From Acutalibacteraceae bacterium (lineage in GTDB: Bacteria > Bacillota > Clostridia > Oscillospirales > Acutalibacteraceae), in NCBI GenBank assembly GCA_045659605.1, contig JAZOXF010000032.1, forward strand, positions 5,364-69,363: a DNA stretch of 64,000 nt. The letters are read 5' to 3'. Under the pieces are notes generated by a model. The model saw only the letters and a list, made by a program, of their open reading frames with translations, ran no database searches and had not been told where the DNA came from. Both the position numbers and the translations under genes were made by a program. This document shows, piece by piece, positions 1-64,000 of the stretch (positions within the stretch are counted from its first letter, which is position 1; the number at the start of each line of letters is the position of its first letter).

Positions 1-334
1 CAATAGCCGATACTGCAAAAGCAATATACATTTTCATTCTAAAGGTATGTTTAACACCTTTATTATCTTTAGCCCCTGCAAATTGAGAGGTAAAAATACC
101 TGCACCCGAAAGACCACCAAAAATGCAAAGGTTAAACACAAATAAAAGTTGGTTCACAATGGCAACTGCCGACATTTCAAGGGTGCCAACACTGCCTACC
201 ATTATATTATCAACCAAATTAACAACGTGGGTAACGGTGTTTTGAATAATAATGGGTATTAAAATGGTGATAACTTTTCGGTAAAAGTTGCGGTCACCTA
301 TTAAATTATGTTTTAGTTTAGTTTTAAAATCCAT
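1..334 (-). CDS. MATE family efflux transporter, N-terminal fragment (gene continues beyond window start)
   Basis: Hand translation of the minus strand from the ATG at 334 gives MDFKTKLKHNLIGDRNFYRKVITILIPIIIQNTVTHVVNLVDNIMVGSVGTLEMSAVAIVNQLLFVFNLCIFGG. This is a typical MATE (NorM/DinF-like) N-terminus. It is missing from the ORF track because it is truncated. Confidence 0.55.
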   Translation of the reverse strand, partial: MDFKTKLKHNLIGDRNFYRKVITILIPIIIQNTVTHVVNLVDNIMVGSVGTLEMSAVAIVNQLLFVFNLCIFGGLSGAGIFTSQFAGAKDNKGVKHTFRMKMYIAFAVSAI

Positions 335-398
335 AATTAAAGTCCTTATATATATTTGTCCCTATAATTATATATCTTTAAATTAATATTGCAAGTGT

Positions 399-1082
399 TT
401 ATTCTTCAAATTTCTTCCTTAACTTTAAAAGCGCCGCTTTTTCAATGCGGGAAACATAACTTCTAGAAATTTTAAGTTTTTTGGCGATTTGATTTTGGGT
501 AAGTTCTTCGGACCCTTCTAAACCGTATCGCATTTTGATAATTTCCTTTTCTCGTTTGTCAAGTGTATTAGGCATTATTCTTTGAAGATGTTCAAGCCGA
601 AGTTTAAGGTCGATTTCTTCGGCAACATCCTGTTTGTCGGCGATGGTATCAATTAAGGTCAGTGGGTTTCCGTCTTTGTCGGTGTCAATAGGTTCGGAAA
701 AAGGAATGTCTTGGGAGGATTTTTTTATATTCCTGAAAAACATTAAAATTTCATTTTCAATGCAACGGGAGGCATAAGTGGCAAGTCGGATTTTTTTATC
801 CGACTTAAAGGTGGAAACGGCTTTTATAAGACCGATGGTACCAATGGATATTAAGTCTTCCTGTTCAGCTCCGGTGGCATAATATTTTTTAACAATGTGG
901 GCAACAAGCCTTAAATTGTGTTCTATTAGTTTGTTACGGGCGTTTTCATCCCCCATGCGACTTTTTTCTAAAAGTTGTGCCTCGGTTTTGGCTGAAAGGG
1001 GAGGGGGAAAGGAACCGCTGCCTGTTACGTGAAGGGCAAAATAATAAATATTACAAGCCAGTTGTAATAGAAGTTCAAACAT
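399..1082 (-). CDS. sigK: Sporulation sigma factor, pro-sigma-K type (uninterrupted gene)
   Basis: FPPPLS...GDENARNKLIEHNLRLVAHIVKKY, DLISIGTIGLIKAV, ATYASRCIENEILM and ISRSYVSRIEKAALLKL are sigma-70 regions 2-4 with SigK-specific signatures (SigE has LIERNLRLVVYIA). A hydrophobic pro-peptide precedes FPPPLS. I prefer the start at ATG 1082 (GAAAGG SD) over the ORF-track start at 1124. Confidence 0.7.
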   Translation of the reverse strand: MFELLLQLACNIYYFALHVTGSGSFPPPLSAKTEAQLLEKSRMGDENARNKLIEHNLRLVAHIVKKYYATGAEQEDLISIGTIGLIKAVSTFKSDKKIRLATYASRCIENEILMFFRNIKKSSQDIPFSEPIDTDKDGNPLTLIDTIADKQDVAEEIDLKLRLEHLQRIMPNTLDKREKEIIKMRYGLEGSEELTQNQIAKKLKISRSYVSRIEKAALLKLRKKFEE

Positions 1083-1160
1083 AAAAACACAGCCTTTCGG
1101 TCTTTTTAAAAAGATATGTTCCAAGGCTTGGTCAAAATGTAAAAAATGTTAAAAAATTTC

Positions 1161-1189
1161 TTGACTATTAAGGGGGTATGTGATATAAT
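1161..1189 (+). promoter_or_regulatory. Sigma-A type promoter for rpmG-secE-nusG (TTGACT-17-TGaTATAAT)
   Basis: TTGACT at 1161-1166, a 17-nt spacer and an extended -10 TGaTATAAT ending at 1189. It lies about 200 nt upstream of rpmG. Confidence 0.5.
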
Positions 1190-1386
1190 CGTGTTACCTC
1201 TGAAGGGTCTTTTTTTTTGCAAAGATTTCTTCAAAATGTAGGTTGATACTGTATTTTGTGTAGTGCTTTCGTGTCGTTTCTATATGTTGCGATGCGGCAT
1301 AAAATTTCAACCTTAGAGGGAGGCTTTACTTTTACATTAATTAGAGTAAAAGCAAAAATAATTTCCGTAAAGCGGGAGGTGCCGTT

Positions 1387-1536
1387 ATGAGAGTTAAAAT
1401 CACTTTAGCTTGCACAGAGTGCAAACAACGCAACTACAACACAATGAAAAACAAGAAAAACAATCCTGACAGGCTTGAGATGAACAAGTACTGCAGATTC
1501 TGCAAAAAGCACACCCTTCACAAGGAAACAAAGTAG
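1387..1536 (+). CDS. rpmG: 50S ribosomal protein L33
   Basis: Hand translation gives [49 protein letters not shown] (49 aa, CxxC...CxxC zinc knuckle). SD GGGAGGTG lies upstream. Too short for the ORF track. Confidence 0.9.
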
Positions 1537-1547
1537 GAGGCAAAGCA

Positions 1548-2210
1548 ATGAAAACTTTAAATAAAATTTGCTGGATTCTTAGCATAGTTTTAGGTTTAGG
1601 CTCACTTGTTTTGTTCTTCACGGATTTTGCCACTATTACAACTAATGGCAAAGAGGTTGCTTATGTTGGTGCGCAATTAGGCTTTGGCGCCAAAATTGCA
1701 AAGTCTGCTGACATTCTTTTCTGTCTCTTGTTAACTGCTTTCGCAGCTGTTTTCTCCGGTCTTTCTTTCAAGACCAAGAAACTTCGTTATGCTGCTCCTG
1801 CAGTTGGTATTGTTGCCGCAATTTATATGTTGGTTATCGCATTGTCCGATGCCATCTATTATGTGGACACAAGACCTCTTGAAAATGTAACAAAGGTTGT
1901 TTACTCTCCCTTTGTTTTAGTAACTGCAATTTTACTTTTTGTATTTACTGCATTTTCTGTAGCACATCTTTTAATTGATGACTATTTGGAAGTTCAAGCT
2001 TCTAAAGGCGCTAAGAAAACTATCATCAAGCGCATTGGTCGTTTCTTAAGAGATTACAAGAGCGAAGTTAAGAAGATTGTATGGCCCGGCTGGAAAGATG
2101 TTTTAAAGAACACACTTATCGTTCTTATCATCTGCCTTATTTTAGGTGCATTTATCTGGGCTGTTGATTTCGGCTTGGCTGAATTACTTAAACTGATTAT
2201 AGGTGAGTAA
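1548..2210 (+). CDS. secE: Preprotein translocase subunit SecE with a ~150-aa polytopic N-terminal extension
   Basis: The C-terminal 60 aa (FLRDYKSEVKKIVWPGWKDVLKNTLIVLIICLILGAFIWAVDFGL) match the SecE core. The gene sits in the canonical rpmG-secE-nusG position. The N-terminal part has about four hydrophobic helices. Confidence 0.75.
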   Translation: MKTLNKICWILSIVLGLGSLVLFFTDFATITTNGKEVAYVGAQLGFGAKIAKSADILFCLLLTAFAAVFSGLSFKTKKLRYAAPAVGIVAAIYMLVIALSDAIYYVDTRPLENVTKVVYSPFVLVTAILLFVFTAFSVAHLLIDDYLEVQASKGAKKTIIKRIGRFLRDYKSEVKKIVWPGWKDVLKNTLIVLIICLILGAFIWAVDFGLAELLKLIIGE

Positions 2211-2211
2211 T

Positions 2212-2742
2212 ATGTCTGGAACAAATGAAGCAAAATGGTATGTAGCTCATACCTATTCAGGATATGAAAATAAGGTTGCAAGCGACTTGGCAACAATGGT
2301 TGAAAGCCGTGGTATGCAAGACCTTATTCAGGACATTAAAATTCCTACCGAAACAGTTACCGAAATCAAGGAAGATAAAAAGCGTGAAGTTGAGCGCAAA
2401 ATTTTCCCAGGTTACGTTTTGATTAAAATGATCGTAACTGATGACAGCTGGTATGTTGTTAGAAACATTCGCGGCTGTACAGGTTTCGTGGGACCTGCTT
2501 CCAAGCCGGTACCCTTAACCGATGAAGAAGTTGCCGCTTTAGGCGTTGAAAAGCACAGCGTTGAAGTTGGTTACAAAGAGGGCGACACTGTTAAGATTAT
2601 CAGCGGTCCTCTTGAGGGCTACAGCGGTGTTGTTAAGACAGTTGATACTGCAAACAACAACGTATGCGTAGTTCTTTCTATGTTCGGAAGAGAAACACCC
2701 GTTGAGCTTGAGCTTGACCAAATTTCAATTTCCGACGAATAA
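2212..2742 (+). CDS. nusG: Transcription termination/antitermination factor NusG
   Basis: KWYVAHTYSGYENKV, FPGYVLIKM and a KOW motif (GDTVKIISGPLEGYSGVV). ATG at 2212 is preceded by AGGTGA. The ORF-track start at 2203 is a GTG overlapping the secE stop. Confidence 0.9.
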   Translation: MSGTNEAKWYVAHTYSGYENKVASDLATMVESRGMQDLIQDIKIPTETVTEIKEDKKREVERKIFPGYVLIKMIVTDDSWYVVRNIRGCTGFVGPASKPVPLTDEEVAALGVEKHSVEVGYKEGDTVKIISGPLEGYSGVVKTVDTANNNVCVVLSMFGRETPVELELDQISISDE

Positions 2743-2895
2743 TTAGTTATTTAGCAGAAATGCTGGATTTATCGGCAATATAATTGCCAACCCTTGACAC
2801 TGGGTAGTTAGTGTCACGGTGGGAGGGACGGAATATGACCGTTCCGCCAGGTGTTTTTAAAAACCCGGTTACCACGAATAATGGAGGTGCAAAAA
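2743..2895 (+). promoter_or_regulatory. Structured leader upstream of rplK-rplA (possible L1 autoregulatory site)
   Basis: Hairpins GACACTGGGTAGTTAGTGTC and GGGACGG-AATATGA-CCGTTCC are preceded by GGTGGGAGG. This is a 150-nt untranslated gap between nusG and rplK. The assignment rests on position and stem-loops only. Confidence 0.25.
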
Positions 2896-3321
2896 ATGGC
2901 TCAAAAAATCACAGGCTACATCAAGCTTCAAATCCCTGCAGGTAAAGCTACACCGGCTCCCCCGGTTGGTCCTGCTCTCGGTCAGCACGGTGTAAACATT
3001 ATGGCGTTCACCAAGGAGTCCAACGAAAGAACAAAGTACGAGGCTGGTCTTATTATCCCCGTTGTTATTACTGTTTACGCAGACCGTTCTTTCAGCTTTA
3101 TTACCAAAACTCCCCCCGCTGCAGTTCTTATTAAGAAGGCTTGCGGCATCGAGATTGCTTCCGCCACACCTAACAAAAACAAGGTTGCCAAGATTACCAA
3201 AGAGCAGATACAGAAGATTGCTGAAACAAAAATGCCCGACTTAAATGCCGCTAGCCTTGAGGCTGCTATGAGTATGATAGCAGGTACAGCTCGCAGTATG
3301 GGCGTAGAAGTAGTCGATTAA
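2896..3321 (+). CDS. rplK: 50S ribosomal protein L11
   Basis: [38 protein letters not shown] is the canonical L11 N-terminus. GGAGGTG SD lies 6 nt upstream of ATG 2896. Confidence 0.95.
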
Positions 3322-3374
3322 TTCTCTCTTGTGGGAGGAAAATTCCGATTTAACCACTTATTGGGAGGTCAACA

Positions 3375-4070
3375 ATGAAACACGGAAAAAAATATAATGA
3401 AAACGCAAAGCTTATTGAAACTGGTAAGCTTTACGATGTAGAAGAAGCAGTTGAGGTTGCTATCAAAACCGGTACTGCTAAATTCGATGAAACAGTTGAA
3501 ATTCACGTTCGCTTGGGTGTAGACTCTCGTCACGCTGACCAACAGGTTCGCGGCGCTGTAGTTCTTCCCAACGGTACCGGTAAAAAGGTTAGAACCCTCG
3601 TTATTGCTAAGGGCGACAATGCTAAGGCAGCTGAAGAAGCAGGTTCTGATTTTGTTGGTGCTGAAGAAATGGTTGCTAAAATCCAGAACGAAAACTGGTT
3701 AGACTTTGATGTTGTTATCGCAACACCTGATATGATGGGCGTTGTAGGCCGTCTTGGTAAGGTTTTAGGTCCCCGTGGCTTAATGCCTACTCCTAAGGCT
3801 GGTACTGTTACTCCTGACGTTGCTCGTGCTGTTACCGAAGCTAAGGCTGGTAAGATTGAGTATCGTCTTGACAAGACCAACATCATTCACTGCCCCATCG
3901 GTAAGGTTTCCTTTGGTGCCGAGAAGCTTCAAGAAAACTTTGATGCTTTAATGGGCGCTATCATTAAGGCTAAACCTGCTGCTACTAAGGGTCAATACAT
4001 TCGTTCTTGCACACTTGCAACTACAATGGGCCCCGGTGTGAAGCTTAATGTTGCTAAATTCGGCAACTAA
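3375..4070 (+). CDS. rplA: 50S ribosomal protein L1
   Basis: [35 protein letters not shown] and KAGKIEYR are L1 signatures. GGGAGG SD upstream. Confidence 0.95.
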
Positions 4071-4080
4071 TTGTAATTTG

Positions 4081-4119
4081 AACAGCGTTATGCTTTTGCA
4101 TAGCGCTGTTAATTTTTTT
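4081..4119 (+). terminator. Rho-independent terminator after rplA
   Basis: AACAGCGTTATGC-TTTTGCA-TAGCGCTGTT stem followed by a T7 run. Confidence 0.75.
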
Positions 4120-4123
4120 AAGT

Positions 4124-4157
4124 AAAAAAGGCGGGGGATTTTTCCCTCGCCCTTTTT
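4124..4157. terminator. Bidirectional GC-rich hairpin terminator
   Basis: GGCGGGGGA-TTTT-TCCCTCGCC is flanked by an A run upstream and a T run downstream. It therefore reads as stem plus U-tract on both strands. Confidence 0.6.
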
Positions 4158-4166
4158 GTATATGAA

Positions 4167-4265
4167 TTAGAAATCTTTTTTATCTTTCTTATTTTGGTCT
4201 TTTTTATTTTGGTTGTTTTTATTTTGGTCGTTCTTGTTCTGGTTGTTTTGATTTTTGTTATCCAT
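4167..4265 (-). CDS. Hypothetical 32-aa N/Q/K-rich low-complexity micro-protein
   Basis: Hand translation gives MDNKNQNNQNKNDQNKNNQNKKDQNKKDKKDF. SD AGGGGTGA lies 6 nt upstream and a terminator follows. No homology is recognisable, and the SD is also the 3' arm of the tatD terminator hairpin. Confidence 0.3.
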   Translation of the reverse strand: MDNKNQNNQNKNDQNKNNQNKKDQNKKDKKDF

Positions 4266-4315
4266 TAAAAATCACCCCTCTTTCGCAGTTAGTATCTGCT
4301 TTTAAGGGGTGATTT
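4266..4315 (-). terminator. Terminator hairpin 3 nt after the tatD stop (end of the metG-tatD operon)
   Basis: Perfect 11-bp inverted repeat AAATCACCCCT (4269-4279) / AGGGGTGATTT (4305-4315). On the minus strand the stem runs into TTTTT. Confidence 0.55.
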
Positions 4316-4318
4316 ATT

Positions 4319-5119
4319 CTATAGATCATAAAGTCTCAAGGTATTATCTAATGCGTATTTAAGCACATCCTCGGTGGAAATTCCTCTGATTTCGCCGATT
4401 TTTTCAGCTGAATAGTAAATAAGGGAAGAATTATTGGTTTTACCTCTGAAGGGAACGGGCGCTAAATAGGGCGCATCGGTTTCAAGCAAAAATCTATCAA
4501 GCGGCATTTGCTTTACAACGTCAGGGAGTTTCTTGGCATTTTTAAAGGTGATAACACCGCTGATACCAATATACATACCGAGTTTATAAATTTCCTCAGC
4601 CATTTCCACACTGCCCGAAAAACTGTGGACCACACCTTTTGGTTTGAATTTTTTTAAAAAATCTAAAGTGTCGGCGTGGGCGTCGCGGTCGTGAACCACA
4701 ACGGGCATATCCAATTGGCGGCTAAGTTCTAATTGAGAAGCAAAGACCTGCTTTTGAATTTCTTCGGTTTCACGGGTCCAGTAATAATCAAGACCGATTT
4801 CACCAATACCAACGCACTTGTCATGAGTGGAAAATTTGGAGATTTCCTGCATTATTTGGGGGATATTTTGAGATGTGATACCCTCAACATTACCGGGGTG
4901 AATACCTGCTACAAAGTAAACAAAATCGTTGTTTTCGGCGATTGTTTGGGCAGCCTTGCAAGACTCTAAATCACAACCACAGGTAATAATTCCCTTAACA
5001 TTTTTGGAAAGGGCGCCCATAATCTCTTCTAAAGAGTCGATAAAACGGTCGTCATCGTAATGAGAATGACTGTCAAAAATCAGTCTTTCGTTTAAAGGAG
5101 AAAAATCTAAATCTATCAT
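4319..5119 (-). CDS. tatD: TatD family metal-dependent hydrolase (YabD-like DNase)
   Basis: FDSHSHYDD, GEIGLDYYW, VVVHDRDAH, GVVHSFSGS and LLETDAPYL are TatD motifs. Its start overlaps the metG stop. Confidence 0.85.
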   Translation of the reverse strand: MIDLDFSPLNERLIFDSHSHYDDDRFIDSLEEIMGALSKNVKGIITCGCDLESCKAAQTIAENNDFVYFVAGIHPGNVEGITSQNIPQIMQEISKFSTHDKCVGIGEIGLDYYWTRETEEIQKQVFASQLELSRQLDMPVVVHDRDAHADTLDFLKKFKPKGVVHSFSGSVEMAEEIYKLGMYIGISGVITFKNAKKLPDVVKQMPLDRFLLETDAPYLAPVPFRGKTNNSSLIYYSAEKIGEIRGISTEDVLKYALDNTLRLYDL

Positions 5120-7026
5120 TATCTGATTTTGCTTCCTTCGGGTACACCATCAATAAAGATAACCTTAACATCATCTTCACTGCAGTCGGCAGCCAAAATC
5201 ATACCGTTAGACTCAACACCGCAAAGTTTTGCGGGTTTAAGGTTGGAAACAACAATAACGGTATGGCCGATTAAATCTTCGGGAGTGTACCATTTAGCAA
5301 TACCTGATGCCACGGTTCTAGGGGTATCAGTACCATCGTTTAAGGTGAGTTTAAGAAGTTTCTTTGCCTTTGGAATAGGTTCACAAGCAGTGATTTTAGC
5401 AGCCTTAAGTTCAACCTTAGCAAAGTCTTCAATACCGATTTGAGCAATGCCTTCAACCTTTTCTTCCTTTTTCTCAGCCTTTGCTTCAATTTCGGCATAA
5501 ATTTCAGCCAAAACCTTTTCGGTCTCTAAACGGGGGAAGAGGTTGGGAGATTCTTCAGGGGTGTAACTATCAGCAATTCTTAAATCTTCGCTGAGATTTG
5601 CTCCTGCAATCTTTTCAGCAGTATCGGGCATAATAGGTTTAAGCAAGGTGCCGATAATCTTAATAAGGTCTAAGAGGTTATAAAGCACATCGTTAAGACG
5701 GTCTTTTTGAGCCTCATCTTTGGCAAGTGCCCAAGGCATAGTTTCATCAATGTATTTGTTGCAACGCTTTGCAATATCCAAAATTGCGGTACAAGCATCA
5801 GCGTTAAGGTAGCCGTCCATTGATTTGTGGTACTTTTCAATGGATTCCTCGGCAAACGCAAATAACTCCTTATCGAGTTCTTCGGTGATTTCGTGCTTAA
5901 CAACACTGCCACCAAAATACTTCTTGGTCATAGCCACAGTGCGACTTACAAGGTTGCCGATGGTGTTAGCAAGGTCGGTGTTGAAAACGTTCATAAAGCT
6001 TTCGTAAGTAAATGTACCGTCGTTGCCGAAGGGCATTTGAGAAAGAAGGTAATAACGAACAGCATCGGAGCCGAAACGTACGCTGAGTTCATCGGCATAA
6101 ACCACATTGCCTTTGGATTTACTCATCTTATCCTCGCCAACAAGTACCCAAGGATGACCTAAAACTTGTTTGGGTAAGGGAAGACCTAAAGCCATTAAAA
6201 TTACGGGCCAATAAATGGTGTGGAAACGAACAATGTCTTTACCGATAACATGTAAATCCGCAGGCCACAAAGCCTCAAATTTATCACTGCTACCATCAGG
6301 GTTGTAGCCAATACCTGTAATATAGTTGGAAAGAGCATCAATCCAAACGTATATTACGTGCTTGTCATCAAACTCAACGGGAACGCCCCATTTAAAAGAA
6401 GAACGGGAAACGCAAAGGTCGTTGAGACCGGGTTTGAAGAAGTTGTTAATCATCTCATTTTTGCGAGATTCAGGCTTAATAAAATCAGGGTTTTCCTCAA
6501 AATATTTAAGAAGTTTATCTTGATATTTGCTAAGTTTTAAGAAGTATGCCTCTTCTTTGCAATCAATAACTTCGCGGCCGCAATCGGGACATTTGCCGTC
6601 TATAAGTTGTGATTCGGTATAGAAAGATTCGCAAGGAACGCAATACTTGCCTTCGTAGGTGCTTTTGTAAATGTCACCTTGCTCGTAAAGTTTTGTAAAA
6701 ATTCTTTGCACAGCCTTTTCGTGGTCATCATCGGTGGTGCGAATGAATTTATCATAGGTTGTGTTAAGACTGTCCCAAACGGCTTTAATAGTGTCAGCCG
6801 CTCTGTCAACATAAGCCTTGGGGGAAATGCCCTCGGCCTTTGCTTTTTCTTCAATTTTTTGGCCGTGCTCATCCGAACCGGTCATTAAATAAACGTCAAA
6901 TCCCATTTGCTTCTTGTAACGGGCAATCATATCGGCTAAAACAATGTCATAAGCATTGCCGATATGGGGTTTGCTTGAAGCGTAAGCAATGGCGGTAGTT
7001 ATATAAAACTTTTTATTTTCACTCAT
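5119..7026 (-). CDS. metG: Methionine--tRNA ligase with C-terminal tRNA-binding (Trbp111/EMAP-like) domain
   Basis: FYITTAIAYASSKPHIGNAY (HIGH), KMSKSKGN (KMSKS) and a CPxC...CPDC zinc knuckle. The C-terminus DFAKVELKAAKI...SNGMILAA is the tRNA-binding domain. ATG 7026 follows GGAGGT; the ORF-track extension to 7077 overlaps the upstream gene. Confidence 0.95.
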   Translation of the reverse strand: MSENKKFYITTAIAYASSKPHIGNAYDIVLADMIARYKKQMGFDVYLMTGSDEHGQKIEEKAKAEGISPKAYVDRAADTIKAVWDSLNTTYDKFIRTTDDDHEKAVQRIFTKLYEQGDIYKSTYEGKYCVPCESFYTESQLIDGKCPDCGREVIDCKEEAYFLKLSKYQDKLLKYFEENPDFIKPESRKNEMINNFFKPGLNDLCVSRSSFKWGVPVEFDDKHVIYVWIDALSNYITGIGYNPDGSSDKFEALWPADLHVIGKDIVRFHTIYWPVILMALGLPLPKQVLGHPWVLVGEDKMSKSKGNVVYADELSVRFGSDAVRYYLLSQMPFGNDGTFTYESFMNVFNTDLANTIGNLVSRTVAMTKKYFGGSVVKHEITEELDKELFAFAEESIEKYHKSMDGYLNADACTAILDIAKRCNKYIDETMPWALAKDEAQKDRLNDVLYNLLDLIKIIGTLLKPIMPDTAEKIAGANLSEDLRIADSYTPEESPNLFPRLETEKVLAEIYAEIEAKAEKKEEKVEGIAQIGIEDFAKVELKAAKITACEPIPKAKKLLKLTLNDGTDTPRTVASGIAKWYTPEDLIGHTVIVVSNLKPAKLCGVESNGMILAADCSEDDVKVIFIDGVPEGSKIR

Positions 7027-7039
7027 TTTGAAATACCTC

Positions 7040-9502
7040 CTACGGTTTTTGAGTAAGATACAATAAATAAGAAACAAGAGAAGTGCCTAAACTGTAAAGT
7101 AAAACGGAAGTGTCGCTGAAGATTGTGCCTGAACCGCTGAAAGAGGTGTAACCGAATAGCAAAACACCAAACACAGCGCATAGCACATAGGCAACGGTTA
7201 GCAAAGCGTTAGAACGCTTTATTTTATAAGCGCAGTTTAAAATAGCGGGCAGGGCGATGGGGTTATTTTTAAATACCGCCGGTGCCGAAACACTTTTTAC
7301 GGGCGCTAATGTATTAATGTAAATATGACAACCTGCGGCGGTCATAATCTTAACAGTATCATCATAAAGACCTAAATAGTCGCAAATCATAGCCTCGGTA
7401 ACATTGGGGTCGGATGTTTTAACAAGAAGTGTAACACCGCTGGTGGTAAGACGTCTTAATTCCTTGGAAACAGCGTAGTCGGCATCGTATCTTACGATAA
7501 GAAGGGCGCAAGCTTTGTTTTGGTCGGAAACATAAACAGGGAAATAACCTTGTCTTAAAATCTTACGGTCAAGTTCCACATCGGGAACAGCAATTCCGTG
7601 GGCTTCCATTAGGGTACGGTTACCAATAAACAAAAGGCGGTTGTCAACCCAACCCGAAATTCCCAAGGCTTCTTCGTATTTAACGGTATCCGAGTCAGGG
7701 AAAACGGTAATGTTACTGTTACCTGCAATTTGTTTGAAAATGGGAGCCAAGGGGCTTTGCATTGCTTCGGTAAGGGAAGCGGCGCGAAGAATAGTGTCTT
7801 CCAAATTATTGTCCGAAAGCACCTTCATTTGGTGAAGTGTAACTGTGCCTTCAGGGAAGATATCCTTAGCGTTAATAACAACTGCGTTGGCTTCCTCAAT
7901 TAGTTCGGCGCCGGTTTTTCCGGCAATCATAGCGCCTTTGCGGTCAAGTTTTTTCGCGCTGTCATAAACGGGGAGAACATCAATAAGCGTTAAAATGGGA
8001 AGCGCTCCGAAACAAAGTACCGAAGCGGCCGCGAAAAGGCCGTAAATTGCACTGTTAAACAAAACAAAGGATAAAAAGCCAATCAAAACAGCCAAGGCAA
8101 GGGAAACGGCGGTAATCAATCCCATATTTCCGTTTAAGAAAACACCAAATTCGGTATATTTCATAAAACTGTTTATTTGTTCAGCCTGTTGAGGAGCGGC
8201 TATAAGGCTTTCACCCTCAACCGAGCCTTTAGTCATAGCAAGTGTAATTGCAGGGTCGTTTATAAGGGAAATGGCATTCTTAGTGCCTGATCCCAAAATT
8301 TGTTTAAAGGAACGAAGTTTGGCTGAAGCTTTCATAAAATTGGAAGTGGCGAAAACACTCAAGATTATCATACTCAAAAGTTGCAATTTTAAAATGATTT
8401 CACCTGACATTATTCCAACTATAAAGTAGGGAATAACACCGATGGAAGCCAAACTTACAGCCACACGGCTGTCGCTTTTTTTGGAAAATATTTTTCCAAG
8501 TCCCAAAAACATTTTGCTGTTTATAACAAGTCCCAAAAGGAAAAACAGGGAGGTTATAATCATACAAGTTTGGGTGTAACTTAAAATTAAATCCGACATA
8601 AATGGGAACATAAAAAAGGAAGTTAAAAGGGTTAATAAAATTGTGCCCCACATAGCGAAAAATCCATTTTTCTTATTCTTTAAAAGTTTTCTGAATATTA
8701 GTTTTCCGCTGTCGTTGTCGGTGTATTCGGTTTTGGGAACAAATTCATCAAAATCGCTTTTTTCAAGTTTAATTTCTTCGGTTTCGGTAACGGGAGTTTC
8801 TTTAATTTTTAAAAGTTCGCCCGTAAAGTTAAGGGGTCTGGTTTGGGAAGAAATAAAAATGTCTTGGGTATGCTCAATTTGGTTTTTAATTGGGGTAAAG
8901 GTTACAGTATGGTTGACATCTTCGGGCACGGTAGGTTTGAAAACAGGAAATTCGGGAATATCTATATCTGATATAACGGCAATTTTGGGTTCTTCCTCCT
9001 GTTTTTCTTCGGGCTCTTCTATTTTCGTAAAGGTGATTTCTTCCTTTGTTTCAGGTTCGGGTTTAGTGTAAACCATATCGGGTTTGACAGGTGTGTCGGT
9101 TTCAAAAACAATGCCGTATTCCTTGGAAAGTTTTTCAAGGGTGCTGCGGCTATCGTTTCTTAAAATTTCAGCCACCGATTCCAGTTCGTATAAGGGAGTA
9201 TTATCTACCGAGGCGTCGTTGCCATCGTCATCCAAAATGTAGGGAAGGCATTTATCAAGCAAACTCTTTTGGGGTTGAAGTTTTGGCTCCTCGGTTTTGA
9301 TTTCTTCCTCTGCTTCACTCTCAACCATTATTTTTTTGCGAAGGGAATCAAGGGCGGAGTGGGAGGATGTGTTTGATTTTTTTGCTTTTAAAAGTTCGTC
9401 GGCACTTAAGGCATCAGGATGATGATAATCGCCCTTGCCAAAGGTGTTTTCAAGCATTGCTTCTAAATCAAGGGAGCTATCGTGGTTTAGATTGTCTTTC
9501 AT
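7040..9502 (-). CDS. P1B-type ATPase-like membrane protein lacking the catalytic motifs, with a long acidic N-terminal region
   Basis: The C-terminal half aligns by eye with CopA-type pumps. GAMIAGKTGAELIEEANAVVINAKDIFPEGT aligns with GILIKGGEALE..VVFDKTGTLT, RAASLTEAMQSPLAPIF with AAALEQxSEHPLAxAI, FIGNRTLMEAHGI with VGNxxLM, and VKTSDPN with LTGDN. The CPC, DKTGT and GDGxND motifs are absent. The N-terminal ~270 aa are E/D/K/P/T-rich. Confidence 0.55.
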   Translation of the reverse strand: MKDNLNHDSSLDLEAMLENTFGKGDYHHPDALSADELLKAKKSNTSSHSALDSLRKKIMVESEAEEEIKTEEPKLQPQKSLLDKCLPYILDDDGNDASVDNTPLYELESVAEILRNDSRSTLEKLSKEYGIVFETDTPVKPDMVYTKPEPETKEEITFTKIEEPEEKQEEEPKIAVISDIDIPEFPVFKPTVPEDVNHTVTFTPIKNQIEHTQDIFISSQTRPLNFTGELLKIKETPVTETEEIKLEKSDFDEFVPKTEYTDNDSGKLIFRKLLKNKKNGFFAMWGTILLTLLTSFFMFPFMSDLILSYTQTCMIITSLFFLLGLVINSKMFLGLGKIFSKKSDSRVAVSLASIGVIPYFIVGIMSGEIILKLQLLSMIILSVFATSNFMKASAKLRSFKQILGSGTKNAISLINDPAITLAMTKGSVEGESLIAAPQQAEQINSFMKYTEFGVFLNGNMGLITAVSLALAVLIGFLSFVLFNSAIYGLFAAASVLCFGALPILTLIDVLPVYDSAKKLDRKGAMIAGKTGAELIEEANAVVINAKDIFPEGTVTLHQMKVLSDNNLEDTILRAASLTEAMQSPLAPIFKQIAGNSNITVFPDSDTVKYEEALGISGWVDNRLLFIGNRTLMEAHGIAVPDVELDRKILRQGYFPVYVSDQNKACALLIVRYDADYAVSKELRRLTTSGVTLLVKTSDPNVTEAMICDYLGLYDDTVKIMTAAGCHIYINTLAPVKSVSAPAVFKNNPIALPAILNCAYKIKRSNALLTVAYVLCAVFGVLLFGYTSFSGSGTIFSDTSVLLYSLGTSLVSYLLYLTQKP

Positions 9503-10257
9503 TTTGCTCTCCTTTTGTTTACAACTTCGTACATAAGAACGCCTGCCGCAACCGAAGCGTTAAGCGAGTTAATTTTGCCAAGCATGGGAAGGCTTATGAT
9601 TCGGTCGCATTTTTTGGCTGTTAAGGTTCCAATTCCTTTTCCCTCATTTCCGATAACCAATGCACAAGGAAGGTCAAAATCTACTGAAATATAATCTTCA
9701 CCATCCATATCGGCGCCCATAACCCAAACGCCTTTCTCTTTAAGCATTTCGATTGTGTTCGGAATGTTGGTAACTCGGGCAACCTTCATATATTCCAATG
9801 CGCCGCTGGCGGATTTAGCAACGGTGGCATTAAGCGATGCGCTGCGTCTTTTGGGAATAATAATACCGTGAACACCGCAAGCCTCAGCGGTTCGTATAAT
9901 TGCACCTAAGTTATGGGGGTCTTCGATTTCATCGCAAATGATAATAAAGGGTTTCTCGTTACGATTTTCGGCCACCTCTAAAATCTCTTCGGGGGTAGCA
10001 TATTCTTGGGAAGCAAACATAACAGCAACGCCTTGGTGGTTTGCACCGCCGCAATAGTAATCCAACTTTTGAGGACTAACTTCTTTAATTAAAATTCCTT
10101 TAGCGTTACACTTGGCAATAATAGCAGTAATCGACCCGCCGGTAACACCGTGGGCTACTAAAAGTCGGTCGATTTCACGCCCCGAGCGAACAGCTTCTAA
10201 AACAGGGTTTCTTCCACAAATTATATTGTTTTGTTGTTGGTCGTTTCTATTTTCCAT
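9499..10257 (-). CDS. rlmB: 23S rRNA (guanosine-2'-O)-methyltransferase, SpoU/TrmH family (RlmB/YacO-like)
   Basis: An N-terminal substrate-binding domain (GRNPVLEAV) is followed by SPOUT motifs DEIEDPHNLGAIIRTA, LVIGNEGKG and SLNASVAAGVLMYE. I prefer the start at ATG 10257. Confidence 0.85.
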   Translation of the reverse strand: MENRNDQQQNNIICGRNPVLEAVRSGREIDRLLVAHGVTGGSITAIIAKCNAKGILIKEVSPQKLDYYCGGANHQGVAVMFASQEYATPEEILEVAENRNEKPFIIICDEIEDPHNLGAIIRTAEACGVHGIIIPKRRSASLNATVAKSASGALEYMKVARVTNIPNTIEMLKEKGVWVMGADMDGEDYISVDFDLPCALVIGNEGKGIGTLTAKKCDRIISLPMLGKINSLNASVAAGVLMYEVVNKRRAK

Positions 10258-10524
10258 AACATTTCCATTCCCTAAAAAGTTTACATAAATATACATAGTA
10301 AATTATAACATATAACCTTTAAATTTTAAATAGTAAATTACAACTTTTTTAAAGAAATTTTCAATTAATCGAAAAATGGAAAATATTGTAGAATAGGGGA
10401 CGGCTTTTAGTAGATAGATATAAAAAAATAGCCTTAAAGACCTTAAAAATCTTGCAATTACACTGTGGATTTTTTAAATTAAAAATGTTATTATATAGGT
10501 GAAAACTGAAATTTTATTAAAGAG

Positions 10525-10764
10525 GTGAAAAAAGTGAAAAAGATTATTTGCAAAAAAGAGTATGATACAGTAAATTCCATTCTTATCAGACAAAAAACAT
10601 TTGGTTATTTCGGTGACCCTGCAGGTTACGAGGAATCTCTTTATCAAACTGCTGAAGGTCTTTTCTTCCTCTATGTTAACGGTGGCGAGGAGTCTCCTTA
10701 TAAGGAAGAGAATATCAAGCGTCTTTCCAAGGCTAAAGCAGACGAGTGGTTGGCAAACAACTAA
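10525..10764 (+). CDS. Hypothetical small protein (79 aa)
   Basis: An ORF with an AGAGGTGA SD and its own terminator. No motif recognised. Confidence 0.4.
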   Translation: MKKVKKIICKKEYDTVNSILIRQKTFGYFGDPAGYEESLYQTAEGLFFLYVNGGEESPYKEENIKRLSKAKADEWLANN

Positions 10765-10766
10765 AA

Positions 10767-10799
10767 AAACAGCCCATTTTTTTGGGCTGTTTAATTTTA
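10767..10799 (+). terminator. Rho-independent terminator
   Basis: AAACAGCCCA-TTTTTTT-GGGCTGTTT followed by a T-rich tail. Confidence 0.7.
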
Positions 10800-10822
10800 T
10801 TTAAAAAACTGCAAATAAAGTG

Positions 10823-10851
10823 TTGACAATTAACTAATGCTTTGATATAAT
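10823..10851 (+). promoter_or_regulatory. Consensus sigma-A promoter of tRNA-Leu (TTGACA-17-TGaTATAAT)
   Basis: TTGACA at 10823-10828, a 17-nt spacer and TATAAT at 10846-10851 with an upstream TG. It lies about 30 nt before the tRNA 5' end. Confidence 0.7.
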
Positions 10852-10882
10852 GTTTAGGCTTGATAAAAAGCAACCAATATTT

Positions 10883-10966
10883 GCGAGTGTGCTGGAATAG
10901 GCAGACAGGCACGTTTGAGGGGCGTGTGTCCACGACGTACGGGTTCAAGTCCCGTCACTCGCACCA
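10883..10966 (+). tRNA. tRNA-Leu (anticodon GAG), type II with long variable arm and encoded CCA
   Basis: Hand fold: acceptor GCGAGTG/CACTCGC, D stem CTG/CAG with loop GAATAGGCAGA, anticodon stem CACGT/GCGTG, loop TT-GAG-GG, variable arm TGTCCACGACGT, T arm ACGGG-TTCAAGT-CCCGT, discriminator A and CCA. Confidence 0.9.
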
Positions 10967-10967
10967 A

Positions 10968-11009
10968 ATTCCCAAACCGACCTTTAGGGTTGGCTTGGGA
11001 ATTTTTTTG
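10968..11009 (+). terminator. Rho-independent terminator after tRNA-Leu
   Basis: ATTCCCAAACCGACC-TTTAG-GGTTGGCTTGGGAAT followed by T7. Confidence 0.8.
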
Positions 11010-11109
11010 TTTCATCGGTGTTGTTGACTTTTAGTGCTTTTTTGTCTAAAATATTAATAGTGGTTAGGATTAGTTAAATAAACATTATTGCCTTTAAAGG
11101 AGTGTTTTT

Positions 11110-12585
11110 TTGCAAAAGAGAATAATTGCCTTGTTTTTGTCGTTGGTTATTTTGGCGACTTTGTGTTCTTGCAAATCCGGGTCGGATATAATTGATGATG
11201 TTGCTTCCATTTTGGGCACGACTTCTAGTGAGGATTCTTCGGATTTTTTATATGAGCCTGAAGACCCTTACACGGTTTACGATGATAAGAAACCTGCTTC
11301 CAATTCATCTGCATCTGACAGTGTTATAAATATACAAGAAGGCGCTACAAATGAAACCGAAAATAAGCCTACTGTTCCAATCGGCAGTGAAGTGCAGGTT
11401 GAAGAAACGGTTGTTGAAAACGAGGAAATTAAAGAACCTGAAAACACAGGCACCCTTGAAACCATAAAACCTAATAACATACATAACGCGGTTTTGGAAG
11501 AAGATTATTATCAGTATAATACCTTAAAGGAAAAGGAAAAGAAATTTTACAAGAGAATTGTTGAAACGGTTAATTCTTCAAACAATATAGTAGATGTGTC
11601 GGACTTATCGGTTTGCTACGATGATGTTTCCTATGTTTTTCAAAAAGTTTTGGCCGATTATCCCCAATTTTTCTATGTGTCAAGGAATTGTTTGTTGGTT
11701 TATAATTCACAGGGCAAAACGGTTAAAGCGATGGTTTTGTTATATACCGATGGCAGTGTTACTGATAAATTTGACAATCGATTAAATTTGACCCAAAAAG
11801 CTGACCGACAAGTTATTAATAATAAAATATTGCAACTTAAATCGGCAGTAGAAAATGTAACCTCTAAAATCTCCGCCGAAATGGATGATGTGTTGAAAGA
11901 AAAAATCATCCACGACTATATTACCCAAACAGTGGAGTATGATTATAAGTCGGCAGTAAATATGGAGTCGTACGGCACCGTAATCCCACACGCTTTCGAT
12001 TTGTATGGAGCGGCAGTTGAAGGATTGGCAGTTTGCGAAGGTTATTCAAAATGGTTCCAATATTTATGTTACAGCGTAGGCATTAATGCAAACCAAGTTT
12101 TTGGAACTGCCGATGGCGGAAATCATATGTGGAACAGTGTTTTGATAGGGGATAGTTGGTATTTTATTGATTTAACTTGGAACGATGCAAACAATATTGT
12201 CATTTACAGTTATTTTAATTTAACCTACACCCAAATTGCCAAAAGCCATGTCGTTGATTCATCAGTAATTTCAATTCCCGTATGTACTTCCAGTAAGAAT
12301 TCTTTTGAAAACAAATTTGCTATTTGTATTGTTAACCTTAAAGAAGAACCGACAAATTTTGAAGAAAAGATTGAGAATATAAAAGCTGCAGGAGATAAGC
12401 AAATTTTTATTGTTTTTAAAGGTTATGATGAAAATTTTGCAAATACACGAAAATACACCGATTACATCCAAAGATATTTCCTTAGTGTAAAATCTAAATT
12501 TAATTTATACCTTTTAGAGCAAGGAATGGAATTATCCTCTCAAATAAATCTTTTTGATAAGTATTTTATTTTAAGTTTTAAATAG
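11110..12585 (+). CDS. Lipoprotein with transglutaminase-like cysteine protease core
   Basis: Signal peptide plus lipobox (LATLCSC), an S/E-rich linker, then the Cys-His-Asp core: AVCEGYSKWFQYL ... GGNHMWNSVL ... YFIDLTWND. TTG start follows AAAGGAG. Confidence 0.65.
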   Translation: MQKRIIALFLSLVILATLCSCKSGSDIIDDVASILGTTSSEDSSDFLYEPEDPYTVYDDKKPASNSSASDSVINIQEGATNETENKPTVPIGSEVQVEETVVENEEIKEPENTGTLETIKPNNIHNAVLEEDYYQYNTLKEKEKKFYKRIVETVNSSNNIVDVSDLSVCYDDVSYVFQKVLADYPQFFYVSRNCLLVYNSQGKTVKAMVLLYTDGSVTDKFDNRLNLTQKADRQVINNKILQLKSAVENVTSKISAEMDDVLKEKIIHDYITQTVEYDYKSAVNMESYGTVIPHAFDLYGAAVEGLAVCEGYSKWFQYLCYSVGINANQVFGTADGGNHMWNSVLIGDSWYFIDLTWNDANNIVIYSYFNLTYTQIAKSHVVDSSVISIPVCTSSKNSFENKFAICIVNLKEEPTNFEEKIENIKAAGDKQIFIVFKGYDENFANTRKYTDYIQRYFLSVKSKFNLYLLEQGMELSSQINLFDKYFILSFK

Positions 12586-12616
12586 AAAAAACCTCCCTTT
12601 AAAAGGGAGGCTTTTT
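12586..12616. terminator. Bidirectional terminator between convergent genes
   Basis: AAAAAA-CCTCCCTTT-A-AAAGGGAGG-CTTTTT. Confidence 0.75.
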
Positions 12617-12627
12617 GTTATTTATCA

Positions 12628-13764
12628 TTATTGCCAATAACCTAGAGTTTTACCTCTTTCGTAAATGCAATTAGCAAGGAAGTGATAGCCGTATTCGTTT
12701 AAGTGAACATTGTCGGCTTCATTCTGGTAACGAAGAGCAGGTGGGATTTTATTTTTAGCAATTGCTGCTTTGTCTGCTTCTGTGGGAGTTAGTCCTTCGT
12801 GAGCCAAACCTTCGGCAACAGCTAATGCTGGAAAATCGACCACATGGTCACCAAATTCGGCTTCAAGACCATTTATATTGTCCCAATATGGTTTAATGAT
12901 TAGGTACTTACCGTTTCCGTGATGCTGAATCATAGCTTTAACCTGCTCGATATATTCGGCGTCACTGGAATAGCCGCCGTTGGCACCCATCATATAAATA
13001 TCGATGCCACCCTTTGTGGAAAGGTCTGAGCCGCCGAATATTACTTCAGCTCCTTGGGGTATAGTAAATGCTTTATCGGTGTCATCATATCTGTATAAAT
13101 ATAATTTAAAAGAGCGGGGAGACCAATTGAAATAGTCAAATTTGAGTTCATACTCAACACCGTTTATTTTAACAGGGCTAACGCTTATACCATTTCCGAG
13201 AAGGGAAGTCAGTACAATAGGAGTACCGTCCTTTGTTACAAATATATTTTGAGCTTCGGTGCTGATTAGCTTTTTATCCATGTTGCGGTCAAAGGTGATT
13301 TTTTTAGTTGTATAAACCTTTAGTCCGCCTTGACGGGCAGCAATATCTCGGGTTTTTTCACCACCGTCGCCACCGTTATATACTTTATAGTTGTCTCCAA
13401 CCATTTCTTGAAGGCGTGTAGGATAACTCTTGGAATGCATAGACATACCTTCGGTTATGCTGTCACCCCAACAAGCGATAATGGTTCTATTGTCTACGAT
13501 GGTTGGAATATCAATTATTGGAGTGTTGTTGGAAGATGTGGCGCTTGTGTTTGTTTCCGACATGGTACTACTGCTCCCTGTTTCGTTATTAGATGGCTTG
13601 GAAGATGAATTTTACTTACTTGTAGTGCCTGTTGCGGTGTCGGAAAATGTATACTGTATATCATCTTCATCAAAGCTACCTGCATTGGTAGGTTTTTGCT
13701 TACCGCACGCGCCAAGGGAAAGTATTATTACCATAGCCAAAAGCAAAGCTAAAATTCTTTTCAT
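12628..13764 (-). pseudogene. SGNH/GDSL-hydrolase lipoprotein gene interrupted by a single in-frame TAA (13612-13614)
   Basis: ATG 13764 with GGAGG SD encodes MKRILALLLAMVIILSLGAC (lipobox) plus a linker. A TAA then interrupts the frame, and the same frame continues NSSSKPSNNETGSSSTMSETNTSATSS...IIACWGDSITEG (SGNH block I) to 12628. The offset 13764-13563 is 201 nt, so the two parts are in frame. Confidence 0.7.
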
Positions 13765-13821
13765 CTCGGAACCTCCGTTTATAAAAAACTACACTTTTAG
13801 TATAATTTTTTGTATTTTTTG

Positions 13822-14703
13822 TCAAGGTGTTTGTCTATTAAGTTCTTTATTAATATAATTCAAAACTTTCTTTTTATCCGCGCTCCACAAGGGGGCTATT
13901 AGTTTTTTCTTATCGCCGTCACCGGTTATTCGGTGAACTATTATGTCGGGCGGTAATACGGCCAGGCATTTTTTAAGAATTTCGGTGTATTGCTCCAAGG
14001 AAAGGGTTTCAAATTTACCGACTAAATATTCCTTTTCAAGGTCGGTGCCTTTTAAAACGTGCAACAGTTGAAGTTTTATTCCGTCAGCTTTGGATTTTCC
14101 GATATATTTAGCCGTTTCAACCATCATTTCCTCGGTTTCAAATGGCAGTCCTATAATCATATGGGTTACAACCTTAACACCAATGGATTTTAAATTTTTA
14201 ACAGCGGTATCGTAGCAAGAAAGGGGATAACCACGCCTTATGTACTTTGCCGTTTCCTCGTGAATTGTTTGAAGACCTAACTCCACCCAAACGGGCTTTA
14301 TTTTATTTAGTTTTCCCAATAATCTTAATACATCTTGAGGCAGACAGTCAGGTCTTGTGGCAATAGATAAAACAACGACCTCGGGGTGGGAAATGGCCTC
14401 GAAAAACACCTTTTCTAAATAATCTATGGGGGCATAGGTGTTGGTAAAACTTTGGAAATAGGCAATGTATTTATTCGAATTTGTTTTGTTTTTGATTTTT
14501 TGCTTGGCAAGTTCGATTTGGGCGGTAATGTTCATAGTAATGGGAGAGGCAAAACTGCCTGACCCTTCTTCTCCGCAAAAAATACATCCACCAAAACCCA
14601 CCGTTCCATCACGGTTGGGGCAGGTAGTAACTGCCGAAAGGGCTAATTTATACACTTTACAGCCAAATTTATTTTGTAAATATTCATTTAAACTAATATA
14701 CAT
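13822..14703 (-). CDS. TIGR01212-family radical SAM protein
   Basis: KVYKLALSAVTTCPNRDGTVGFGGCIFC is the characteristic TIGR01212 N-terminal cluster motif. Confidence 0.8.
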   Translation of the reverse strand: MYISLNEYLQNKFGCKVYKLALSAVTTCPNRDGTVGFGGCIFCGEEGSGSFASPITMNITAQIELAKQKIKNKTNSNKYIAYFQSFTNTYAPIDYLEKVFFEAISHPEVVVLSIATRPDCLPQDVLRLLGKLNKIKPVWVELGLQTIHEETAKYIRRGYPLSCYDTAVKNLKSIGVKVVTHMIIGLPFETEEMMVETAKYIGKSKADGIKLQLLHVLKGTDLEKEYLVGKFETLSLEQYTEILKKCLAVLPPDIIVHRITGDGDKKKLIAPLWSADKKKVLNYINKELNRQTP

Positions 14704-14829
14704 ATAATAGCCCTCCTTGTTTTGATTTTAACACAAACAAAAATAAAATTAAAGTCTAAACTTTACTTGATAGACTGTTTAAAATATGGTATTATTTTAA
14801 GGTAATGAGTCTATAAGGAGAAGTTTAAA

Positions 14830-15474
14830 ATGTTCAGCGTTATTTTCGATATGGACGGTACCCTGCTTGACACCCAAAAGATTTGCGTTCCTGCTTGGGA
14901 GTATGCGGGTAGAAATCAAGGTGTCCGAGGTGTTGGCGAAGGAATTAAACACGTTTGTGGTATGAACCAAAACGGTTGGAGCAACTATTTAAAAGAGCAT
15001 TATCCAACTTTGAATTTAGAACTTTTTATTGCCGAAATGCGACAATACATAATAGACAATTTGGTTGTAAAATTTATGCCCGGCGCTAAAGAACTTTTAG
15101 ATTATCTTAAAAGTAATAATATTAAAATCGGTTTGGCTTCGGGTTCTTCCCGTGGGTCGGTAAACCACCATTTGAAAGAGGTTTCGGCCGAACATTATTT
15201 TGATGCAACTGTGGCAGGGGATGAAATTGAAAAAGGTAAACCTGCGCCCGATATATTTTTGCTGACTGCCGAGAAAATGGGTGTTCACCCCAAGGACTGC
15301 TTCGTTTTCGAAGATGCCGACAATGGCATTTTCGCAGGACATAAAGCAGGAATGAAATGCATTGGTGTTCCCGATATGAGTGAATTTTCTCCTGAAGCAG
15401 AAAAACTTATGTATGCCAAAATCGGCCGCCTTGATGAGGCAATAGAAATTTTTGAAAGTTTACAAAATACTTGA
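14830..15474 (+). CDS. HAD-IA family hydrolase (beta-phosphoglucomutase/phosphatase-like)
   Basis: Motif I is DMDGTLLDT, motif II is ASGS, and motifs III-IV are KGKPAPD and FEDADNG. Confidence 0.8.
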   Translation: MFSVIFDMDGTLLDTQKICVPAWEYAGRNQGVRGVGEGIKHVCGMNQNGWSNYLKEHYPTLNLELFIAEMRQYIIDNLVVKFMPGAKELLDYLKSNNIKIGLASGSSRGSVNHHLKEVSAEHYFDATVAGDEIEKGKPAPDIFLLTAEKMGVHPKDCFVFEDADNGIFAGHKAGMKCIGVPDMSEFSPEAEKLMYAKIGRLDEAIEIFESLQNT

Positions 15475-15514
15475 TTAATAAAAAAATGTATGTTAAAATT
15501 CTTTTAAAGAAGGG

Positions 15515-16135
15515 GTGTTCTTATTGAAAAATGTAGTTATAACAATTGCACGTGAATATGGTAGTGGTGGTCGCGAAATCGCTAAAGAACTTTCCGAAAT
15601 TATGGGAATTAAATTTTATGATGATGAGCTTATAAAACTCATCGCGAAAAATAGTGGATATTCAGAGGATGTTTTGCGCGATGTTGATGAAAATGCAACC
15701 AATAGTTTGCTTTACACATTATCTATGAGCGCAACACATAACGTGGCTATGATGGTTAACGGTCACGGAACACCTGTGGGTGATAAAGCTTTTATGGCTA
15801 CTGCTGAGATTATTAAGGATTTGGCCGAAAAAGAATCTTGCATTATCGTTGGCCGTTGCGCTAACAGCGTTCTTAAAGGCCGTGACAACGTAATCAGCGT
15901 ATTTATTTACACCGACGTTGAGAGAAGAATTGACCGTATTTGCGAATATGAAAACTGTACTCGCAGCGAGGCAGCGGTAAGACTTAAAAAGGTTGACCGT
16001 CGCAGAAGTTTTTACCACAATTATTATTCTGATACAAAATGGGGCGACCGTCGTTCTTATGATATTTGTATTGACAGTAAACTCGGTACCGACAAGGTGG
16101 CACAAATCATTAAATATATGGCCCAACATAAATAA
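15515..16135 (+). CDS. Cytidylate kinase-like family protein
   Basis: ITIAREYGSGGREIAKELSEIMGIKFYDDELI is typical of the CMK-like (AAA_28-type) family. The real start may be TTG 15524. Confidence 0.65.
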   Translation: MFLLKNVVITIAREYGSGGREIAKELSEIMGIKFYDDELIKLIAKNSGYSEDVLRDVDENATNSLLYTLSMSATHNVAMMVNGHGTPVGDKAFMATAEIIKDLAEKESCIIVGRCANSVLKGRDNVISVFIYTDVERRIDRICEYENCTRSEAAVRLKKVDRRRSFYHNYYSDTKWGDRRSYDICIDSKLGTDKVAQIIKYMAQHK

Positions 16136-16167
16136 AAAAGCTCCCGAAAGGGAGCTTTAATTTTTTT
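16134..16167. terminator. Bidirectional terminator
   Basis: AAAAAAGCTCCC-GAAA-GGGAGCTTTAATTTTTTT lies between convergent genes. Confidence 0.75.
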
Positions 16168-16168
16168 A

Positions 16169-17677
16169 TTATTTAATTATTCCGGTTGATGTTTCCTTTT
16201 GGATAACGTCGTGAGCGCCACCCTCAATGATACTTGTGGAAGAAACGAGGGTTAATTTTGCGTTCTTTTGAAGTTCGGCAATGGTCAATGCGCCACAGTT
16301 ACACATGGTGGATTTAACCTTAGAAAGTGAAAGACCAACATTGTCTTTTAATGAACCGGCATAGGGAACATAGGAGTCAACACCTTCCTCGAAGGATAAC
16401 TTCTTGTCACCACCGAGGTCATATCTTTGCCAGTTTCTGGCACGGTTGGAACCTTCGCCCCAGTATTCTTTATAGTAGTTACCGCCAATAGCAATTTTGT
16501 TGGTTGGGCTTTCATCAAAACGAGCGAAATATCTGCCGAGCATCATAAAGTCAGCACCCATTGCGAGAGCCAAGGTGATGTGGTGGTCGTGAACGATACC
16601 GCCGTCAGAACAAATGGGGATGTAAATTCCGGTTTCTTCAAAGTACTCATTACGAGCTTCGCAAACTTCAATAAGGGCAGTGGCTTGTCCACGGCCGATA
16701 CCCTTGGTTTCACGGGTGATACAAATAGAACCGCCGCCGATACCAACCTTAATAAAGTCAGCACCTGCTTTTGCAAGGAATAAGAAGCCGTCTCTATCAA
16801 CAACGTTACCTGCGCCAACCTTTACGCTGTCGCCATACTTTTCACGAATGAAAGCAATTGTTCTTGCTTGCCACTCGCTGAAACCTTCGGAAGAGTCAAT
16901 ACAAAGAACATCAGCACCTGCTTCGATTAATGCAGGAACACGCTCAGCATAGTCGCGAGTATTGATACCTGCACCAACAACATAGCGCTTGTCTTTGTCA
17001 AGAAGTTCGTTGGGGTTTTCTTTATGAGCATCATAGTCCTTACGGAATACGAAATACTTAAGGTTACCTTCGGCGTCAACGATGGGGAGAGAATTGAGTT
17101 TGTTGTCCCAAATAATGTCGTTAGCTAATTTAAGGGTTGTGTCTTCACCTGCAACAACCAACTTCTCAACGGGGGTCATAAAATCTTTAACCTTAATGTC
17201 GGTAGACATACGGCTTACGCGATAGTCACGACCGGTAACAATGCCTAAAAGTTTGCCGTTTGCAGTGCCGTCGTGGGTGACAGCAACGGTGGAGAAACCG
17301 TTTTCTTCCTTTAAGCGTAAAACATCGGCTAATGTATCTTCAGGAGTAACATTTGAGCCGCTTACAACAAAACCTGCTTTATAGGATTTTGCACGAGCTA
17401 CCATTGCAGCTTCTTCTTCAATGGTTTGAGAACCGTAAATAAAGGAAACGCCGCCTTCTTTAGCTAATGCGATTGCTAATTTCTCGCCCGAAACCGACTG
17501 CATGATAGCAGAGGTCATGGGGATGTTCATTGAAATTGCAGGTTCTTCGCCCTTCTTGAACTTAACAAGAGGGGTTTTAAGACTAACGTTAGCGGGTACA
17601 CACTCGGAAGATGAATAACCGGGAACCAAAAGGTATTCATTGAAAGTGTGGGACATTTCTTTGAAATAATAAGCCAT
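16169..17677 (-). CDS. guaB: IMP dehydrogenase (with CBS subdomain)
   Basis: [10 protein letters not shown], a CBS pair region, [12 protein letters not shown] (catalytic Cys loop), DGGI and GEGS. Confidence 0.85.
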
Positions 17678-17800
17678 TTTATATTACTCCTTTATTTAAA
17701 AAATATTTTATTAATTATAACATATAAAAATGATATGTCAATAAAATGAGGGAGAAAAAAATAAAAGGAGGAAACTTTCGTTCAAAATTAACAAAAACTC

Positions 17801-17830
17801 TTGACAAAACTGTTTGAAGGGTGCTATCAT
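17801..17830 (+). promoter_or_regulatory. Promoter of the trpB leader (TTGACA-18-TGcTATCAT)
   Basis: TTGACA at 17801-17806 and an extended -10 TGcTATCAT ending at 17830. Confidence 0.55.
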
Positions 17831-17837
17831 ATATTAA

Positions 17838-18100
17838 AATATACAAACCTGTGATTAAGAGTAGTAGCCTTGCTTCGAGTTTTTTAGAGAGCTGTTTGTG
17901 GTGGAAAAACGGCAACTGAGCGCTTGGTGAATGGACTTATGAGGGCGACCGAAAGCATTTGCGAGTAGCAGTCGACGGGAAGTACCCGTTATAGTACACG
18001 CCGTATGATAGTACGGAAATGAGTGGATGAGTTTTCATCAATTTGGGTGGTACCACAGGATTAACACAGTCTTGTCCCATTTAGGGATAGGGCTTTTTTA
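17838..18100 (+). promoter_or_regulatory. T-box leader, tryptophan-specific (specifier UGG)
   Basis: AGAGA box at 17886. Specifier context GAA-TGG-A with TGG at 17932-17934. T-box sequence AATTTGGGTGGTACCACAGG at 18040-18059. A terminator stem CTTGTCCC/GGGATAGGG plus T6 follows at 18068-18098. Confidence 0.8.
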
Positions 18101-18188
18101 ATTTTTTGGAGGTATCTTAATGTTTTTATTGGTTAAACGATGGCGAACTTAAAATAGTTTTAAGTTTTACATTTTAAGGAGAATAGAT

Positions 18189-19430
18189 ATGGATTATAGA
18201 CAGTTTGACAATTATTTGAAAAATTATCCTTCAAAGGATGGTTATTTCGGCGAGTACGGTGGTGCTTTCATTTCCCCCGAACTCGGCCCCGCTTTTGAAG
18301 AAATTAACAATGCTTATGAATCGATTTGCCATTCGGCACAGTTTATTAACGAACTTCGCCGTATAAGAAAAGAGTTCCAAGGCAGACCCACTCCTGTTTA
18401 CCACTGTGAGCGTTTGTCTAAACTTTTTGGCAACTGCCAAATTTATTTAAAGCGTGAAGATTTAAACCATACCGGTGCTCATAAACTTAATCACTGTATG
18501 GGTGAGGGACTTCTTGCTAAATTTATGGGCAAGAAAAAACTTATTGCCGAGACAGGTGCAGGTCAACACGGCGTGGCTCTTGCTACTGCCGCCGCTTATT
18601 TTGGTTTAGAGTGCGATATTTATATGGGCGAGGTTGATATTGAAAAGCAATACCCCAATGTTATCAGAATGAAGATGTTGGGCGCTAACGTTATCCCCGT
18701 AACCCACGGTTTAAAAACCCTTAAAGAGGCCGTTGACGCAGCTTTTGAGGCATATCAAAAAGAATATAAAGATGCAATTTACTGTATCGGTTCAACCTTA
18801 GGACCCCATCCATTCCCTAAAATGGTTAGAGATTTTCAAAGTGTTGTTGGTATTGAAGCGAGAGAACAGTTCTTGGATATGACAGGTATTATGCCTGACA
18901 GTATTTGTGCTTGTGTTGGCGGAGGCTCCAACTCGTTGGGTATGTTTACTCCCTTCCTTTCCGACCCTGTTGACATTTACGGCGTTGAGCCTTTGGGTAA
19001 GGGAAGTGCCGTAGGTGACCACGCTGCTACCATGCAATTTGGTACTAAGGGCAGACTTCACGGATTTGAAAGTTATCTCTTGCAGGATGAAAAGGGCGAA
19101 CCTTTGCCTGTTTACTCCATCGCCAGTGGCTTGGATTATCCCGGTGTTGGTCCCGAACACGCAAATCTTCGTGATATGGGTCGTGTTAACTACGTTACCG
19201 CATCCGATGAAGAGGCTATGGAAGCCTTCTTCTTGCTTAGTCGTTTTGAGGGTATAATTCCTGCAATCGAGAGTGCTCACGCTGTGGCTTTCGCTATTAG
19301 ATATGCCAAGGAACACAAAACAGGTTCTATTTTGGCTTGTCTTTCGGGCAGAGGCGATAAGGATATTGACTATGTTTACGAAAAGTATGGTTGTGGCGAG
19401 AAATTTAATTTAGACCAATATGTTAAATAA
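18189..19430 (+). CDS. trpB: Tryptophan synthase beta chain (stand-alone, no trpA or other trp genes nearby)
   Basis: [29 protein letters not shown] (PLP lysine), ETGAGQHG and [16 protein letters not shown] upstream. Confidence 0.85.
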
Positions 19431-19478
19431 TTGTAAGGACTGCTTTTGCAGTCCTTTTGCGTAAAAGGGGTGTGAATT

Positions 19479-20324
19479 ATGGCTGTAAAAATGAAGGCTA
19501 ATGCTAAAATCAATTTAAGTCTTTATATCAGTGGCAAACGAGAAGATGGCTACCATTTTATTGATACCCTTATGCAGTCGGTCAGCCTTTTTGATAGCGT
19601 CAAACTCAAAAAAGCCGACGAAATTACTATCAAATGCTCCAAGAAAGAATTAGCGACCGAGGATAATTTAGGGTTTAAGGCTGCAAAACTGTTTTTTAAA
19701 GAAATGGGCATAAACGGCGGTGTTAAGATATATATTAAAAAGCGCATTCCCGAGGCTGCAGGTTTGGGTGGCGGAAGTGCCGACGCTGCAGCAGTTGTTG
19801 TGGGTCTTAATAAACTTTACGGCGCTAATTTAAGCCAAGAAAAAATGGAAGAAATGACAACCACTTTGGGAGCGGATGTACCTTTCTTTATTAAAGGAGG
19901 AACACAGCGCTCAACGGGAATTGGCGAAATTTTAGAGGTGCTTTCACCCTTTAAAACAGGATATTTTGTTTTGGTTAAAAAGGGAAGTAAACCTTCCACA
20001 GGAGAAATGTACCGTTTGCTTGACAGTAAGGAACAAATTTTTATCGACATTGATTCTTCGGTTAAATTCGCTACTCAAAACGATTTGAAAGGTTTGTGCG
20101 ACTGCCTTGAAAATTCTTTTAGCTTGGTTTGGGAAGACAAAACACTTGAAAACCGATTAAAAGAATTCGGACCCTTGGGTGTTGGCCTTTCAGGTAGTGG
20201 ACCTACTTATTTTGCGGTTTTTGAAGATTTAAAGGATGCTAAAAAATGCCTTAAAGTTTTAAAGAAAGAGAAAATCACTGCATTTTTGGTAAGGCCAAAA
20301 GAAAAATCAATAGATTTTGAATAA
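19479..20324 (+). CDS. ispE: 4-diphosphocytidyl-2-C-methyl-D-erythritol kinase
   Basis: KINLSLYISGKREDGYH, PEAAGLGGGSADAAA and GSGPTYF (GHMP kinase motifs). Confidence 0.85.
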   Translation: MAVKMKANAKINLSLYISGKREDGYHFIDTLMQSVSLFDSVKLKKADEITIKCSKKELATEDNLGFKAAKLFFKEMGINGGVKIYIKKRIPEAAGLGGGSADAAAVVVGLNKLYGANLSQEKMEEMTTTLGADVPFFIKGGTQRSTGIGEILEVLSPFKTGYFVLVKKGSKPSTGEMYRLLDSKEQIFIDIDSSVKFATQNDLKGLCDCLENSFSLVWEDKTLENRLKEFGPLGVGLSGSGPTYFAVFEDLKDAKKCLKVLKKEKITAFLVRPKEKSIDFE

Positions 20325-20344
20325 AAGTTAAATTTTCGGTCAAT

Positions 20345-20378
20345 ATTCCTCTCACAAACAAATGAGAGGAATTTTTTT
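20345..20378 (+). terminator. Terminator after ispE whose 3' arm contains the spoIIR SD
   Basis: ATTCCTCTCA-CAAACAAA-TGAGAGGAAT followed by T7, which runs directly into ATG 20379. Confidence 0.65.
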
Positions 20379-20990
20379 ATGACTACTAAAATTTCGAAAA
20401 AAGCTTTGGAATGGGCGCTGATTTTTGGATTTATTTGTTCGGTTTTTTGGTCAATGGCAAGTTTTGACGCTAATTGCGAAGAATTAAGGGATAATGTGTT
20501 GAGATTACATATTATTGCTAATTCGGACTCACAGGCTGACCAAGAGTTAAAACTTAAAATCAGAGATGCTGTTTTGGCTGAAAGTGATGCACTTTTTGAA
20601 GAAAGCGCCAATTTAAACTCGGCTTTAGAAAAGGCAGAAGAAAATCTTGCTGTTTATGAGAAGATTGCAAACAAGGCGATTGCCAAAGAAGGTTTAAATT
20701 ATAGGGCAACGGCAAAAATCGGCAAAACCTTCTTTGAAACAAGGGAGTATGAGAATTTTACACTTCCTGCAGGGGAATATGACGCGCTGATTGTGGAAAT
20801 AGGTGAAGCCCGTGGTAAAAACTGGTGGTGTGTTATTTTTCCGGGGGTTTGTGTGCCCACACAAAAGAAGGCAAATTTAAAGGATAGTGTTGGTGAAAAA
20901 TCGGCCAAAATTGCCGAGCATCCAAGACCATATAAAATCAGGTTTAAATCGGTGGAAATATACGAAAAAATCAAGCGAAAATTAAAGTAA
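20379..20990 (+). CDS. spoIIR: Stage II sporulation protein R
   Basis: N-terminal TM/signal, LRLHIIANSDSQADQELKLKIRDAVL and NWWCVIFPGVC are SpoIIR hallmarks. Confidence 0.85.
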   Translation: MTTKISKKALEWALIFGFICSVFWSMASFDANCEELRDNVLRLHIIANSDSQADQELKLKIRDAVLAESDALFEESANLNSALEKAEENLAVYEKIANKAIAKEGLNYRATAKIGKTFFETREYENFTLPAGEYDALIVEIGEARGKNWWCVIFPGVCVPTQKKANLKDSVGEKSAKIAEHPRPYKIRFKSVEIYEKIKRKLK

Positions 20991-21009
20991 ATATGTGCAT
21001 ATTTTTTCC

Positions 21010-21119
21010 TTGACTTTTAAGGGTTGTTGTGATAATATGTATAAGCCGCATATTGTGGGCTAATTTAAAGTTGCCTAAATTTTGGGCACGCCTTCCGTAG
21101 CGAGACTGAAAATAAGCAG
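21010..21119 (+). promoter_or_regulatory. Promoter plus 5' leader of rplU-prp-rpmA (possible L21-leader type element)
   Basis: TTGACT at 21010 with TGtGATAATAT at the -10, followed by an ~80-nt leader with the stem GCCGCATATTGTGGGC. Its position matches the L21 leader of low-GC Gram-positives. The structure was not verified. Confidence 0.35.
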
Positions 21120-21128
21120 GTGAAAAAG

Positions 21129-21434
21129 ATGTACGCAATTATCGAGACCGGTGGTAAGCAATACCGCGTAGAGAACGGCGACGTTATCTATGTTGAGAAG
21201 CTTAACGCTGAAGAAAACGCTGAGATTACCTTCGATAAGGTTGTTGCTGTAAGTAACAGAACTTTAAAGGTTGGTAAGCCTTATGTTAAGGACGCTTTCG
21301 TTAAGGGCACCGTTTTAAAGAACGGCAAGGGTAAGAAGATTACTGTATTTACCTACAAGCCTAAGAAGGGCAGTTCTCGCAAAATGGGTCACAGACAACC
21401 TTACACTAAAGTACAAATTACCGAGATTGGCTAA
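21129..21434 (+). CDS. rplU: 50S ribosomal protein L21
   Basis: [25 protein letters not shown]. Confidence 0.95.
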
Positions 21435-21436
21435 TT

Positions 21437-21769
21437 ATGACTAGTGTAAAATTTCTGGCTGATGCAAAAGGGATTTACGGCTTTTGCGTTAGCGGTCACA
21501 GTTCAGTAAATTGTGACGATGAGCTTGGGAAGATAGTTTGTTCTGCTGTCTCCAGCGCCGTTTATTTGGTGGCCAACACCGTAACCGAAATTATCGGGGA
21601 CAGTGCCGAGGCTGAGGTTGAGGACGGATTAATGAACTTTAAGGTTATTAACCCTTCGTCCGAAACATATAAAATAATGGACGGTTTGAGACTTCACTTA
21701 ACCGAACTTTCCAAGGAATACAGTAATAACATTAAAATTAACGGAGGTGCAAAATATGTTAAAGATTAA
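21437..21769 (+). CDS. prp: Ribosomal-processing cysteine protease Prp (YsxB family)
   Basis: It lies between rplU and rpmA. GFCVSGHS...VCSAVS provides the His/Cys dyad context. Confidence 0.85.
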
Positions 21770-22034
21770 CATTCAGTTATTCGCTCATAAAAAGGGTGTG
21801 GGTTCTACAAAGAACGGCCGTGACAGTGAGTCCAAAAGACTTGGTGTTAAGCGTGCTGACGGTCAATTCGTTTTAGCCGGCAACATTCTTGTTCGTCAAA
21901 GAGGTACCCATATTCATCCCGGTAACAATGTTGGTCGTGGTTCTGATGACACACTTTTTGCTCTTATCGACGGTAAGGTAAAATTTGAGCGTCTTGGTCG
22001 TGACCGCAAGCAGGTAAGCATTTACGCTGACTAA
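21756..22034 (+). CDS. rpmA: 50S ribosomal protein L27 with a cleavable N-terminal extension
   Basis: [32 protein letters not shown]. The Firmicute pro-peptide ends in the FA/HKK Prp cleavage site. GGAGGTG SD upstream. Confidence 0.95.
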
Positions 22035-22044
22035 TATGAAATTA

Positions 22045-22076
22045 AGGGACTGTGGCATTGCACAGTCCCTATTTTA
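22045..22076 (+). terminator. Rho-independent terminator after rpmA
   Basis: AGGGACTGTG-GCAT-TGCACAGTCCCT followed by ATTTT. Confidence 0.7.
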
Positions 22077-22100
22077 AATTTATGGAAGGAATGAATCTTT

Positions 22101-22490
22101 ATGATTATTTGCCATGTATGCAAAAAAGAGTGTAGCGATGATATGGAAGTTTGCCCCATTTGTGGAGCAGTGCTTAACACTACAGTAGAAGCAGTAACCG
22201 AGGAAAAGGAAACCGATATTATGGAAAACCCCACTTTACTTGCTTCTTTTGAAGATGTAATATCGGCGGAAATTTTTAAAGATATTTTAAAGGATAACAA
22301 CATTCCTTTCACCTCATCACAAATGGGTGAGGCTACTATGCAGGTAGTTTTCGGCGGAAATCTTGTTGCAGAAGATATTTATGTTGCCGAAGCCGATTTT
22401 GAAAAAGCCAATGAACTTTATGAGGATTTTTTAAATACTGAAATAGAATTTGATGATGATTTTTCAGATGATTTGGGAGAAGAAATTTAA
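22101..22490 (+). CDS. Zinc-ribbon plus DUF2007-like (putative signal-transducing) small acidic protein
   Basis: N-terminal CHVCKKEC...CPICG zinc ribbon. The C-terminus resembles DUF2007 (ISAEIFKDILKDNNIPF...DIYVAEADFEKANELYEDF). Confidence 0.5.
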   Translation: MIICHVCKKECSDDMEVCPICGAVLNTTVEAVTEEKETDIMENPTLLASFEDVISAEIFKDILKDNNIPFTSSQMGEATMQVVFGGNLVAEDIYVAEADFEKANELYEDFLNTEIEFDDDFSDDLGEEI

Positions 22491-24067
<1,577 letters not shown>

Positions 24068-24069
24068 TT

Positions 24070-24453
24070 ATGGAAAATGTTAAACTGCTAAGCCCTTCGG
24101 TTTTGGCTTTTGTTGGTGACGGGGTTTATGGACTTTGCGTCAGAACAAAGTTAAGCCTTATAAACCGTCCTTCGGGTGAACTTCACAAACTTTCGGTTGA
24201 GTATGTCAGCGCAACGGCTCAAGCCAAGGCTTATGATGTTGTTGAGCCCAGCCTTACCGAAGAAGAAATCGAGATTTTTAAAAGAGGTCGCAATTTCCAC
24301 ACTTCTCGTTCTCCTAAAAGCGCTACCAATAGGGAATATCATATTGCAACCGGTTTGGAGTCTCTTTTCGGCTTTTTGTATTTAAAGGGCGAACAAGAGA
24401 GAATAAATCAACTCTTTGAAATAATTTGGAATAACAATAATGAAAAAGAATGA
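24070..24453 (+). CDS. mrnC: Mini-ribonuclease 3
   Basis: LAFVGDGVYGLCVR ... ATGLESLFGFLYL (RNase III-like catalytic motifs, ~127 aa). Confidence 0.85.
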   Translation: MENVKLLSPSVLAFVGDGVYGLCVRTKLSLINRPSGELHKLSVEYVSATAQAKAYDVVEPSLTEEEIEIFKRGRNFHTSRSPKSATNREYHIATGLESLFGFLYLKGEQERINQLFEIIWNNNNEKE

Positions 24454-25780
24454 TGAAATAATCCTTGATATTTTGGACTATACTGCCGAGGGTAGTGGAG
24501 TTGGGAAATATGAAGGAATGGCGGTTTTTGTTCCACTGACTGCCGTGGGAGATACCGTAAGGGTTAAGATTTTAAAGGTAAAGAAAACCTATGCTTACGG
24601 CAAGGTTTTGGAAATATTGGAAAGCTCAAATTGCCGAACAGAAAATAACTGCTCGGCTTTTTCCCGTTGTGGGGGATGTGTTTTTCGCCACATTTCTTAT
24701 GATGCCGAATTAAAGGCAAAAGAAAACCGTGTGAGAGAAACAATCAAAAGAATAGGTGGGGTGGATTTGAAACCCGAACCTATTATGTTTGATAAAGACA
24801 GCCATTACAGAAACAAGGCTCAATATCCCGTAAACGAGGAAGGGAAGGCAGGCTTTTTTGCTACACATTCTCATCGAATTATTCCAAACAACAACTGCCG
24901 TTTGCAACCTGAAATTTTTGAAAGCCTTGTAAAAGCAGTTGAAAACTGGATTGAAAAATATTCTGTTAGCATATATAATGAAGAAAAGCACCAAGGTTTA
25001 CTTCGCCATATTTATATAAGACAAGGTGAAAAAACCAAGGAAATTATGGTAGTTTTGGTTATAAACGGCGACACCTTGCCCTATATGGATGAATTGATTT
25101 CTTGCCTCAAGGAAATCGCTCTGGATGACCTTAGAAGTGTGCAAATAAACATTAATAAGGCCAACACCAATGTTATTTTGGGTGAGAAATGCGTTACCCT
25201 TTTTGGGAGCGATTATATAACCGACATTTTGTGTGGTGTTAAAATTCGTTTGTCACCCTTGTCTTTTTATCAAGTGAACCACACAATGGCCGAAAAACTT
25301 TACGAAAAAGTTGCCGAATACGGTTTGGTTGAGGGCAAAACTGTTCTTGACCTTTACTGTGGTGCAGGAACAATAGGACTCTCACTGGCAAGTAAGGCAA
25401 AAAAGGTTATTGGCGTTGAAATTATACCTGAAGCCATAAAGGATGCCAAATTCAACGCTCAAAACAATGGCATTAATAACGCCGAATTTTATTGTATGGA
25501 TGCCACCGAATTTGCTGAAAAATCTGCCAAGGAAAACCTAAAGGCTGATGTTATTGTTGTTGACCCTCCAAGAAAGGGTATAACCGAAGAATTAATTGAT
25601 ACTATTGCAAACAAATTCAAGCCCCAAAGGGTTGTGTATGTATCTTGCGATGTTGGGACATTGGCAAGGGATGTTAAAATTTTCGGGCAAAAGGGATATA
25701 AATTGAAGGAATACACTCCTGCCGATTTATTCCCCCGAACTTCTCATTGCGAAACGGTAGCATTACTTGCAAAGGAGTAA
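24440..25780 (+). CDS. rlmD: 23S rRNA (uracil-5-)-methyltransferase RlmD/RumA family
   Basis: TRAM domain, Fe-S cysteines (CSAFSRCGGCVFRH), SAM motif LDLYCGAGTIG, DPPRKG and VYVSCD. Confidence 0.85.
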   Translation: MKKNDEIILDILDYTAEGSGVGKYEGMAVFVPLTAVGDTVRVKILKVKKTYAYGKVLEILESSNCRTENNCSAFSRCGGCVFRHISYDAELKAKENRVRETIKRIGGVDLKPEPIMFDKDSHYRNKAQYPVNEEGKAGFFATHSHRIIPNNNCRLQPEIFESLVKAVENWIEKYSVSIYNEEKHQGLLRHIYIRQGEKTKEIMVVLVINGDTLPYMDELISCLKEIALDDLRSVQININKANTNVILGEKCVTLFGSDYITDILCGVKIRLSPLSFYQVNHTMAEKLYEKVAEYGLVEGKTVLDLYCGAGTIGLSLASKAKKVIGVEIIPEAIKDAKFNAQNNGINNAEFYCMDATEFAEKSAKENLKADVIVVDPPRKGITEELIDTIANKFKPQRVVYVSCDVGTLARDVKIFGQKGYKLKEYTPADLFPRTSHCETVALLAKE

Positions 25781-25784
25781 TTTT

Positions 25785-26630
25785 ATGAAAAACTTTTTTA
25801 AAGGAATTGTGGTAGGTCTAGGTGGCGTAGCACCCGGACTTTCAGGCAGTGTTTTAATGGTTATTTTCGGTCTTTACCAAAAAACCATTGAATGTGTAAG
25901 CAGCATTTTAAACTTTAAAAAATTAAAAGATAACTTAAAATTTTTAATCCCATTAGGAATTGGAATGGTGGGTGGCGTTATACTTTTTAGTAACGCCGTA
26001 AACTATTTATTAAGTAATTTCGAGGTTTACACCCGTTTTGCTTTTTTAGGCCTTATTTTAGGCACCTTACCCCTTTTGAATAAAGAGGTCAGAAAAGAGG
26101 GATTTAAACCGATTTTCTATCTGGTTATCGGTGTTTGTTTTGCATTAGGTCTTTGGCTTTTATACGGCAACAATTTCTTTGCTACTGTGGAAAATCCAAA
26201 TACTGCCCAGTCCTTTGTTTTGGGCCTTTCGGTAGCAGGGTCTTATATTGTACCTGGAGTTGATTCAGCAGCAATTTTGAACGCTTTGGGTCTTTACCAA
26301 ATTTGGCTTGATATAACCTCTATTAAGGTGTTGGATTTAGGAATTTTAATTCCCACTGCTGCAGGTTTAGGCGTTGGTGTTTTGGGAATTTCTTTTGTTA
26401 TTAATAAACTTCTCAAACACTTCTATACTGCTACATTTTCGGTAATTTTCGGTCTTTTCCTATCGGTAATTCCAAGCGTAATTGTGGAAATGGAAACCAA
26501 GATTACCATCGGTTTTAATGCTTATACCATCGGTGGCGCAGTTGCTGTTATTTTAGGATTTTTTGTTTCCCTATATCTCAGCGATATTACCGAGAATAAT
26601 AAGCGAATAAAAAAATTGTTTAATAAATAA
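25785..26630 (+). CDS. DUF368 family membrane protein (polyprenyl-phosphate transporter family)
   Basis: GLGGVAPGLSGSVLMVIFGLY and a second GVDSAAIL repeat in a polytopic protein. ATG 25785 follows GGAG. Confidence 0.65.
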   Translation: MKNFFKGIVVGLGGVAPGLSGSVLMVIFGLYQKTIECVSSILNFKKLKDNLKFLIPLGIGMVGGVILFSNAVNYLLSNFEVYTRFAFLGLILGTLPLLNKEVRKEGFKPIFYLVIGVCFALGLWLLYGNNFFATVENPNTAQSFVLGLSVAGSYIVPGVDSAAILNALGLYQIWLDITSIKVLDLGILIPTAAGLGVGVLGISFVINKLLKHFYTATFSVIFGLFLSVIPSVIVEMETKITIGFNAYTIGGAVAVILGFFVSLYLSDITENNKRIKKLFNK

Positions 26631-26667
26631 TAAACTTGTGCTAAAATGAAGAAAAAGGAGGGATAGT

Positions 26668-28521
26668 ATGCCGCCAAGAAGACCCCGTGGTTTTTTAACC
26701 GAGGAAGAAAAGGCAAATATGCCTAAAGTTACCAAAGATTTACTTAAAAGAATACTTTCATATTTGTTGCCTTACAAGTGGCACTTTTTGCTTGTGTTTG
26801 CAGCGCTTTGCGTTTCGGCCTTGTTGGGACTTTTCCCGTCGGTTATAATTGGTAAGATTGTTGACACAATTGTTAAAAGTCCAAACTCCGAAGGCATAAA
26901 ATCCCTTATAAGTTTAATTGTTTTGGCTTTTATTGTAACAACTTCCTCTCAACTTTTAAATATTCTTGAACAGTATGTAAATACTTGGATTTCTCAAAAA
27001 ATCATATTTGATATGAGAAATCAACTTTATTACCATCTTCAAACAATGCCTCACGCCTTTTTCCTTGGTGAAAAACAGGGTGATATTATAACCCGAATGA
27101 ACAGCGATATTAACGGTGTTAGTTCAGTGGTTTCGGGAACACTTACTTCTATTGTCAGCAATTCTTTAATAGTTTTGTTTTCAGCAGGTTACCTTTTTTA
27201 CATCGATTGGCGAATGGCTTTGGTGGGAGTTGCGGTTATGCCTTTACTTCTTTTCCCAACAAGGTACATAAGTAAAAAACGTTGGAAATTGGTGTCCGAA
27301 GCTCAGGAAAAATACGATGGCTTAAATCAACAAATAAACGAAACCTTGTCGGTAAGCGGTTCAATGTTGGTGAAACTTTTCACCAAGGAAGACAGGGAAT
27401 TTAAAAGGTTTAAAGACATTAATAACGAAGTTACAGCCATTACCGTTAAGGAACAGCGTGCAGGCAGTTGGTTTAGGGTTATGATGGGTCTTGTAATGCA
27501 GTCTGCACCATTGATTATATATTTCGTGGGCGGTATTTTCATTATTAAGGGCGTAAACACCGGCTTGAGCGTGGGTGATATTACTGTTATCGTGGCTCTT
27601 ATTAATAAAATGAGTATGCCTATCAGAAGTCTTCTTGATATACATGTCGGTTTTGTAAGGTCGTTGGCGCTCTTCACAAGAATTTTTGATTATCTTGACC
27701 GCAAAAGTGACATTGCAAACGGTGATAATCCTTTAACTCCCGACCTTTCAAACAGCAGTGTGGAATTTAAGGGCGTTGAGTTTGCATATGATAAAAATAA
27801 GCCTATTTTAAAGGGTGTAGATTTTAAGGTTGAAAATGGTGAAATTTGCGCCATTGTGGGCACATCGGGGGCAGGTAAATCTACTATTATCGGTATGATA
27901 CCAAGACTTTACGATGTGGTGACCGGAAGTGTTTTGATTGCGGGTGTAAATGTTAAAGATTTTGACCTTTCTTATTTGCGACAAAACGTGGGAATGGTAA
28001 CACAGGATACCTATTTGTTCAACGGAACAATTCTTGAAAATCTTCTTTATGCCAAGGAAAGCGCTACCAAGGAAGAAATTGAAAATGCATGTAAAGTTGC
28101 CAATATTTACGATTTTATAATGTCCTTACCCGATAAGTTTGACACGGTGGTTGGTAACCGAGGGCTTAAACTTTCGGGCGGTGAAAAGCAAAGAATTTCC
28201 ATAGCCCGTGTGGTTTTAAAAGACCCTAAAATTTTAATTTTGGATGAGGCTACATCTTCCCTTGACTCTATTTCCGAAAGTCTCATTCAAACTGCGCTTG
28301 ATCGCGTTATGGAAAATCGTACAAGCATTATTATTGCCCATCGCCTTTCTACAATTATGGCGGCGGATAATATTATGCTTTTGGAAAAAGGCGTAATTAC
28401 CGCTACAGGTAAACACGATAAACTTTTGAAGACCAGTAAAAGTTACAAAAAACTTTATGAAACCCAGTTTAGTAAGGTTATCCAGTACGAAAAAGATAAG
28501 ATTCAAAAAAACATTGACTAA
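26668..28521 (+). CDS. ABC exporter, fused permease/ATPase (MsbA/MDR-like)
   Basis: Six-TM domain, Walker A GTSGAGKST, signature LSGGEKQR and Walker B ILILDEATS. Confidence 0.85.
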   Translation: MPPRRPRGFLTEEEKANMPKVTKDLLKRILSYLLPYKWHFLLVFAALCVSALLGLFPSVIIGKIVDTIVKSPNSEGIKSLISLIVLAFIVTTSSQLLNILEQYVNTWISQKIIFDMRNQLYYHLQTMPHAFFLGEKQGDIITRMNSDINGVSSVVSGTLTSIVSNSLIVLFSAGYLFYIDWRMALVGVAVMPLLLFPTRYISKKRWKLVSEAQEKYDGLNQQINETLSVSGSMLVKLFTKEDREFKRFKDINNEVTAITVKEQRAGSWFRVMMGLVMQSAPLIIYFVGGIFIIKGVNTGLSVGDITVIVALINKMSMPIRSLLDIHVGFVRSLALFTRIFDYLDRKSDIANGDNPLTPDLSNSSVEFKGVEFAYDKNKPILKGVDFKVENGEICAIVGTSGAGKSTIIGMIPRLYDVVTGSVLIAGVNVKDFDLSYLRQNVGMVTQDTYLFNGTILENLLYAKESATKEEIENACKVANIYDFIMSLPDKFDTVVGNRGLKLSGGEKQRISIARVVLKDPKILILDEATSSLDSISESLIQTALDRVMENRTSIIIAHRLSTIMAADNIMLLEKGVITATGKHDKLLKTSKSYKKLYETQFSKVIQYEKDKIQKNID

Positions 28522-28571
28522 ATTAGTCCTTAAAGGTAAAATATAATTAAAGAAACAGTGAGGTAATAAAA

Positions 28572-28883
28572 ATGAGCGAAATTAACAAAGAAGTAGAATA
28601 TAATCCCGATTTAATAACCTTGGCTGATGATGACGGCAAGGAATATAGTTTTGAGGTTTTAGATGCAATCGAAACCGATATGGGCAGATATTTGGCCCTT
28701 CTTCCCACCTTCGAAGACCCCAAGGAAATGCTTGATGACAGCGGTGAACTTGTAATCGTTAAGGTTATTGAAGAAGATGGCGAAGAGTTCTTCTGCGAAA
28801 TCGAAGATGACGACGAATACGAAACCGTTGCTGACGCTTTTGTTGACCGTTTGGAAGACTTTTTCGAGATAGACAATAAATAA
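28572..28883 (+). CDS. DUF1292 family protein
   Basis: Small acidic protein. LADDDGKEYSFEVLDAIE...RYLALLP is the typical DUF1292 pattern. Confidence 0.6.
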   Translation: MSEINKEVEYNPDLITLADDDGKEYSFEVLDAIETDMGRYLALLPTFEDPKEMLDDSGELVIVKVIEEDGEEFFCEIEDDDEYETVADAFVDRLEDFFEIDNK

Positions 28884-28892
28884 TTTAACGAA

Positions 28893-29088
28893 AAGTCCTG
28901 TGCTGTTCGCGGACCGTGACTTATATAGCCCTACAACCTTTAACATGGGGCCTAAACTCGTATAGTGGGCTTGCAGACCTCCCGCGGCTGTGCCGAGTTC
29001 GGAAGAAGGGAGCGCGAAGCTATACGGTCGGCACCCACCTGACTATTGTCAGGTTATTTTAAGCACATTACGGCAGTACGGGACCAAA
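28893..29088 (+). ncRNA. ssrS: Probable 6S RNA
   Basis: ~195 nt with 5' GTCCTGTGCTGTTCG pairing to 3' CGGCAGTACGGGAC (14 bp, 4 G-U). Segments resemble E. coli 6S from memory: TGTTCGC near the 5' end, CTCCCGCGGCTGTG.CGAG in the centre, and CACC-hairpin(CTGACTATTGTCAGG)-TTA on the 3' side of the bubble. It is non-coding and followed by a terminator. Confidence 0.55.
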
Positions 29089-29108
29089 TACATTTGTAGC
29101 TGAAAAGA

Positions 29109-29146
29109 CTTCACCAAGGCAAAACTTGGTAAAGCCTTTTTTGTTT
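29109..29146 (+). terminator. Rho-independent terminator downstream of the ncRNA
   Basis: CTTCACCAAG-GCAAAA-CTTGGTAAAG followed by CCTTTTTTGTTTTTTT. Confidence 0.65.
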
Positions 29147-29213
29147 TTTTAGATTTTGTTTTTAGTTTGTTAAAATTTACATGGTATAATTTGGTAAAGA
29201 AAAGAGTGATCAA

Positions 29214-30566
29214 ATGAATAACTTAACCGAGAGAGAATTGATGCTTGCTGAAAAATGTTTGCAAAACAGCAAAATTGACCCCCAACTTTACATAGATAAT
29301 AAAGTGAACAGAGGTCTTAGAGACCTGAACGGTAAGGGCGTGCTTACCGGACTTACCGAAATTTCCGATATTATTTCTAAGAAAATTGTAGATGGCGAGG
29401 AAGTGCCCTGCGCAGGTGAACTTTATTACCGTGGATATCCAATTGAGGATATTGTAAACGGCGCAATGAAGGATGACCGTTTTGCTTTTGAGGAGATAGT
29501 TTATCTTTTGATTTTTGGATGTTTGCCCACAAAGGATGAACTTGAAGACTTTAAAGAGCAACTTTTTTCTTATAGAACTTTGCCCGATAATTTCGTGCGA
29601 GATGTTATAATGAAAGCGCCTTCATCCGATATGATGAACTCCTTGGCAAGAAGTGTGCTTATGCTTTATTCTAATGACCTTCAGGCTGACGATACCAGTA
29701 TTCCTAATGTTTTAAAACAATGTTTGCAACTTGTTGCCCGTTTTCCACAACTTTCGGTTTACGGTTACCACGCTTATAATTACCATTGGAAAAAGAGCGA
29801 CAGTTTCTTTATTCACGAACCTGACCCTAATTTGTCCACTGCCGAAAATATCCTTTATATGCTTAGAATAGACGGTAAATTCACTCCTCTTGAGGCAAAG
29901 GTTTTAGATATTGCTTTGGTGCTTCACGCCGAACACGGGGGTGGTAATAACTCCACCTTCACAACCCACGTTGTTTCTTCTTCGGGAACAGATACCTATT
30001 CCGCTATTGCGGCGGCCATCGGTTCACTGAAAGGCCCCAAACACGGTGGCGCAAATATCAAGGTTACCGAAATGTTTAATGATATAAAGAAAAATATCAA
30101 AGACTGGACCGACCGTGAAGAAATTTCCGAATATTTGCTTAAAATACTTAACAAAGAAGCCTTTGACAAGGCGGGTTTGATTTATGGTATAGGTCATGCG
30201 ATTTACTCGGTTTCTGACCCTCGTGCCAAGGTGTTAAAGCGCTTTGTTCAAGAACTCTCCGTGGAAAAGGGTTTAACAAAGGAATACGAACTTTATTCTC
30301 TTATTGAAGAGTTGGCGCCTGAGATTATTTCCAAAAAGCGTAAAATGTATAAGGGCGTTAGCGCTAATATAGATTTCTACAGTGGATTTGTTTATGATAT
30401 GTTAGGTTTGCCCCACGAGTTATATACACCCATTTTCGCAATGGCTCGTATTGCAGGTTGGTCGGCTCACCGAATCGAGGAAATTATTAATGCAGGTAAA
30501 ATTATCCGCCCTTCTTATATGGCAGTGCAACCTCATAGAGATTATAAAGAGATGAGTGACCGATAA
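29214..30566 (+). CDS. Citrate synthase (citrate/2-methylcitrate synthase family)
   Basis: VLHAEHGGGNNSTF, GPKHGGAN and GIGHAIY are catalytic His/Asp region signatures. An extended -10 TGgTATAAT at 29182-29190 lies upstream. Confidence 0.85.
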   Translation: MNNLTERELMLAEKCLQNSKIDPQLYIDNKVNRGLRDLNGKGVLTGLTEISDIISKKIVDGEEVPCAGELYYRGYPIEDIVNGAMKDDRFAFEEIVYLLIFGCLPTKDELEDFKEQLFSYRTLPDNFVRDVIMKAPSSDMMNSLARSVLMLYSNDLQADDTSIPNVLKQCLQLVARFPQLSVYGYHAYNYHWKKSDSFFIHEPDPNLSTAENILYMLRIDGKFTPLEAKVLDIALVLHAEHGGGNNSTFTTHVVSSSGTDTYSAIAAAIGSLKGPKHGGANIKVTEMFNDIKKNIKDWTDREEISEYLLKILNKEAFDKAGLIYGIGHAIYSVSDPRAKVLKRFVQELSVEKGLTKEYELYSLIEELAPEIISKKRKMYKGVSANIDFYSGFVYDMLGLPHELYTPIFAMARIAGWSAHRIEEIINAGKIIRPSYMAVQPHRDYKEMSDR

Positions 30567-30604
30567 ATTTGGAAATATTTTTTTAAAATTTTTTTAAAAA
30601 AATA

Positions 30605-30655
30605 TTGCAGTGATAAATTGAAAGTGATATAATATTCCAGTGATAAAAAATATCA
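30605..30655 (+). promoter_or_regulatory. Promoter (TTGCAG-17-TGaTATAAT) bracketed by two CAGTGATAAA direct repeats and a TGATA-N5-TATCA palindrome
   Basis: CAGTGATAAA occurs at 30608-30617 and 30638-30647, exactly 30 nt apart and flanking the -10 at 30628-30633. Inverted repeat TGATAAAAAATATCA lies at 30641-30655. Confidence 0.45.
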
Positions 30656-30695
30656 TTAAATCTCAGAATTTTCAGATCAGAGAGGGACGATTAAC

Positions 30696-31895
30696 ATGTC
30701 AGAAAACACCCGTTTAGTTGGTACTATTTCAAGGGGTATTCGTTGCCCAATTATCCGAGAAGGTGACAATTTAGCAAAAATAGTTACCGACAGTGTTATT
30801 GCTGCCGCTGAGAGTGAATGCTTTTCTCTCAGAGATCGCGATGTTATTTCCCTTACGGAGTCAATAGTTGCTCGTTCACAGGGTAATTATGCTTCGGTAG
30901 ACGATATAGCAGCAGATATTAAATCAAAATTCGGTGAAGAAACAGTTGGTGTTATTTTCCCAATTTTATCCCGTAACCGTTTTGCAATTTGCCTTAAAGG
31001 TATTGCAAGAGGTGCCAAAAAAATAGTGTTGATGTTAGCCTATCCATCAGATGAGGTTGGTAATGAGCTCGCCGATTGGGATAAGATTGATGAAGCTGGC
31101 ATTAACCCTCATTCAGATGTTTTATCGCTTGAACGCTACCGCGAGGTATTTGGTGTTCATCCGCTTGAGTTTACAGGCGTTGATTACGTTGAATATTATC
31201 AAAACCTTATTAAGTCTGAGGACTGCGAGGTTGAGATTATATTTGCTAATCAGCCCAAGGCTATTCTTGATTATACAGATTGCGTTTTGACTTGTGATAT
31301 TCATACACGCGCAAGAACAAAGCGTTTGCTTAAAAAAGCAGGTGCTAAAATAGTTTTTGGTTTAGATGATATATTAAATGCTCCTATTAACGGAAGCGGT
31401 TGTAACGAAAATTACGGTCTTTTAGGTTCTAATAAATCTACCGAGGATAAGGTTAAGCTATTCCCAAGAGAGTGCAAACCTCTAGTACTTGAAATTCAAA
31501 AACTCATTAAAGAAGCTACAGGTAAGAATGTTGAAGTAATGGTTTACGGCGACGGCGCATTCAAAGACCCCAAAGGTAAGATTTGGGAACTTGCTGACCC
31601 TGTTGTTTCACCTGCATTTACTGACGGTCTTGTCGGCACACCTAACGAGTTAAAACTCAAATATTTAGCTGATAACGATTTTAAAGACCTTTCGGGTGAC
31701 GCTCTTAAGGAGGCTATTTCAAATAGCATAAAAGCGAAGAACGGCAGTTTGGTTGGTAATATGGCAGCTCAGGGCACTACCCCACGTCAGCTCACCGACC
31801 TTATAGGTTCTCTGTGTGACTTGACTTCAGGTTCAGGCGATAAGGGAACACCTGTTGTTTTGGTTCAGGGTTATTTTGATAACTATACAAACTAA
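30696..31895 (+). CDS. CofE-like (F420-0:gamma-glutamyl ligase family) protein with a large insertion
   Basis: CPIIREGDNLAKIV...DRDVISLTESIVARSQGN, NENYGLLGSN, GKNVEVMVYGDG and GSGDKGTPVVLVQG align by eye with CofE blocks. At 399 aa it is longer than CofE (~250 aa). Confidence 0.55.
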   Translation: MSENTRLVGTISRGIRCPIIREGDNLAKIVTDSVIAAAESECFSLRDRDVISLTESIVARSQGNYASVDDIAADIKSKFGEETVGVIFPILSRNRFAICLKGIARGAKKIVLMLAYPSDEVGNELADWDKIDEAGINPHSDVLSLERYREVFGVHPLEFTGVDYVEYYQNLIKSEDCEVEIIFANQPKAILDYTDCVLTCDIHTRARTKRLLKKAGAKIVFGLDDILNAPINGSGCNENYGLLGSNKSTEDKVKLFPRECKPLVLEIQKLIKEATGKNVEVMVYGDGAFKDPKGKIWELADPVVSPAFTDGLVGTPNELKLKYLADNDFKDLSGDALKEAISNSIKAKNGSLVGNMAAQGTTPRQLTDLIGSLCDLTSGSGDKGTPVVLVQGYFDNYTN

Positions 31896-31913
31896 TTTAC
31901 GGGAGGAATATAA

Positions 31914-32915
31914 ATGGATACAAATGTACGTCCCGATTCAATGGCAAGAATTACTACCAAAGAATTAGCTGATAAATTTATTGACGAGCAAATCAAGGCT
32001 GTCAGAGAACAGGTTGGAGATAAAAAGGTGCTTTTAGCCCTCTCCGGCGGTGTTGACTCTTCGGTTGTTGCAGCACTACTCATTAAGGCTATCGGCAAAC
32101 AGCTTGTTTGTGTTCACGTTAACCATGGCCTTATGAGAAAAGGTGAAAGCGAAGCCGTTATCGAAATGTTTGGCAACGAGCTTGACGCTAACCTCGTTTA
32201 TGTTGACGCTACCGACCGTTTCCTTGATTTGTTGGCAGGTGTTGATGAGCCTGAGAAAAAGAGAAAGATTATCGGTGCTGAGTTTATCAATGTTTTCGCT
32301 GATGAAGCTCGTAAACTTGAAGATATTGACTTCTTAGGTCAAGGTACAATTTACCCTGACATTCTTGAGAGTATTAAGCAGGCTGAAGGTAAAAAGGCTG
32401 TTAAATCTCACCACAACGTGGGTGGCCTTCCTGAGGACCTTAAGTTTGAACTTGTTGAGCCTATTAAGTTGCTCTTTAAGGATGAAGTTCGTGTTGTTGG
32501 CGAGGCTTTAGGTTTACCACATGCAATGGTTTACCGTCAACCCTTCCCAGGTCCCGGACTTGGTGTTCGTTGCTTGGGCGCTATCACTCGCGACCGTCTC
32601 CACGCCCTTCGTGAAGCCGATGCAATTTTAAGAGAAGAGTTTGACAAAAACGGTCTTGCTGAAAAGGTTTGGCAGTATTTTGTTGTAATTCCTGATATTA
32701 AGAGCGTTGGCGTTAAGGACGAAAGCCGTTACGAAGGCTGGCCTGCAATCATTCGCGCCGTAAATACTACCGACGCTATGAGCGCTACCATTGAAGAAAT
32801 TCCTTATTCTATTCTTCACCATATCACTAATAGAATTACCACCGAGGTTGAAGGCATCAACCGTGTTCTTATGGACCTTACACCAAAGCCCGTAGGCACC
32901 ATCGAATGGGAATAA
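31914..32915 (+). CDS. guaA: GMP synthase ATP-pyrophosphatase/dimerisation subunit only (no glutamine amidotransferase domain)
   Basis: P-loop LSGGVDSSV occurs at residue ~43, against ~230 in fused GuaA. Also HHNVGGLP, and the C-terminus KPVGTIEWE is the canonical GMPS end. The protein is 333 aa. Confidence 0.8.
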   Translation: MDTNVRPDSMARITTKELADKFIDEQIKAVREQVGDKKVLLALSGGVDSSVVAALLIKAIGKQLVCVHVNHGLMRKGESEAVIEMFGNELDANLVYVDATDRFLDLLAGVDEPEKKRKIIGAEFINVFADEARKLEDIDFLGQGTIYPDILESIKQAEGKKAVKSHHNVGGLPEDLKFELVEPIKLLFKDEVRVVGEALGLPHAMVYRQPFPGPGLGVRCLGAITRDRLHALREADAILREEFDKNGLAEKVWQYFVVIPDIKSVGVKDESRYEGWPAIIRAVNTTDAMSATIEEIPYSILHHITNRITTEVEGINRVLMDLTPKPVGTIEWE

Positions 32916-32928
32916 AGAGAATAAAACT

Positions 32929-32964
32929 AAACGGCTTGGAAGTTAGTTTCCAAGCCGTTTTTAT
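32929..32964. terminator. Terminator between convergent genes
   Basis: AAACGGCTTGGAA-GTTAGT-TTCCAAGCCGTTT followed by TTA. Confidence 0.75.
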
Positions 32965-32973
32965 ATTGAACAT

Positions 32974-33813
32974 TTATTTATGTTTTAGTATTTCCATTGC
33001 TTCTTCATAAGGGTAGTAATTTTGCAATTTTTCAATATCTTTATCATTGGCATCATCTAAATAAAAATGTAAGAACCAGGCTTTGTTAAAGGCGGAGTTG
33101 AATTTTTTGTGATTGCCATCAATAAGAACGCCGTAAACATTAATACATCTTGAAAAGAAATTTATTATAAAGCCTAAAATCAATGCAAGGGAACATATCA
33201 CCGCGATTATAATGCTTGTGATTAACTGGAATGGTAAAATCAAAGCGATAGCCATAGCAAAAACCAAAGCGGTCACAAAACAATGGATAATAAAATAGGT
33301 GAATTCGGAACTGGTTATATTGTCTTTAATGTATTTTGATTTATTAAAAATAAGACGGTTTTTGTTGTTTTCGACAAGATATTTTTTACACTTTTTATAC
33401 ATTGTTCGGTGGTAACATTGTTGGAGTATATGCTTGGTAAGGTTTTTCTTTTCGATAGTAAACAATAATGTGATGGTTTCACAGCAAAGCCAATATATTT
33501 CCTTATAAATCCTATATCTAACAATAATATTTGCAAATAAAATGCCCACGATGGCTGTTGCGAGAAATATACATCCTTTGCCTTGCCAAGAAATAATATC
33601 AAGAGAAAAAGCAAAAGGGATGAGAAATGAACACATTGCTAAATATATGGTAAGTAATTGGTCGCGTTTACTTTGTTGAAGACCAAGTTCAGCAATTGTA
33701 AGTTCGTAAAGTTTTTCAAGGTCAATATTAGGTTCCGTAGTTTTCATACTATCAGGAATTTTGAAAACTATAAAGTTATCTTTGGTATTTAAATTTCCTT
33801 CTTTTTTATTCAT
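32974..33813 (-). CDS. Hypothetical polytopic membrane protein (AT-rich gene)
   Basis: 279 aa with about 4 hydrophobic helices and no motif I recognise. Its start overlaps the IMPase stop by 4 nt. It is visibly more AT-rich than its neighbours. Confidence 0.4.
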   Translation of the reverse strand: MNKKEGNLNTKDNFIVFKIPDSMKTTEPNIDLEKLYELTIAELGLQQSKRDQLLTIYLAMCSFLIPFAFSLDIISWQGKGCIFLATAIVGILFANIIVRYRIYKEIYWLCCETITLLFTIEKKNLTKHILQQCYHRTMYKKCKKYLVENNKNRLIFNKSKYIKDNITSSEFTYFIIHCFVTALVFAMAIALILPFQLITSIIIAVICSLALILGFIINFFSRCINVYGVLIDGNHKKFNSAFNKAWFLHFYLDDANDKDIEKLQNYYPYEEAMEILKHK

Positions 33814-34616
33814 CTTAAAATTTCCTCGTAAGGTATGGTTTTAATATGTTTTTTTACAATTCCTAGAAGCTTTTGGTGGTTTTCTTGGGTGTTTGCCGCA
33901 ATCACAGGAGAAGCACGGTCAAGTTTTATGTCGGTGCCACTAAGGTCGGTTATAATTCCACCAGCCTCTCTTAAAATAACAATTCCTGCGCAGAGGTCCC
34001 AAGGGAAAACGCGGAACTCGAAAAACAGTTCGCAAGAACCTCTTGCAAGAAGAGAAATATCTATAGCGCAAGAACCGGAACGGCGCATATCAACACTATT
34101 GTGGTAAACATCTCTCAAAATATCAATGCACATTTCGGCATAGTCCTTGTTGTAAAGGCTAAAGGCAGTGCAAAACAAAGAGTTTTTAAAATCACGGTCG
34201 GAAACATTGATTTTTTCGCCGTTTAAAAAGGCGCCACAACCTGAAATAGCATGGTAAAGTTCGTTTTTATATGGCATATAGATAACGCCTAAAATAGGTT
34301 TGTCGTTGTGAACCAAACCGACCGAGATTGCAGTTTCACTAATACCTCTTGAAAAATTAACCGTTCCGTCAATGGGGTCAACAATCCAAAGATATTCGGA
34401 TTTATTTAACGATTTGGTGTTTTCCTCACCAAAAAATGCAGAATTTGGTATCAACTCAACTAATTTTTCTTCAAGGAATTTTTGAACCGCAATATCAGCT
34501 GAGGTTACAAAATTAACGTGGGAACCCTTTTCGGTGGTGGTAAAATCCCCTTTGGTGAATTTGGCTGATTCTTTAGTGATTTCAATAACTTTTTCAAGAA
34601 TTAGGTTTAAATCCAA
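33810..34616 (-). CDS. Inositol monophosphatase family protein (SuhB-like)
   Basis: FFGEE, WIVDPIDGT(V)NF and WDLCAG motifs. I prefer the TTG start at 34616, 9 nt after GGAGG. The ORF-track N-terminal extension has no SD. Confidence 0.8.
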   Translation of the reverse strand: MDLNLILEKVIEITKESAKFTKGDFTTTEKGSHVNFVTSADIAVQKFLEEKLVELIPNSAFFGEENTKSLNKSEYLWIVDPIDGTVNFSRGISETAISVGLVHNDKPILGVIYMPYKNELYHAISGCGAFLNGEKINVSDRDFKNSLFCTAFSLYNKDYAEMCIDILRDVYHNSVDMRRSGSCAIDISLLARGSCELFFEFRVFPWDLCAGIVILREAGGIITDLSGTDIKLDRASPVIAANTQENHQKLLGIVKKHIKTIPYEEILR

Positions 34617-34688
34617 TGATAACAACCTCCAATACAGTTTATATTTATTATAACAACAATTCTTTGGTAAAGCAATAGGAAATATGCC

Positions 34689-34744
34689 TTGACAAAAGAC
34701 CACCAAAAGAGTAAAATAACAAGTGATATATAACAGATGTTATT
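34689..34744 (+). promoter_or_regulatory. Promoter TTGACA-17-TAAAAT with overlapping inverted repeat AATAACA-N16-TGTTATT (candidate TetR operator)
   Basis: TTGACA at 34689-34694 and TAAAAT at 34712-34717. The inverted-repeat arms are at 34715-34721 and 34738-34744, directly upstream of the TetR gene. Confidence 0.4.
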
Positions 34745-34759
34745 TAACGGAGGTGCAAT

Positions 34760-35320
34760 ATGGCTCCAAAAATTAAAACAACAAGAGAAGATATTATAAA
34801 AACAGCAGTTGAGATGGTTAAAACCAGTGGTGCCGATGTCTTGGGAGCAAGGGCATTGGCAGGGATTTTGGGATGTTCTACTCAACCGATATTTTCAAAT
34901 TTTCAAACAATGGATGATTTGCGTTTGGCCGTGGTTCATGAGGCTGACCGTTTGTGTGAGGAATATATGAAACGGGAGATGGAGAGTGGGGAGTACCCGC
35001 CTTACAAGGCTACCGGTATGGCTTACATCCGTTTTGCCAAGGAAGAAAAGGAACTTTTCAAACTTTTATATATGCGTGACCGTGCTAACGAAAAAATCCC
35101 CAATACTACCGGATTTGGTGATGAAATTGAATCGATGGTGCAGGATAATACAGGCCTTAAGGGGCAGGATGCCAGACTTTTTCATTTGGAAATGTGGGCC
35201 TATGTTCACGGAATTGCCACAATGTTTGCAACGGGATTTTTGGATTTGGATTGGGCACTTGTGAGTAAAATGATTACTGATTGTTATCAAGGCCTTAAAA
35301 AGCAATACGGTATGGAGTGA
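34760..35320 (+). CDS. TetR/AcrR family transcriptional regulator
   Basis: N-terminal HTH region (REDIIKTAVEMVKTSGADVLGARALAGILGCSTQPIFSNF). The size and all-helical C-terminus fit the family. Confidence 0.75.
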   Translation: MAPKIKTTREDIIKTAVEMVKTSGADVLGARALAGILGCSTQPIFSNFQTMDDLRLAVVHEADRLCEEYMKREMESGEYPPYKATGMAYIRFAKEEKELFKLLYMRDRANEKIPNTTGFGDEIESMVQDNTGLKGQDARLFHLEMWAYVHGIATMFATGFLDLDWALVSKMITDCYQGLKKQYGME

Positions 35321-35324
35321 TGGT

Positions 35325-36053
35325 GTGGAAGCGATAAAGACATTAAATTTAACCAAAAAATACAAAGATGTTGTTGCGGTGGATAATTTAAATTTAACCG
35401 TTTTAAAGGGGGAACTTTTCTCCCTTTTGGGTATTAACGGGGCCGGCAAAACAACCACTATTAAAATGCTTTGCGGTTTGACCGAGCCTACAAATGGGGA
35501 TGCTTTGCTTAATAGTAAAAGTATTATAAATGAGTCGGGCGAAGTGAAGAAATTTATTGCCGTTTCACCCCAAGAAACTGCTGTGGCGTCGGGACTTTCG
35601 GTTAAGGAAAATCTCGAGTTTATATGTGGAATTTACGGATTTGACGCTCTTAAGAAAAACTCAAAAGTTTCAGAACTTATAAACCTTTTAGACCTTGAAA
35701 AGGTTGCAAATAAAAAGGCAGGTAAACTGTCGGGTGGTATGCAAAGAAGACTCAGTATTGCCATGGCTCTTATAACCGAGCCTGAAATCCTATTTTTAGA
35801 TGAGCCTACCTTAGGATTAGATGTTATTTCCCGTAGCGATTTGTGGGATATTATTCGTTCGTTAAAGGGCAAGGTTACCATTATTTTAACCACTCATTAT
35901 ATGGAAGAAGCCGAGGCGCTTTCCGATCGAATTGCCATTATGAAGGATGGAAAGTTGCTGATTTGTGATACTGCCTTAAAGATTAAAGAAAAGGCCCAAA
36001 CCGACAACTTTGAGGAAGCCTTTGTGCGCATTGTAAAGGGGGAAACAAAATGA
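35325..36053 (+). CDS. ABC transporter ATP-binding protein (ABC-2 type exporter)
   Basis: Walker A GINGAGKTT, signature LSGGMQRR and Walker B ILFLDEPT. Confidence 0.85.
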   Translation: MEAIKTLNLTKKYKDVVAVDNLNLTVLKGELFSLLGINGAGKTTTIKMLCGLTEPTNGDALLNSKSIINESGEVKKFIAVSPQETAVASGLSVKENLEFICGIYGFDALKKNSKVSELINLLDLEKVANKKAGKLSGGMQRRLSIAMALITEPEILFLDEPTLGLDVISRSDLWDIIRSLKGKVTIILTTHYMEEAEALSDRIAIMKDGKLLICDTALKIKEKAQTDNFEEAFVRIVKGETK

Positions 36054-36781
36054 AAATGTTGACCTTTGCCAACCGAAACGCAAAAGAAATTTTGCGAGAC
36101 CCTATCAATTTAGCCTTTATGTTTGGCTTTCCCTTGGTGCTGATTTTCCTTTTAAGCGCTATTCAGGCAAATGTTCCCGTAGAACTGTTTGTGATTGAGC
36201 GTTTAGCCCCCGGTGTTACGGTTTTTGGTCTATCCTTTATGACACTTTTTTCGGCAACCATTATTGCCAAGGATAGAAGCAGTTCCTTTTTACAAAGACT
36301 TTATACTACTCCTTTGACCGGTGCTGATTTTATATTGGGTTACACCTTGCCTATTATACCTTTTGCCATTATTCAAAGTGTGGTTTGCTATATATCAGCC
36401 TTGATTTTAGGGTTAGATTTTACGGTTAATATTTTATATGCTATATTGTGCATTATTCCAGTTTCACTGCTTTATATTAGTCTTGGTCTTCTTTGCGGAA
36501 GTGTGTTTACCGACAAGCAGGTAGGTGGAATTTGCGGAGCACTGCTTACCAACCTTTCGGCTTGGCTTTCGGGAATTTGGTTCGATTTGGAACTTGTGGG
36601 TGGCGCATTTAAAAAGATTGCGTATCTTTTACCCTTTGTCCATGCTGTCGAAATGGAACGAGGTATTTTAAACGGTAATTTTTCCGATATTTTACCCCAT
36701 TTTTTATGGGTTGCAGTATACGCTGTTATAAGTTTATTGGCGGCGATTTTGCTGTTCTTACGACAAATGAAAAAACAGTAA
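36050..36781 (+). CDS. ABC-2 family transporter permease
   Basis: Six-TM protein overlapping the ATPase gene by 4 nt, with a typical ABC-2 layout. Confidence 0.7.
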   Translation: MKMLTFANRNAKEILRDPINLAFMFGFPLVLIFLLSAIQANVPVELFVIERLAPGVTVFGLSFMTLFSATIIAKDRSSSFLQRLYTTPLTGADFILGYTLPIIPFAIIQSVVCYISALILGLDFTVNILYAILCIIPVSLLYISLGLLCGSVFTDKQVGGICGALLTNLSAWLSGIWFDLELVGGAFKKIAYLLPFVHAVEMERGILNGNFSDILPHFLWVAVYAVISLLAAILLFLRQMKKQ

Positions 36782-36787
36782 TAAAAA

Positions 36788-36819
36788 ACACCCCTACTTT
36801 TAGTGTGGGGTGTTTTTTT
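36788..36819 (+). terminator. Rho-independent terminator
   Basis: ACACCCCAC-TTTTAG-TGTGGGGTGT followed by T7. Confidence 0.8.
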
Positions 36820-36879
36820 GTTGCGTGTGCAACAAATTTGTGATATAATCAATTATTATTAGTCCAAAGGAGAAAAGAT

Positions 36880-37995
36880 ATGATTTATAATGGTTTTGCC
36901 GATAAGCAATTATCCGCCTTGGGTATGGGTTGTATGCGATTTCCTGTTAAGGAAGATAACTCACAAATCGATATGGAAAAAACCCGTGAAATGATAGCCT
37001 ACGCTATGGAGCAAGGTATAAACTATTATGATACTGCTTGGGGTTATCATGAAGGCAATTCCGAGCCTATTATAGGTGAAATTTTGTCAGAATATCCTCG
37101 CGAGAGTTTCTATTTAGCAACCAAGTTCCCCGGTTATGACCTTGAAAATATGGATAAGGTTGAGGAAATTTTCGAAAAGCAAATTAAAAGATGCCGTGTG
37201 GATTATTTTGATTTTTATCTTTTCCATTGTCTTACCGAGAATAATATTGACGCCTATTTAGATCCTAAATTTGGCATTTATGATTACCTTGTAAAACAAA
37301 AAAGTTTAGGAAGAATTCACCATTTGGGTTTCTCGGTTCATTGCAGCCACGAAACAATGAAACGCTTTTTGGATGCATACAGTAAGGATATTGAATTTTG
37401 CCAAATACAATTAAACTGGTTTGACTGGGATTATCAAGATGCCAAAACCAAGGTGGAGATTTGTAAGAGTTACGGTATCCCTGTTTGGGTTATGGAGCCT
37501 GTTAGAGGTGGCTCGCTGGCTAAACTTGATGATTTTTATATGCAAAAGTTAGAAACTTTAAAACCCGATGTTACACCTGCCGAGTGGTGTTTCCGTTTTG
37601 TTCAATCTATTCCTGAGGTAACTATGACACTTTCGGGAATGTCTAATTTTGACCAACTCAAGGAAAATATTGCTACATATAACGAGTCAAAACCTTTAAA
37701 CGAAAAGGAAATGGATGCCATTTTAAATGTGGGAAGGGCAATGGCTTCAAAGAAGGTTTTGCCTTGTACTTCTTGCCGTTATTGCACAACCCATTGCCCA
37801 ATGGAGTTAGATATACCCAAACTTATTGAAACTTATAACGAGTATATTTATTCAAATGGTGATTCCACCGGTCTTGAGGACTTTGAGGAGAGTAAATTGC
37901 CTTCGGCTTGTATTGGTTGCAAGGCTTGTGAGGGTGTTTGTCCCCAAAGTATTGAAATTAGCAAAATGATGAGTGATTTTGCCCAAAAGGTATAA
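36880..37995 (+). CDS. Aldo/keto reductase fused to a C-terminal 2x[4Fe-4S] ferredoxin-like domain
   Basis: AKR core (GMGCMRF, INYYDTAWGYHEG). The C-terminus carries CTSCRYCTTHCP and CIGCKACEGVCP. Confidence 0.75.
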   Translation: MIYNGFADKQLSALGMGCMRFPVKEDNSQIDMEKTREMIAYAMEQGINYYDTAWGYHEGNSEPIIGEILSEYPRESFYLATKFPGYDLENMDKVEEIFEKQIKRCRVDYFDFYLFHCLTENNIDAYLDPKFGIYDYLVKQKSLGRIHHLGFSVHCSHETMKRFLDAYSKDIEFCQIQLNWFDWDYQDAKTKVEICKSYGIPVWVMEPVRGGSLAKLDDFYMQKLETLKPDVTPAEWCFRFVQSIPEVTMTLSGMSNFDQLKENIATYNESKPLNEKEMDAILNVGRAMASKKVLPCTSCRYCTTHCPMELDIPKLIETYNEYIYSNGDSTGLEDFEESKLPSACIGCKACEGVCPQSIEISKMMSDFAQKV

Positions 37996-37997
37996 AA

Positions 37998-38423
37998 ATG
38001 AAAGATTTAATAAAGGCTAAGGAAATTTTGCTTTCGGGTAAATACACCTGTGTTATTTGTAAGGGAAATGAAATTTTCACTTCCGAGTTTAGAGGGGTGA
38101 AACCCCTTGTGAAATGGTATGCCGAAAACACCGAATTAGAAGGTTTTTCGGCTGCCGATAAGGTGGTGGGAAAGGCCACGGCTTATCTATATGCACTTTT
38201 GGGTGTGAAACGAGTTTTTGCCAAGGTTATAAGTTTGCCTGCCAAAGAGGTTTTGGAAAACCACCAAATAGCGGTGGAATTTGAAACATTGGTTCCTAAT
38301 ATAATAAACCGTGCCGGTGACGGCATTTGCCCTTTTGAGTTGGCTGTGCAAGATACTGATGATGCGGAAGAAGCCTACAAAATAATTAGTTTTAAAATGG
38401 AGGAAATGGGAATATCCATTTAA
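37998..38423 (+). CDS. DUF1893 (TM1506-like) domain protein
   Basis: AKEILLSGKYTCVICKGNEIFTSEFRGVKPLV...ADKVVGKATAYL...INRAGDGICPFE resembles the DUF1893 family as I recall it. Confidence 0.5.
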   Translation: MKDLIKAKEILLSGKYTCVICKGNEIFTSEFRGVKPLVKWYAENTELEGFSAADKVVGKATAYLYALLGVKRVFAKVISLPAKEVLENHQIAVEFETLVPNIINRAGDGICPFELAVQDTDDAEEAYKIISFKMEEMGISI

Positions 38424-38429
38424 CCGACT

Positions 38430-38948
38430 ATGCTTATAAAAAAATTGACTTTAACGGCAATGTTTTTGAGTTTAGGAATTGTCTTGCCAATGTTTTTTGG
38501 ACAGGTTCCTCAAATTGGAAGTATGCTTTTGCCAATGCATATCCCTGTGTTCTTATGCGCTTTTATATGTGGTTGGAAATATAGTATTCCAATGTCTTTT
38601 ATATTGCCGCTTTTGAGAACGGTGCTCTTTTCAAGACCTAAAATGTATCCCGATGCAATTGCTATCGCTTTTGAATTAGCGGCTTATGCATTGGTGGCCG
38701 GTGTGTTATTTGCCTTATTTAATAAAAAAGACTTGAAGGCTATTTACACAAGTTTAATTTTTGCTATGATTTTAGGCAGAGTTGTTAGAATTGCGGTGCA
38801 AATGGCATTGTTAGGATTAAAGGGGACACCTTTTACCTTTGGCGGTATTTTTACTGCTGTGGTAATAACCGGCGGTATTGGCATTTTACTCCAATTAATT
38901 TTAATACCCCTTGTAATGTTTGTTTTAAAGGATAAAGTTAGGTTTTAA
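38430..38948 (+). CDS. ECF transporter S component (substrate unknown)
   Basis: 172 aa with 5-6 TM helices. LTAMFLSLGIVLP...LLPMHIPVFL is a typical S-component pattern. Confidence 0.5.
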   Translation: MLIKKLTLTAMFLSLGIVLPMFFGQVPQIGSMLLPMHIPVFLCAFICGWKYSIPMSFILPLLRTVLFSRPKMYPDAIAIAFELAAYALVAGVLFALFNKKDLKAIYTSLIFAMILGRVVRIAVQMALLGLKGTPFTFGGIFTAVVITGGIGILLQLILIPLVMFVLKDKVRF

Positions 38949-39001
38949 GGTGAATCTGAGTTCGCTTTTAAATAAAATTTTGTTTGGAAAGGACAACTAA
39001 A

Positions 39002-41110
39002 ATGAAAAAGATAGTAGCGCTTTTAATAGTTGTGGCTTTGATTCTAGGTATGTTTTCCGGTTGCGACAGTGAATCAAATTTGTCAACGCTTGCCTATCAC
39101 GAACTTCCTTCTTATGATGAGGTTGGGGATGGTTATGAATCAAATTTCACTGAGGATAACCGAAACATAGATTTAATTTATGCTGAACCCGAAGAACACC
39201 AAGATTATATTGATTTGTTACTTGATTCAGGCTTTAAAAAGTATGCGGAAAATAAAATTGGTGATAACTGTTTTACCACCCTTATCAACCAAAAAACAAC
39301 CGTAACTGTTAACTATAGAGCATGTAAAAAAGAGTTAAAGATTATGTCCGAACCTCGCGGTGATCTTTATCCCCGCGAAAAGGATAATAAATATAAAAAT
39401 AAAAAAATCCAAACTTTACTTACCGGTTTTAAGGGTGAAAATGTTGTCGCTTACTCGGGAATGGGAATTATCATAAGACTTTGCGACGGTAGTTTTCTTA
39501 TTATTGACGGTGGCGCCGGTGACCCTGATTCGGTTGACTCTAATAAACTTATGAACATTCTTCGTGAGCAGTCACCCGAAGGCACCGAAAAACCCGTTAT
39601 TGCGGCTTGGATTTTAACCCATAGCCATAATGACCACATCGGTGTGTTTAATGAATTTGCTGATGATTTTCACGATCAGGTTGTAATTGAAGGAATTTAT
39701 TATAATTATCCCCCTACTAATAGAATGACCGAAAGCCACTCTCGTTTTATGAGCGCATTAGAAAATTACTATGCCGATGTGCCTACATACAGATCAATTA
39801 CAGGTCAAAAGTATTATATCAGAAATGCTGTTATTGATATGCTTTTCTCCTATGAAGACCATTTGCCTCAAACCTTTAATGGCGGCGGTATGAGTGACCT
39901 TAATCAGGCCTCTTTGATGTTTAAGATTGATATTGAGGGTCAAAGCATTATGATAACCGGTGACGGTTGTGATACAGGTATGCAACAAATGGTATTGTGC
40001 TATGGTGATTACCTAAAGAGTGATATTTTCCAAATGGCTCATCATGGACAAAACGGTTTGGTTGATTTTAACATTAAGGTTGATCCCACTTATGTTATTT
40101 TGCCTGTTGCATTTCCGGCTTACGAAACCCATTACACTAAGATAGATGCGAACTGTTGGTTGGTTGATAGCAAGAATGTTCGCCAGTTCATTGATTTTGC
40201 TAAAACCAATGTTACAATTCCGTTGCCTTATAATCCAGCCGATGATGAAATTATAGATAGAATACCTAATTGGTCCACAAATTTACCAACCTATCCAACC
40301 CTAAAAGCCGAGGTTGTAAAACCTGCTAAAAAGGTACCTGAAGCGTGGTTTGATTTAGGGTTTAAGGATGGCGTAGCATACGACAAGGCAGGCAATTTAA
40401 CCGTTACAATGCCTAAAGGAAGCGTTGAAGAAACAACCGTAAAGCACAACAAGAAAAAATATAATGTTACAGGCTTTGTGGGTGATGAAGAGGATGAAGG
40501 TCTTCTCTTGAATCTTCCTTTTAATAGCGCTGAAGAATATACCAAATGGTTAATGGGCGGAAGTACATTTGAGGTACTTTTGCAAATTAATAAGTATGGT
40601 GACGAAAGAATTGACAACGGACAAGATATTACAGGAAATGCAAGTTTGTTCGGCAACTTCAATTTTGGCGGCGTATCACTTTGCGGCCGTGATTACCAAG
40701 GCAAAAGTCAGTTACAGTTTGTTATGGGTACGACTATGAAAAACGGTGTTACTAATCCTTGGGGCAACTATGCTTGCGCCGCAAGACGTTGGATGAACGA
40801 AGGCCCTGTATTTATGGAAGAGGGCAAGGTTATTCACTGTGTTGGAACCTATGACAAAAAAACCAATACAATGAATATTTATTATAACGGTATTCTTGCG
40901 GCTTCCGGTTCTTTTGGTAAAGGTGAACTTGATTTGGGCTTAACCGAGTTCAATGTGCTTGGAATCGGTATTGATCCTTCTTCTTATCTATCTTCTTTCG
41001 GTAAGACCGGTTCCTTCACTTTGCTTGGAGCAAAACTTTACAAAACTGCTTTAAGTGAATCTGAAGTTTTGGCGGAATATAATAACTGTATTAAAGGTCT
41101 TAAAAAATAA
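39002..41110 (+). CDS. Lipoprotein with an MBL-fold metallo-hydrolase domain and a C-terminal LamG/concanavalin-like domain
   Basis: MKKIVALLIVVALILGMFSGC lipobox. MBL motif LTHSHNDHIG and later HHG. The C-terminal ~230 aa are beta-rich with a LamG-like ending (LLGAKLYKTALSESEV). Confidence 0.6.
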   Translation: MKKIVALLIVVALILGMFSGCDSESNLSTLAYHELPSYDEVGDGYESNFTEDNRNIDLIYAEPEEHQDYIDLLLDSGFKKYAENKIGDNCFTTLINQKTTVTVNYRACKKELKIMSEPRGDLYPREKDNKYKNKKIQTLLTGFKGENVVAYSGMGIIIRLCDGSFLIIDGGAGDPDSVDSNKLMNILREQSPEGTEKPVIAAWILTHSHNDHIGVFNEFADDFHDQVVIEGIYYNYPPTNRMTESHSRFMSALENYYADVPTYRSITGQKYYIRNAVIDMLFSYEDHLPQTFNGGGMSDLNQASLMFKIDIEGQSIMITGDGCDTGMQQMVLCYGDYLKSDIFQMAHHGQNGLVDFNIKVDPTYVILPVAFPAYETHYTKIDANCWLVDSKNVRQFIDFAKTNVTIPLPYNPADDEIIDRIPNWSTNLPTYPTLKAEVVKPAKKVPEAWFDLGFKDGVAYDKAGNLTVTMPKGSVEETTVKHNKKKYNVTGFVGDEEDEGLLLNLPFNSAEEYTKWLMGGSTFEVLLQINKYGDERIDNGQDITGNASLFGNFNFGGVSLCGRDYQGKSQLQFVMGTTMKNGVTNPWGNYACAARRWMNEGPVFMEEGKVIHCVGTYDKKTNTMNIYYNGILAASGSFGKGELDLGLTEFNVLGIGIDPSSYLSSFGKTGSFTLLGAKLYKTALSESEVLAEYNNCIKGLKK

Positions 41111-41120
41111 GCAATAATTA

Positions 41121-41151
41121 AATCCCGATGAGTAATCATCGGGATTTTTGT
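41121..41151. terminator. Bidirectional terminator
   Basis: AAATCCCGATG-AGTAAT-CATCGGGATTT followed by TTG. Confidence 0.75.
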
Positions 41152-41152
41152 T

Positions 41153-41455
41153 TTAAACTGTGTAATCCATACAAGTTCTGGTTTCGGTGTAGGGGCGAAC
41201 ATATTTGTTTGCTACCGCAACATGTAATGGATGGTTTGCATAGTTTTTAAGGGCTGCTTCATTCTCAAAAAGTGAGTCAAGCATAATCTCGGCATTTGAA
41301 GTGGGGAGCGGGTCAATGTTGACCGTAATTTCTTTAAGTCCTGCAATTTTGGTAGCAAGACCTTCAAGCGCCATTTTGATGTGTTGCTTAATTTTAATTT
41401 TTTCGTTTTCTTCTATATCCGACTTTAAAGTCCACAAAATAACATGTTTTACCAT
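41153..41455 (-). CDS. Dabb (stress-responsive alpha/beta barrel) family protein
   Basis: MVKHVILWTLK... about 100 aa, with HPLHVAV near the C-terminus. Start at ATG 41455. Confidence 0.65.
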   Translation of the reverse strand: MVKHVILWTLKSDIEENEKIKIKQHIKMALEGLATKIAGLKEITVNIDPLPTSNAEIMLDSLFENEAALKNYANHPLHVAVANKYVRPYTETRTCMDYTV

Positions 41456-41519
41456 AAGGCACCTCCCTTTTAGTATATTCAAATTATACAAAAACAGATA
41501 GGATTTGTAAAGTGTGGGT

Positions 41520-42476
41520 TTAGATTAGTTTCTTGCAAAATTTTAAAAAGTAAGATTTAAAAGGCAAAAATACAATGGCGCCAGAAAGATTAAAAAGTGT
41601 GTGCACTGCTGCCACTCCGGTCATATCGATTTTTGAATTCAGAAATTTGAATTTAAAAATCATAATTGCATATATAATGATAAGGCAAATAAAGGAACCT
41701 AAAACATTGACTCCCAAATGAAGCCAAACAACCCGTTTGGCGTTTTTGTTTGTTCCAAATGAAGAAATCCAAGCAGTAACACAGGTGCCGATATTGGCGC
41801 CTAAAACCAAGGGGATTGCGATTTTGTAGGTTATGGGATTTGTAAGGGTTAAGGCTTCAACAATACCTATGGTTGCGGAGGAGGATTGTATAATCCCTGT
41901 AAAAACAGAAGAAATTAAAAGGGCGGTCAGGGGGCTTTCCAGGTTTAAAAGAAAGGTTTCAAACCAGTCAAGGTTGCTTACAATATTCACGGCGCCTGAC
42001 ATTAGTTCCATTCCGTACATTAAAAGAGAAAAACCCATAAGGGCAAGACCGATGTTTCGTTTTTTTAAAGTTTTGCCCCAAAATTTTATTGCAATTCCTA
42101 AGAATGAAAGTAAAGGCACCCAAAAGTGCGGGTTTAGAAAGGTTAAATCTAAGCCGGTAAGACTTATAATCCAAGCATTAAGGGTAGTACCTACATTAGA
42201 ACCTAAAATCACCCCAAAGGTGTTTTCAAAAGGGAGTAAGCCTGAATTTACAAACCCCACAAGCATAACCGTAAGGGTAGAGGAGGAGTGGAGAAGGGCA
42301 GTGAGACCACTTCCTAAAATTAAACCTTTAAAATCGCTTGTTGTAGCTTGTTTTAAGGTTCTTTCCAGTTTCCCACGAGATAAACTTTTAAGGCTGTCAC
42401 TCATTACACCCATACCGTAAATAAAGATAGCCAGTCCACCTAAAAGGGTGACCCCAAAATAAAAAAACTGTGTCAT
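41520..42476 (-). CDS. Na/Pi cotransporter family membrane protein (no PhoU-like tail)
   Basis: GLAIFIYGMGVMSDSLK...LHSSSTLTVMLVGF and a second repeat IQSSSATIGIV. Start at ATG 42476 after GGTGA. Confidence 0.7.
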   Translation of the reverse strand: MTQFFYFGVTLLGGLAIFIYGMGVMSDSLKSLSRGKLERTLKQATTSDFKGLILGSGLTALLHSSSTLTVMLVGFVNSGLLPFENTFGVILGSNVGTTLNAWIISLTGLDLTFLNPHFWVPLLSFLGIAIKFWGKTLKKRNIGLALMGFSLLMYGMELMSGAVNIVSNLDWFETFLLNLESPLTALLISSVFTGIIQSSSATIGIVEALTLTNPITYKIAIPLVLGANIGTCVTAWISSFGTNKNAKRVVWLHLGVNVLGSFICLIIIYAIMIFKFKFLNSKIDMTGVAAVHTLFNLSGAIVFLPFKSYFLKFCKKLI

Positions 42477-42514
42477 ACATATCACCAGTAATATATATGA
42501 CACAGTTAAATTAA

Positions 42515-43906
42515 TTAAAACTCTAATGATTTTTCAATGTATTCTTTAAGGTCAGTAATGGGAATACGCTTTTGCTCCATAGTATCACGGTCACGAACGG
42601 TAACGCATTTGTCTTCTAACGAATCGAAGTCATAGGTGATACAAATAGGAGTACCAATCTCATCCTCACGGCGATAACGCTTACCGATTGAACCGGTCTC
42701 ATCATAGTCAACCGAGAAGTATTTGGAAAGTTCATTGTAAATCTCGGTAGCTTCGTTGGATAACTTCTTGGAAAGAGGAAGAATTGCAGCCTTAAAGGGA
42801 GCGAGAGCAGGATGGAAGTGCATTACAACACGGGTGTCACCCTTCTCATCGGTTTCTTCGTCATAAGCGTTGCAAAGGAAAGCCAAAAGAACACGGTCAG
42901 CGCCCAAAGAAGGCTCAATAACATAAGGAATATACTTTTCGTTGGTTTCGGGGTCGAAGTATTCCATTGCTTCGCCCGAATGTTTGCTGTGTTGGGTAAG
43001 GTCGTAATCGGTTCTGTCAGCAACGCCCCAAAGTTCACCCCAACCGAAGGGGAACAAGAACTCGAAGTCGGTAGTAGCTTTAGAATAGAAGCAAAGTTCA
43101 TCCTTGTCGTGGTCACGAAGTCTAAGACTTTCCTCATCAATGCCTAAATCTAAAAGCCACTTCTTGCAGTAACCGCGCCAGAACTCAAACCACTCAAGGT
43201 CAGTACCTGGTTTGCAGAAGAATTCAAGTTCCATTTGCTCGAATTCACGGATACGGAAAATGAAGTTTCCGGGAGTGATTTCGTTACGGAAAGATTTACC
43301 GATTTGTGCAACACCGAAGGGAACTTTTTTACGGGTTGTACGAGCGATGTTTTTGAAGTTTACGAAAATACCTTGTGCAGTTTCGGGACGAAGGTATAAA
43401 GTAGAAGTGCTGTCCTCGGTTACACCTTGGAAGGTTTTAAACATAAGGTTAAACTTACGAATATCGGTGAAATCTTTGGAACCGCAGTGGGGACAAGCAA
43501 TGCCTTTTTCTTTGATGTATTCCATCATAGCGGCATCATCCATAGCGGCAGGGTTATCATCTAAACCATTTTCAGCAACATAATCTTCAATAAGTTTGTC
43601 GGCTCTGTGACGGGTTTTACAGGACTTACAGTCCATAAGAGGGTCAGAGAAACCACCTAAGTGACCAGATGCTACCCATGTTTCGGGGTTCATTAAAATT
43701 GCGCTGTCAAGACCTACATTGTAGGGGCACTCTTGAACGAACTTTTTCCACCAAGCCTTTTTAACATTGTTTTTAAGTTCAACACCCAAGGGGCCGTAGT
43801 CCCAAGAGTTGGCAAGACCACCGTAAATTTCACTTCCGGGGTATACAAAACCTCTGCCTTTGGCAAGGCTTACGATTGTTTCCATACTTTTGTTTTCGTT
43901 TTTCAT
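42515..43906 (-). CDS. glyQS: Glycine--tRNA ligase (alpha2 GlyQS type)
   Basis: [49 protein letters not shown] and a C-terminal anticodon-binding domain. ATG 43906 follows AGGAGA. No T-box is seen upstream. Confidence 0.95.
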
Positions 43907-44053
43907 AATATCTCTCCTAAAAAGGTAAATATATATAATTATTATAAAGTATATAATATCTAAAAATGAGCTAAAAGTCAACAATGAATTGACTTGACAT
44001 ATTAATTTGTTTGGTTTATACTTATTGTATTAATATTCTAGGAGTAATTATAA

Positions 44054-44332
44054 ATGGCTGATTTTTTAACTTATAAAGAGTTGCCTTTGGTTAGAAAGGG
44101 CAACGAAATTTATTATGGTGATATGGCAGAACCCGTTGTGGTTAAGTTTGAAGTTTTATCTACTACCAAAACCGAGGGTGGAGAAATTCCCCAAAAGGTA
44201 AAGGTTATTTTATTAAAAAGTGATACCGAACTTCCCTTGAAAGACAGAATTATGAAGGAAACAACCAAAGAAACCTTCTTTGATGCTTTGGATGTTGGTT
44301 TTGTGTGGCTTGAAAGAGCAAATAAAAAATAA
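44054..44332 (+). CDS. Hypothetical small protein (92 aa)
   Basis: An ORF with an AGGAG SD and a downstream terminator. No motif recognised. Confidence 0.4.
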   Translation: MADFLTYKELPLVRKGNEIYYGDMAEPVVVKFEVLSTTKTEGGEIPQKVKVILLKSDTELPLKDRIMKETTKETFFDALDVGFVWLERANKK

Positions 44333-44347
44333 TATTAAGATAATTTG

Positions 44348-44382
44348 GCGATGTGACCGTTACCGGTTGCATCGCTTTTTTT
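44348..44382 (+). terminator. Rho-independent terminator
   Basis: GCGATGTGACCG-TTAC-CGGTTGCATCGC followed by T7. Confidence 0.65.
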
Positions 44383-44512
44383 ATGCCATTTTTCAGTAAA
44401 AAATAAATGATGAATAAAGGCCTCAAATCGTTGCAAAAAAGGAAGTAGTATGTTATAATATATATTAATTATACCTATTTTAAGGGATGTTGTATTTCGG
44501 GAGGGTGAAAAT

Positions 44513-46807
44513 ATGGCAAAAACACACGGTCAAAAGAGACAAAATAATGTTTTTTATACCATCATTACTGCGGTATTGTTGTGTGTAGTTTTTTTGACTA
44601 TGGTTAGTCATCTTTATATTTCGGCAAAAAATGAAGCTGAGGAAAATCTTCATATTCAAACAAAGCAAATTAAGGACGATATTACCCTTCAATTGATTTC
44701 CGACCGTGAAAATCTTTCGACCATGGCCAACTTTGCTGCAAAACTTTACAGCGATGGTGAAAGTTACAATTTAATGTTTGACTCCTTTAAACCCATTGGC
44801 TTGATTGAAAATATTGGCATATTAACACCCGATAATAATTTTGTCACAAAGGCAGGTTCCATTGACCTTAACGGAAAAATCGTTTTTGATGAAGAAAAGC
44901 AAAAAGGCGCTTATATAAGCGGAAGAATCAAAGACCTTACTAGAGATAATTATGAAATTATCAGAAGCGCAGTGCCGATTGTTGTAAAAAACGAAACAGT
45001 AGGCATTTTGTATGGCGTTATTAAGCTTGACAAGATTGGCGAAAGATATAACCAAATGGCAAAAGATTTGGATGCTCAACTTTTCGTGTATGACAAGGAA
45101 AACGGAAATCTTGTTATTGATAATATTCACGATACCCTCGGCAACATTTCTTTTTTGAAAGACCGTGTTTATAACGAAGATTATTCTTATGAGCAAATTA
45201 TGGCAACCGATAAAGGATTTACTTCATTTGTGTCGGCTTACAAGGATGAAAACACTTATATGCATTACTCCACCATTGAAGAAATTGGTTGGATTATTGC
45301 CATGGCAAGATATGATTCGCAAGTGTTTGCTGCAACTGAAGAATTAGCCAGTATTTTAATTTTAGTATTTTTCATAATGCTTGTGATTATTGTTCTTTAC
45401 ATAATTGCACTGTTAACCGGTGAAAAACAGGTAAATAGAATAACTGACTGCGCTTCAGATATAAGAAAAACACTTTTGGAAACATCGGGAAGCCAGGATA
45501 ATATTGTTGATTCCTTAGTGCAGATGTGTGAATTTTCTCGCGCAAGGTCGGCAGTGTTTTTCGATAGCGACGGGGAAGCTTTTGATTATATTTCACCTCG
45601 ATTTAAAGAGGTCGTATTTACCGAAAAAGAGAAAAATTATTTTAAATCGGAGTTATTCCGTTATGCCGCCGAGCATCATCAATCAGGTGGAGCGGCTGTA
45701 AATGTTTTGAGTATTAAGGCTAATGCTCATTTGTATAAGACCAATCAAGGATTTTATGAGTTTTTAAAAAAGGAAAAAATCTCCGATATTATATTCTCGA
45801 CTACTATTAATAACGCCAACCATATTACAATTTTGGCTGTTATTAATTCAAAATATAAAAGACAGGTCAAAATGCTTGCCGAAAAAACAGCGGCTTGTTT
45901 TTCCATGGCTTTGTATAATAAAAACTATCTTAACAAAACTAAACTCGTTGCAACCACCGACTCTTTAACAGGAGCCTTAAATCGTGTTGCATATAAAAGC
46001 GATTTAGTGGTTTTTGATGAGGAAAAACCCACGGATTTCTCCTGTATTTATGTTGATGTTAACGAACTTCATCTTATAAATAATAAGTTTGGACATGCCT
46101 CGGGCGACCAAATGCTATTATATATTGCCAACACCTTGAAGGATGTTTTTTATGGCCACAAGGTTTACCGAATGGGCGGAGATGAATTCTTGGTATTTTG
46201 TAAAAATACCGACCAAGCTGTTGTTGAAAAAAGTATTGAAATTTTTGTGGACCAACTTAAGCCCCGTAATTATCATGTTGCAATCGGTCTTTCTTTCAGA
46301 ACTCAAAATAAGGATACCGAAGAAATGGTAAGAGAAGCAGAAGTGAGAATGTACGAAGCAAAGGCTGAGTATTACCAAAACAAAGAGCACAAATCGCCTG
46401 ATGTATTATCTGCTGGGGAATATCTTCAGGTTAGAACCGGAATAATTGAAATTGATACAATACTTTCGATTTTGAAAGAAAAATATAATGGTATATACCG
46501 TGTTTCGTTGGATACCGATAAAGCAAGACGTATTTTAATGCCGGCATATTTAAACTATAATGAACACGAGGAACATTTTTCCGAACTGTTCACAAAATAT
46601 GTATCTGAATTGGTAGAGCCGGATTATCACAGAGCGGTAATGAGTTTCCTTAACTATGATGCGCTTAAACATCAGTTAAGTGAAGATAAAACACCTAAAA
46701 TTACCTATAAAAAGAATGATGGCGAATCGGTGGTTTTAAGTGTTTATAAACTTTGTGACGGAAACGATTTAGTTTCAGATACCCTTTGGGTTTTTGCAAA
46801 CGGGTAG
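44513..46807 (+). CDS. Membrane diguanylate cyclase: extracytoplasmic Cache-like sensor, TM, GAF-like region, canonical GGDEF, plus a ~150-aa C-terminal domain of unknown type
   Basis: TM1 (residues ~15-35), a ~250-aa extracytoplasmic domain and TM2. GGDEF domain: TDSLTGALNRVAY, DVNELHLINNKFGHASGD and YRMGGDEFLVF. A tail after the domain ends in ...VLSVYKLCDGNDLVSDTLWVFANG. Confidence 0.8.
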   Translation: MAKTHGQKRQNNVFYTIITAVLLCVVFLTMVSHLYISAKNEAEENLHIQTKQIKDDITLQLISDRENLSTMANFAAKLYSDGESYNLMFDSFKPIGLIENIGILTPDNNFVTKAGSIDLNGKIVFDEEKQKGAYISGRIKDLTRDNYEIIRSAVPIVVKNETVGILYGVIKLDKIGERYNQMAKDLDAQLFVYDKENGNLVIDNIHDTLGNISFLKDRVYNEDYSYEQIMATDKGFTSFVSAYKDENTYMHYSTIEEIGWIIAMARYDSQVFAATEELASILILVFFIMLVIIVLYIIALLTGEKQVNRITDCASDIRKTLLETSGSQDNIVDSLVQMCEFSRARSAVFFDSDGEAFDYISPRFKEVVFTEKEKNYFKSELFRYAAEHHQSGGAAVNVLSIKANAHLYKTNQGFYEFLKKEKISDIIFSTTINNANHITILAVINSKYKRQVKMLAEKTAACFSMALYNKNYLNKTKLVATTDSLTGALNRVAYKSDLVVFDEEKPTDFSCIYVDVNELHLINNKFGHASGDQMLLYIANTLKDVFYGHKVYRMGGDEFLVFCKNTDQAVVEKSIEIFVDQLKPRNYHVAIGLSFRTQNKDTEEMVREAEVRMYEAKAEYYQNKEHKSPDVLSAGEYLQVRTGIIEIDTILSILKEKYNGIYRVSLDTDKARRILMPAYLNYNEHEEHFSELFTKYVSELVEPDYHRAVMSFLNYDALKHQLSEDKTPKITYKKNDGESVVLSVYKLCDGNDLVSDTLWVFANG

Positions 46808-46813
46808 ATATTC

Positions 46814-46842
46814 TTGACAAAGACGAATCATTGTAATATACT
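46814..46842 (+). promoter_or_regulatory. Promoter TTGACA-17-TATACT in front of the riboswitch
   Basis: TTGACA at 46814-46819 and TATACT at 46837-46842. It begins 7 nt after the DGC stop. Confidence 0.55.
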
Positions 46843-46849
46843 AATTGGT

Positions 46850-46930
46850 GTGAATATTTAGCAAAATCGGTGAAAGCCGATGACGCAAAGCCAAGAGGCT
46901 AAGGTTTTATACTATGCCAGTCCAGCTGCA
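46850..46930 (+). promoter_or_regulatory. c-di-GMP-I (GEMM-I) riboswitch aptamer
   Basis: AGCAAAATCGGTGAAAGCCGATGACGCAAAGCCAAGAGGCTAAGG...TGCCAGTCCAGCTGC. It has the GCAAA element, a GAAA-capped hairpin, the invariant GACGCAAAGCC and the CUAAGG...GCCAG second arm, as in Vc2 and Cd1. Confidence 0.85.
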
Positions 46931-46978
46931 ATGATACAAGGTCTTTGATAAAGACTTTTTATTGTTGCGGCTTTTTTC
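46925..46978 (+). terminator. Riboswitch expression platform: nested terminator hairpins
   Basis: The outer stem GCTGCAATGATA / TATTGTTGCGGC is followed by T6. The inner hairpin GTCTTT-GAT-AAAGAC is followed by T5. The 5' arm overlaps the 3' end of the aptamer. Confidence 0.65.
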
Positions 46979-47047
46979 TTTATCAGCATAAAATAAAAAG
47001 CTAAAAATATTTATTAGATAAGAATTGTATGGTGAGGTAAGGTTATA

Positions 47048-47884
47048 ATGAGCAATAAAATTATTGAATTTTTTAAAGGTATTGCATCAGAAAAAAAGCC
47101 CTATTTTAGCGATAAAAAACTCTTAAAGAAAATTGAAAACGGATTCAAAAACAATGAATTTAAGATGTATCTTCAATTTATTGTGGACACCAAGAAGAAA
47201 ATTGTTTCGGCCGAAACCCTATCAAGATGGGAAAATTCCGCAGGGGATATAATTTTCCCCGGTGAATATATTGGAACAATGGAGAAGTCCGGTCTTATTT
47301 CGAAATTTGATTATTATATGTTTGAGAAGGTTTGCAGTAAACTTGCCGCTTGGAAAAACACCGAGTTTGGAGACCTTACTATTTCTTGCAATTTCACAAG
47401 AATTACAATTTCGGAAAAAGGTTTTGCAAACAAAATAAAGTCAATTGCCGATAAGTATGATTTCGATAGAAGAAAATTATTAATTGAAATTACCGAGGAT
47501 TCTATCGAAAAGAACTTGGTTACCGCCATGTATAATATCATTAAGGTAAAAGAACTTGGCTTCCGCATTGCCTTGGACGATATCGGAAGCGGTTATACCT
47601 CTTTGGTTAGTCTTTGCGAATATCCCATTGATGTTGTTAAGATTGATAGAGAAATTCTTCTTTTAACAGGTACCGAAAAAGGCAAAAAGTTGCTTTTGGG
47701 TATTGTGGCTTTGGCGCACTATTTGAATTTAAAGGTTGTGTGCGAAGGTGTTGAAACCGAAGAACAAAATCAATTGGTAACGGATAGTGGCTGTGATTAT
47801 ATTCAAGGTTGGTATTATTCAAAAGCGCTTTCCGAAACTCAGGCGGAAAAGTTTGCGAAAGATTATATGAGTAAGTTTATATAA
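47048..47884 (+). CDS. Stand-alone EAL domain c-di-GMP phosphodiesterase
   Basis: AETLSRW, LIEITEDS, ALDDIGSGYTSL, VKIDREI, CEGVETEEQ and IQGWYYSKAL. The catalytic EAL-family residues appear intact. Confidence 0.8.
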   Translation: MSNKIIEFFKGIASEKKPYFSDKKLLKKIENGFKNNEFKMYLQFIVDTKKKIVSAETLSRWENSAGDIIFPGEYIGTMEKSGLISKFDYYMFEKVCSKLAAWKNTEFGDLTISCNFTRITISEKGFANKIKSIADKYDFDRRKLLIEITEDSIEKNLVTAMYNIIKVKELGFRIALDDIGSGYTSLVSLCEYPIDVVKIDREILLLTGTEKGKKLLLGIVALAHYLNLKVVCEGVETEEQNQLVTDSGCDYIQGWYYSKALSETQAEKFAKDYMSKFI

Positions 47885-47900
47885 ATTTCGGAGAATAAGT

Positions 47901-48446
47901 ATGAACAAGGATTTTTCAAAAGATTTATATAGATATTATGGTGAAAAAGGCGAGTCTTTTGCCAAAAGACTTCTAAGGCCTGTAGAGTTAAAATATATCG
48001 CCCTTTTCAGAAAGACCCAAAGTTGCAAATTTGCTCCTCTAAAACTTTACTATACCGTAAAACTTAAACTTATGTCCTATAAAACCCACATTCAAATTCC
48101 CGCAAGAACCCAAATTGGCGATGGTTTTTATATAGGTCATAGCGGTAGGGTAATTATTAATCCCGAAGCTAAGTTGGGTAAAAACATTAATGTTTCCACC
48201 GGTGTTGTTATCGGATACGAAAACAGGGGCAAAAGAAAAGGCGCCCCAACGCTGGAGGGAAATTGTTGGATTGGCGCTAATTCGGTTATAGTAGGTAATG
48301 TGAATATCGGTAAGGATGTACTAATTGCGCCCTTAACCTTTGTTAATTTTGATGTTCCACCCCACAGTATTGTTATTGGAAACCCTGCAAAAATCATAAG
48401 CAAAGAAAATGCCACAAAAGACTATATAGAAAATGAAGTAAACTAG
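47901..48446 (+). CDS. Hexapeptide-repeat O-acetyltransferase (serine acetyltransferase/WcaB-like)
   Basis: Left-handed beta-helix repeats (IGDGFYIGHSGRVIINPEAKLGKNINVSTGVVIG...CWIGANSVIVGNVNIGKDVLI). Confidence 0.75.
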   Translation: MNKDFSKDLYRYYGEKGESFAKRLLRPVELKYIALFRKTQSCKFAPLKLYYTVKLKLMSYKTHIQIPARTQIGDGFYIGHSGRVIINPEAKLGKNINVSTGVVIGYENRGKRKGAPTLEGNCWIGANSVIVGNVNIGKDVLIAPLTFVNFDVPPHSIVIGNPAKIISKENATKDYIENEVN

Positions 48447-48464
48447 AAAACGGAGGTGATTAGG

Positions 48465-49964
48465 ATGACTAAAAAGGACAATAGAATTAAATATAATTTG
48501 GTTTCAGGTATTGTTTATCAGGTTGTCCTAATTGTGCTTAGTTTTCTTCTTCCAAGACTTTATCTTGAAAATTTCGGTTCCGAGGTTAACGGTGTTTTAT
48601 CCACTATAAAGCAAATTTTTGTTTATATGTTCTTGCTTGAGGCGGGAATTGGACTTGCTACCACACAAGCCCTTTACAAACCCGTTGCTGAAAAGTCATA
48701 TGATAAGGTAAGTTCGGTTATCTCAGCCACCAATAATTTTTACACTAAAATTGGTTTTCTCTACTCGGGTATAGTTCTTTTAATTGCCGTTGTCTACGCA
48801 TTTATTGTTCCCACAAGCATACCTTCCGGTGTGGTTTTTGGGATAATTGTTTTAACCGGTCTTCCTTCGGTGTTCAGTTATTTTGTACAAGCTAAGTATA
48901 GAATACTTTTAGAGGTTGACGGTAGAAAGTACATAATAAACAATTCCGAAACAATACTTCAACTTTTATCTAACATAGCAAAAATATTAGTACTCTTGTT
49001 TACCGACAGTTTGTTGTTAATACAGGCATCTTACTGTGCTTTAGCACTTTTACAATTAGGATTTATTTATATCTATGCAAAGCGTAGATACAAATGGTTA
49101 AACTTGAAGGCTCAGCCCGATTTTCAGGCAATATCCCAAAGAAAGTCGGTTTTGGTACATCAAATTTCGGGCGTAGTTTTTAATAATACCGATATCTTGT
49201 TGCTTTCTTTCTTGTGCGATTTTAAGGTTGTAAGTGTTTATACCATCTATAACATATTCTTTTCCCAAGTGCAAAATTTCATAACAAGTATTACTGCAGG
49301 TTTCAGTTTTGCCCTCGGTCAAATGTTCCACACCGACAAAGAAAAATTTATGAAGGTTTATAATGTTTACGAAACATTTTACATTATGGCAACCTTCATT
49401 ATCTATACATTAATGGCAGTTTTCCTGTTGCCACTTATACAAATATATACTAAAGGTATTAACGATGCCAATTACACAAATGTTTATTTGGTGATTTTAT
49501 TCGTTATAATGAACCTTTTATCCAACGGAAAGTTGCCTTCTAATCATGTGCTTGAATATTCCGGCAAGTTTGAAGAAACCCGTTCCCATGCAATTACCGA
49601 AATGGTGATTAATATTACAGTTTCGGTTGTTGCGATTTTAAAATTTGGGATTTGCGGTGCCATTATGGGCACTATTATCGCTCTTTTGTACCGTGGCGCA
49701 ATGATGATTTATTATTCAAACAAAAAAGTGCTCGAAAGAAGCGTTTTTAATACATATAAAATTTGGCTTGTAAACGGGGCAGTTTTTGTTCTTATAATGG
49801 TGATTTTCTTTGTGGACAGTTTCAGCGGTTTTTCTTTCCTTGAACTTTTAGTAAAAGGGATAATTCATTTTATGTGGATTGTGCCCTTGTATGTTATTGT
49901 GAATTTTGTATTCCTTAAAGGTGCGTTTAAAAACTTGTTTGAATTGTGGAGGAAGAAAGTATGA
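48465..49964 (+). CDS. wzx: Polysaccharide flippase (Wzx, MOP superfamily)
   Basis: About 12-14 TM helices and ~500 aa, in a typical position in a Wzy-dependent cluster. ATG 48465 follows GGAGG. Confidence 0.65.
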   Translation: MTKKDNRIKYNLVSGIVYQVVLIVLSFLLPRLYLENFGSEVNGVLSTIKQIFVYMFLLEAGIGLATTQALYKPVAEKSYDKVSSVISATNNFYTKIGFLYSGIVLLIAVVYAFIVPTSIPSGVVFGIIVLTGLPSVFSYFVQAKYRILLEVDGRKYIINNSETILQLLSNIAKILVLLFTDSLLLIQASYCALALLQLGFIYIYAKRRYKWLNLKAQPDFQAISQRKSVLVHQISGVVFNNTDILLLSFLCDFKVVSVYTIYNIFFSQVQNFITSITAGFSFALGQMFHTDKEKFMKVYNVYETFYIMATFIIYTLMAVFLLPLIQIYTKGINDANYTNVYLVILFVIMNLLSNGKLPSNHVLEYSGKFEETRSHAITEMVINITVSVVAILKFGICGAIMGTIIALLYRGAMMIYYSNKKVLERSVFNTYKIWLVNGAVFVLIMVIFFVDSFSGFSFLELLVKGIIHFMWIVPLYVIVNFVFLKGAFKNLFELWRKKV

Positions 49965-50695
49965 GTATTCCAAAAGTAATTCATTATTGTTGGTTTGGCA
50001 AGGGTGAAATGCCCAAACTTGCTAAAAAATGCATTAAAAGTTGGAAGAAATATTGTCCCGATTATGAAATAATTTGTTGGAACGAAGAAAATTTCGATTT
50101 AACACAAAACCGCTATATGCATGAAGCATACGAAGCGGGTAAGTGGGCATTTGTCAGCGATGTTGCAAGACTTAAAATTATTTATGATAATGGCGGTATA
50201 TATTTAGATACCGATGTTGAAATTATAAAACCTATTGATGATTTGCTCAAAAGTAAAGGTTTTATGGGATTTGATGAAAAAGGCATTGTTGCCACAGGTC
50301 TGGGCTTCGGTGCCGAGAAGGGAAACGAAATTGTTGGCGAGTTTTTAAAGGATTATGACAATATTCCCTTTGTTTTGCCCGATGGCAGTTTTGATCTTAC
50401 TCCTTGTCCCGATAGAAATACCGAAACTTTAAAAAGACTCGGTATGGATACGGAAAATACAAATCAAAACTTTTTGGGTGTTGACTTTTTAGCCTGCGAA
50501 TACCTTTGCCCAATGGATTATTACACAGGTAAAAAGACAATAACTGAAAATACATATTCAATACATCATTATTCAGCTTCGTGGACTTCGAAAGTCACCA
50601 AAAGAACAACACGAATTAAGCGGATTATTGGTCTTAAGATGTATAATAAATTATACGGAAAATTTTTACATAAATTTAAGTGGCTGGAGTGGTAA
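49961..50695 (+). CDS. Glycosyltransferase family 32-like (DXD sugar-binding region)
   Basis: IPKVIHYCWFG, FVSDVARLKIIYDNGGIYLDTDVE (DXD). ATGA overlap with wzx. Confidence 0.7.
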   Translation: MSIPKVIHYCWFGKGEMPKLAKKCIKSWKKYCPDYEIICWNEENFDLTQNRYMHEAYEAGKWAFVSDVARLKIIYDNGGIYLDTDVEIIKPIDDLLKSKGFMGFDEKGIVATGLGFGAEKGNEIVGEFLKDYDNIPFVLPDGSFDLTPCPDRNTETLKRLGMDTENTNQNFLGVDFLACEYLCPMDYYTGKKTITENTYSIHHYSASWTSKVTKRTTRIKRIIGLKMYNKLYGKFLHKFKWLEW

Positions 50696-52236
50696 TTTTG
50701 CCCGAAGAATTATTTGGAAAATTTAAAAAGAATATCTTGCCTCAGTGGAAAGTGTGCTTTTGGTCGGCGCTTATCATTGGGTTGGTTGCCCATTTGTATA
50801 AAATTGTAAATTGGCTTCCAAACTGGGATTCCTTGGTTTTCAGATATGATGCGCAAAATATGGTTTCCATGGGAAGATGGTTCTTACCCGTTGCATCAGC
50901 CCCCAGTTCTTTTTACGATTTGCCATGGATTACAGGACTTTTATCAATTTTATTCCACGGCTTGGGCGCAGTTTGCATTTGTAAGATTTTCGATGTAAAG
51001 AAAAATACAACTGCGGCATTAATTGGCGCTGCGGTAGTTTCTTTCCCCACTGTCACATCGGTAATGCTATACAATTATGTGGCTGATTCCTATGCTTTAT
51101 CTTTCCTTTTGGCATGTTTGGCGGCGCTTTTTATAACAAGCGAGAAACCAAAGTTTGTTTTGGCCGCCATACTAATTGCCTTGTCGGTGGGAATTTATCA
51201 GGCTTATATAACGGTTACAATAATGCTTTTGCTTTGCTTCCTTATAAGAGAGGTTTTGTTTAAAGGTGAAAAGATTAAAACCTTGCTTATTAAAACTGTA
51301 AAGTTTTTGTTGACCGGAGCAGCCGGTATGGCGCTTTATTACTTGGCGCTTGTAATCATTTTAAAGATTACGGAAACCAAACTTTTGGAGTATCAAGGCT
51401 TTGATAATGCGGCCACACTTTCAAATATAAATATTTTAGGTTCCCTTTACATTGTTAAGGAATCTTTTGTATCCTATTTTTTTGATTTTTCAAAGGGACC
51501 GAATGTATTTAATGTTGTAAATATTATAATTTTAATTTCCACATTTTTATTTTATTTAATTGAAGTTGTCAGAAATAAACTAAAGATTTCTAAGGTTTTG
51601 GCGCTTTGTGTCGGCGCAGTTCTTTTGCCTATTGGCGCAAGTATTTTAGGATTTGTAAACAGCAGTATTGATTACCACAACCTGATGAAGATGGGATTTT
51701 TCGTCTTTTATTTATTCTTCATATTAGAGTATGAAAATACTGATTTTAAAGCCGAAAACCTCAACAAATCAAAGTCTTGGTTTATACTTGTTGTAACAGC
51801 GGTTTTGATTTTTAATCAGGTGATTATCGCTAATATTAGTTATCATAAAATCACTATTGCCTATGAAAAATCTTACGGAACGTTAATTAGAATTGCCGAC
51901 CGTATTGAACAAACCGAAGGTGCAAATGAGTGCGACAGTATTTTGGTGTTGGGCGCTTTGGAAGGCAGTGAGGCGTACAGTTCTGTTGTTTCTTTAGATA
52001 TGACCGGAACTACCGATGAATATATCTTGAGAGCCGACGATGAAATCGTAGGTCAAAGTGTTTTGACTAGCGCATTAAATGACTATTGCGGTAAAGATTA
52101 TAAATTTATTTCGGGCAAAGAAAAAACTGCATTACTTAAAAAGATAGATGCAGACAGTTTGAATAATTGGCCCCATAAGGATTCGGTTTTTGTAATTGAT
52201 GATGTTATTGTTATTAAATTAGGGGACGAAAGGTAG
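50680..52236 (+). CDS. Polytopic membrane protein, GtrII-like glucosyltransferase family (GT-C-like)
   Basis: The N-terminus NWLPNWDSLVFRYDAQNMVSMGRWFLP resembles the Glucos_trans_II family. There are ~10 TM helices and a soluble C-terminal domain. The start is uncertain (GTG 50680 or TTG 50698). Confidence 0.5.
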   Translation: MAGVVILPEELFGKFKKNILPQWKVCFWSALIIGLVAHLYKIVNWLPNWDSLVFRYDAQNMVSMGRWFLPVASAPSSFYDLPWITGLLSILFHGLGAVCICKIFDVKKNTTAALIGAAVVSFPTVTSVMLYNYVADSYALSFLLACLAALFITSEKPKFVLAAILIALSVGIYQAYITVTIMLLLCFLIREVLFKGEKIKTLLIKTVKFLLTGAAGMALYYLALVIILKITETKLLEYQGFDNAATLSNINILGSLYIVKESFVSYFFDFSKGPNVFNVVNIIILISTFLFYLIEVVRNKLKISKVLALCVGAVLLPIGASILGFVNSSIDYHNLMKMGFFVFYLFFILEYENTDFKAENLNKSKSWFILVVTAVLIFNQVIIANISYHKITIAYEKSYGTLIRIADRIEQTEGANECDSILVLGALEGSEAYSSVVSLDMTGTTDEYILRADDEIVGQSVLTSALNDYCGKDYKFISGKEKTALLKKIDADSLNNWPHKDSVFVIDDVIVIKLGDER

Positions 52237-52242
52237 ATTTAG

Positions 52243-53100
52243 ATGGTATATTTTTGTGCGGATGATTATGGTATATCAAAAGAATGTAATAGCCGCATAG
52301 AAAAATGTATCGAAAGCGGTGTTTTAAATAAAATAAGTGTTTTGCCAAACGGCGAACTGGAAAATTTCAAACAACGCTTGTCAAAATACGACGTTAAAAT
52401 ATCTTTACATATTAATTTAATTGAAGGTAAACCTTTGTCGCCAACCCATGATATTAATATGTTGGTAAATGATGAAGGAAATTTTAAATATTCCTTTATC
52501 GGATTGCTTTTACTTTCCCTTTCCCACAAAAGAAAACAACTTAAAAAGCAGTTGTATAAAGAAATTAAAGAACAAATTGTTTTTTGGAAAAAGAATATGG
52601 GTGAAAATCCTCTTTGGATTGACAGTCATCAGTATACTCATATGATACCACTGATTTTTAAAACCTTAATGCAGGTAATTAAGGATGAAGGGGTGGATGC
52701 CCAGTATCTTCGCATCCCAAACGAGCCTGTAACACCGTACCTTTTAACACCTTCTGTATATACTGAATGTAGTTTTATAGGGTTAACAAAACAATGGCTT
52801 TTAAAGTTTTTTACCCTTATTAATAAAAAACAATTTGAAAAATCAAACATAAACACAGCCTGTTTTATGGGGGTAATGTTTTCAGGAAAGGTTACCTGTA
52901 AGAGAATCAAAAATGTGCTTCCCCGTTATTTGAAAATCGCCAAAAAACAGGGAAGAGACATTGAAATAGCACTGCATCCCGGATATTTGGAAGCGGGTGA
53001 GTCCTTAATGGATGGTTGCAGGGCCGATTTTAAAAAGTTTTATTTATCGAAGGATCGTAAAATAGAGTACGATACCCTTATGAATTTTAAGTTTGAATAA
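52243..53100 (+). CDS. YdjC/ChbG/HpnK family carbohydrate deacetylase
   Basis: The N-terminus VYFCADDYGISKECNSRIEKCIESGVLNKISVL matches the YdjC pattern, with later DSHQYTH and HPG. Confidence 0.7.
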   Translation: MVYFCADDYGISKECNSRIEKCIESGVLNKISVLPNGELENFKQRLSKYDVKISLHINLIEGKPLSPTHDINMLVNDEGNFKYSFIGLLLLSLSHKRKQLKKQLYKEIKEQIVFWKKNMGENPLWIDSHQYTHMIPLIFKTLMQVIKDEGVDAQYLRIPNEPVTPYLLTPSVYTECSFIGLTKQWLLKFFTLINKKQFEKSNINTACFMGVMFSGKVTCKRIKNVLPRYLKIAKKQGRDIEIALHPGYLEAGESLMDGCRADFKKFYLSKDRKIEYDTLMNFKFE

Positions 53101-53115
53101 ATCCCAGAAAGAAGA

Positions 53116-53802
53116 ATGAAAATGCCTTACATTGAAAGCGAAAAAGTTGATGAAAAAACCAGAGTCAAATTAGAGGCTTTGCTTGAAAAATCATATTTGT
53201 CATATTGGAGAAAGAAAAGACTTTTTGACATATTTTTTGCCACTTTAATTTTACTTTTCTTTATTCCGCTTATGGTCATTATTGCTATTGTTATATGCAT
53301 TGATGACCCAAGCGCAGGACCCTTCTTTAAACAAAAAAGAGTTGGAAGACACGGTAAGGAATTTTATATGTATAAATTCCGTACCATGCGACCCAATGCA
53401 GAAAGTATTATTGATGAACTTAAGGACAAAAACGAAATGCAAGGTCCTGTTTTTAAAATGAAGGATGACCCGAGAATTACAAGGGTTGGAAAAATTTTGA
53501 GAAAATTGTCTTTGGATGAACTTATGCAGTTTTTCAATGTTTTCAAGGGGGATATGACCTTGGTGGGACCAAGACCACCCCTACCAAGAGAGGTAGAATA
53601 TTACACCGATTATCAAAAACTTCGTTTACTGGTTACTCCCGGAATCACCTGCACTTGGCAAATCCATAAAAACAGAAATGATGTTCCCTTTGAAGAATGG
53701 GTTGAAATGGATTTAGATTACATACAAAACAGAACCTTCCCGGGTGATATTTTGATTATGCTTAAAACACCAATTGTAATGCTTAGCGCAACAGGAAGAT
53801 AA
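53116..53802 (+). CDS. Initiating polyprenyl-phosphate sugar-phosphate transferase (small monotopic PGT, EpsL/PglC-like)
   Basis: KRLFDIFFATLILLFFIPLMVIIAIVI, GPFFKQKRVGRHGKEFYMYKFRTM, LDELMQFFNVFKGDMTLVGPRP and DLDYI. Confidence 0.85.
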   Translation: MKMPYIESEKVDEKTRVKLEALLEKSYLSYWRKKRLFDIFFATLILLFFIPLMVIIAIVICIDDPSAGPFFKQKRVGRHGKEFYMYKFRTMRPNAESIIDELKDKNEMQGPVFKMKDDPRITRVGKILRKLSLDELMQFFNVFKGDMTLVGPRPPLPREVEYYTDYQKLRLLVTPGITCTWQIHKNRNDVPFEEWVEMDLDYIQNRTFPGDILIMLKTPIVMLSATGR

Positions 53803-53825
53803 ACTCTTTTGCAAGGAGAAAAATT

Positions 53826-54956
53826 ATGAGGGTCGCAATGATTGGACATAAGGTAGTTCCATCCCGCCGCGGAGGTATTGAAAATGTGCTTACCACCCTT
53901 TGTCCTTTATTAGCCGAAATTGGCATTGATGTTACTTGTTACAATCGCTCGGGTCAAAAAATAGAAAACGAGTATATTGGCACAGTAATTGATGAAAAAT
54001 ATGGCGAAGTAAAGCTTAAAAAGGCTTGGACATTGAATTTTAGAGGTCTTTCGGCAATGATTGCTTCTTTCACTGCGGCCATAAGCGCAACCTTTGGAAA
54101 TTATGATGTTATCCATTTCCACGCCGAAGGCCCGTGCGCCGCTATGTGGATTCCGAAAATGTTTCGCAAACGCTGTGTTGCAACTGTTCACGGACTTGAT
54201 TGGCAAAGAGAAAAATGGGGCAAAGGTTTCGCTTCTAAATACATAAAATTCGGCGAACGAGTAATGGTTAAATATGCCGATGAGATTATTGTTTTAAGCG
54301 AAAGCGCCCGTGATTATTTTAAACAAACCTATAATCGCGAAACGGTACTTATTCACAACGGAATAGAAAGACCGGCCAAAAAGGATGCCGAAAAAATCAC
54401 CGAATTGTATGGAATTTCAAAAGGTGAGTATATTTGTATGGTATCAAGACTTACCGCCGAAAAAGGCGTTCATTACCTTATTGATGCTTATAATAATATT
54501 AAAACCGATAAAAAACTTGTAATCGCCGGTGACACCAGCGATACCGATGATTACGTTAAAATGTTAAAAGAAAAAGCGAAAAATAATCCTAATATAATTT
54601 TCACAGGATTTATATCGGGAGATGTTTTAAGAGAAGTTTACAGTAACGCTTATTTGGTTGCCCTTCCATCGGATATTGAGGGTATGTCTTTAAGCCTGTT
54701 GGAAGCCTTGGCTTATGGAAATGCGGTGCTGTGTTCTGATATTCCCGAAAATACTTTGGTTACCGAAGATAAAGCGATGCACTTCAGTAAAAGTAATATA
54801 GAAGATTTAACCGCTAAATTGCAAACTATGTGCGATGATGAGTCGTTGGTTAATAATCTTAAAAACGGCGTTGATGAATTTATTGTTGCCAAATATAGTT
54901 GGCAGGATGTTGCAACCGCCACCCATAACCTTTATAAAAAGGTTATGCAATTTTAG
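53826..54956 (+). CDS. Glycosyltransferase family 4 (GT-B), DUF1972/WchF-like N-terminus
   Basis: IGHKVVPSRRGGIENVLTTL at the N-terminus. The C-terminal EX7E region is PSDIEGMSLSLLEALAYG. Confidence 0.75.
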   Translation: MRVAMIGHKVVPSRRGGIENVLTTLCPLLAEIGIDVTCYNRSGQKIENEYIGTVIDEKYGEVKLKKAWTLNFRGLSAMIASFTAAISATFGNYDVIHFHAEGPCAAMWIPKMFRKRCVATVHGLDWQREKWGKGFASKYIKFGERVMVKYADEIIVLSESARDYFKQTYNRETVLIHNGIERPAKKDAEKITELYGISKGEYICMVSRLTAEKGVHYLIDAYNNIKTDKKLVIAGDTSDTDDYVKMLKEKAKNNPNIIFTGFISGDVLREVYSNAYLVALPSDIEGMSLSLLEALAYGNAVLCSDIPENTLVTEDKAMHFSKSNIEDLTAKLQTMCDDESLVNNLKNGVDEFIVAKYSWQDVATATHNLYKKVMQF

Positions 54957-54974
54957 TGAAAGGAAGTTTATGGT

Positions 54975-55943
54975 ATGAGAAGATATAAACTTACTGAAAA
55001 ATCCAAGAAAATAAGGGTTTTAAAACTGTTTTTAATAAGTTTGATTTTTGTTGGCATTGCGGCTTCTATTGGCGTAGTTGGTTGCAATTACATTGAAAAC
55101 CGAAACTTTAAAGAAACCTTTTACTGTGTCAGCAGTCTGAAGGTTAACAATAAGATAAGGGTTGTTCAAATTTCTGATTTGCACAATGCTTCTTACGGTA
55201 AAAACAACAAAAAACTTATTGAAAGAGTAGAAAAGTTAGACCCTGATTTGATTGTTTATACAGGCGATTGCGTTGATTCTAACACAAAATCGATAGATAA
55301 GGTTGTTCAGTTGTGCTCTACGCTTGCAAAGGTAGCCCCTTCTTATTACATATACGGCAACAACGAGGTTGAAAAGTACTATGATGTGCTTTTAACCCAA
55401 AAAGATTTGGATGAGAAATTCGGATTTAACGATAAAAACCGTGACCCTGAGAAACTTTTGAAAATAACCGATTCCTTAACAAAAAAACTTGAAAAAGCCA
55501 ATGTTAAAGTTCTTAAAAACAGTATGGATACCATAACTGTTGGGTCTACAAATATTGATGTTTACGGCGTGTTAACATCTAATCCTTCATCCTTTTGGTC
55601 CTACGGCGGGGATAGTTTTGATAAATATATTTTCTCCAACGAAAATAATTTAAAAATAACTGCAATTCACGAACCTTTGGTTTTTGAAGAGTATACACCC
55701 GATACTTGGGGCGATGTGTTATTGGCAGGTCACACCCACGGTGGAACGGTTAAAATTCCGATGATTGGACCTTTATATACTCATGACGGTGGATTTTTAC
55801 CTGCCAGAAGCGGACATTTGGTTTACGGAAGATATGATGTTCAAGGCAGACCCTTAATTGTTAGTTCGGGACTTGAAAATAATAATATTTTCAGAATCAA
55901 TAACCAACCCGAACTGGTAGTTGTTGATATCAACAAATTTTAA
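54975..55943 (+). CDS. Membrane-anchored metallophosphoesterase (YkuE-like calcineurin fold)
   Basis: An N-terminal TM, then ISDLH, GDCVD, GNNE, HEP and GHTHGG. Confidence 0.8.
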   Translation: MRRYKLTEKSKKIRVLKLFLISLIFVGIAASIGVVGCNYIENRNFKETFYCVSSLKVNNKIRVVQISDLHNASYGKNNKKLIERVEKLDPDLIVYTGDCVDSNTKSIDKVVQLCSTLAKVAPSYYIYGNNEVEKYYDVLLTQKDLDEKFGFNDKNRDPEKLLKITDSLTKKLEKANVKVLKNSMDTITVGSTNIDVYGVLTSNPSSFWSYGGDSFDKYIFSNENNLKITAIHEPLVFEEYTPDTWGDVLLAGHTHGGTVKIPMIGPLYTHDGGFLPARSGHLVYGRYDVQGRPLIVSSGLENNNIFRINNQPELVVVDINKF

Positions 55944-55961
55944 TTAAAAGGAGTGCAATAT

Positions 55962-57320
55962 ATGTATTCATCACTTTTGCAAAAAGTACCCGTTGCGATA
56001 GCGGCAGTATTGCTGTTGGCGGCGGCTTTGATAATATATTTCCGTTCTAAAAATGTTACACGTACCGAGTTTGTTAAGATATTAAAGGCTACAAAATATC
56101 TTCAGGTTTGGGTGATTGTTTTTGTGATTGCTTTAACCGGTGTTTTTGGCATTTTTAATCATCTGAAATCTAAACAATCGGTTATGGCGGTAGTTTCCCT
56201 TAATTATTCCGAAGCTTCCATGGCGCAAAATTCCAACGGCACCCGATATAATATGGCTGAAATTATTTGCGATGAAGTAGTAGAAAAGGCAATTGATATG
56301 GGCGCATTTGAGGATGTTACCGTTAAGCAACTTAAAAACTGCTTGTCGGTTTATCCTTATGTTCAGGGTGATGTAAACGATAAATCCAATTATCACATTT
56401 CTACTGAATTTGTTGTTGAGTATCATGCTTCAAAACATACCGACCATTTAAATTCCGAAAATGTAATTATGTTGATTACAAGCGCTTATAAGGAATATTA
56501 TATTGAAAAATATACCGATAATTATAGTCTTACCGCGAAGGTAGAAAAACCTGATTTTTCCAAGATGGAATATATGGATATCGTAAGTTATTTTAATAAG
56601 GAAACAACATCGGTTTTAAATTATTTATACGGTATGGGAGAAAAAGGCCCAAGTTTTGTTACCCAAAACGATGCAACCTTCAATTCAATTGCAGGTAAGG
56701 TTTATCAGTTTAAAGAAACCCAAATTGAACAAAACTTGAGTTCCCTTATTTTGCAATACGGTATTGCAAAAGATAAGGCGGGTTATATTGATAGGCTTTC
56801 TTATCAAAATAAAAATACCGATTTTAACAAGCAAAAGAATTCGGCTTCCTTTGGTCTTTGTAATGCGGCTATTGATATGTACGCCGAGGAAATGACACGA
56901 GTTGTTTTAGTTCCTACTTGGGACGGCAGCGGTAAATATTATATGGGCCGAACAAAGGTGGGTATTGACGAACTGTCTGTAATGGCTGCATCTTTTAGCG
57001 ATAAGGTAGCTACTAACGATAAGGCGATTATGGATAACCAACTTGTTATAGAAAAAATGGAGTCGGCAATTAAAAACGGTTCGGCAAATTCTCAGGCAGA
57101 CGCGCTTATTAAGTCAATTGATAAAAGTATAGAAAACTTTAAGATTGAAGCTATTCAGGCGGGTAGAGAATATTCAAACTATACAATGAATCAGTGTATC
57201 GCTGTCAGCATTTCGGGGGTTTCCTTGTTTAGCCAATTAAAGGTTATTGCCCTGTTTGCAATTTTTGCTTACATTGCTGCAATAATGTTTTCAGTCTCTA
57301 AAAAATTTCCCAAGTCATAA
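55962..57320 (+). CDS. Polysaccharide-copolymerase-like membrane protein (TM - large extracytoplasmic domain - TM)
   Basis: Two N-terminal hydrophobic helices, a ~370-aa hydrophilic domain predicted helical, and a C-terminal TM (VIALFAIFAYIAAIMF). The call rests on topology and context only. Confidence 0.4.
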   Translation: MYSSLLQKVPVAIAAVLLLAAALIIYFRSKNVTRTEFVKILKATKYLQVWVIVFVIALTGVFGIFNHLKSKQSVMAVVSLNYSEASMAQNSNGTRYNMAEIICDEVVEKAIDMGAFEDVTVKQLKNCLSVYPYVQGDVNDKSNYHISTEFVVEYHASKHTDHLNSENVIMLITSAYKEYYIEKYTDNYSLTAKVEKPDFSKMEYMDIVSYFNKETTSVLNYLYGMGEKGPSFVTQNDATFNSIAGKVYQFKETQIEQNLSSLILQYGIAKDKAGYIDRLSYQNKNTDFNKQKNSASFGLCNAAIDMYAEEMTRVVLVPTWDGSGKYYMGRTKVGIDELSVMAASFSDKVATNDKAIMDNQLVIEKMESAIKNGSANSQADALIKSIDKSIENFKIEAIQAGREYSNYTMNQCIAVSISGVSLFSQLKVIALFAIFAYIAAIMFSVSKKFPKS

Positions 57321-57347
57321 ACGAAGATCACATAGGAAGGTGAAAAA

Positions 57348-59225
57348 ATGAAAAATTTTCAAATTATGAGATATTTAAAAAAGCTTTTGCCGATTTTTGT
57401 GGTTTTTTGTTTGGTGGCTACTTATGCAATTAATTTCAAACTCAAAGGTTCTAATACCTATGTAGCATCTGAAGTTATTCACTACAATGACCCTGCGGCA
57501 GAACAGGGATTAACCCCAACAGGTTCCAAACTGGATGTTAACGAAATTAAATCTTCGGCTGTAATGTCAAAGGTTGTTGACAAAATGGGGCTCACCGGAA
57601 TTTATTCGGTGGACAGTTTGATTTCAAGAGTTTCTATAACCCCACTTCCCGATGAGGATAAAATAGCTCAAAAGGAAGCAAAACTCGAAGAGGGCGAAGA
57701 ATACATCTACGAGCCAAGTACATATATCGTGTCTTTCACAGCTACAAACAATGAAGGACCTGATTTTGCGAGAACTATTCTTGATGAAACCCTTGACGTG
57801 TATTTTGCTGAATACAGCCAAAAATATGTTAACGTCGCTCCCGTGAAAAATGTCATAGATGATTTAGAAAACGAGAACTATGACTATATTGAAATGTTAG
57901 AAATAATTGATATGGGTATTGATGAAACATTGAATACTTTATATCAAAGAATGGAACAAAATCCTTACTATAGGGCAACTAATACAGGAGCTTCCTTTAG
58001 TGATTTGGCCGATGAGTTTAATTATTTAAGAAATGTCAGATTATCGGCATTGTTTTCAAAGATTTATAAAAACCAAATAACAAAAAACAAGACAATTTTG
58101 GTTTCTGATTATACAACAAGAATTGATAATAACAATATTTTAAATACAAAAGAAGAAAGTATCGTTAAAGATACGGTTGATGTTATTGACGCTTATGTTG
58201 AAAAAATGAGAGAGTCAGGAAACACCAACATTACTTATGAGTATATTCTTGATAACGTTCACGAGCGCAATTTGGTTGACGGTTCGGGTAATCCTATTAC
58301 ATCGGGTGACCAAACAGTAACATACGATGAGTTAATCTACAGTTGGAGAGACCACAACGAAACAAAAGAATACTCCATCATTGATACTGCTTATTGCCAA
58401 TATATTATTGAAACATTTTCGGCTTGTACCGGTAAATGCAACGGTAAGGAATGTTTAACTTCATCCCAAACCTGTACCGAATTGCACGATGAAAATTATA
58501 AAGAATTGAAAAAAGAAATTGACACTGAAATAGAGTCGCTTATTTCCGATTTGACAAAACTCTACAATACTACAATGAACACCAATGATGAGTATAATCA
58601 GTACCTTGGCGCAAGTTATATTTCGGTTTTATCCACTGCATCGGTAAAACCCAGCATTAATGTAAATCTTTACACTTTAATTGCCTTCTTCTTCCTTGTA
58701 ATTCTTTGCTGCGGCGGCGCGATTGTGTTGGGAAGAATGGGAGATATTATCAGTTACATCTTCTACACCGACCATCTTACCGAACTTAATAACCGCGCTT
58801 ATTTTGACAAATATCTAAAGTCTATGGATAAGAAGCTCTTGGATAACGGAACGGTTTATTGTATGGTTGAGATAGCAAATCTCGGCGCCATTAACAATGA
58901 ATACAGTCGACAAATAGGCGATGGCATCATTAAGATGTTCACAACATACTTGAAAGAATCTTTTGGTAAAACAAATGCCGAGTTTGTTTATAATGGCAAC
59001 GGTAGTTTTGTAATTATGGCTAAAGATTCCGATTATATCACTGTTGAGGATATTTTAAGACTCTTCGGTTTGAGACTTGATGAACGCGAAGATTATCAAA
59101 ACATAAAAATTGAATACAAGGTTGGCATTGCCGAAACCTTTAAAGAAAATCAAACTGCAAGAAGATTGCTTTCCGAAACCATTAAAAATAAAAAAGATTT
59201 TACATCTGAGGTTTTGGGAAAATAA
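57348..59225 (+). CDS. Wzz/PCP-like chain-length-determinant fused to a C-terminal degenerate GGDEF domain
   Basis: TM1, then a Wzz-like start (YVASEVIHYNDP...EIKSSAVMSKVVDKMGL), a coiled-coil region and TM2 (LIAFFFLVILCCGGAIVLG). The cytoplasmic part is DHLTELNNRAYFDKYL...CMVEIANLGAINNEYSRQIGDGII...FVYNGNGSFVIM...KVGIAE. This is a GGDEF fold with the metal and GG(D/E)EF residues replaced. Confidence 0.65.
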   Translation: MKNFQIMRYLKKLLPIFVVFCLVATYAINFKLKGSNTYVASEVIHYNDPAAEQGLTPTGSKLDVNEIKSSAVMSKVVDKMGLTGIYSVDSLISRVSITPLPDEDKIAQKEAKLEEGEEYIYEPSTYIVSFTATNNEGPDFARTILDETLDVYFAEYSQKYVNVAPVKNVIDDLENENYDYIEMLEIIDMGIDETLNTLYQRMEQNPYYRATNTGASFSDLADEFNYLRNVRLSALFSKIYKNQITKNKTILVSDYTTRIDNNNILNTKEESIVKDTVDVIDAYVEKMRESGNTNITYEYILDNVHERNLVDGSGNPITSGDQTVTYDELIYSWRDHNETKEYSIIDTAYCQYIIETFSACTGKCNGKECLTSSQTCTELHDENYKELKKEIDTEIESLISDLTKLYNTTMNTNDEYNQYLGASYISVLSTASVKPSINVNLYTLIAFFFLVILCCGGAIVLGRMGDIISYIFYTDHLTELNNRAYFDKYLKSMDKKLLDNGTVYCMVEIANLGAINNEYSRQIGDGIIKMFTTYLKESFGKTNAEFVYNGNGSFVIMAKDSDYITVEDILRLFGLRLDEREDYQNIKIEYKVGIAETFKENQTARRLLSETIKNKKDFTSEVLGK

Positions 59226-59252
59226 TTTAAAATAAAGCCGAAAGGAGGGTAA

Positions 59253-60563
59253 ATGAAAATGGAAAATAAACTGACAACCACCGGATTAAAGGGGTATTTT
59301 ATCGCAGTAGCGGTGCTTATGTACTATTTCCTTACCGAAACTATTAATCTTGGTTTGTTTGTTACCTATCGACATGCATTTGCCCTCGTTTTGTTTGCTT
59401 CGGCCTTCTTTTGTTTTTTGTTTAAACCTAACATTGCAAGAGGTGTTACTACACTTAAATCAACCTTTGTTTACTGTGTTCCCCTTATTGTAACCATTTT
59501 GGCTTCACTTTTTATATGGTTTATGGGTCAGGTGGATACAGCGGTTATTGCTCGCGGATTATCGGGAGCCTTTGTTTATAACAATATGATTTCCTTTACC
59601 CTTGCGGCAGTTGCATTTTTATATATTTTCGGTGAAAAAGGAATTTGGTATAACCTTATTGCAATTCTTATTTCAAATATGCTAATTATTTTTACCGTTA
59701 TTCTTCAAAACGGAATAGGCGTTTTCTTTTCCGAATTTGTAAGGCTTATTGTAACCTTTGCGGGAGAAACGGGAGATGTTATTGTTCAGGCCGAAATTCA
59801 CGAACTTGCTTTTTGTCTCGGTGCATATTTGATATATATGTTATTTAATTTTAAGAAAAATATAGTGTTTTTCATTCTTTTGGCGCTTACAGGATTTTGT
59901 TTTCTTGCTGCCTTTAAGCGAATTGGTATTATTGCAATTGTGGTTGCTCTAGGGTTGGGTTTTGCGCTAAAGTTTGTTGCAAAATTCAAAGAAAGCACAG
60001 CTAAAAATTTATCGGTAATATTTTCAGTGGTTTTGGTGCTGTTGCTGATAGGCTATATTGCAATCATAAAACTGGATGTTTTCACATTGCTTGAAAAAGC
60101 AGGAATTAACACCAGCGGTCGTGTTGAAATTTACAATGCGGTTGATAAATTTTACGATTTTTCTCCCGAATTTTTGGGTAACGGAATAGGATATTTAACA
60201 TATCAATTAAGTACCAATATGAATGTGGGCGTTTCATCGGTTCACAATGACTTTTTACAGTATTTCATCGACCTTGGATTTTGGGGATATATTTTGTGGC
60301 TTGTTTCTATGACAACGTTAAGGGTTTGTTATTTCGGCTCCAAGGGCAAAACCGATAACGGAATTTTAGCCTTAGCGCTTACGGTTTATCTTATCATAGT
60401 TTCTTCTACCGATAACACAATGAACTATCCACTGCTTACTACCGTAATTGCAATTATAATGATAGGCCACGGATTTGATGAATCGGTGCGTTTTAACGAA
60501 AATAAAATGTTTGGCTATGTTTCAAAAGTAAATGAAAGCCCGAAAGGGGATTCGCTTTTATGA
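59253..60563 (+). CDS. wzy: O-antigen/EPS polymerase (Wzy, O-antigen ligase family)
   Basis: About 11 TM helices and an extracytoplasmic loop with SSVHNDFLQYFIDLGFWG (Wzy_C-type motif). Confidence 0.7.
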   Translation: MKMENKLTTTGLKGYFIAVAVLMYYFLTETINLGLFVTYRHAFALVLFASAFFCFLFKPNIARGVTTLKSTFVYCVPLIVTILASLFIWFMGQVDTAVIARGLSGAFVYNNMISFTLAAVAFLYIFGEKGIWYNLIAILISNMLIIFTVILQNGIGVFFSEFVRLIVTFAGETGDVIVQAEIHELAFCLGAYLIYMLFNFKKNIVFFILLALTGFCFLAAFKRIGIIAIVVALGLGFALKFVAKFKESTAKNLSVIFSVVLVLLLIGYIAIIKLDVFTLLEKAGINTSGRVEIYNAVDKFYDFSPEFLGNGIGYLTYQLSTNMNVGVSSVHNDFLQYFIDLGFWGYILWLVSMTTLRVCYFGSKGKTDNGILALALTVYLIIVSSTDNTMNYPLLTTVIAIIMIGHGFDESVRFNENKMFGYVSKVNESPKGDSLL

Positions 60564-61771
60564 AAATATTAATGGTGAATAAGTTCCTTTATCCCAGAGG
60601 CGGTTGTGAAACCTATATGTTGAATTTGGCGGAAGAACTTAAAGCCAAAGGACACGAAGTTGAGTACTTCGGAATGTATGACCCCAAAAATACAGTTGGA
60701 AATTCTATGGGTTTATATACCACCAATATGGATTTCCATTCCACAGGATTTCAAAGATTTTTTTATCCCTTTAAAATAATTTATTCTCACGAGGCTTATA
60801 AGAAAATTTCAAAGGTATTAGATGATTTTAAACCTGATATTGTTCATATGAATAATATCAATTTTCAACTAACACCATCAATTATTTACGCCATAAAAAA
60901 GCGCAATATCCCCCTTGTTCAAACGGTTCATGATTATCAAATGATTTGTCCTAACCATCTTTTATATAGTTTTAATGAAACAAAACCTTGCGAAAGATGT
61001 ATAAACGGCTCAAAGTTTAATTGTTTTAAATATAATTGTATTCACGGGTCAAAGGCTAAAAGTTTAATCGGTTCCATTGAAGCCAAATTGTATTCTTGGC
61101 TTAAAACCTACAAAAAAGTAGATTTGTATGTTTGTCCAAGTAGGTTTTTGGAAAGCAAACTTTTAAGCGTTTCGGATATTTATTCCGGCAAAACCTTTGC
61201 CATACATAACTTTATTGAAAAGAAACCCTTGCCCGAAAAAATTGATGGAGAAAAACCTTATGTGGCTTTTGCAAGTAGGCTTTCGAAAGAAAAAGGGGTT
61301 ACACTTTTGGCCGAGGCTGCAAAACTTTTGCCACAATATAGATTTGTTGTGGCGGGAAACGGCCCTGATGATGAATGTCTAAAGAATATTCCTAATGTTG
61401 AGTTAAAGGGTTTTGTTACGGGAAATGAACTCATTTCCTTGATAGCAAATGCAAAACTTATGATTTTGCCTTCGGTTTGGTATGAAAATTGTCCTTTAAA
61501 TATATTGGAGACTCATTCTTTTGGTGTTCCTGTTATAACAATGAATAGTGGCGGTATGGCGGAACTTGTTGATGACGGCCAAACGGGAATACTTATAAAC
61601 CAACCAACCGCTAAGGAAATTGCTAAAGCAATTGAGAAATGTTTTGAAGATGAAGAGTTTTATAACTTCTTAAAGAAAAATTGCGAAAAAATGCCCGACC
61701 AAATTATTGAGGTCGGCGAGTATTGTGATATCTTGTTAGGTAAGTATCAAAAAATTATAAACAAGAGGTGA
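60560..61771 (+). CDS. Glycosyltransferase family 4 (GT-B)
   Basis: MKILMVNKFLYPRGGCETY. The C-terminal EX7E region is PSVWYENCPLNILETHSFG. Confidence 0.8.
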   Translation: MKILMVNKFLYPRGGCETYMLNLAEELKAKGHEVEYFGMYDPKNTVGNSMGLYTTNMDFHSTGFQRFFYPFKIIYSHEAYKKISKVLDDFKPDIVHMNNINFQLTPSIIYAIKKRNIPLVQTVHDYQMICPNHLLYSFNETKPCERCINGSKFNCFKYNCIHGSKAKSLIGSIEAKLYSWLKTYKKVDLYVCPSRFLESKLLSVSDIYSGKTFAIHNFIEKKPLPEKIDGEKPYVAFASRLSKEKGVTLLAEAAKLLPQYRFVVAGNGPDDECLKNIPNVELKGFVTGNELISLIANAKLMILPSVWYENCPLNILETHSFGVPVITMNSGGMAELVDDGQTGILINQPTAKEIAKAIEKCFEDEEFYNFLKKNCEKMPDQIIEVGEYCDILLGKYQKIINKR

Positions 61772-61776
61772 AAATA

Positions 61777-62832
61777 GTGTCGTTGCCCAAGGTTAGCATT
61801 GTTGTACCTGTGTATAATACCGAAAAATATCTTAAACAATGCATAGATTCCTTAACATCCCAAACCCTTGAGGAAATAGAAATAATAATTGTTGATGACG
61901 GTTCCAAAGAGGAATGTGCCTTTCTTTGCGATGAAATTTCCAAAACCGATTCTAGAATCAAGGTTGTTCATAAGCAAAACGGCGGTTTAGGTTTGGCCCG
62001 AAATACGGGTATTGGGGTGGCAACGGGCGAATACATAGGCTTTGTGGATTCGGATGACTATGTCGATTCACAAATGTATAAATCTCTTTACGATGCAGCA
62101 GTAAAAAACGATGCTGACTTATGCTTGTCGGGAATTAGTTTTGTTGGCGGTAATACCTTTAGTAAATCGGGAGATTATACCGAGAAACACTATTTTGACA
62201 AGGATACTGTTTTTGAAAATGAGGGTATTAAAGAACTTCTTTTAGGAGTTGTTGGCGCATTGCCCAATGAACCTGATGACAGCCGATACGGAGTTAGTGT
62301 TTGTAAAAATATTTTCAAACGTTCCTTGTTAAATGATAGAAAAATTGATTTTTTTTCCGAGCGCAAAATCATCAGCGAGGATACGCTTTTTATGGTAGAC
62401 TTTATTAAATGTTGCAAAAAAGCGGTGGGAATTTACGGGGCGTTTTATTGTTACAGGAGAAACGATGAGTCCCTTTCTAAATCTTATAAGGCTGACCGTT
62501 TCGAGAAAGTATTAATCTTTTTGTCCTGCCTTGAGGAACATTTAAAAGATGTATTAAAAAAAGAAGAATATGAGTTATATTTAAACCGCTTAATTCAAGG
62601 ATATGCCCGAGTTGTGGCTTCCCAAGAAATTGTCTATGCAAAGGATAAAAAAACAGGTCACTTTACTTTGCGCGGGCGACTTGAAGAAATTTGCACAAAC
62701 AAAAAAATAGTTTGCGCATTAAAAAAATACCCTTGGCATAAATTACCCAAAAAACAAGCGGCATTCGCATTCGCAATGAAGTACAAATTATACTTTTTGC
62801 AAAAATTAATGGTGTTATTTAGAGCAAGATAG
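61777..62832 (+). CDS. Glycosyltransferase family 2
   Basis: VSIVVPVYNTEKYLKQCIDSLTSQT, IIVDDGS and FVDSDD (DXD). The start is GTG 61777 (after GAGGTGA) or GTG 61768. Confidence 0.8.
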   Translation: MSLPKVSIVVPVYNTEKYLKQCIDSLTSQTLEEIEIIIVDDGSKEECAFLCDEISKTDSRIKVVHKQNGGLGLARNTGIGVATGEYIGFVDSDDYVDSQMYKSLYDAAVKNDADLCLSGISFVGGNTFSKSGDYTEKHYFDKDTVFENEGIKELLLGVVGALPNEPDDSRYGVSVCKNIFKRSLLNDRKIDFFSERKIISEDTLFMVDFIKCCKKAVGIYGAFYCYRRNDESLSKSYKADRFEKVLIFLSCLEEHLKDVLKKEEYELYLNRLIQGYARVVASQEIVYAKDKKTGHFTLRGRLEEICTNKKIVCALKKYPWHKLPKKQAAFAFAMKYKLYFLQKLMVLFRAR

Positions 62833-62843
62833 GAGTTAAAAGG

Positions 62844-63872
62844 ATGCTTTTTTCAGTAATCGTTCCAATATACAAAATTGAAAAATACCTTTCAAGATGT
62901 ATTGAAAGCCTACTTGCGCAATCTTTTACGGATTTTGAAGTTATATTGGTCGATGATGGCTCACCAGATAATTGCCCCACCATTTGTGATGATTATGCCG
63001 CTAAGGATAAAAGAATTAAGGTTATCCATAAAGAAAACGGCGGTCTTGTCAGCGCAAGACAAGAGGGTATTAAGGTGGCTTTGGGAGATTATATTTTCCA
63101 TCTTGACGGCGATGATGCCCTTTGTGACAATGCCCTTGAAAGCGCCTATGAAATTATAAGCGAATACCACCCTGATATTGTTTCTTTTTCTTATAAACCC
63201 TGTGTTGGTGACCAAGTGGGCGAAGCGGTCCATGACCTAGCACGTGAAGGTTTATACGATAAAGCACTTATGCAAGAGAAAATTTACCCCCACCTTTTGT
63301 CCGATAAAAATATGAACCATATATTTTACTTTTCCTGGGGAAAGGCAATAAGGAGAGAAATTGCTGTTAAACATCAACTTAATGTAAACCCCAAGATTTC
63401 TTTGGGTGAGGATTTAAGTTGCGCTGTGCCTTGTTATTTGGATGCTAAGACTGTTTATATGAGTAAAAAGGCAGTTTATCTCTATACCATTAGAAACGAT
63501 TCCATTACAAACGATTTCAAGACAAGCCAAATTACTCAAATTGCCGATGTTGTTGAGGGACTTCGCAAATTGGAAGTTAAAAAACCTGATGATTTCGAAG
63601 CCCAAATTTCCCGTTATTCTTGTTTTATGTGTTTTGCAGTTTTGGCATTGGCAGCTGAGGGAAATCATTTTTCTTCGGTTAAAACAATTAAAGAGCTTAT
63701 TAAGAATTCTTTACACAGGGAAGAAATTAAAAAGGCTGAATTCCAAAATATTACCATTAAAAGCCGAATTACTATATTTTTGATGAAAAAACAATGTATA
63801 AGACTAGCGTTTTGCTTTTTGTATTTGTGCAAAGAAATAAAGCGTATCAGAAAGGGTGAAAAAAGTGAATAA
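62844..63872 (+). CDS. Glycosyltransferase family 2
   Basis: FSVIVPIYKIEKYLSRCIESLLAQS, ILVDDGSPD and HLDGDD. Confidence 0.8.
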   Translation: MLFSVIVPIYKIEKYLSRCIESLLAQSFTDFEVILVDDGSPDNCPTICDDYAAKDKRIKVIHKENGGLVSARQEGIKVALGDYIFHLDGDDALCDNALESAYEIISEYHPDIVSFSYKPCVGDQVGEAVHDLAREGLYDKALMQEKIYPHLLSDKNMNHIFYFSWGKAIRREIAVKHQLNVNPKISLGEDLSCAVPCYLDAKTVYMSKKAVYLYTIRNDSITNDFKTSQITQIADVVEGLRKLEVKKPDDFEAQISRYSCFMCFAVLALAAEGNHFSSVKTIKELIKNSLHREEIKKAEFQNITIKSRITIFLMKKQCIRLAFCFLYLCKEIKRIRKGEKSE

Positions 63873-63879
63873 ATCACCT

Positions 63880-64000
63880 ATGATATCTTTGATTATGAGT
63901 GTTTACAATGGGGAGGATTATTTATCCGAAGCCATTGATAGTGTTTTAAATCAAAGTTTTACTAACTGGGAACTTATTGTAATAAACGATTGCTCCACCG
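63880..64000 (+). CDS. Glycosyltransferase family 2, N-terminal fragment (runs off window end)
   Basis: Hand translation gives MISLIMSVYNGEDYLSEAIDSVLNQSFTNWELIVINDCST. An alternative GTG start lies at 63865. Confidence 0.7.
   Translation, partial: MISLIMSVYNGEDYLSEAIDSVLNQSFTNWELIVINDCST

Follow-up and report, generated by a model that had tools for sequence, protein, structure and literature searches.

A c-di-GMP-I riboswitch, probably an ON switch, at the head of a Wzy-type exopolysaccharide gene string conserved in uncultured gut Clostridia

Analysis of a 64,000-nt stretch of Acutalibacteraceae DNA (hereafter, the window) indicates that a c-di-GMP ON riboswitch quite probably gates one long exopolysaccharide (EPS) mRNA. 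The order sensor cyclase, riboswitch, EAL phosphodiesterase and EPS genes (Table 1) recurs in approximately 33 species-level metagenome-assembled genomes (MAGs) of the Acutalibacteraceae. The RNA belongs to a known riboswitch class, of which this leader is a new member.

Table 1. Features of the leader and of the surrounding genes, in window coordinates.
Feature	Position	Strand	Basis
Sensor diguanylate cyclase, 764 aa	44513-46807	+	Pfam GGDEF, E 6.4e-19
Sigma-A type promoter	46814-46842	+	TTGACA-17 nt-TATACT; 11/12 consensus matches
c-di-GMP-I (GEMM-I) aptamer	46850-46933	+	Rfam RF01051
Expression platform	46924-46981	+	22-bp interrupted terminator hairpin (46924-46972) and U-tract
Stand-alone EAL phosphodiesterase, 278 aa, operon gene 1	47048-47884	+	Pfam EAL, E 9.5e-58
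Hexapeptide O-acetyltransferase	47901-48446	+	Pfam
Candidate flippase, polytopic membrane protein, 499-502 aa	48456-49964	+	Hydropathy
GT32 (Gly_transf_sug)	49946-50695	+	Pfam
GtrII-like membrane glycosyltransferase	50680-52236	+	Pfam
YdjC-family deacetylase	52243-53100	+	Pfam
Small initiating phosphoglycosyl transferase (PGT)	53116-53802	+	Pfam Bac_transf, E 9e-65
GT4	53826-54956	+	Pfam
Membrane-anchored metallophosphoesterase	54975-55943	+	Pfam, hydropathy
455-aa bitopic protein, remote paralogue of the PCP part of the PCP-GGDEF protein	55953-57320	+	
PCP-GGDEF protein, 625 aa	57348-59225	+	Pfam GGDEF, E 1.8e-10, C-terminal
Wzy-type polymerase	59253-60563	+	Pfam Wzy_C, E 3e-10
GT4	60560-61771	+	Pfam
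GT2	61768-62832	+	Pfam
GT2	62844-63872	+	Pfam
Third GT2, start only, cut by window end	from ~63866/63881	+	

The initial annotation had placed a promoter, a riboswitch and a terminator at the head of the gene string, and all three are present. Both promoter hexamers are conserved in 30 of 30 leaders from different species, in which the promoter starts 6-12 nt past the stop codon of the upstream gene, and a locus from which the riboswitch has been deleted (L015) keeps the promoter; judging from its position, transcription would start near 46849-46850. The proposed c-di-GMP-I riboswitch was borne out by the RF01051 covariance model, which matches over its full length (1-87 of 87) with 60.4 bits (E 2.5e-9; gathering cut-off, 35 bits) and also matches seven relatives with 39-65 bits. 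The GAAA tetraloop of P2 is near-invariant among the 30 leaders (GAAG in one), and the G.U and G-C pairs of its CUAAG/UAUG receptor in P3 are invariant. With respect to the Vc2 aptamer of Vibrio cholerae (RF01051), A46860 corresponds to position 20, A46887 to A47 and C46929 to C92, and the distance from position 20 to A47, counted from the sequence, is the same. The leader thus shares with Vc2 the full model match, the spacing of position 20, A47, P2 and P3, the GAAA loop with its receptor and the C92 equivalent, and differs from it in carrying A instead of G at position 20, a weak P1 and an expression platform based on a transcription terminator. Across the 30 leaders, 87% of the aptamer cells are paired and four pairs of the P2 stem have changed on both sides; P1, of approximately 4 bp and ambiguous register, is 82% paired with zero compensatory changes.

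The aptamer and terminator folds are mutually exclusive. The 5' arm of the terminator (46924-46936) is made of aptamer nucleotides, namely the base of P3 (46925-46927), the ligand-pairing C46929 and the 3' strand of P1, and the terminator fold pairs C46929 with G46967. The hairpin has a predicted energy of -24.6 kcal/mol (z = -4.75; 0 of 200 shuffles fold as well) and is followed by a U6-C-U3 tract (T6-C-T3 in the DNA, 46972-46981). In the alignment of 30 leaders 93% of its cells are paired, with seven pairs changed on both sides, sliding the pairing partners lowers this value to 37-60%, and the overlap with the aptamer is conserved. The minimum free energy of the whole leader (-41.8) is that of the terminator fold and becomes -20.2 when aptamer helices P1-P3 are enforced; the inner hairpin alone reaches only about -6 kcal/mol and has no proper U-tract after it. 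Given this exclusivity, the riboswitch most likely works as an ON switch, with ligand binding preventing termination, a direction that the initial annotation had not stated. The characterised pilM ON switch, whose terminator sequesters the ligand-pairing cytosine, has the same design (PMC9262584).

Two opposing readings of the leader concern the direction of the switch and its ligand. Many characterised terminator-bearing c-di-GMP-I riboswitches, such as Cd1 of C. difficile, are OFF switches (PMC9262584), and EAL expression at low signal would lock that state in. For c-di-GMP to promote termination here, so that the EAL and EPS genes were made only at low c-di-GMP, aptamer and terminator would nevertheless have to coexist and a separate antiterminator would be needed, but the terminator consumes 46924-46936, including the ligand-pairing cytosine. 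Furthermore, the unconstrained leader already adopts the terminator fold, and no separate antiterminator pairing is conserved in the alignment of 30 leaders. Shutting off EPS at high c-di-GMP would also run counter to general c-di-GMP biology, and we regard an OFF switch as highly improbable.

The ligand calls for more care, since the nucleotide at position 20 is A, a G20A-type variant able to bind cGAMP also, and c-di-GMP cannot be assumed from this sequence alone but has to be argued from context and from orthologues carrying G20. An A at position 20 is the hallmark of cGAMP riboswitches, and in Vc2 the G20A exchange confers cGAMP binding at 120 nM, whereas G20 aptamers discriminate against it (10 uM versus picomolar) (PMC6140456); A20 aptamers may bind 3',3'-cGAMP beside c-di-GMP, and some are highly cGAMP-selective (PMC8835794). 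Such GEMM-Ib/A20 variants include the Geobacter cGAMP riboswitches (Gs1761, pilM/Gm0970) and the bispecific Cbe 1-2 of Clostridium beijerinckii; our leader shares A20 with all of them, its ON-switch layout with the cGAMP-responsive pilM (PMC9262584) and a clostridial host with Cbe 1-2 (PMC6140456). A riboswitch that senses 3',3'-cGAMP and places the EPS operon under cGAMP control is nonetheless improbable. Four of the 30 orthologous leaders (L018, L025, L031 and L036), in the same syntenic place, carry G20, which rejects cGAMP, and the one measured clostridial A20 aptamer, Cbe 1-2, prefers c-di-GMP by approximately 15-fold (30 nM versus 463 nM for cGAMP; PMC6140456). Both flanking enzymes perform c-di-GMP-specific chemistry, one being an EAL phosphodiesterase and the other a GGDEF protein that has the canonical Asp, whereas cGAMP-making Hypr enzymes have Ser in place of that guanine-specifying Asp (PMC8835794). 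Within the 64-kb window we saw neither a CD-NTase nor a Hypr GGDEF, and no association with a cGAMP synthase (Hypr GGDEF, DncV) or with cGAMP-regulated genes. The purely c-di-GMP-related enzymatic context and the G20 orthologues, which set the leader apart from cGAMP riboswitches, make membership of the cGAMP-selective subgroup unlikely, and c-di-GMP remains the likely ligand.

In the upstream sensor cyclase, two transmembrane helices flank a Cache-like extracytoplasmic domain (dCache_1, E 7.6e-5, below the cut-off of that family), and the protein has an intact RMGGDEF motif and canonical guanine-binding N and D residues (..INNKFGHASGD..). It lacks an RxxD I-site, and its C-terminal extension of approximately 145 aa has no family match in Pfam. 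The stretch from its stop codon to the leader promoter contains no terminator, so that the cyclase gene would read into the leader. In translation, the EAL phosphodiesterase presents all catalytic motifs (ETLSR, the N in SCNFT, EITE, DDIGSG, KID, EGVE and QG).

Downstream of the leader, 15 complete open reading frames and one running off the window are all encoded on the + strand, in agreement with the 16 same-strand genes counted previously. They overlap by 4-19 nt or are separated by 6-27 nt, as the reported maximum of 27 nt had it. The core of a Wzy pathway is present according to Pfam, with an initiating PGT, a Wzy polymerase and GT2, GT4 and GT32 glycosyltransferases, and Pfam likewise supports the EAL, acetyltransferase, GtrII, YdjC and metallophosphoesterase assignments and both GT4 genes in the original gene list. 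Its Wzx entry is kept as a candidate flippase: the product is polytopic and has the size expected of one, but it has no match in Pfam, NCBIfam or PDB sequences, and homologues carry either no name or the label "sugar isomerase".

An energy-based scan of the + strand (46800-64000) identified the leader terminator as the sole strong one, upholding the earlier claim that there is no internal terminator; terminator-like matches number 13, compared to 15.1 +/- 3.5 in shuffles, and all fall inside coding sequence. The gene string leaves no room for intergenic terminator-promoter pairs. In relatives, the operon comprises approximately 20 genes over about 21 kb; past the point of the window edge come the third GT2, an EAL-domain protein of 453 aa, one further GT2 and an Acyl_transf_3 protein, and then a clear intrinsic terminator. 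In L003, gene 20 is followed by the first gap of more than 40 nt, and it is in this gap that the first strong terminator (21002-21024) occurs. By comparison with these loci, the operon is predicted to extend beyond the window edge. One long EPS transcript under second-messenger-dependent attenuation is the best reading of this arrangement, because an aptamer, a promoter and a terminator stand at its head, the genes leave no intergenic room, and the sole clear terminators are that of the leader and that found approximately 21 kb downstream.

Internal promoters are frequent in very long operons, and the leader might control only the first gene or genes, as a feedback through the EAL protein, while internal promoters drive most EPS genes and the 17 kb do not form one unit. 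Promoter-like hexamer pairs are indeed mildly enriched on both strands of the 44.4-64 kb region (98, compared to 73 +/- 8 in shuffles), so internal promoters are conceivable; one site (52619-52646) matches the consensus at 11 of 12 positions and is present in L003 too, and relatives without the riboswitch keep the operon. The nucleotides of this site, however, encode the catalytic IDSHQxTHMIP motif of YdjC, and the -35 hexamer of the site is not conserved. The absence of any wider intergenic gap and of any internal terminator separating units, together with a gene order rigidly conserved from the leader to the terminal terminator, also argues against independent units, and internal promoters would add to read-through control rather than abolish it. 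We thus consider this division of the operon unlikely, and retain a single attenuated transcript as the preferred reading.

Both products between the metallophosphoesterase and the Wzy polymerase had been described as PCP-like. Neither matches the Wzz profile (PF02706), even at E <= 10, but the N-terminal 475 residues of the 57348-59225 product are predicted to adopt a PCP fold, and the 455-aa protein shares 20% identity with that product over 289 aa (pairwise BLASTP, E 7e-6). The PCP label therefore captures only part of the larger protein, whose C-terminal GGDEF domain had been missed. It presents a Wzc/Wzz-like ectodomain between TM1 (~6-34) and TM2 (~439-473), followed by the cytoplasmic GGDEF. 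In AlphaFold models (pLDDT 82 and 84; PCP-part model, 84) the ectodomain is composed of an alpha/beta base and a long helical hairpin, flanked by the two transmembrane helices. The model of residues 1-475 matches only PCP structures (Wzc best, then FepE, WzzE and KpsE), and Wzc accounts for each of its eight best PDB fold matches (E 4e-6 to 1.5e-4), although TM-scores are low, at 0.17-0.28; the C-terminal part matches GGDEF structures. The GGDEF motif is replaced by NGNGSF (GYNGxGxF family-wide), and neither the GG(D/E)EF catalytic motif nor the metal-binding acidic residues are found. The family has more than 1,200 close homologues, with 140 representatives at the 50% level (E < 1e-30), and an RxGD sequence is conserved after TM2.

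On these predictions, the product is a Wzc-like co-polymerase in which a catalytically dead GGDEF takes the position of the kinase; the joining of a chain-length regulator to a dead cyclase domain has apparently not been described previously. As in E. coli Wzc (PCP-2a, C-terminal BY-kinase; group 1 capsule and colanic acid), the model shows TM1, ectodomain, TM2 and a cytoplasmic regulatory domain, and the gene is clustered with those of a Wzy polymerase and an initiating PGT. It differs from Wzc in having a degenerate GGDEF instead of a tyrosine kinase, in lacking a Wzz Pfam match and in its low TM-scores; Pfam reveals no kinase or phosphatase gene in the EPS cluster, and the host lineage is monoderm, so that no Wza partner is expected, unlike in Wzc systems. 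PelD of Pseudomonas, PssE of Listeria and YdaK of Bacillus subtilis are degenerate-GGDEF c-di-GMP receptors of synthase-dependent EPS systems, which bind c-di-GMP via a retained RxxD I-site. Like these receptors, the PCP-GGDEF protein is a membrane protein that carries a dead GGDEF and whose gene belongs to an EPS operon. In contrast, it lacks an RxxD at five residues before the GGDEF motif, nor is one conserved in 48 relatives, and the fusion partner of its GGDEF is the PCP of a Wzy-type pathway instead of a processive synthase.

Using the EAL gene as anchor, we compared 35 related loci. The operon is conserved in approximately 30 species of uncultured gut Clostridia, with 60-96% protein identity and gene order kept across approximately 33 species-level genomes. 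The locus had been taken for an accessory, strain-variable one, but the recurrence of its gene order in these MAGs makes it a conserved locus; the higher AT content reported for the region is real but small (G+C of ~0.35 in 44-64 kb versus ~0.39 elsewhere). The sensor cyclase lies upstream of the leader in approximately 31 loci, and the riboswitch occupies the same place in 29 of the 33 syntenic species-level loci. It has been lost in the other four, which retain the operon, and is thus dispensable.

In the proposed mechanism, the sigma-A promoter would drive synthesis of a leader RNA, the first 85 nt of which form the GEMM-I aptamer. In the absence of ligand, the aptamer's 3' end (P3 closing pairs, C46929 and P1 3' strand) would pair with 46960-46972, and the resulting long hairpin and U6 would stop RNA polymerase at ~46975. 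Bound c-di-GMP would hold the shared nucleotides in the aptamer, leaving only the weak inner hairpin and allowing read-through into one long mRNA, with 16 genes in the window and some 20 over 21 kb judging from relatives. Transcripts of the cyclase gene, which itself provides no terminator, would likewise end at, or pass through, the riboswitch terminator. With A20, the threshold for c-di-GMP is probably higher (tens of nanomolar instead of picomolar in model aptamers) and the physiological ligand unchanged. The first product, a predicted active EAL phosphodiesterase, would exert negative feedback on the signal, and the rest of the mRNA would encode a complete Wzy-type exopolysaccharide pathway, in which the dead GGDEF carried by the PCP may serve as a second nucleotide input, acting post-translationally.

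The leader that precedes the exopolysaccharide (EPS) operon belongs to the c-di-GMP-I riboswitch class by score and by structure, with the caveat of an A at position 20 of its aptamer (numbering of Vc2, the Vibrio cholerae c-di-GMP-I riboswitch). The match to RF01051 covers the whole Rfam model with 60.4 bits, against a gathering score of 35, and this covariance-model check, together with the promoter hexamers and the terminator hairpin, bears out the promoter, riboswitch and terminator proposed in the initial annotation. The calculated energy of the hairpin is -24.6 kcal/mol (z = -4.75 relative to dinucleotide shuffles). A T-box leader and a 6S RNA found elsewhere in the window are listed in the table.

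Features of the EPS locus, of the rest of the window and of related loci (L numbers) from other genomes
Feature	Source	Position	Strand	Remarks
T-box leader (RF00230)	window	17842-18082	+	114 bits; upstream of PALP-family PLP-dependent enzyme, 18189-19430
6S RNA (RF00013)	window	28892-29088	+	56.3 bits; gathering 46.4
C-terminal extension of upstream cyclase	window	46373-46804	+	after GGDEF; ~145 aa, residues ~621-764
Promoter TTGACA-17-TATACT	window	46814-46842	+	5' of aptamer
c-di-GMP-I aptamer (RF01051)	window	46850-46933	+	E 2.5e-9
Terminator hairpin	window	46924-46972	+	22 bp, interrupted; overlaps aptamer 3' end; then T6-C-T3
PCP-GGDEF protein gene	window	57348-59225	+	625 aa
R463-D466 of PCP-GGDEF protein	window	58734-58745	+	R-x-G-D/E motif
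Second, larger EAL-domain protein	L002, L003	17614-18975	+	453 aa; inside same operon
Riboswitch-less leader	L015	4990-5052		compare L014 5830-6000
GtrA-like small membrane protein gene	L018	6851-7255	+	134 aa; same position in L007, L017, L019, L020, L024, L025, L027, L031, L032
EAL domain, different context	L033	672-1439
EAL domain, different context	L034	3317-4084
Gut-1 RNA (RF01706)	L025	35-118	-	52.6 bits; gathering 50; ~3 kb upstream of cyclase gene

The 5' arm of the terminator (46924-46936) consists of aptamer nucleotides, taking the P3 closing pairs G46925, C46926 and U46927 (aptamer partners A46889-C46891) as well as G46928, C46929 and the 3' strand of P1. C46929, equivalent to Vc2 C92, the Watson-Crick partner of one ligand guanine, is paired with G46967 in the terminator fold. 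Because aptamer nucleotides including C46929 are reused in this way, the two folds cannot form at the same time. Folded without constraints, the leader has the terminator fold as its minimum-energy structure (-41.8 kcal/mol); once P1-P3 are enforced, all that remains is a hairpin of about -6 kcal/mol, followed by UUAUUGUUGCGG instead of a U-tract. No separate antiterminator is visible in the leader, and none is needed. This layout is that of the pilM ON switch, in which the ligand-pairing cytosine is sequestered by the terminator so that aptamer and terminator cannot coexist, and unlike that of the OFF switch Cd1, in which the two coexist (PMC9262584). The mutually exclusive folds and the pilM-like layout point to an ON switch, in which ligand binding is predicted from structure to lead to read-through.

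Counted on the sequence, the base at Vc2 position 20 is A46860, which lies 5' of the first G-C pair and whose spacing to the A after GACGC is identical to that of G20...A47 in Vc2. An A at this position is the hallmark of cGAMP riboswitches, and the G20A variant of Vc2 is bispecific (c-di-GMP 53 nM, cGAMP 120 nM), compared with picomolar c-di-GMP and 10 uM cGAMP for the wild type (PMC6140456). On the strength of this base, cGAMP could be proposed as the physiological ligand, but we consider this highly improbable. Four of the 30 orthologous leaders (L018, L025, L031 and L036), scattered among A20 relatives, carry G20, and the ligand common to both forms must be c-di-GMP. The flanking enzymes argue in the same direction: every catalytic motif is intact in the sequence of the EAL phosphodiesterase encoded by the first regulated gene, and the upstream sensor cyclase has a GGDEF motif and, within GHxxGD, the canonical Asp where the cGAMP-making Hypr enzymes carry Ser (PMC8835794), so that the Hypr signature is absent. 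Taken together, these observations favor c-di-GMP as the ligand. Cbe 1-2, a naturally occurring A20 aptamer from a clostridium, binds c-di-GMP at 30 nM and cGAMP at 463 nM (PMC6140456). A plausible role of A20 would be to raise the c-di-GMP threshold. The C-terminal extension of the upstream cyclase has no Pfam match, and its sequence is kept in relatives, including those that lack the riboswitch.

With the EAL protein as query, a scan limited to one genome per species recovered 35 loci. Every one comes from a gut MAG (human, cattle, deer and other hosts) assigned to Acutalibacteraceae or to unclassified Clostridia. As far as each contig extends, the genes follow the order sensor cyclase, leader, EAL, acetyltransferase, membrane protein, GT32, GtrII, YdjC and PGT, with protein identities of 54-96%, and the rest of the gene order is likewise kept in loci found via the PCP-GGDEF protein (PCP, polysaccharide co-polymerase). 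This synteny identifies the locus as a conserved feature of the lineage rather than a strain-variable island. The initial annotation had suggested an AT-rich, accessory and strain-variable locus; the composition holds (G+C of ~0.35 across the EPS region versus ~0.39 elsewhere in the window), but the conserved gene order speaks against the remainder. About ten relatives have an extra gene, for a GtrA-like small membrane protein, after the EAL gene and before that of the acetyltransferase; the window lacks this extra gene and has a gap of 16 nt at that place. In the two most distant matches (L033 and L034), the EAL domain has no riboswitch 5' of it and apparently continues an upstream coding region as part of a fused multidomain protein.

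Twenty-nine loci contain the aptamer. Among the leaders, the promoter hexamers are kept and begin 6-12 nt past the stop codon of the cyclase gene; the intervening sequence holds no terminator. In the alignment of 30 leaders, 87% of cells are paired in the aptamer and 93% in the terminator, and both partners have changed in four P2 pairs and in seven terminator pairs; for both elements, pairing is far above that of slid controls. Four syntenic loci (L015, L026, L029 and L032) lack the riboswitch. In L015, which is negative for the aptamer in Rfam, aptamer and terminator are cleanly gone, which leaves the retained promoter directly next to the retained ribosome-binding region. Loss of the riboswitch with retention of the operon indicates that the riboswitch is a detachable module and, judging from their sequences, the riboswitch-less loci may represent natural "constitutive" variants.

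Downstream of the leader, ORF calls yield 15 complete ORFs and a truncated one on the same strand, separated by gaps of 6-27 nt or overlapping by a few bases, in agreement with the 16 closely spaced genes described initially. Most of the gene labels were also recovered with Pfam (EAL, hexapeptide acetyltransferase, GT32, GtrII, YdjC, Bac_transf, two GT4, metallophosphoesterase, Wzy_C and GT2 genes); the exceptions are a GGDEF domain that had been missed on one "PCP-like" protein and the "Wzx" label. The product of the "Wzx" gene is a polytopic membrane protein of ~500 aa for which Pfam (at E <= 10), NCBIfam, PHROGs, a PDB sequence search and a homologue search returned nothing informative. The gene set, with a PGT, Wzy, PCP by fold and many glycosyltransferases, fits a Wzy-type pathway in which the flippase is a candidate. 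Pfam detected no tyrosine kinase or phosphatase gene in the cluster.

An energy-based scan of 46800-64000 identified the leader terminator as the sole strong terminator on the + strand, and terminator-like patterns inside the string number 13, versus 15.1 +/- 3.5 in shuffles; both results uphold the earlier claim that the string has no internal terminator. The two best internal candidates (54924 and 52508) were rejected, as they lie within coding sequence, have weak tails and form hairpins that are not kept in relatives. Past the position of the window end, L002 and L003 encode the third GT2, a 453-aa EAL-domain protein, a GT2 and an Acyl_transf_3 protein, and the first gap longer than 40 nt follows the Acyl_transf_3 gene. 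Within this gap lie the top terminator-like site from the scan of 20 kb (ACCCGAAG...CTTCGGGT followed by a T-run) and a promoter-like site for the next gene. Since the string of the relatives runs on to this terminator-bearing gap, the predicted transcription unit comprises ~20 genes over ~21 kb, as judged from L002 and L003. Internal promoters within the operon are possible, given that promoter-like matches in the window are mildly above shuffles (98 versus 73 +/- 8), but no such excess is seen in L003 (50 versus 44 +/- 8). The strongest match (52619-52646, 11/12), seen in L003 too, was discarded as a promoter: these bases encode the catalytic IDSHQxTHMIP motif of YdjC, and the -35 hexamer differs from one relative to another.

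The PCP-GGDEF protein encoded within the operon has two hydrophobic helices and a C-terminal GGDEF domain (Pfam, E 1.8e-10) whose catalytic motif reads NGNGSF. Close homologues number more than 1,200, and the best 120 share 78-100% identity with it; few bear names, and those read "diguanylate cyclase". An exhaustive search of 50%-level representatives returned 140 with E < 1e-30, many full-length at 25-40% identity and some of ~450 aa without the GGDEF domain. In 48 relatives the motif takes the form GYNGxGxF, and the canonical RxxD I-site is missing. Conserved elements are LPNR..CD, N....GR..GD and a C-terminal R..L. An R-x-G-D/E motif directly after TM2 is conserved family-wide, with R463 invariant in the 48 sequences. 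This motif resembles the RxGD motif with which BcsE binds c-di-GMP, but it might just as well serve as a positive-inside anchor in the membrane.

The N-terminal part was modeled separately, since the fold search with the full-length protein was swamped by GGDEF matches (AlphaFold pLDDT 82 for the full length and 84 for residues 1-475). The top eight PDB matches of the 1-475 model are all Wzc (E 4e-6 to 1.5e-4), followed by FepE, WzzE and KpsE, with low TM-scores (0.17-0.28), as expected from long flexible helical arms, and the C-terminal part matches GGDEF structures. The PCP part has a remote paralogue in the neighboring 455-aa protein. The modeled architecture corresponds to Wzc carrying a dead GGDEF domain in place of the kinase, a fusion for which no description was found in the literature searched. 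We tentatively suggest that this protein might constitute a second, protein-level nucleotide switch of an apparently undescribed kind, although we regard this as rather unlikely.

That c-di-GMP turns on matrix polysaccharide synthesis is textbook logic, and the riboswitch class is well known. The literature searched contained no account of an EPS operon under riboswitch control in Clostridia, and what novelty remains is mainly that of the PCP-GGDEF family and of the natural series of leaders. The A20, G20 and riboswitch-deleted orthologous leaders provide a natural experiment on how position 20 shapes affinity and specificity. If the GGDEF domain of the PCP-GGDEF protein binds c-di-GMP or GTP, the messenger would directly gate Wzy-type chain-length control or export; as a nucleotide receptor, the protein would extend post-translational c-di-GMP control from synthase-dependent to Wzy-type EPS systems, and the cyclase, the A20-tuned ON riboswitch, the leading EAL and the PCP-GGDEF protein would make up a self-contained feed-forward/feedback c-di-GMP module in which the natural A/G polymorphism at position 20 of the orthologous aptamers would serve to tune the threshold. 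To our knowledge, c-di-GMP signaling is almost unstudied in uncultured gut Oscillospirales. We interpret the locus as a conserved circuit, complete in itself, that joins a sensor cyclase, an ON riboswitch, a feedback phosphodiesterase and ~20 EPS genes and would predict when these gut bacteria build surface polysaccharide.

Follow-up and report, generated by a model that had tools for sequence, protein, structure and literature searches.

A predicted Wzc-like polysaccharide co-polymerase with a degenerate GGDEF domain in a kinase-less Wzx/Wzy gene cluster of an Acutalibacteraceae bacterium

Direct control by c-di-GMP is established for synthase-dependent polysaccharide systems, and the post-translational control of Wzx/Wzy pathways is incompletely understood (PMC12802240). 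In the systems for Escherichia coli K30 and colanic acid, the polysaccharide co-polymerase (PCP) is Wzc, a member of the PCP-2a class that works with Wzy and Wzx and whose cytoplasmic domain is a Walker-A BY-kinase with a tyrosine-rich tail. The PCP-2b proteins of the Firmicutes (CpsC/CpsD, EpsA/EpsB, and CapA/CapB) are two-TM PCPs of Gram-positive Wzx/Wzy clusters that have an outside loop of ~150 residues and work with a cytoplasmic regulatory partner; CpsB, encoded in such clusters, is a cytoplasmic PHP phosphatase. Among synthase-dependent systems, PelD, PssE of Listeria, and YdaK of B. subtilis are membrane-anchored, dead GGDEF proteins that bind c-di-GMP through an RxxD I-site. In LapD and FimX, too, c-di-GMP domains that have lost their enzymatic activity serve as sensors.

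The protein considered here is encoded in a 64-kb stretch of DNA from an Acutalibacteraceae bacterium, the whole of which we refer to as the window (Table 1). Hydropathy placed in it, in order, TM1, an outside domain of ~410 residues, TM2, and a GGDEF-fold domain, an arrangement with which the AF2 model agreed. The N-terminus is rich in lysine and arginine and is therefore predicted to be cytoplasmic; the two TM helices surround a large extracytoplasmic domain, and both termini are predicted to face the cytoplasm. An earlier reading of the DNA made from its letters alone (the sequence-only reading) had proposed a membrane protein with a PCP-type part and a dead GGDEF domain, and this proposal was borne out by Pfam (GGDEF), AF2, and Foldseek. 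A PCP–GGDEF fusion in a Wzx/Wzy cluster is apparently undescribed: the sequence-only reading was aware of no degenerate GGDEF protein fused directly to a copolymerase, and our literature searches likewise found no paper describing a Wzz/PCP–GGDEF fusion.

Table 1. Features of the locus, in window coordinates where these apply, and motifs of the GGDEF-fold domain by residue
Feature	Position	Strand	Remarks
dCache + GGDEF protein	44513..46807	+	GGDEF motif present at aa 555; directly upstream of riboswitch
Sigma-70-like promoter TTGACA-17-TATACT	46814..46842	+	11/12 positions, consensus match only; just upstream of riboswitch
c-di-GMP-I riboswitch aptamer	46850..46933	+	Rfam RF01051, 60.4 bits vs cutoff 35; heads operon
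Long hairpin + U-run, terminator-like	46924..46977	+	RNA fold z=-3.8; missed by simple terminator scan
Stand-alone EAL phosphodiesterase	47048..47884	+	First operon gene; Pfam EAL 195.8 bits; catalytic motifs intact
Putative Wzx-type flippase	48456..49964	+	502-aa polytopic membrane protein, no Pfam match
Priming phosphoglycosyl transferase (Bac_transf)	53116..53802	+	Pfam
Membrane-anchored metallophosphoesterase	54975..55943	+	Pfam Metallophos; N-in TM, catalytic domain predicted outside
orf455	55953..57320	+	Distant PCP-like paralogue without cytoplasmic domain
PCP-dGGDEF ORF	57348..59225	+	ATG start, 625 aa; predicted Wzc-like PCP with C-terminal degenerate GGDEF domain
TM1	57381..57443	+	aa ~12-32 (hydropathy); AF2 helix 3-34
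Extracytoplasmic domain, predicted PCP fold	57444..58661	+	aa 33-438; AF2, Foldseek, conservation
TM2	58662..58733	+	aa ~439-462 (hydropathy); single helix running to aa 473 in AF2 model
Juxtamembrane motif G462-R463-x-x-D466-h-h-x-Y470	58731..58757	+	RxxD-like, kept across family
Degenerate GGDEF-fold domain	58764..59177	+	aa 473-610; Pfam, PDB, Foldseek
Y548-N-G-N-G-S-F554 hairpin	58989..59009	+	Occupies place of catalytic GG(D/E)EF motif
DHLTELNNR			aa 475-483; motif match
EIANLG			aa 508-513; instead of DIDxFK
SRQIGD			aa 520-525; instead of GHxxGD
KTNA			aa 541-544; where RxxD I-site would be
NGNGSF			aa 549-554; instead of GG(D/E)EF
Wzy-type polymerase (Wzy_C)	59253..60563	+	Next gene after PCP-dGGDEF

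The C-terminal domain matched Pfam GGDEF (PF00990) with 41.3 bits (gathering cutoff, 23.8; E=1.8e-10), and Foldseek with the full-length model returned GGDEF domains exclusively (TMt ~0.7), among them the S-helix-GGDEF of LapD (6pwk); the GGDEF fold that had been proposed for this domain was thus upheld. Its best sequence match in the PDB was a T. maritima DGC (4urs, E=5e-5), and its best match within the window was the cluster's own dCache-GGDEF protein (27% identity, E=1e-7). The motifs cited in the sequence-only reading were all found where it had placed them. The features of an active DGC that we looked for (the GG(D/E)EF hairpin, the metal-binding Asp, and the Lys of DxDxFK) are absent from the protein, in which the Asp position is occupied by E508 and the Lys position by G513. 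An intact GG[DE]EF hairpin was not found in any of 359 relatives; in 342 of these the position reads YNxxxx[FYL]. One relative (P0213) had seemed to be an exception with an intact motif, but its pattern match falls at the GHxxGD position and its hairpin reads YNGNSQF. Among 55 aligned sequences, Y548 is kept in 48, N549 in 50, and R521, G524/D525, and R605 in 44 to 51, and the equivalent of the guanine-contact Asn is kept in 37; the metal Asp and Lys positions (508 and 513) and the I-site positions are unconserved across the family. The alignment thus indicates that the degeneracy is ancient and constrained, and it supports the view that the C-terminal fold cannot be a cyclase. The phosphate and Mg ligands required for tight GTP binding are lost as well. 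Databases systematically label members of the family "diguanylate cyclase," and counts of cyclases are inflated as a result.

A canonical I-site, sought as RxxD no more than 12 residues upstream of the hairpin, was present in only two of 342 relatives. Hence, as far as the sequences tell, any binding of a nucleotide by the domain could not use the canonical I-site, and the analogy to PelD, PssE, and YdaK that had been drawn fails, across the family, on its defining feature. The accompanying statement that there is no RxxD I-site holds for the canonical position, but it overlooked R463-M-G-D466 directly after TM2. This juxtamembrane motif has Arg in 52 and Asp or Glu in 53 of the 55 sequences, and the pattern G[RK]xx[DE]hh recurs in 344 of the 359 relatives. 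The conserved R463 may also do no more than anchor the helix at the membrane, in keeping with the positive-inside rule.

The outside domain called for a search of its own: since matches to GGDEF domains swamped the Foldseek search with the full-length model, we made a separate AF2 model of the N-terminal part (pLDDT, 79.9). In the model an alpha/beta base (strands 37-46, 95-99, 125-133, and 425-435) bears long helices; the tip segment (residues 291-338) is conserved, yet modeled with low confidence, and the domain contains a cluster of cysteines (C350, C360, C364, C369, and C376). The best 28 PDB matches of this model were all PCPs (Wzc, WzzE, and KpsE), those to Wzc having E values of 8.8e-6 to 1.8e-4 and a probability of 1.0, with global TM-scores to PCPs that were low (0.17-0.37). 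Sequence comparisons gave weaker signals. The protein had no match to Pfam Wzz (PF02706) even at E<=10, and Pfam and NCBIfam searches with the N-terminal part by itself yielded nothing useful. Weak matches to Pfam Wzz were seen at E<=1 in 21 of 36 homologues; one family member (P0289) scored 29.4 bits, above the cutoff of 25.5, and two others (P0314 and P0354) 23.7 and 22.2 bits. When hhalign was used to align the family profile with WzzB and Wzc of E. coli, TM1 and the first strand came out in register, but the matches (E=0.005 and 0.027; probabilities of 2-7%) were too weak to stand alone; searched against PDB sequences, the same profile found no PCP, only coiled-coil noise (PI3K p85). The classic motif of PCPs, which precedes or overlaps TM2, is rich in Pro and Gly (PX2PX4SPKX11GXMXG). 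Here it is vestigial: the segment before TM2 (...ASVKPSINVNLYTLIAFFFLVILCCGGAIVLG) has a single Pro (P434), with Gly residues in TM2, and no Pro is conserved near TM2 in the consensus of the family. Thus, recognition of the protein as a PCP needed both structure prediction and intermediate homologues. Of the original PCP/Wzz call, a PCP-type fold closest to Wzc was recovered by Foldseek, and the expected match of the protein itself to PF02706 was not. Together the models and matches support the assignment of the N-terminal part as a PCP-type domain closest to Wzc, subject to the caveat that this assignment depends on a predicted structure (pLDDT ~80), low TM-scores, and, for the protein itself, sequence signals below threshold. 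We infer from this that the protein functions as a co-polymerase.

The gene lies alongside genes for Wzy_C, Bac_transf, and a putative Wzx, as do its relatives; the assignment of the putative flippase is based on topology and context. The adjacent orf455 product is a paralogue of the PCP by BLASTP (20% identity, E=4e-6), and the metallophosphoesterase has NCBIfam matches to YaeI/LpxG-like proteins, below cutoffs. As had been proposed, a c-di-GMP riboswitch (RF01051) heads the operon, whose first gene encodes an EAL protein and upstream of which lies the gene for a GGDEF protein (Pfam). The aptamer has the same sense as the operon and is located in its 5' leader, 115 nt before the start of the EAL gene; the 5' strand of the terminator-like hairpin overlaps the 3' end of the aptamer by just ~7 nt. 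Riboswitches of the same family were found in three relatives (L009, L021, and L041) and were absent from two others (L034 and L038), in which a GGDEF gene adjoins the cluster. We therefore rejected the riboswitch as a family-wide feature; it is missing from relatives of 33-51% identity too. At identities of 66% or more, a GGDEF protein and one or two EAL genes are found in or beside the cluster, whereas relatives at 30-51% identity have neither a GGDEF gene, an EAL gene, nor the riboswitch within ~10 kb, so that the c-di-GMP neighborhood is specific to a clade. For the second EAL protein of relatives, we also considered whether its N-terminal region might be a dead GGDEF domain akin to this one; no similarity was detected, and Pfam recognized EAL only.

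Conserved over a much wider range is a module consisting of the TM-metallophosphoesterase, an orf455-type PCP-like paralogue, and the PCP, which was unchanged in relatives of 30-86% identity. The orf455-type gene is always immediately upstream of the PCP gene, and in every locus examined the PCP gene stands, in this same module, beside Wzy and glycosyltransferase genes. Two natural fusions join members of the module, PCP+dGGDEF+TM+Metallophos in P0314 and orf455-like+PCP in P0331. The C-terminal slot of the PCP is empty, filled by a dead GGDEF domain, or filled by EAL: sister proteins in the same module, among them P0354 and P0365, have an EAL domain (~200 bits) at the same position, which in P0354 is partly degenerate (EVSN, DNFG, KLS). 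The presence of EAL at this slot is indirect support for a link of the module to c-di-GMP. Short homologues of ~455 residues were candidates for orf455 orthologues, but all 39 of 39 were closer to the N-terminal domain of the PCP-dGGDEF protein. The family comprises 669 clusters at 50% identity and is common among Clostridia of the human and the ruminant gut; cultured carriers include Pseudoflavonifractor phocaeensis, with WP_204882202.1, and Lacrimispora sp.

The module is without a tyrosine kinase, as the sequence-only reading had noticed. A motif scan of all ORFs in the 64-kb window found no BY-kinase/phosphatase pair, no kinase-type Pfam family was present in eight related loci, and the tail of the protein (...KNKKDFTSEVLGK) lacks a C-terminal Tyr cluster. 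Because the window protein and P0001 have no exact contig-index record, we looked beyond the end of the window through a syntenic relative of 86% identity (P0005). Where a BY-kinase/phosphatase pair might have lain just downstream, this locus has genes for a GT2, an EAL protein, a second GT2, and an acyltransferase, followed by convergent, unrelated genes. The further suggestion, that the switch works by ligand binding in place of tyrosine phosphorylation, is too strong a claim: PCPs of this subfamily without a C-terminal domain (L056 and L057) are found in the same module and are kinase-less too. Since the PCP lineage is kinase-less anyway, the dead GGDEF domain is an addition and not a substitute for a kinase, and its absence from these members implies that it is dispensable for the core function.

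The reading that we prefer, with a probability of about one half, is that a Wzc-like PCP operates in a kinase-less module and that its dead GGDEF domain is a regulatory input that couples the c-di-GMP state to the polymerization complex. The two PCP-like proteins would form a hetero-oligomeric scaffold around Wzy, and the domain, which an extension of the TM2 helix would position ~12 residues beneath the membrane, would relay the c-di-GMP state of the cell to the assembly or activity of the complex. It might do so through a guanine nucleotide bound at a site other than the canonical one, and candidates for this site are the juxtamembrane R463xxD466 and a degenerate A-site with N516, R521, D525, Y548, N549, and R605; alternatively, it might dock a c-di-GMP enzyme. 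This clade has a further layer, at the level of transcription: the c-di-GMP-I riboswitch heads an operon that starts with an intact-looking EAL gene, which would provide feedback. Both the binding of a ligand and the direction of regulation are what we infer. A bolder version, which we offer only tentatively, is that the kinase-less arrangement of two PCP-like paralogues and an outward-facing metallophosphoesterase defines a new class of co-polymerase, in which c-di-GMP gates polymerization by Wzy through the fused dead GGDEF domain (or through EAL in the sister proteins) at a non-canonical site without an I-site.

Alternatively, the dead GGDEF domain could be a ligand-free structural or oligomerization module that makes cytoplasmic ring or dimer contacts like the kinase ring of Wzc, in which case c-di-GMP would act through the riboswitch only. 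Degenerate GGDEF domains without a nucleotide function exist, for example in GdpS and CsrD, and GdpS was among the weak NCBIfam matches. The joint loss of I-site, metal, and phosphate ligands fits such a role, as do the presence of domain-less relatives in the same module and the lack of c-di-GMP genes near the loci of more distant relatives. What speaks against it is that Y548 and N549, together with the former-pocket residues N516, R521, D525, and R605, are strongly and specifically conserved, and that the same slot can be filled by EAL, a c-di-GMP-binding fold of unrelated structure, which would be unexpected if the role of the domain were structural only. We consider this alternative possible but rather unlikely.

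A further alternative, which we judge improbable, is that the domain is first of all a docking site, forming a heterodimer with the dCache-GGDEF protein or recruiting an EAL protein, with local turnover of c-di-GMP or poisoning of the cyclase in a non-productive dimer as the outcome. GGDEF domains act as dimers, the dCache-GGDEF protein is the closest match to the domain in the window, and GGDEF and EAL genes travel with the cluster in the clade of at least 66% identity; but relatives at 30-51% identity retain the domain with no GGDEF or EAL gene nearby, and the second EAL protein of relatives has no detectable similarity to the domain in its N-terminal region. Finally, it is very improbable that the protein is not a co-polymerase at all but a membrane-bound sensor with a degenerate GGDEF domain and, outside, a sensory or other module that bears a superficial likeness to PCPs: the missing Pfam Wzz match, the failure of the family profile to find a PCP in the PDB by sequence, and the low TM-scores and hhalign probabilities are outweighed by top Foldseek ranks held by PCPs only, by homologues that do match Pfam Wzz, in one case with a score that exceeds the cutoff, and by the constant company of Wzy, glycosyltransferases, and the module.

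Returning to the preferred reading of the domain as a regulatory input, the architecture suggests, short of proof, that the dGGDEF-PCP protein places a Wzx/Wzy sugar-polymer machine under the direct control of c-di-GMP, and a PCP with c-di-GMP-type domains where Wzc has its kinase is a concrete, testable candidate for control of such pathways. If c-di-GMP does gate Wzy through the fused domain, this would be the first post-translational control point for c-di-GMP in the Wzx/Wzy pathway, and such control would be widespread in gut Clostridia. The kinase-less module of two PCPs and a phosphoesterase also argues against a general need for CpsD-type kinases in Gram-positive Wzy systems. As the PCP part is invisible to Pfam, surveys of domain architecture miss the fusion.

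How, then, does the protein compare with known systems? Like PelD, PssE, and YdaK, it is a membrane-anchored, dead GGDEF protein of an EPS machine, but the machine is of the Wzx/Wzy type rather than synthase-dependent (for the distinction between the pathways, see PMC12802240). With LapD and FimX it shares an enzymatically dead c-di-GMP domain, and the sister proteins with partly degenerate EAL motifs recall them too; in LapD and FimX, however, EAL binds the ligand and GGDEF is passive, whereas the protein described here has no EAL domain. Its R463-M-G-D466 has the RxGD form through which the GIL domain of BcsE binds c-di-GMP, and we treat this as a lead only: there is no relationship to that domain in sequence or fold, the motif of the family is RxxD/E, and its place at the membrane interface would in any case lead one to expect a conserved Arg.

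Like CpsC/CpsD, EpsA/EpsB, and CapA/CapB, the protein is a two-TM PCP of a Gram-positive Wzx/Wzy cluster, and, as in clusters with CpsB, a gene for a metal-dependent phosphoesterase is nearby. The outside domain, at ~410 residues, is far longer than the PCP-2b loop, no separate BY-kinase was found at the locus, and the phosphoesterase is a calcineurin-like Metallophos protein that is predicted to face outward. The best structural match is Wzc (PDB 7NHR and 9R62), to which similarity in sequence is marginal. Unlike in Wzc, the domain that follows TM2 is a dead GGDEF domain, and the locus differs from the Wzc system in having no Wzb-type phosphatase, no Wza (as the host is monoderm), and a second PCP-like paralogue. 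What the protein has in common with Wzc is its overall plan, in which the N-terminus is cytoplasmic, TM1 and TM2 enclose a large helical outside domain with an alpha/beta base, and a globular cytoplasmic domain follows.

The open reading frame encoding the putative co-polymerase is real and specifies a protein of 625 residues (hereafter the fusion protein), which we take, with a probability of about 0.9 for the architecture, to be a Wzc-like polysaccharide co-polymerase (PCP) in which a dead GGDEF domain takes the position of the kinase. Hydropathy places transmembrane segments at about residues 12–32 (TM1) and 439–462 (TM2), with some 410 residues between them. A full-length AF2 model (mean pLDDT 78.5) matched only GGDEF domains when compared with the PDB by Foldseek (target-normalized TM of about 0.7 for 4urg, FimX 3hva, and 3ign).

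An earlier reading, made from sequence alone, had called the N-terminal part a Wzz/PCP domain. The fold assignment stood but the Pfam check did not bear it out, in that Wzz (PF02706) failed to match the protein even at E ≤ 10. Likewise, no PCP was among the matches of the family profile to PDB sequences. A separate AF2 model of residues 1–470 (pLDDT 79.9, pTM 0.63) consists of TM1, a strand (37–46), an alpha/beta base (strands 95–99, 125–133, and 425–435), several long helices, and TM2. Its best 28 Foldseek matches were all PCPs, with Wzc (9r68, 7nhr, and others) at E = 8.8e-6 to 1.8e-4 and probability 1.0; WzzE (2.5e-3) and KpsE were also among the matches. Global TM-scores for the PCPs were low (0.17–0.37), as expected for extended helical hairpins, and hence the matches assign a fold class rather than a close superposition. 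An exhaustive search with residues 1–470 returned homologs in 669 representative clusters. Pfam Wzz was matched at E ≤ 1 by 21 of 36 homologs without a C-terminal domain, one of them (P0289) exceeding the cutoff; the relatives P0314 and P0354 scored near it. Aligning the family profile with E. coli WzzB and Wzc (hhalign) brought TM1 and the first strand into register, the match being weak. The gene directly 3' encodes a Wzy_C protein, and a Bac_transf priming transferase, glycosyltransferases, and a putative Wzx (502 residues, polytopic) lie in the same co-directional, tightly packed string. From predicted structure, intermediate homologs, and gene context we conclude that the N-terminal part has a PCP fold, its layout being closest to that of Wzc.

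At its far end from the membrane the outside domain has a tip (residues 291–338), SGNTNITYEYIL...TVTYDxLIYSWRDH, that ranks with the best-conserved stretches of the protein despite a pLDDT below 50. Five cysteines follow it (C350, C360, C364, C369, and C376), a cluster not usual in the extracellular part of a protein from an anaerobe. The conserved tip and Cys region may mediate an interaction or bind metal.

Features of the window and motifs of the fusion protein
Feature	Position	Strand	Remark
T-box leader	17842–18082	+
6S (SsrS) RNA gene	28892–29088	+
dCache+GGDEF protein	44513–46807	+	upstream of cluster; GGDEF motif present, aa 555
Promoter-like TTGACA-17-TATACT	46814–46842
c-di-GMP-I aptamer	46850–46933		60.4 bits
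Long hairpin and U-run	46924–46977		terminator-like
EAL gene	47048–47884	+	first in operon; all catalytic motifs intact
GtrII-like and YdjC-like genes	50680–53100	+
Metallophosphoesterase gene	54975–55943	+
orf455	55953–57320	+
Fusion protein	57348–59225	+
Conserved tip	58218–58361		aa 291–338
Cys cluster	58395–58475		aa 350–376
D475HLTELNNR	aa 475 onward		DxLTxLxNR motif
E508-I-A-N-L-G513	aa 508–513		stands for DIDxFK
S520-R-Q-I-G-D525	aa 520–525		stands for GHxxGD
N549-G-N-G-S-F554	aa 549–554		stands for GG(D/E)EF

The C-terminal domain proved to be of the GGDEF type, as the sequence-only reading had proposed: PF00990 matched residues 473–610 (E = 1.8e-10, 41.3 bits, gathering cutoff 23.8), and diguanylate cyclases gave the best sequence matches in the PDB, 4urs (5e-5) ahead of DgcR and PleD. 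In the AF2 model the helix of TM2 runs on unbroken into the domain, DxLT lying only about 12 residues from the membrane. The motif replacements described in that reading were all present at the positions assigned to them, and the I-site (the RxxD c-di-GMP site) was missing as described, its place being occupied by K541-T-N-A544. The sole RxxD in the whole protein is R463-M-G-D466, directly after TM2.

We retrieved 359 full-length relatives. None had GG[DE]EF at the hairpin and 342 had YNxxxx[F/Y/L] there, only two of the latter carrying an RxxD within 12 residues upstream. A single regex match to an intact motif, in P0213, falls at the GHxxGD position and was rejected. In an alignment of 55 sequences (23–41% identity to the fusion protein), the equivalents of the metal Asp (508) and the Lys (513) and the I-site positions (541–544) were unconserved. 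Kept were the hairpin residues Y548 (48/55), N549 (50/55), and F554 (47/55), together with R521 (46/55), G524 and D525 (44/55 each), N516 (37/55), R605 (51/55), and the juxtamembrane G462-R463-x-x-D466 (R in 52/55, D/E in 53/55). Judged by this conservation pattern, the GGDEF fold of the domain is old and non-catalytic and has been kept by selection. Public records name relatives (P0057, P0083, P0163, P0437, and others) "diguanylate cyclase" or "GGDEF domain-containing protein," a naming that the sequence contradicts. About 40 relatives at 33–34% identity have no precomputed Pfam domain whatever, and the PCP part was never annotated in the records looked at.

The fusion protein belongs to a module without a kinase that occurs in Wzx/Wzy clusters and comprises two PCP-like proteins and a phosphoesterase. 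The adjoining 5' gene, orf455, encodes a distant paralog of the PCP domain of the fusion protein (20% identity over 289 columns, pairwise E = 4e-6); the paralog has one further TM segment at its N-terminus and lacks a cytoplasmic domain. The third member, a metallophosphoesterase of the calcineurin-like type, is anchored by a TM segment, weakly resembles YaeI/LpxG, and is predicted to face outward. The related loci that we surveyed (L001, which is syntenic and 86% identical, and L053/54, L055, L056, L057, L058, L060, and L061) extend to about 30% identity. At every locus examined a gene for a no-Pfam protein of 450–552 residues lay directly 5' of the PCP gene (matched to orf455 by tblastn in L001, L043, L044, and L053–L055), a gene for a TM-anchored metallophosphoesterase adjoined the pair in seven of eight (the exception being L057), and no kinase-type Pfam family was found at any. 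Natural fusions join PCP, dead GGDEF, TM, and metallophosphoesterase (P0314, 917 residues) and an orf455-like protein and a PCP of the present type (P0331, 945 residues). The reported absence of a bacterial tyrosine kinase (BY-kinase) also held, with no candidate in a motif scan of all window ORFs. Beyond the part of the cluster seen in the window, the next genes in L001 encode GT2, an EAL protein with a TM anchor, GT2, and an acyltransferase; convergent unrelated genes follow, and up to these there was neither a BY-kinase nor a phosphatase. The proposal that binding of c-di-GMP (or GTP) replaces tyrosine phosphorylation does not hold as worded, because the lineage is without a kinase whether the C-terminal domain is present or not.

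Three C-terminal states occur in this PCP subfamily. The domain is absent from 39 of the top representatives, each of them more similar to the fusion protein than to orf455; it is a dead GGDEF in 75; and it is an EAL (about 200 bits) in two, P0354 (L060:4960–7179) and P0365 (L061:8001–10295), whose genes lie in the same module and whose EAL directly follows TM2, in the place of the GGDEF. The EAL is degenerate at three catalytic motifs in P0354 (EVSN, DNFG, and KLS for ExxE, DDFG, and KxD) and at one in P0365 (EISS). P0354 may thus be a non-hydrolysing c-di-GMP binder.

The c-di-GMP context noticed at the outset (riboswitch, upstream GGDEF gene, and first-gene EAL) is all present in the window, and in this clade the PCP–GGDEF module lies under the riboswitch with GGDEF and EAL genes of its own. 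The dCache–GGDEF protein has VDVNELH in place of DIDxFK (second Asp to Asn, Lys to His) and no RxxD in residues 561–600, just downstream of its GGDEF motif; from these residues cyclase activity should not be assumed. If the riboswitch is ON with ligand, the operon, through the EAL of its first gene, would break down the very signal that induces it, a negative feedback; the terminator-like hairpin shares only about 7 nt with the 3' end of the aptamer. The second EAL protein in L001 (17622–18992, 456 residues), whose place would fall immediately 3' of the window, starts with a TM, followed by a no-Pfam region of about 170 residues and an EAL with intact motifs, and is kept in most relatives of at least 66% identity. 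Relatives in that range conserve the whole cluster, EAL genes included, as well as the upstream GGDEF gene wherever it is visible. The riboswitch recurs in L009, L021, and L041 and is absent from L034 and L038, in both of which the GGDEF gene directly adjoins the cluster, and from relatives of 33–51% identity. The insert with the GtrII-like and YdjC-like genes is variable: L021, L032, L038, L041, and L050 lack it, their clusters being otherwise syntenic. Elsewhere the window holds a T-box leader (114 bits, gathering score 93) and a 6S RNA gene (56.3 bits, gathering score 46.4).

We infer that orf455 and the fusion protein would form a hetero-oligomer around Wzy, with the dead GGDEF domain as a regulatory input linked to c-di-GMP. 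We give that regulatory role even odds; direct nucleotide binding specifically is less likely than not. The best indirect argument for a role related to c-di-GMP is the alternation of dead GGDEF and EAL at one slot, and the conservation of the pocket residues and of the YNG hairpin points to a surface that interacts specifically; the two positions that contact guanine in PleD (N335 and D344) are retained. Against a c-di-GMP-linked mechanism count the absent I-site, the loss of the phosphate and metal ligands, more distant relatives without nearby c-di-GMP genes, and the domain-less relatives, by which the domain is unneeded for core function. With those losses on its side and the alternation and pocket on the other, a ligand-free oligomerization domain is the strongest alternative, though less likely than the regulatory role. 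Less probable still is that the domain docks the cyclase or phosphodiesterases of the cluster, against which stand the relatives lacking such neighbors. That the protein is not a PCP at all, even with no PF02706 match and only a vestige of the Pro-rich PCP motif before TM2, is very unlikely beside its predicted structure.

According to a 2025 paper (PMC12802240), how Wzx/Wzy pathways are regulated after translation is only partly understood, whereas control by c-di-GMP has been characterized for synthase-dependent ones. Literature searches found no description of a PCP–GGDEF fusion. By analogy, a functional parallel with PelD, PssE, and YdaK may exist, but their defining feature is the I-site, which this family fails, and the pathway type also differs; with no I-site, we ruled out filing the protein with these receptors. 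Its layout is instead shared with Wzc (PCP-2a), the kinase of Wzc being swapped for a dead GGDEF domain.
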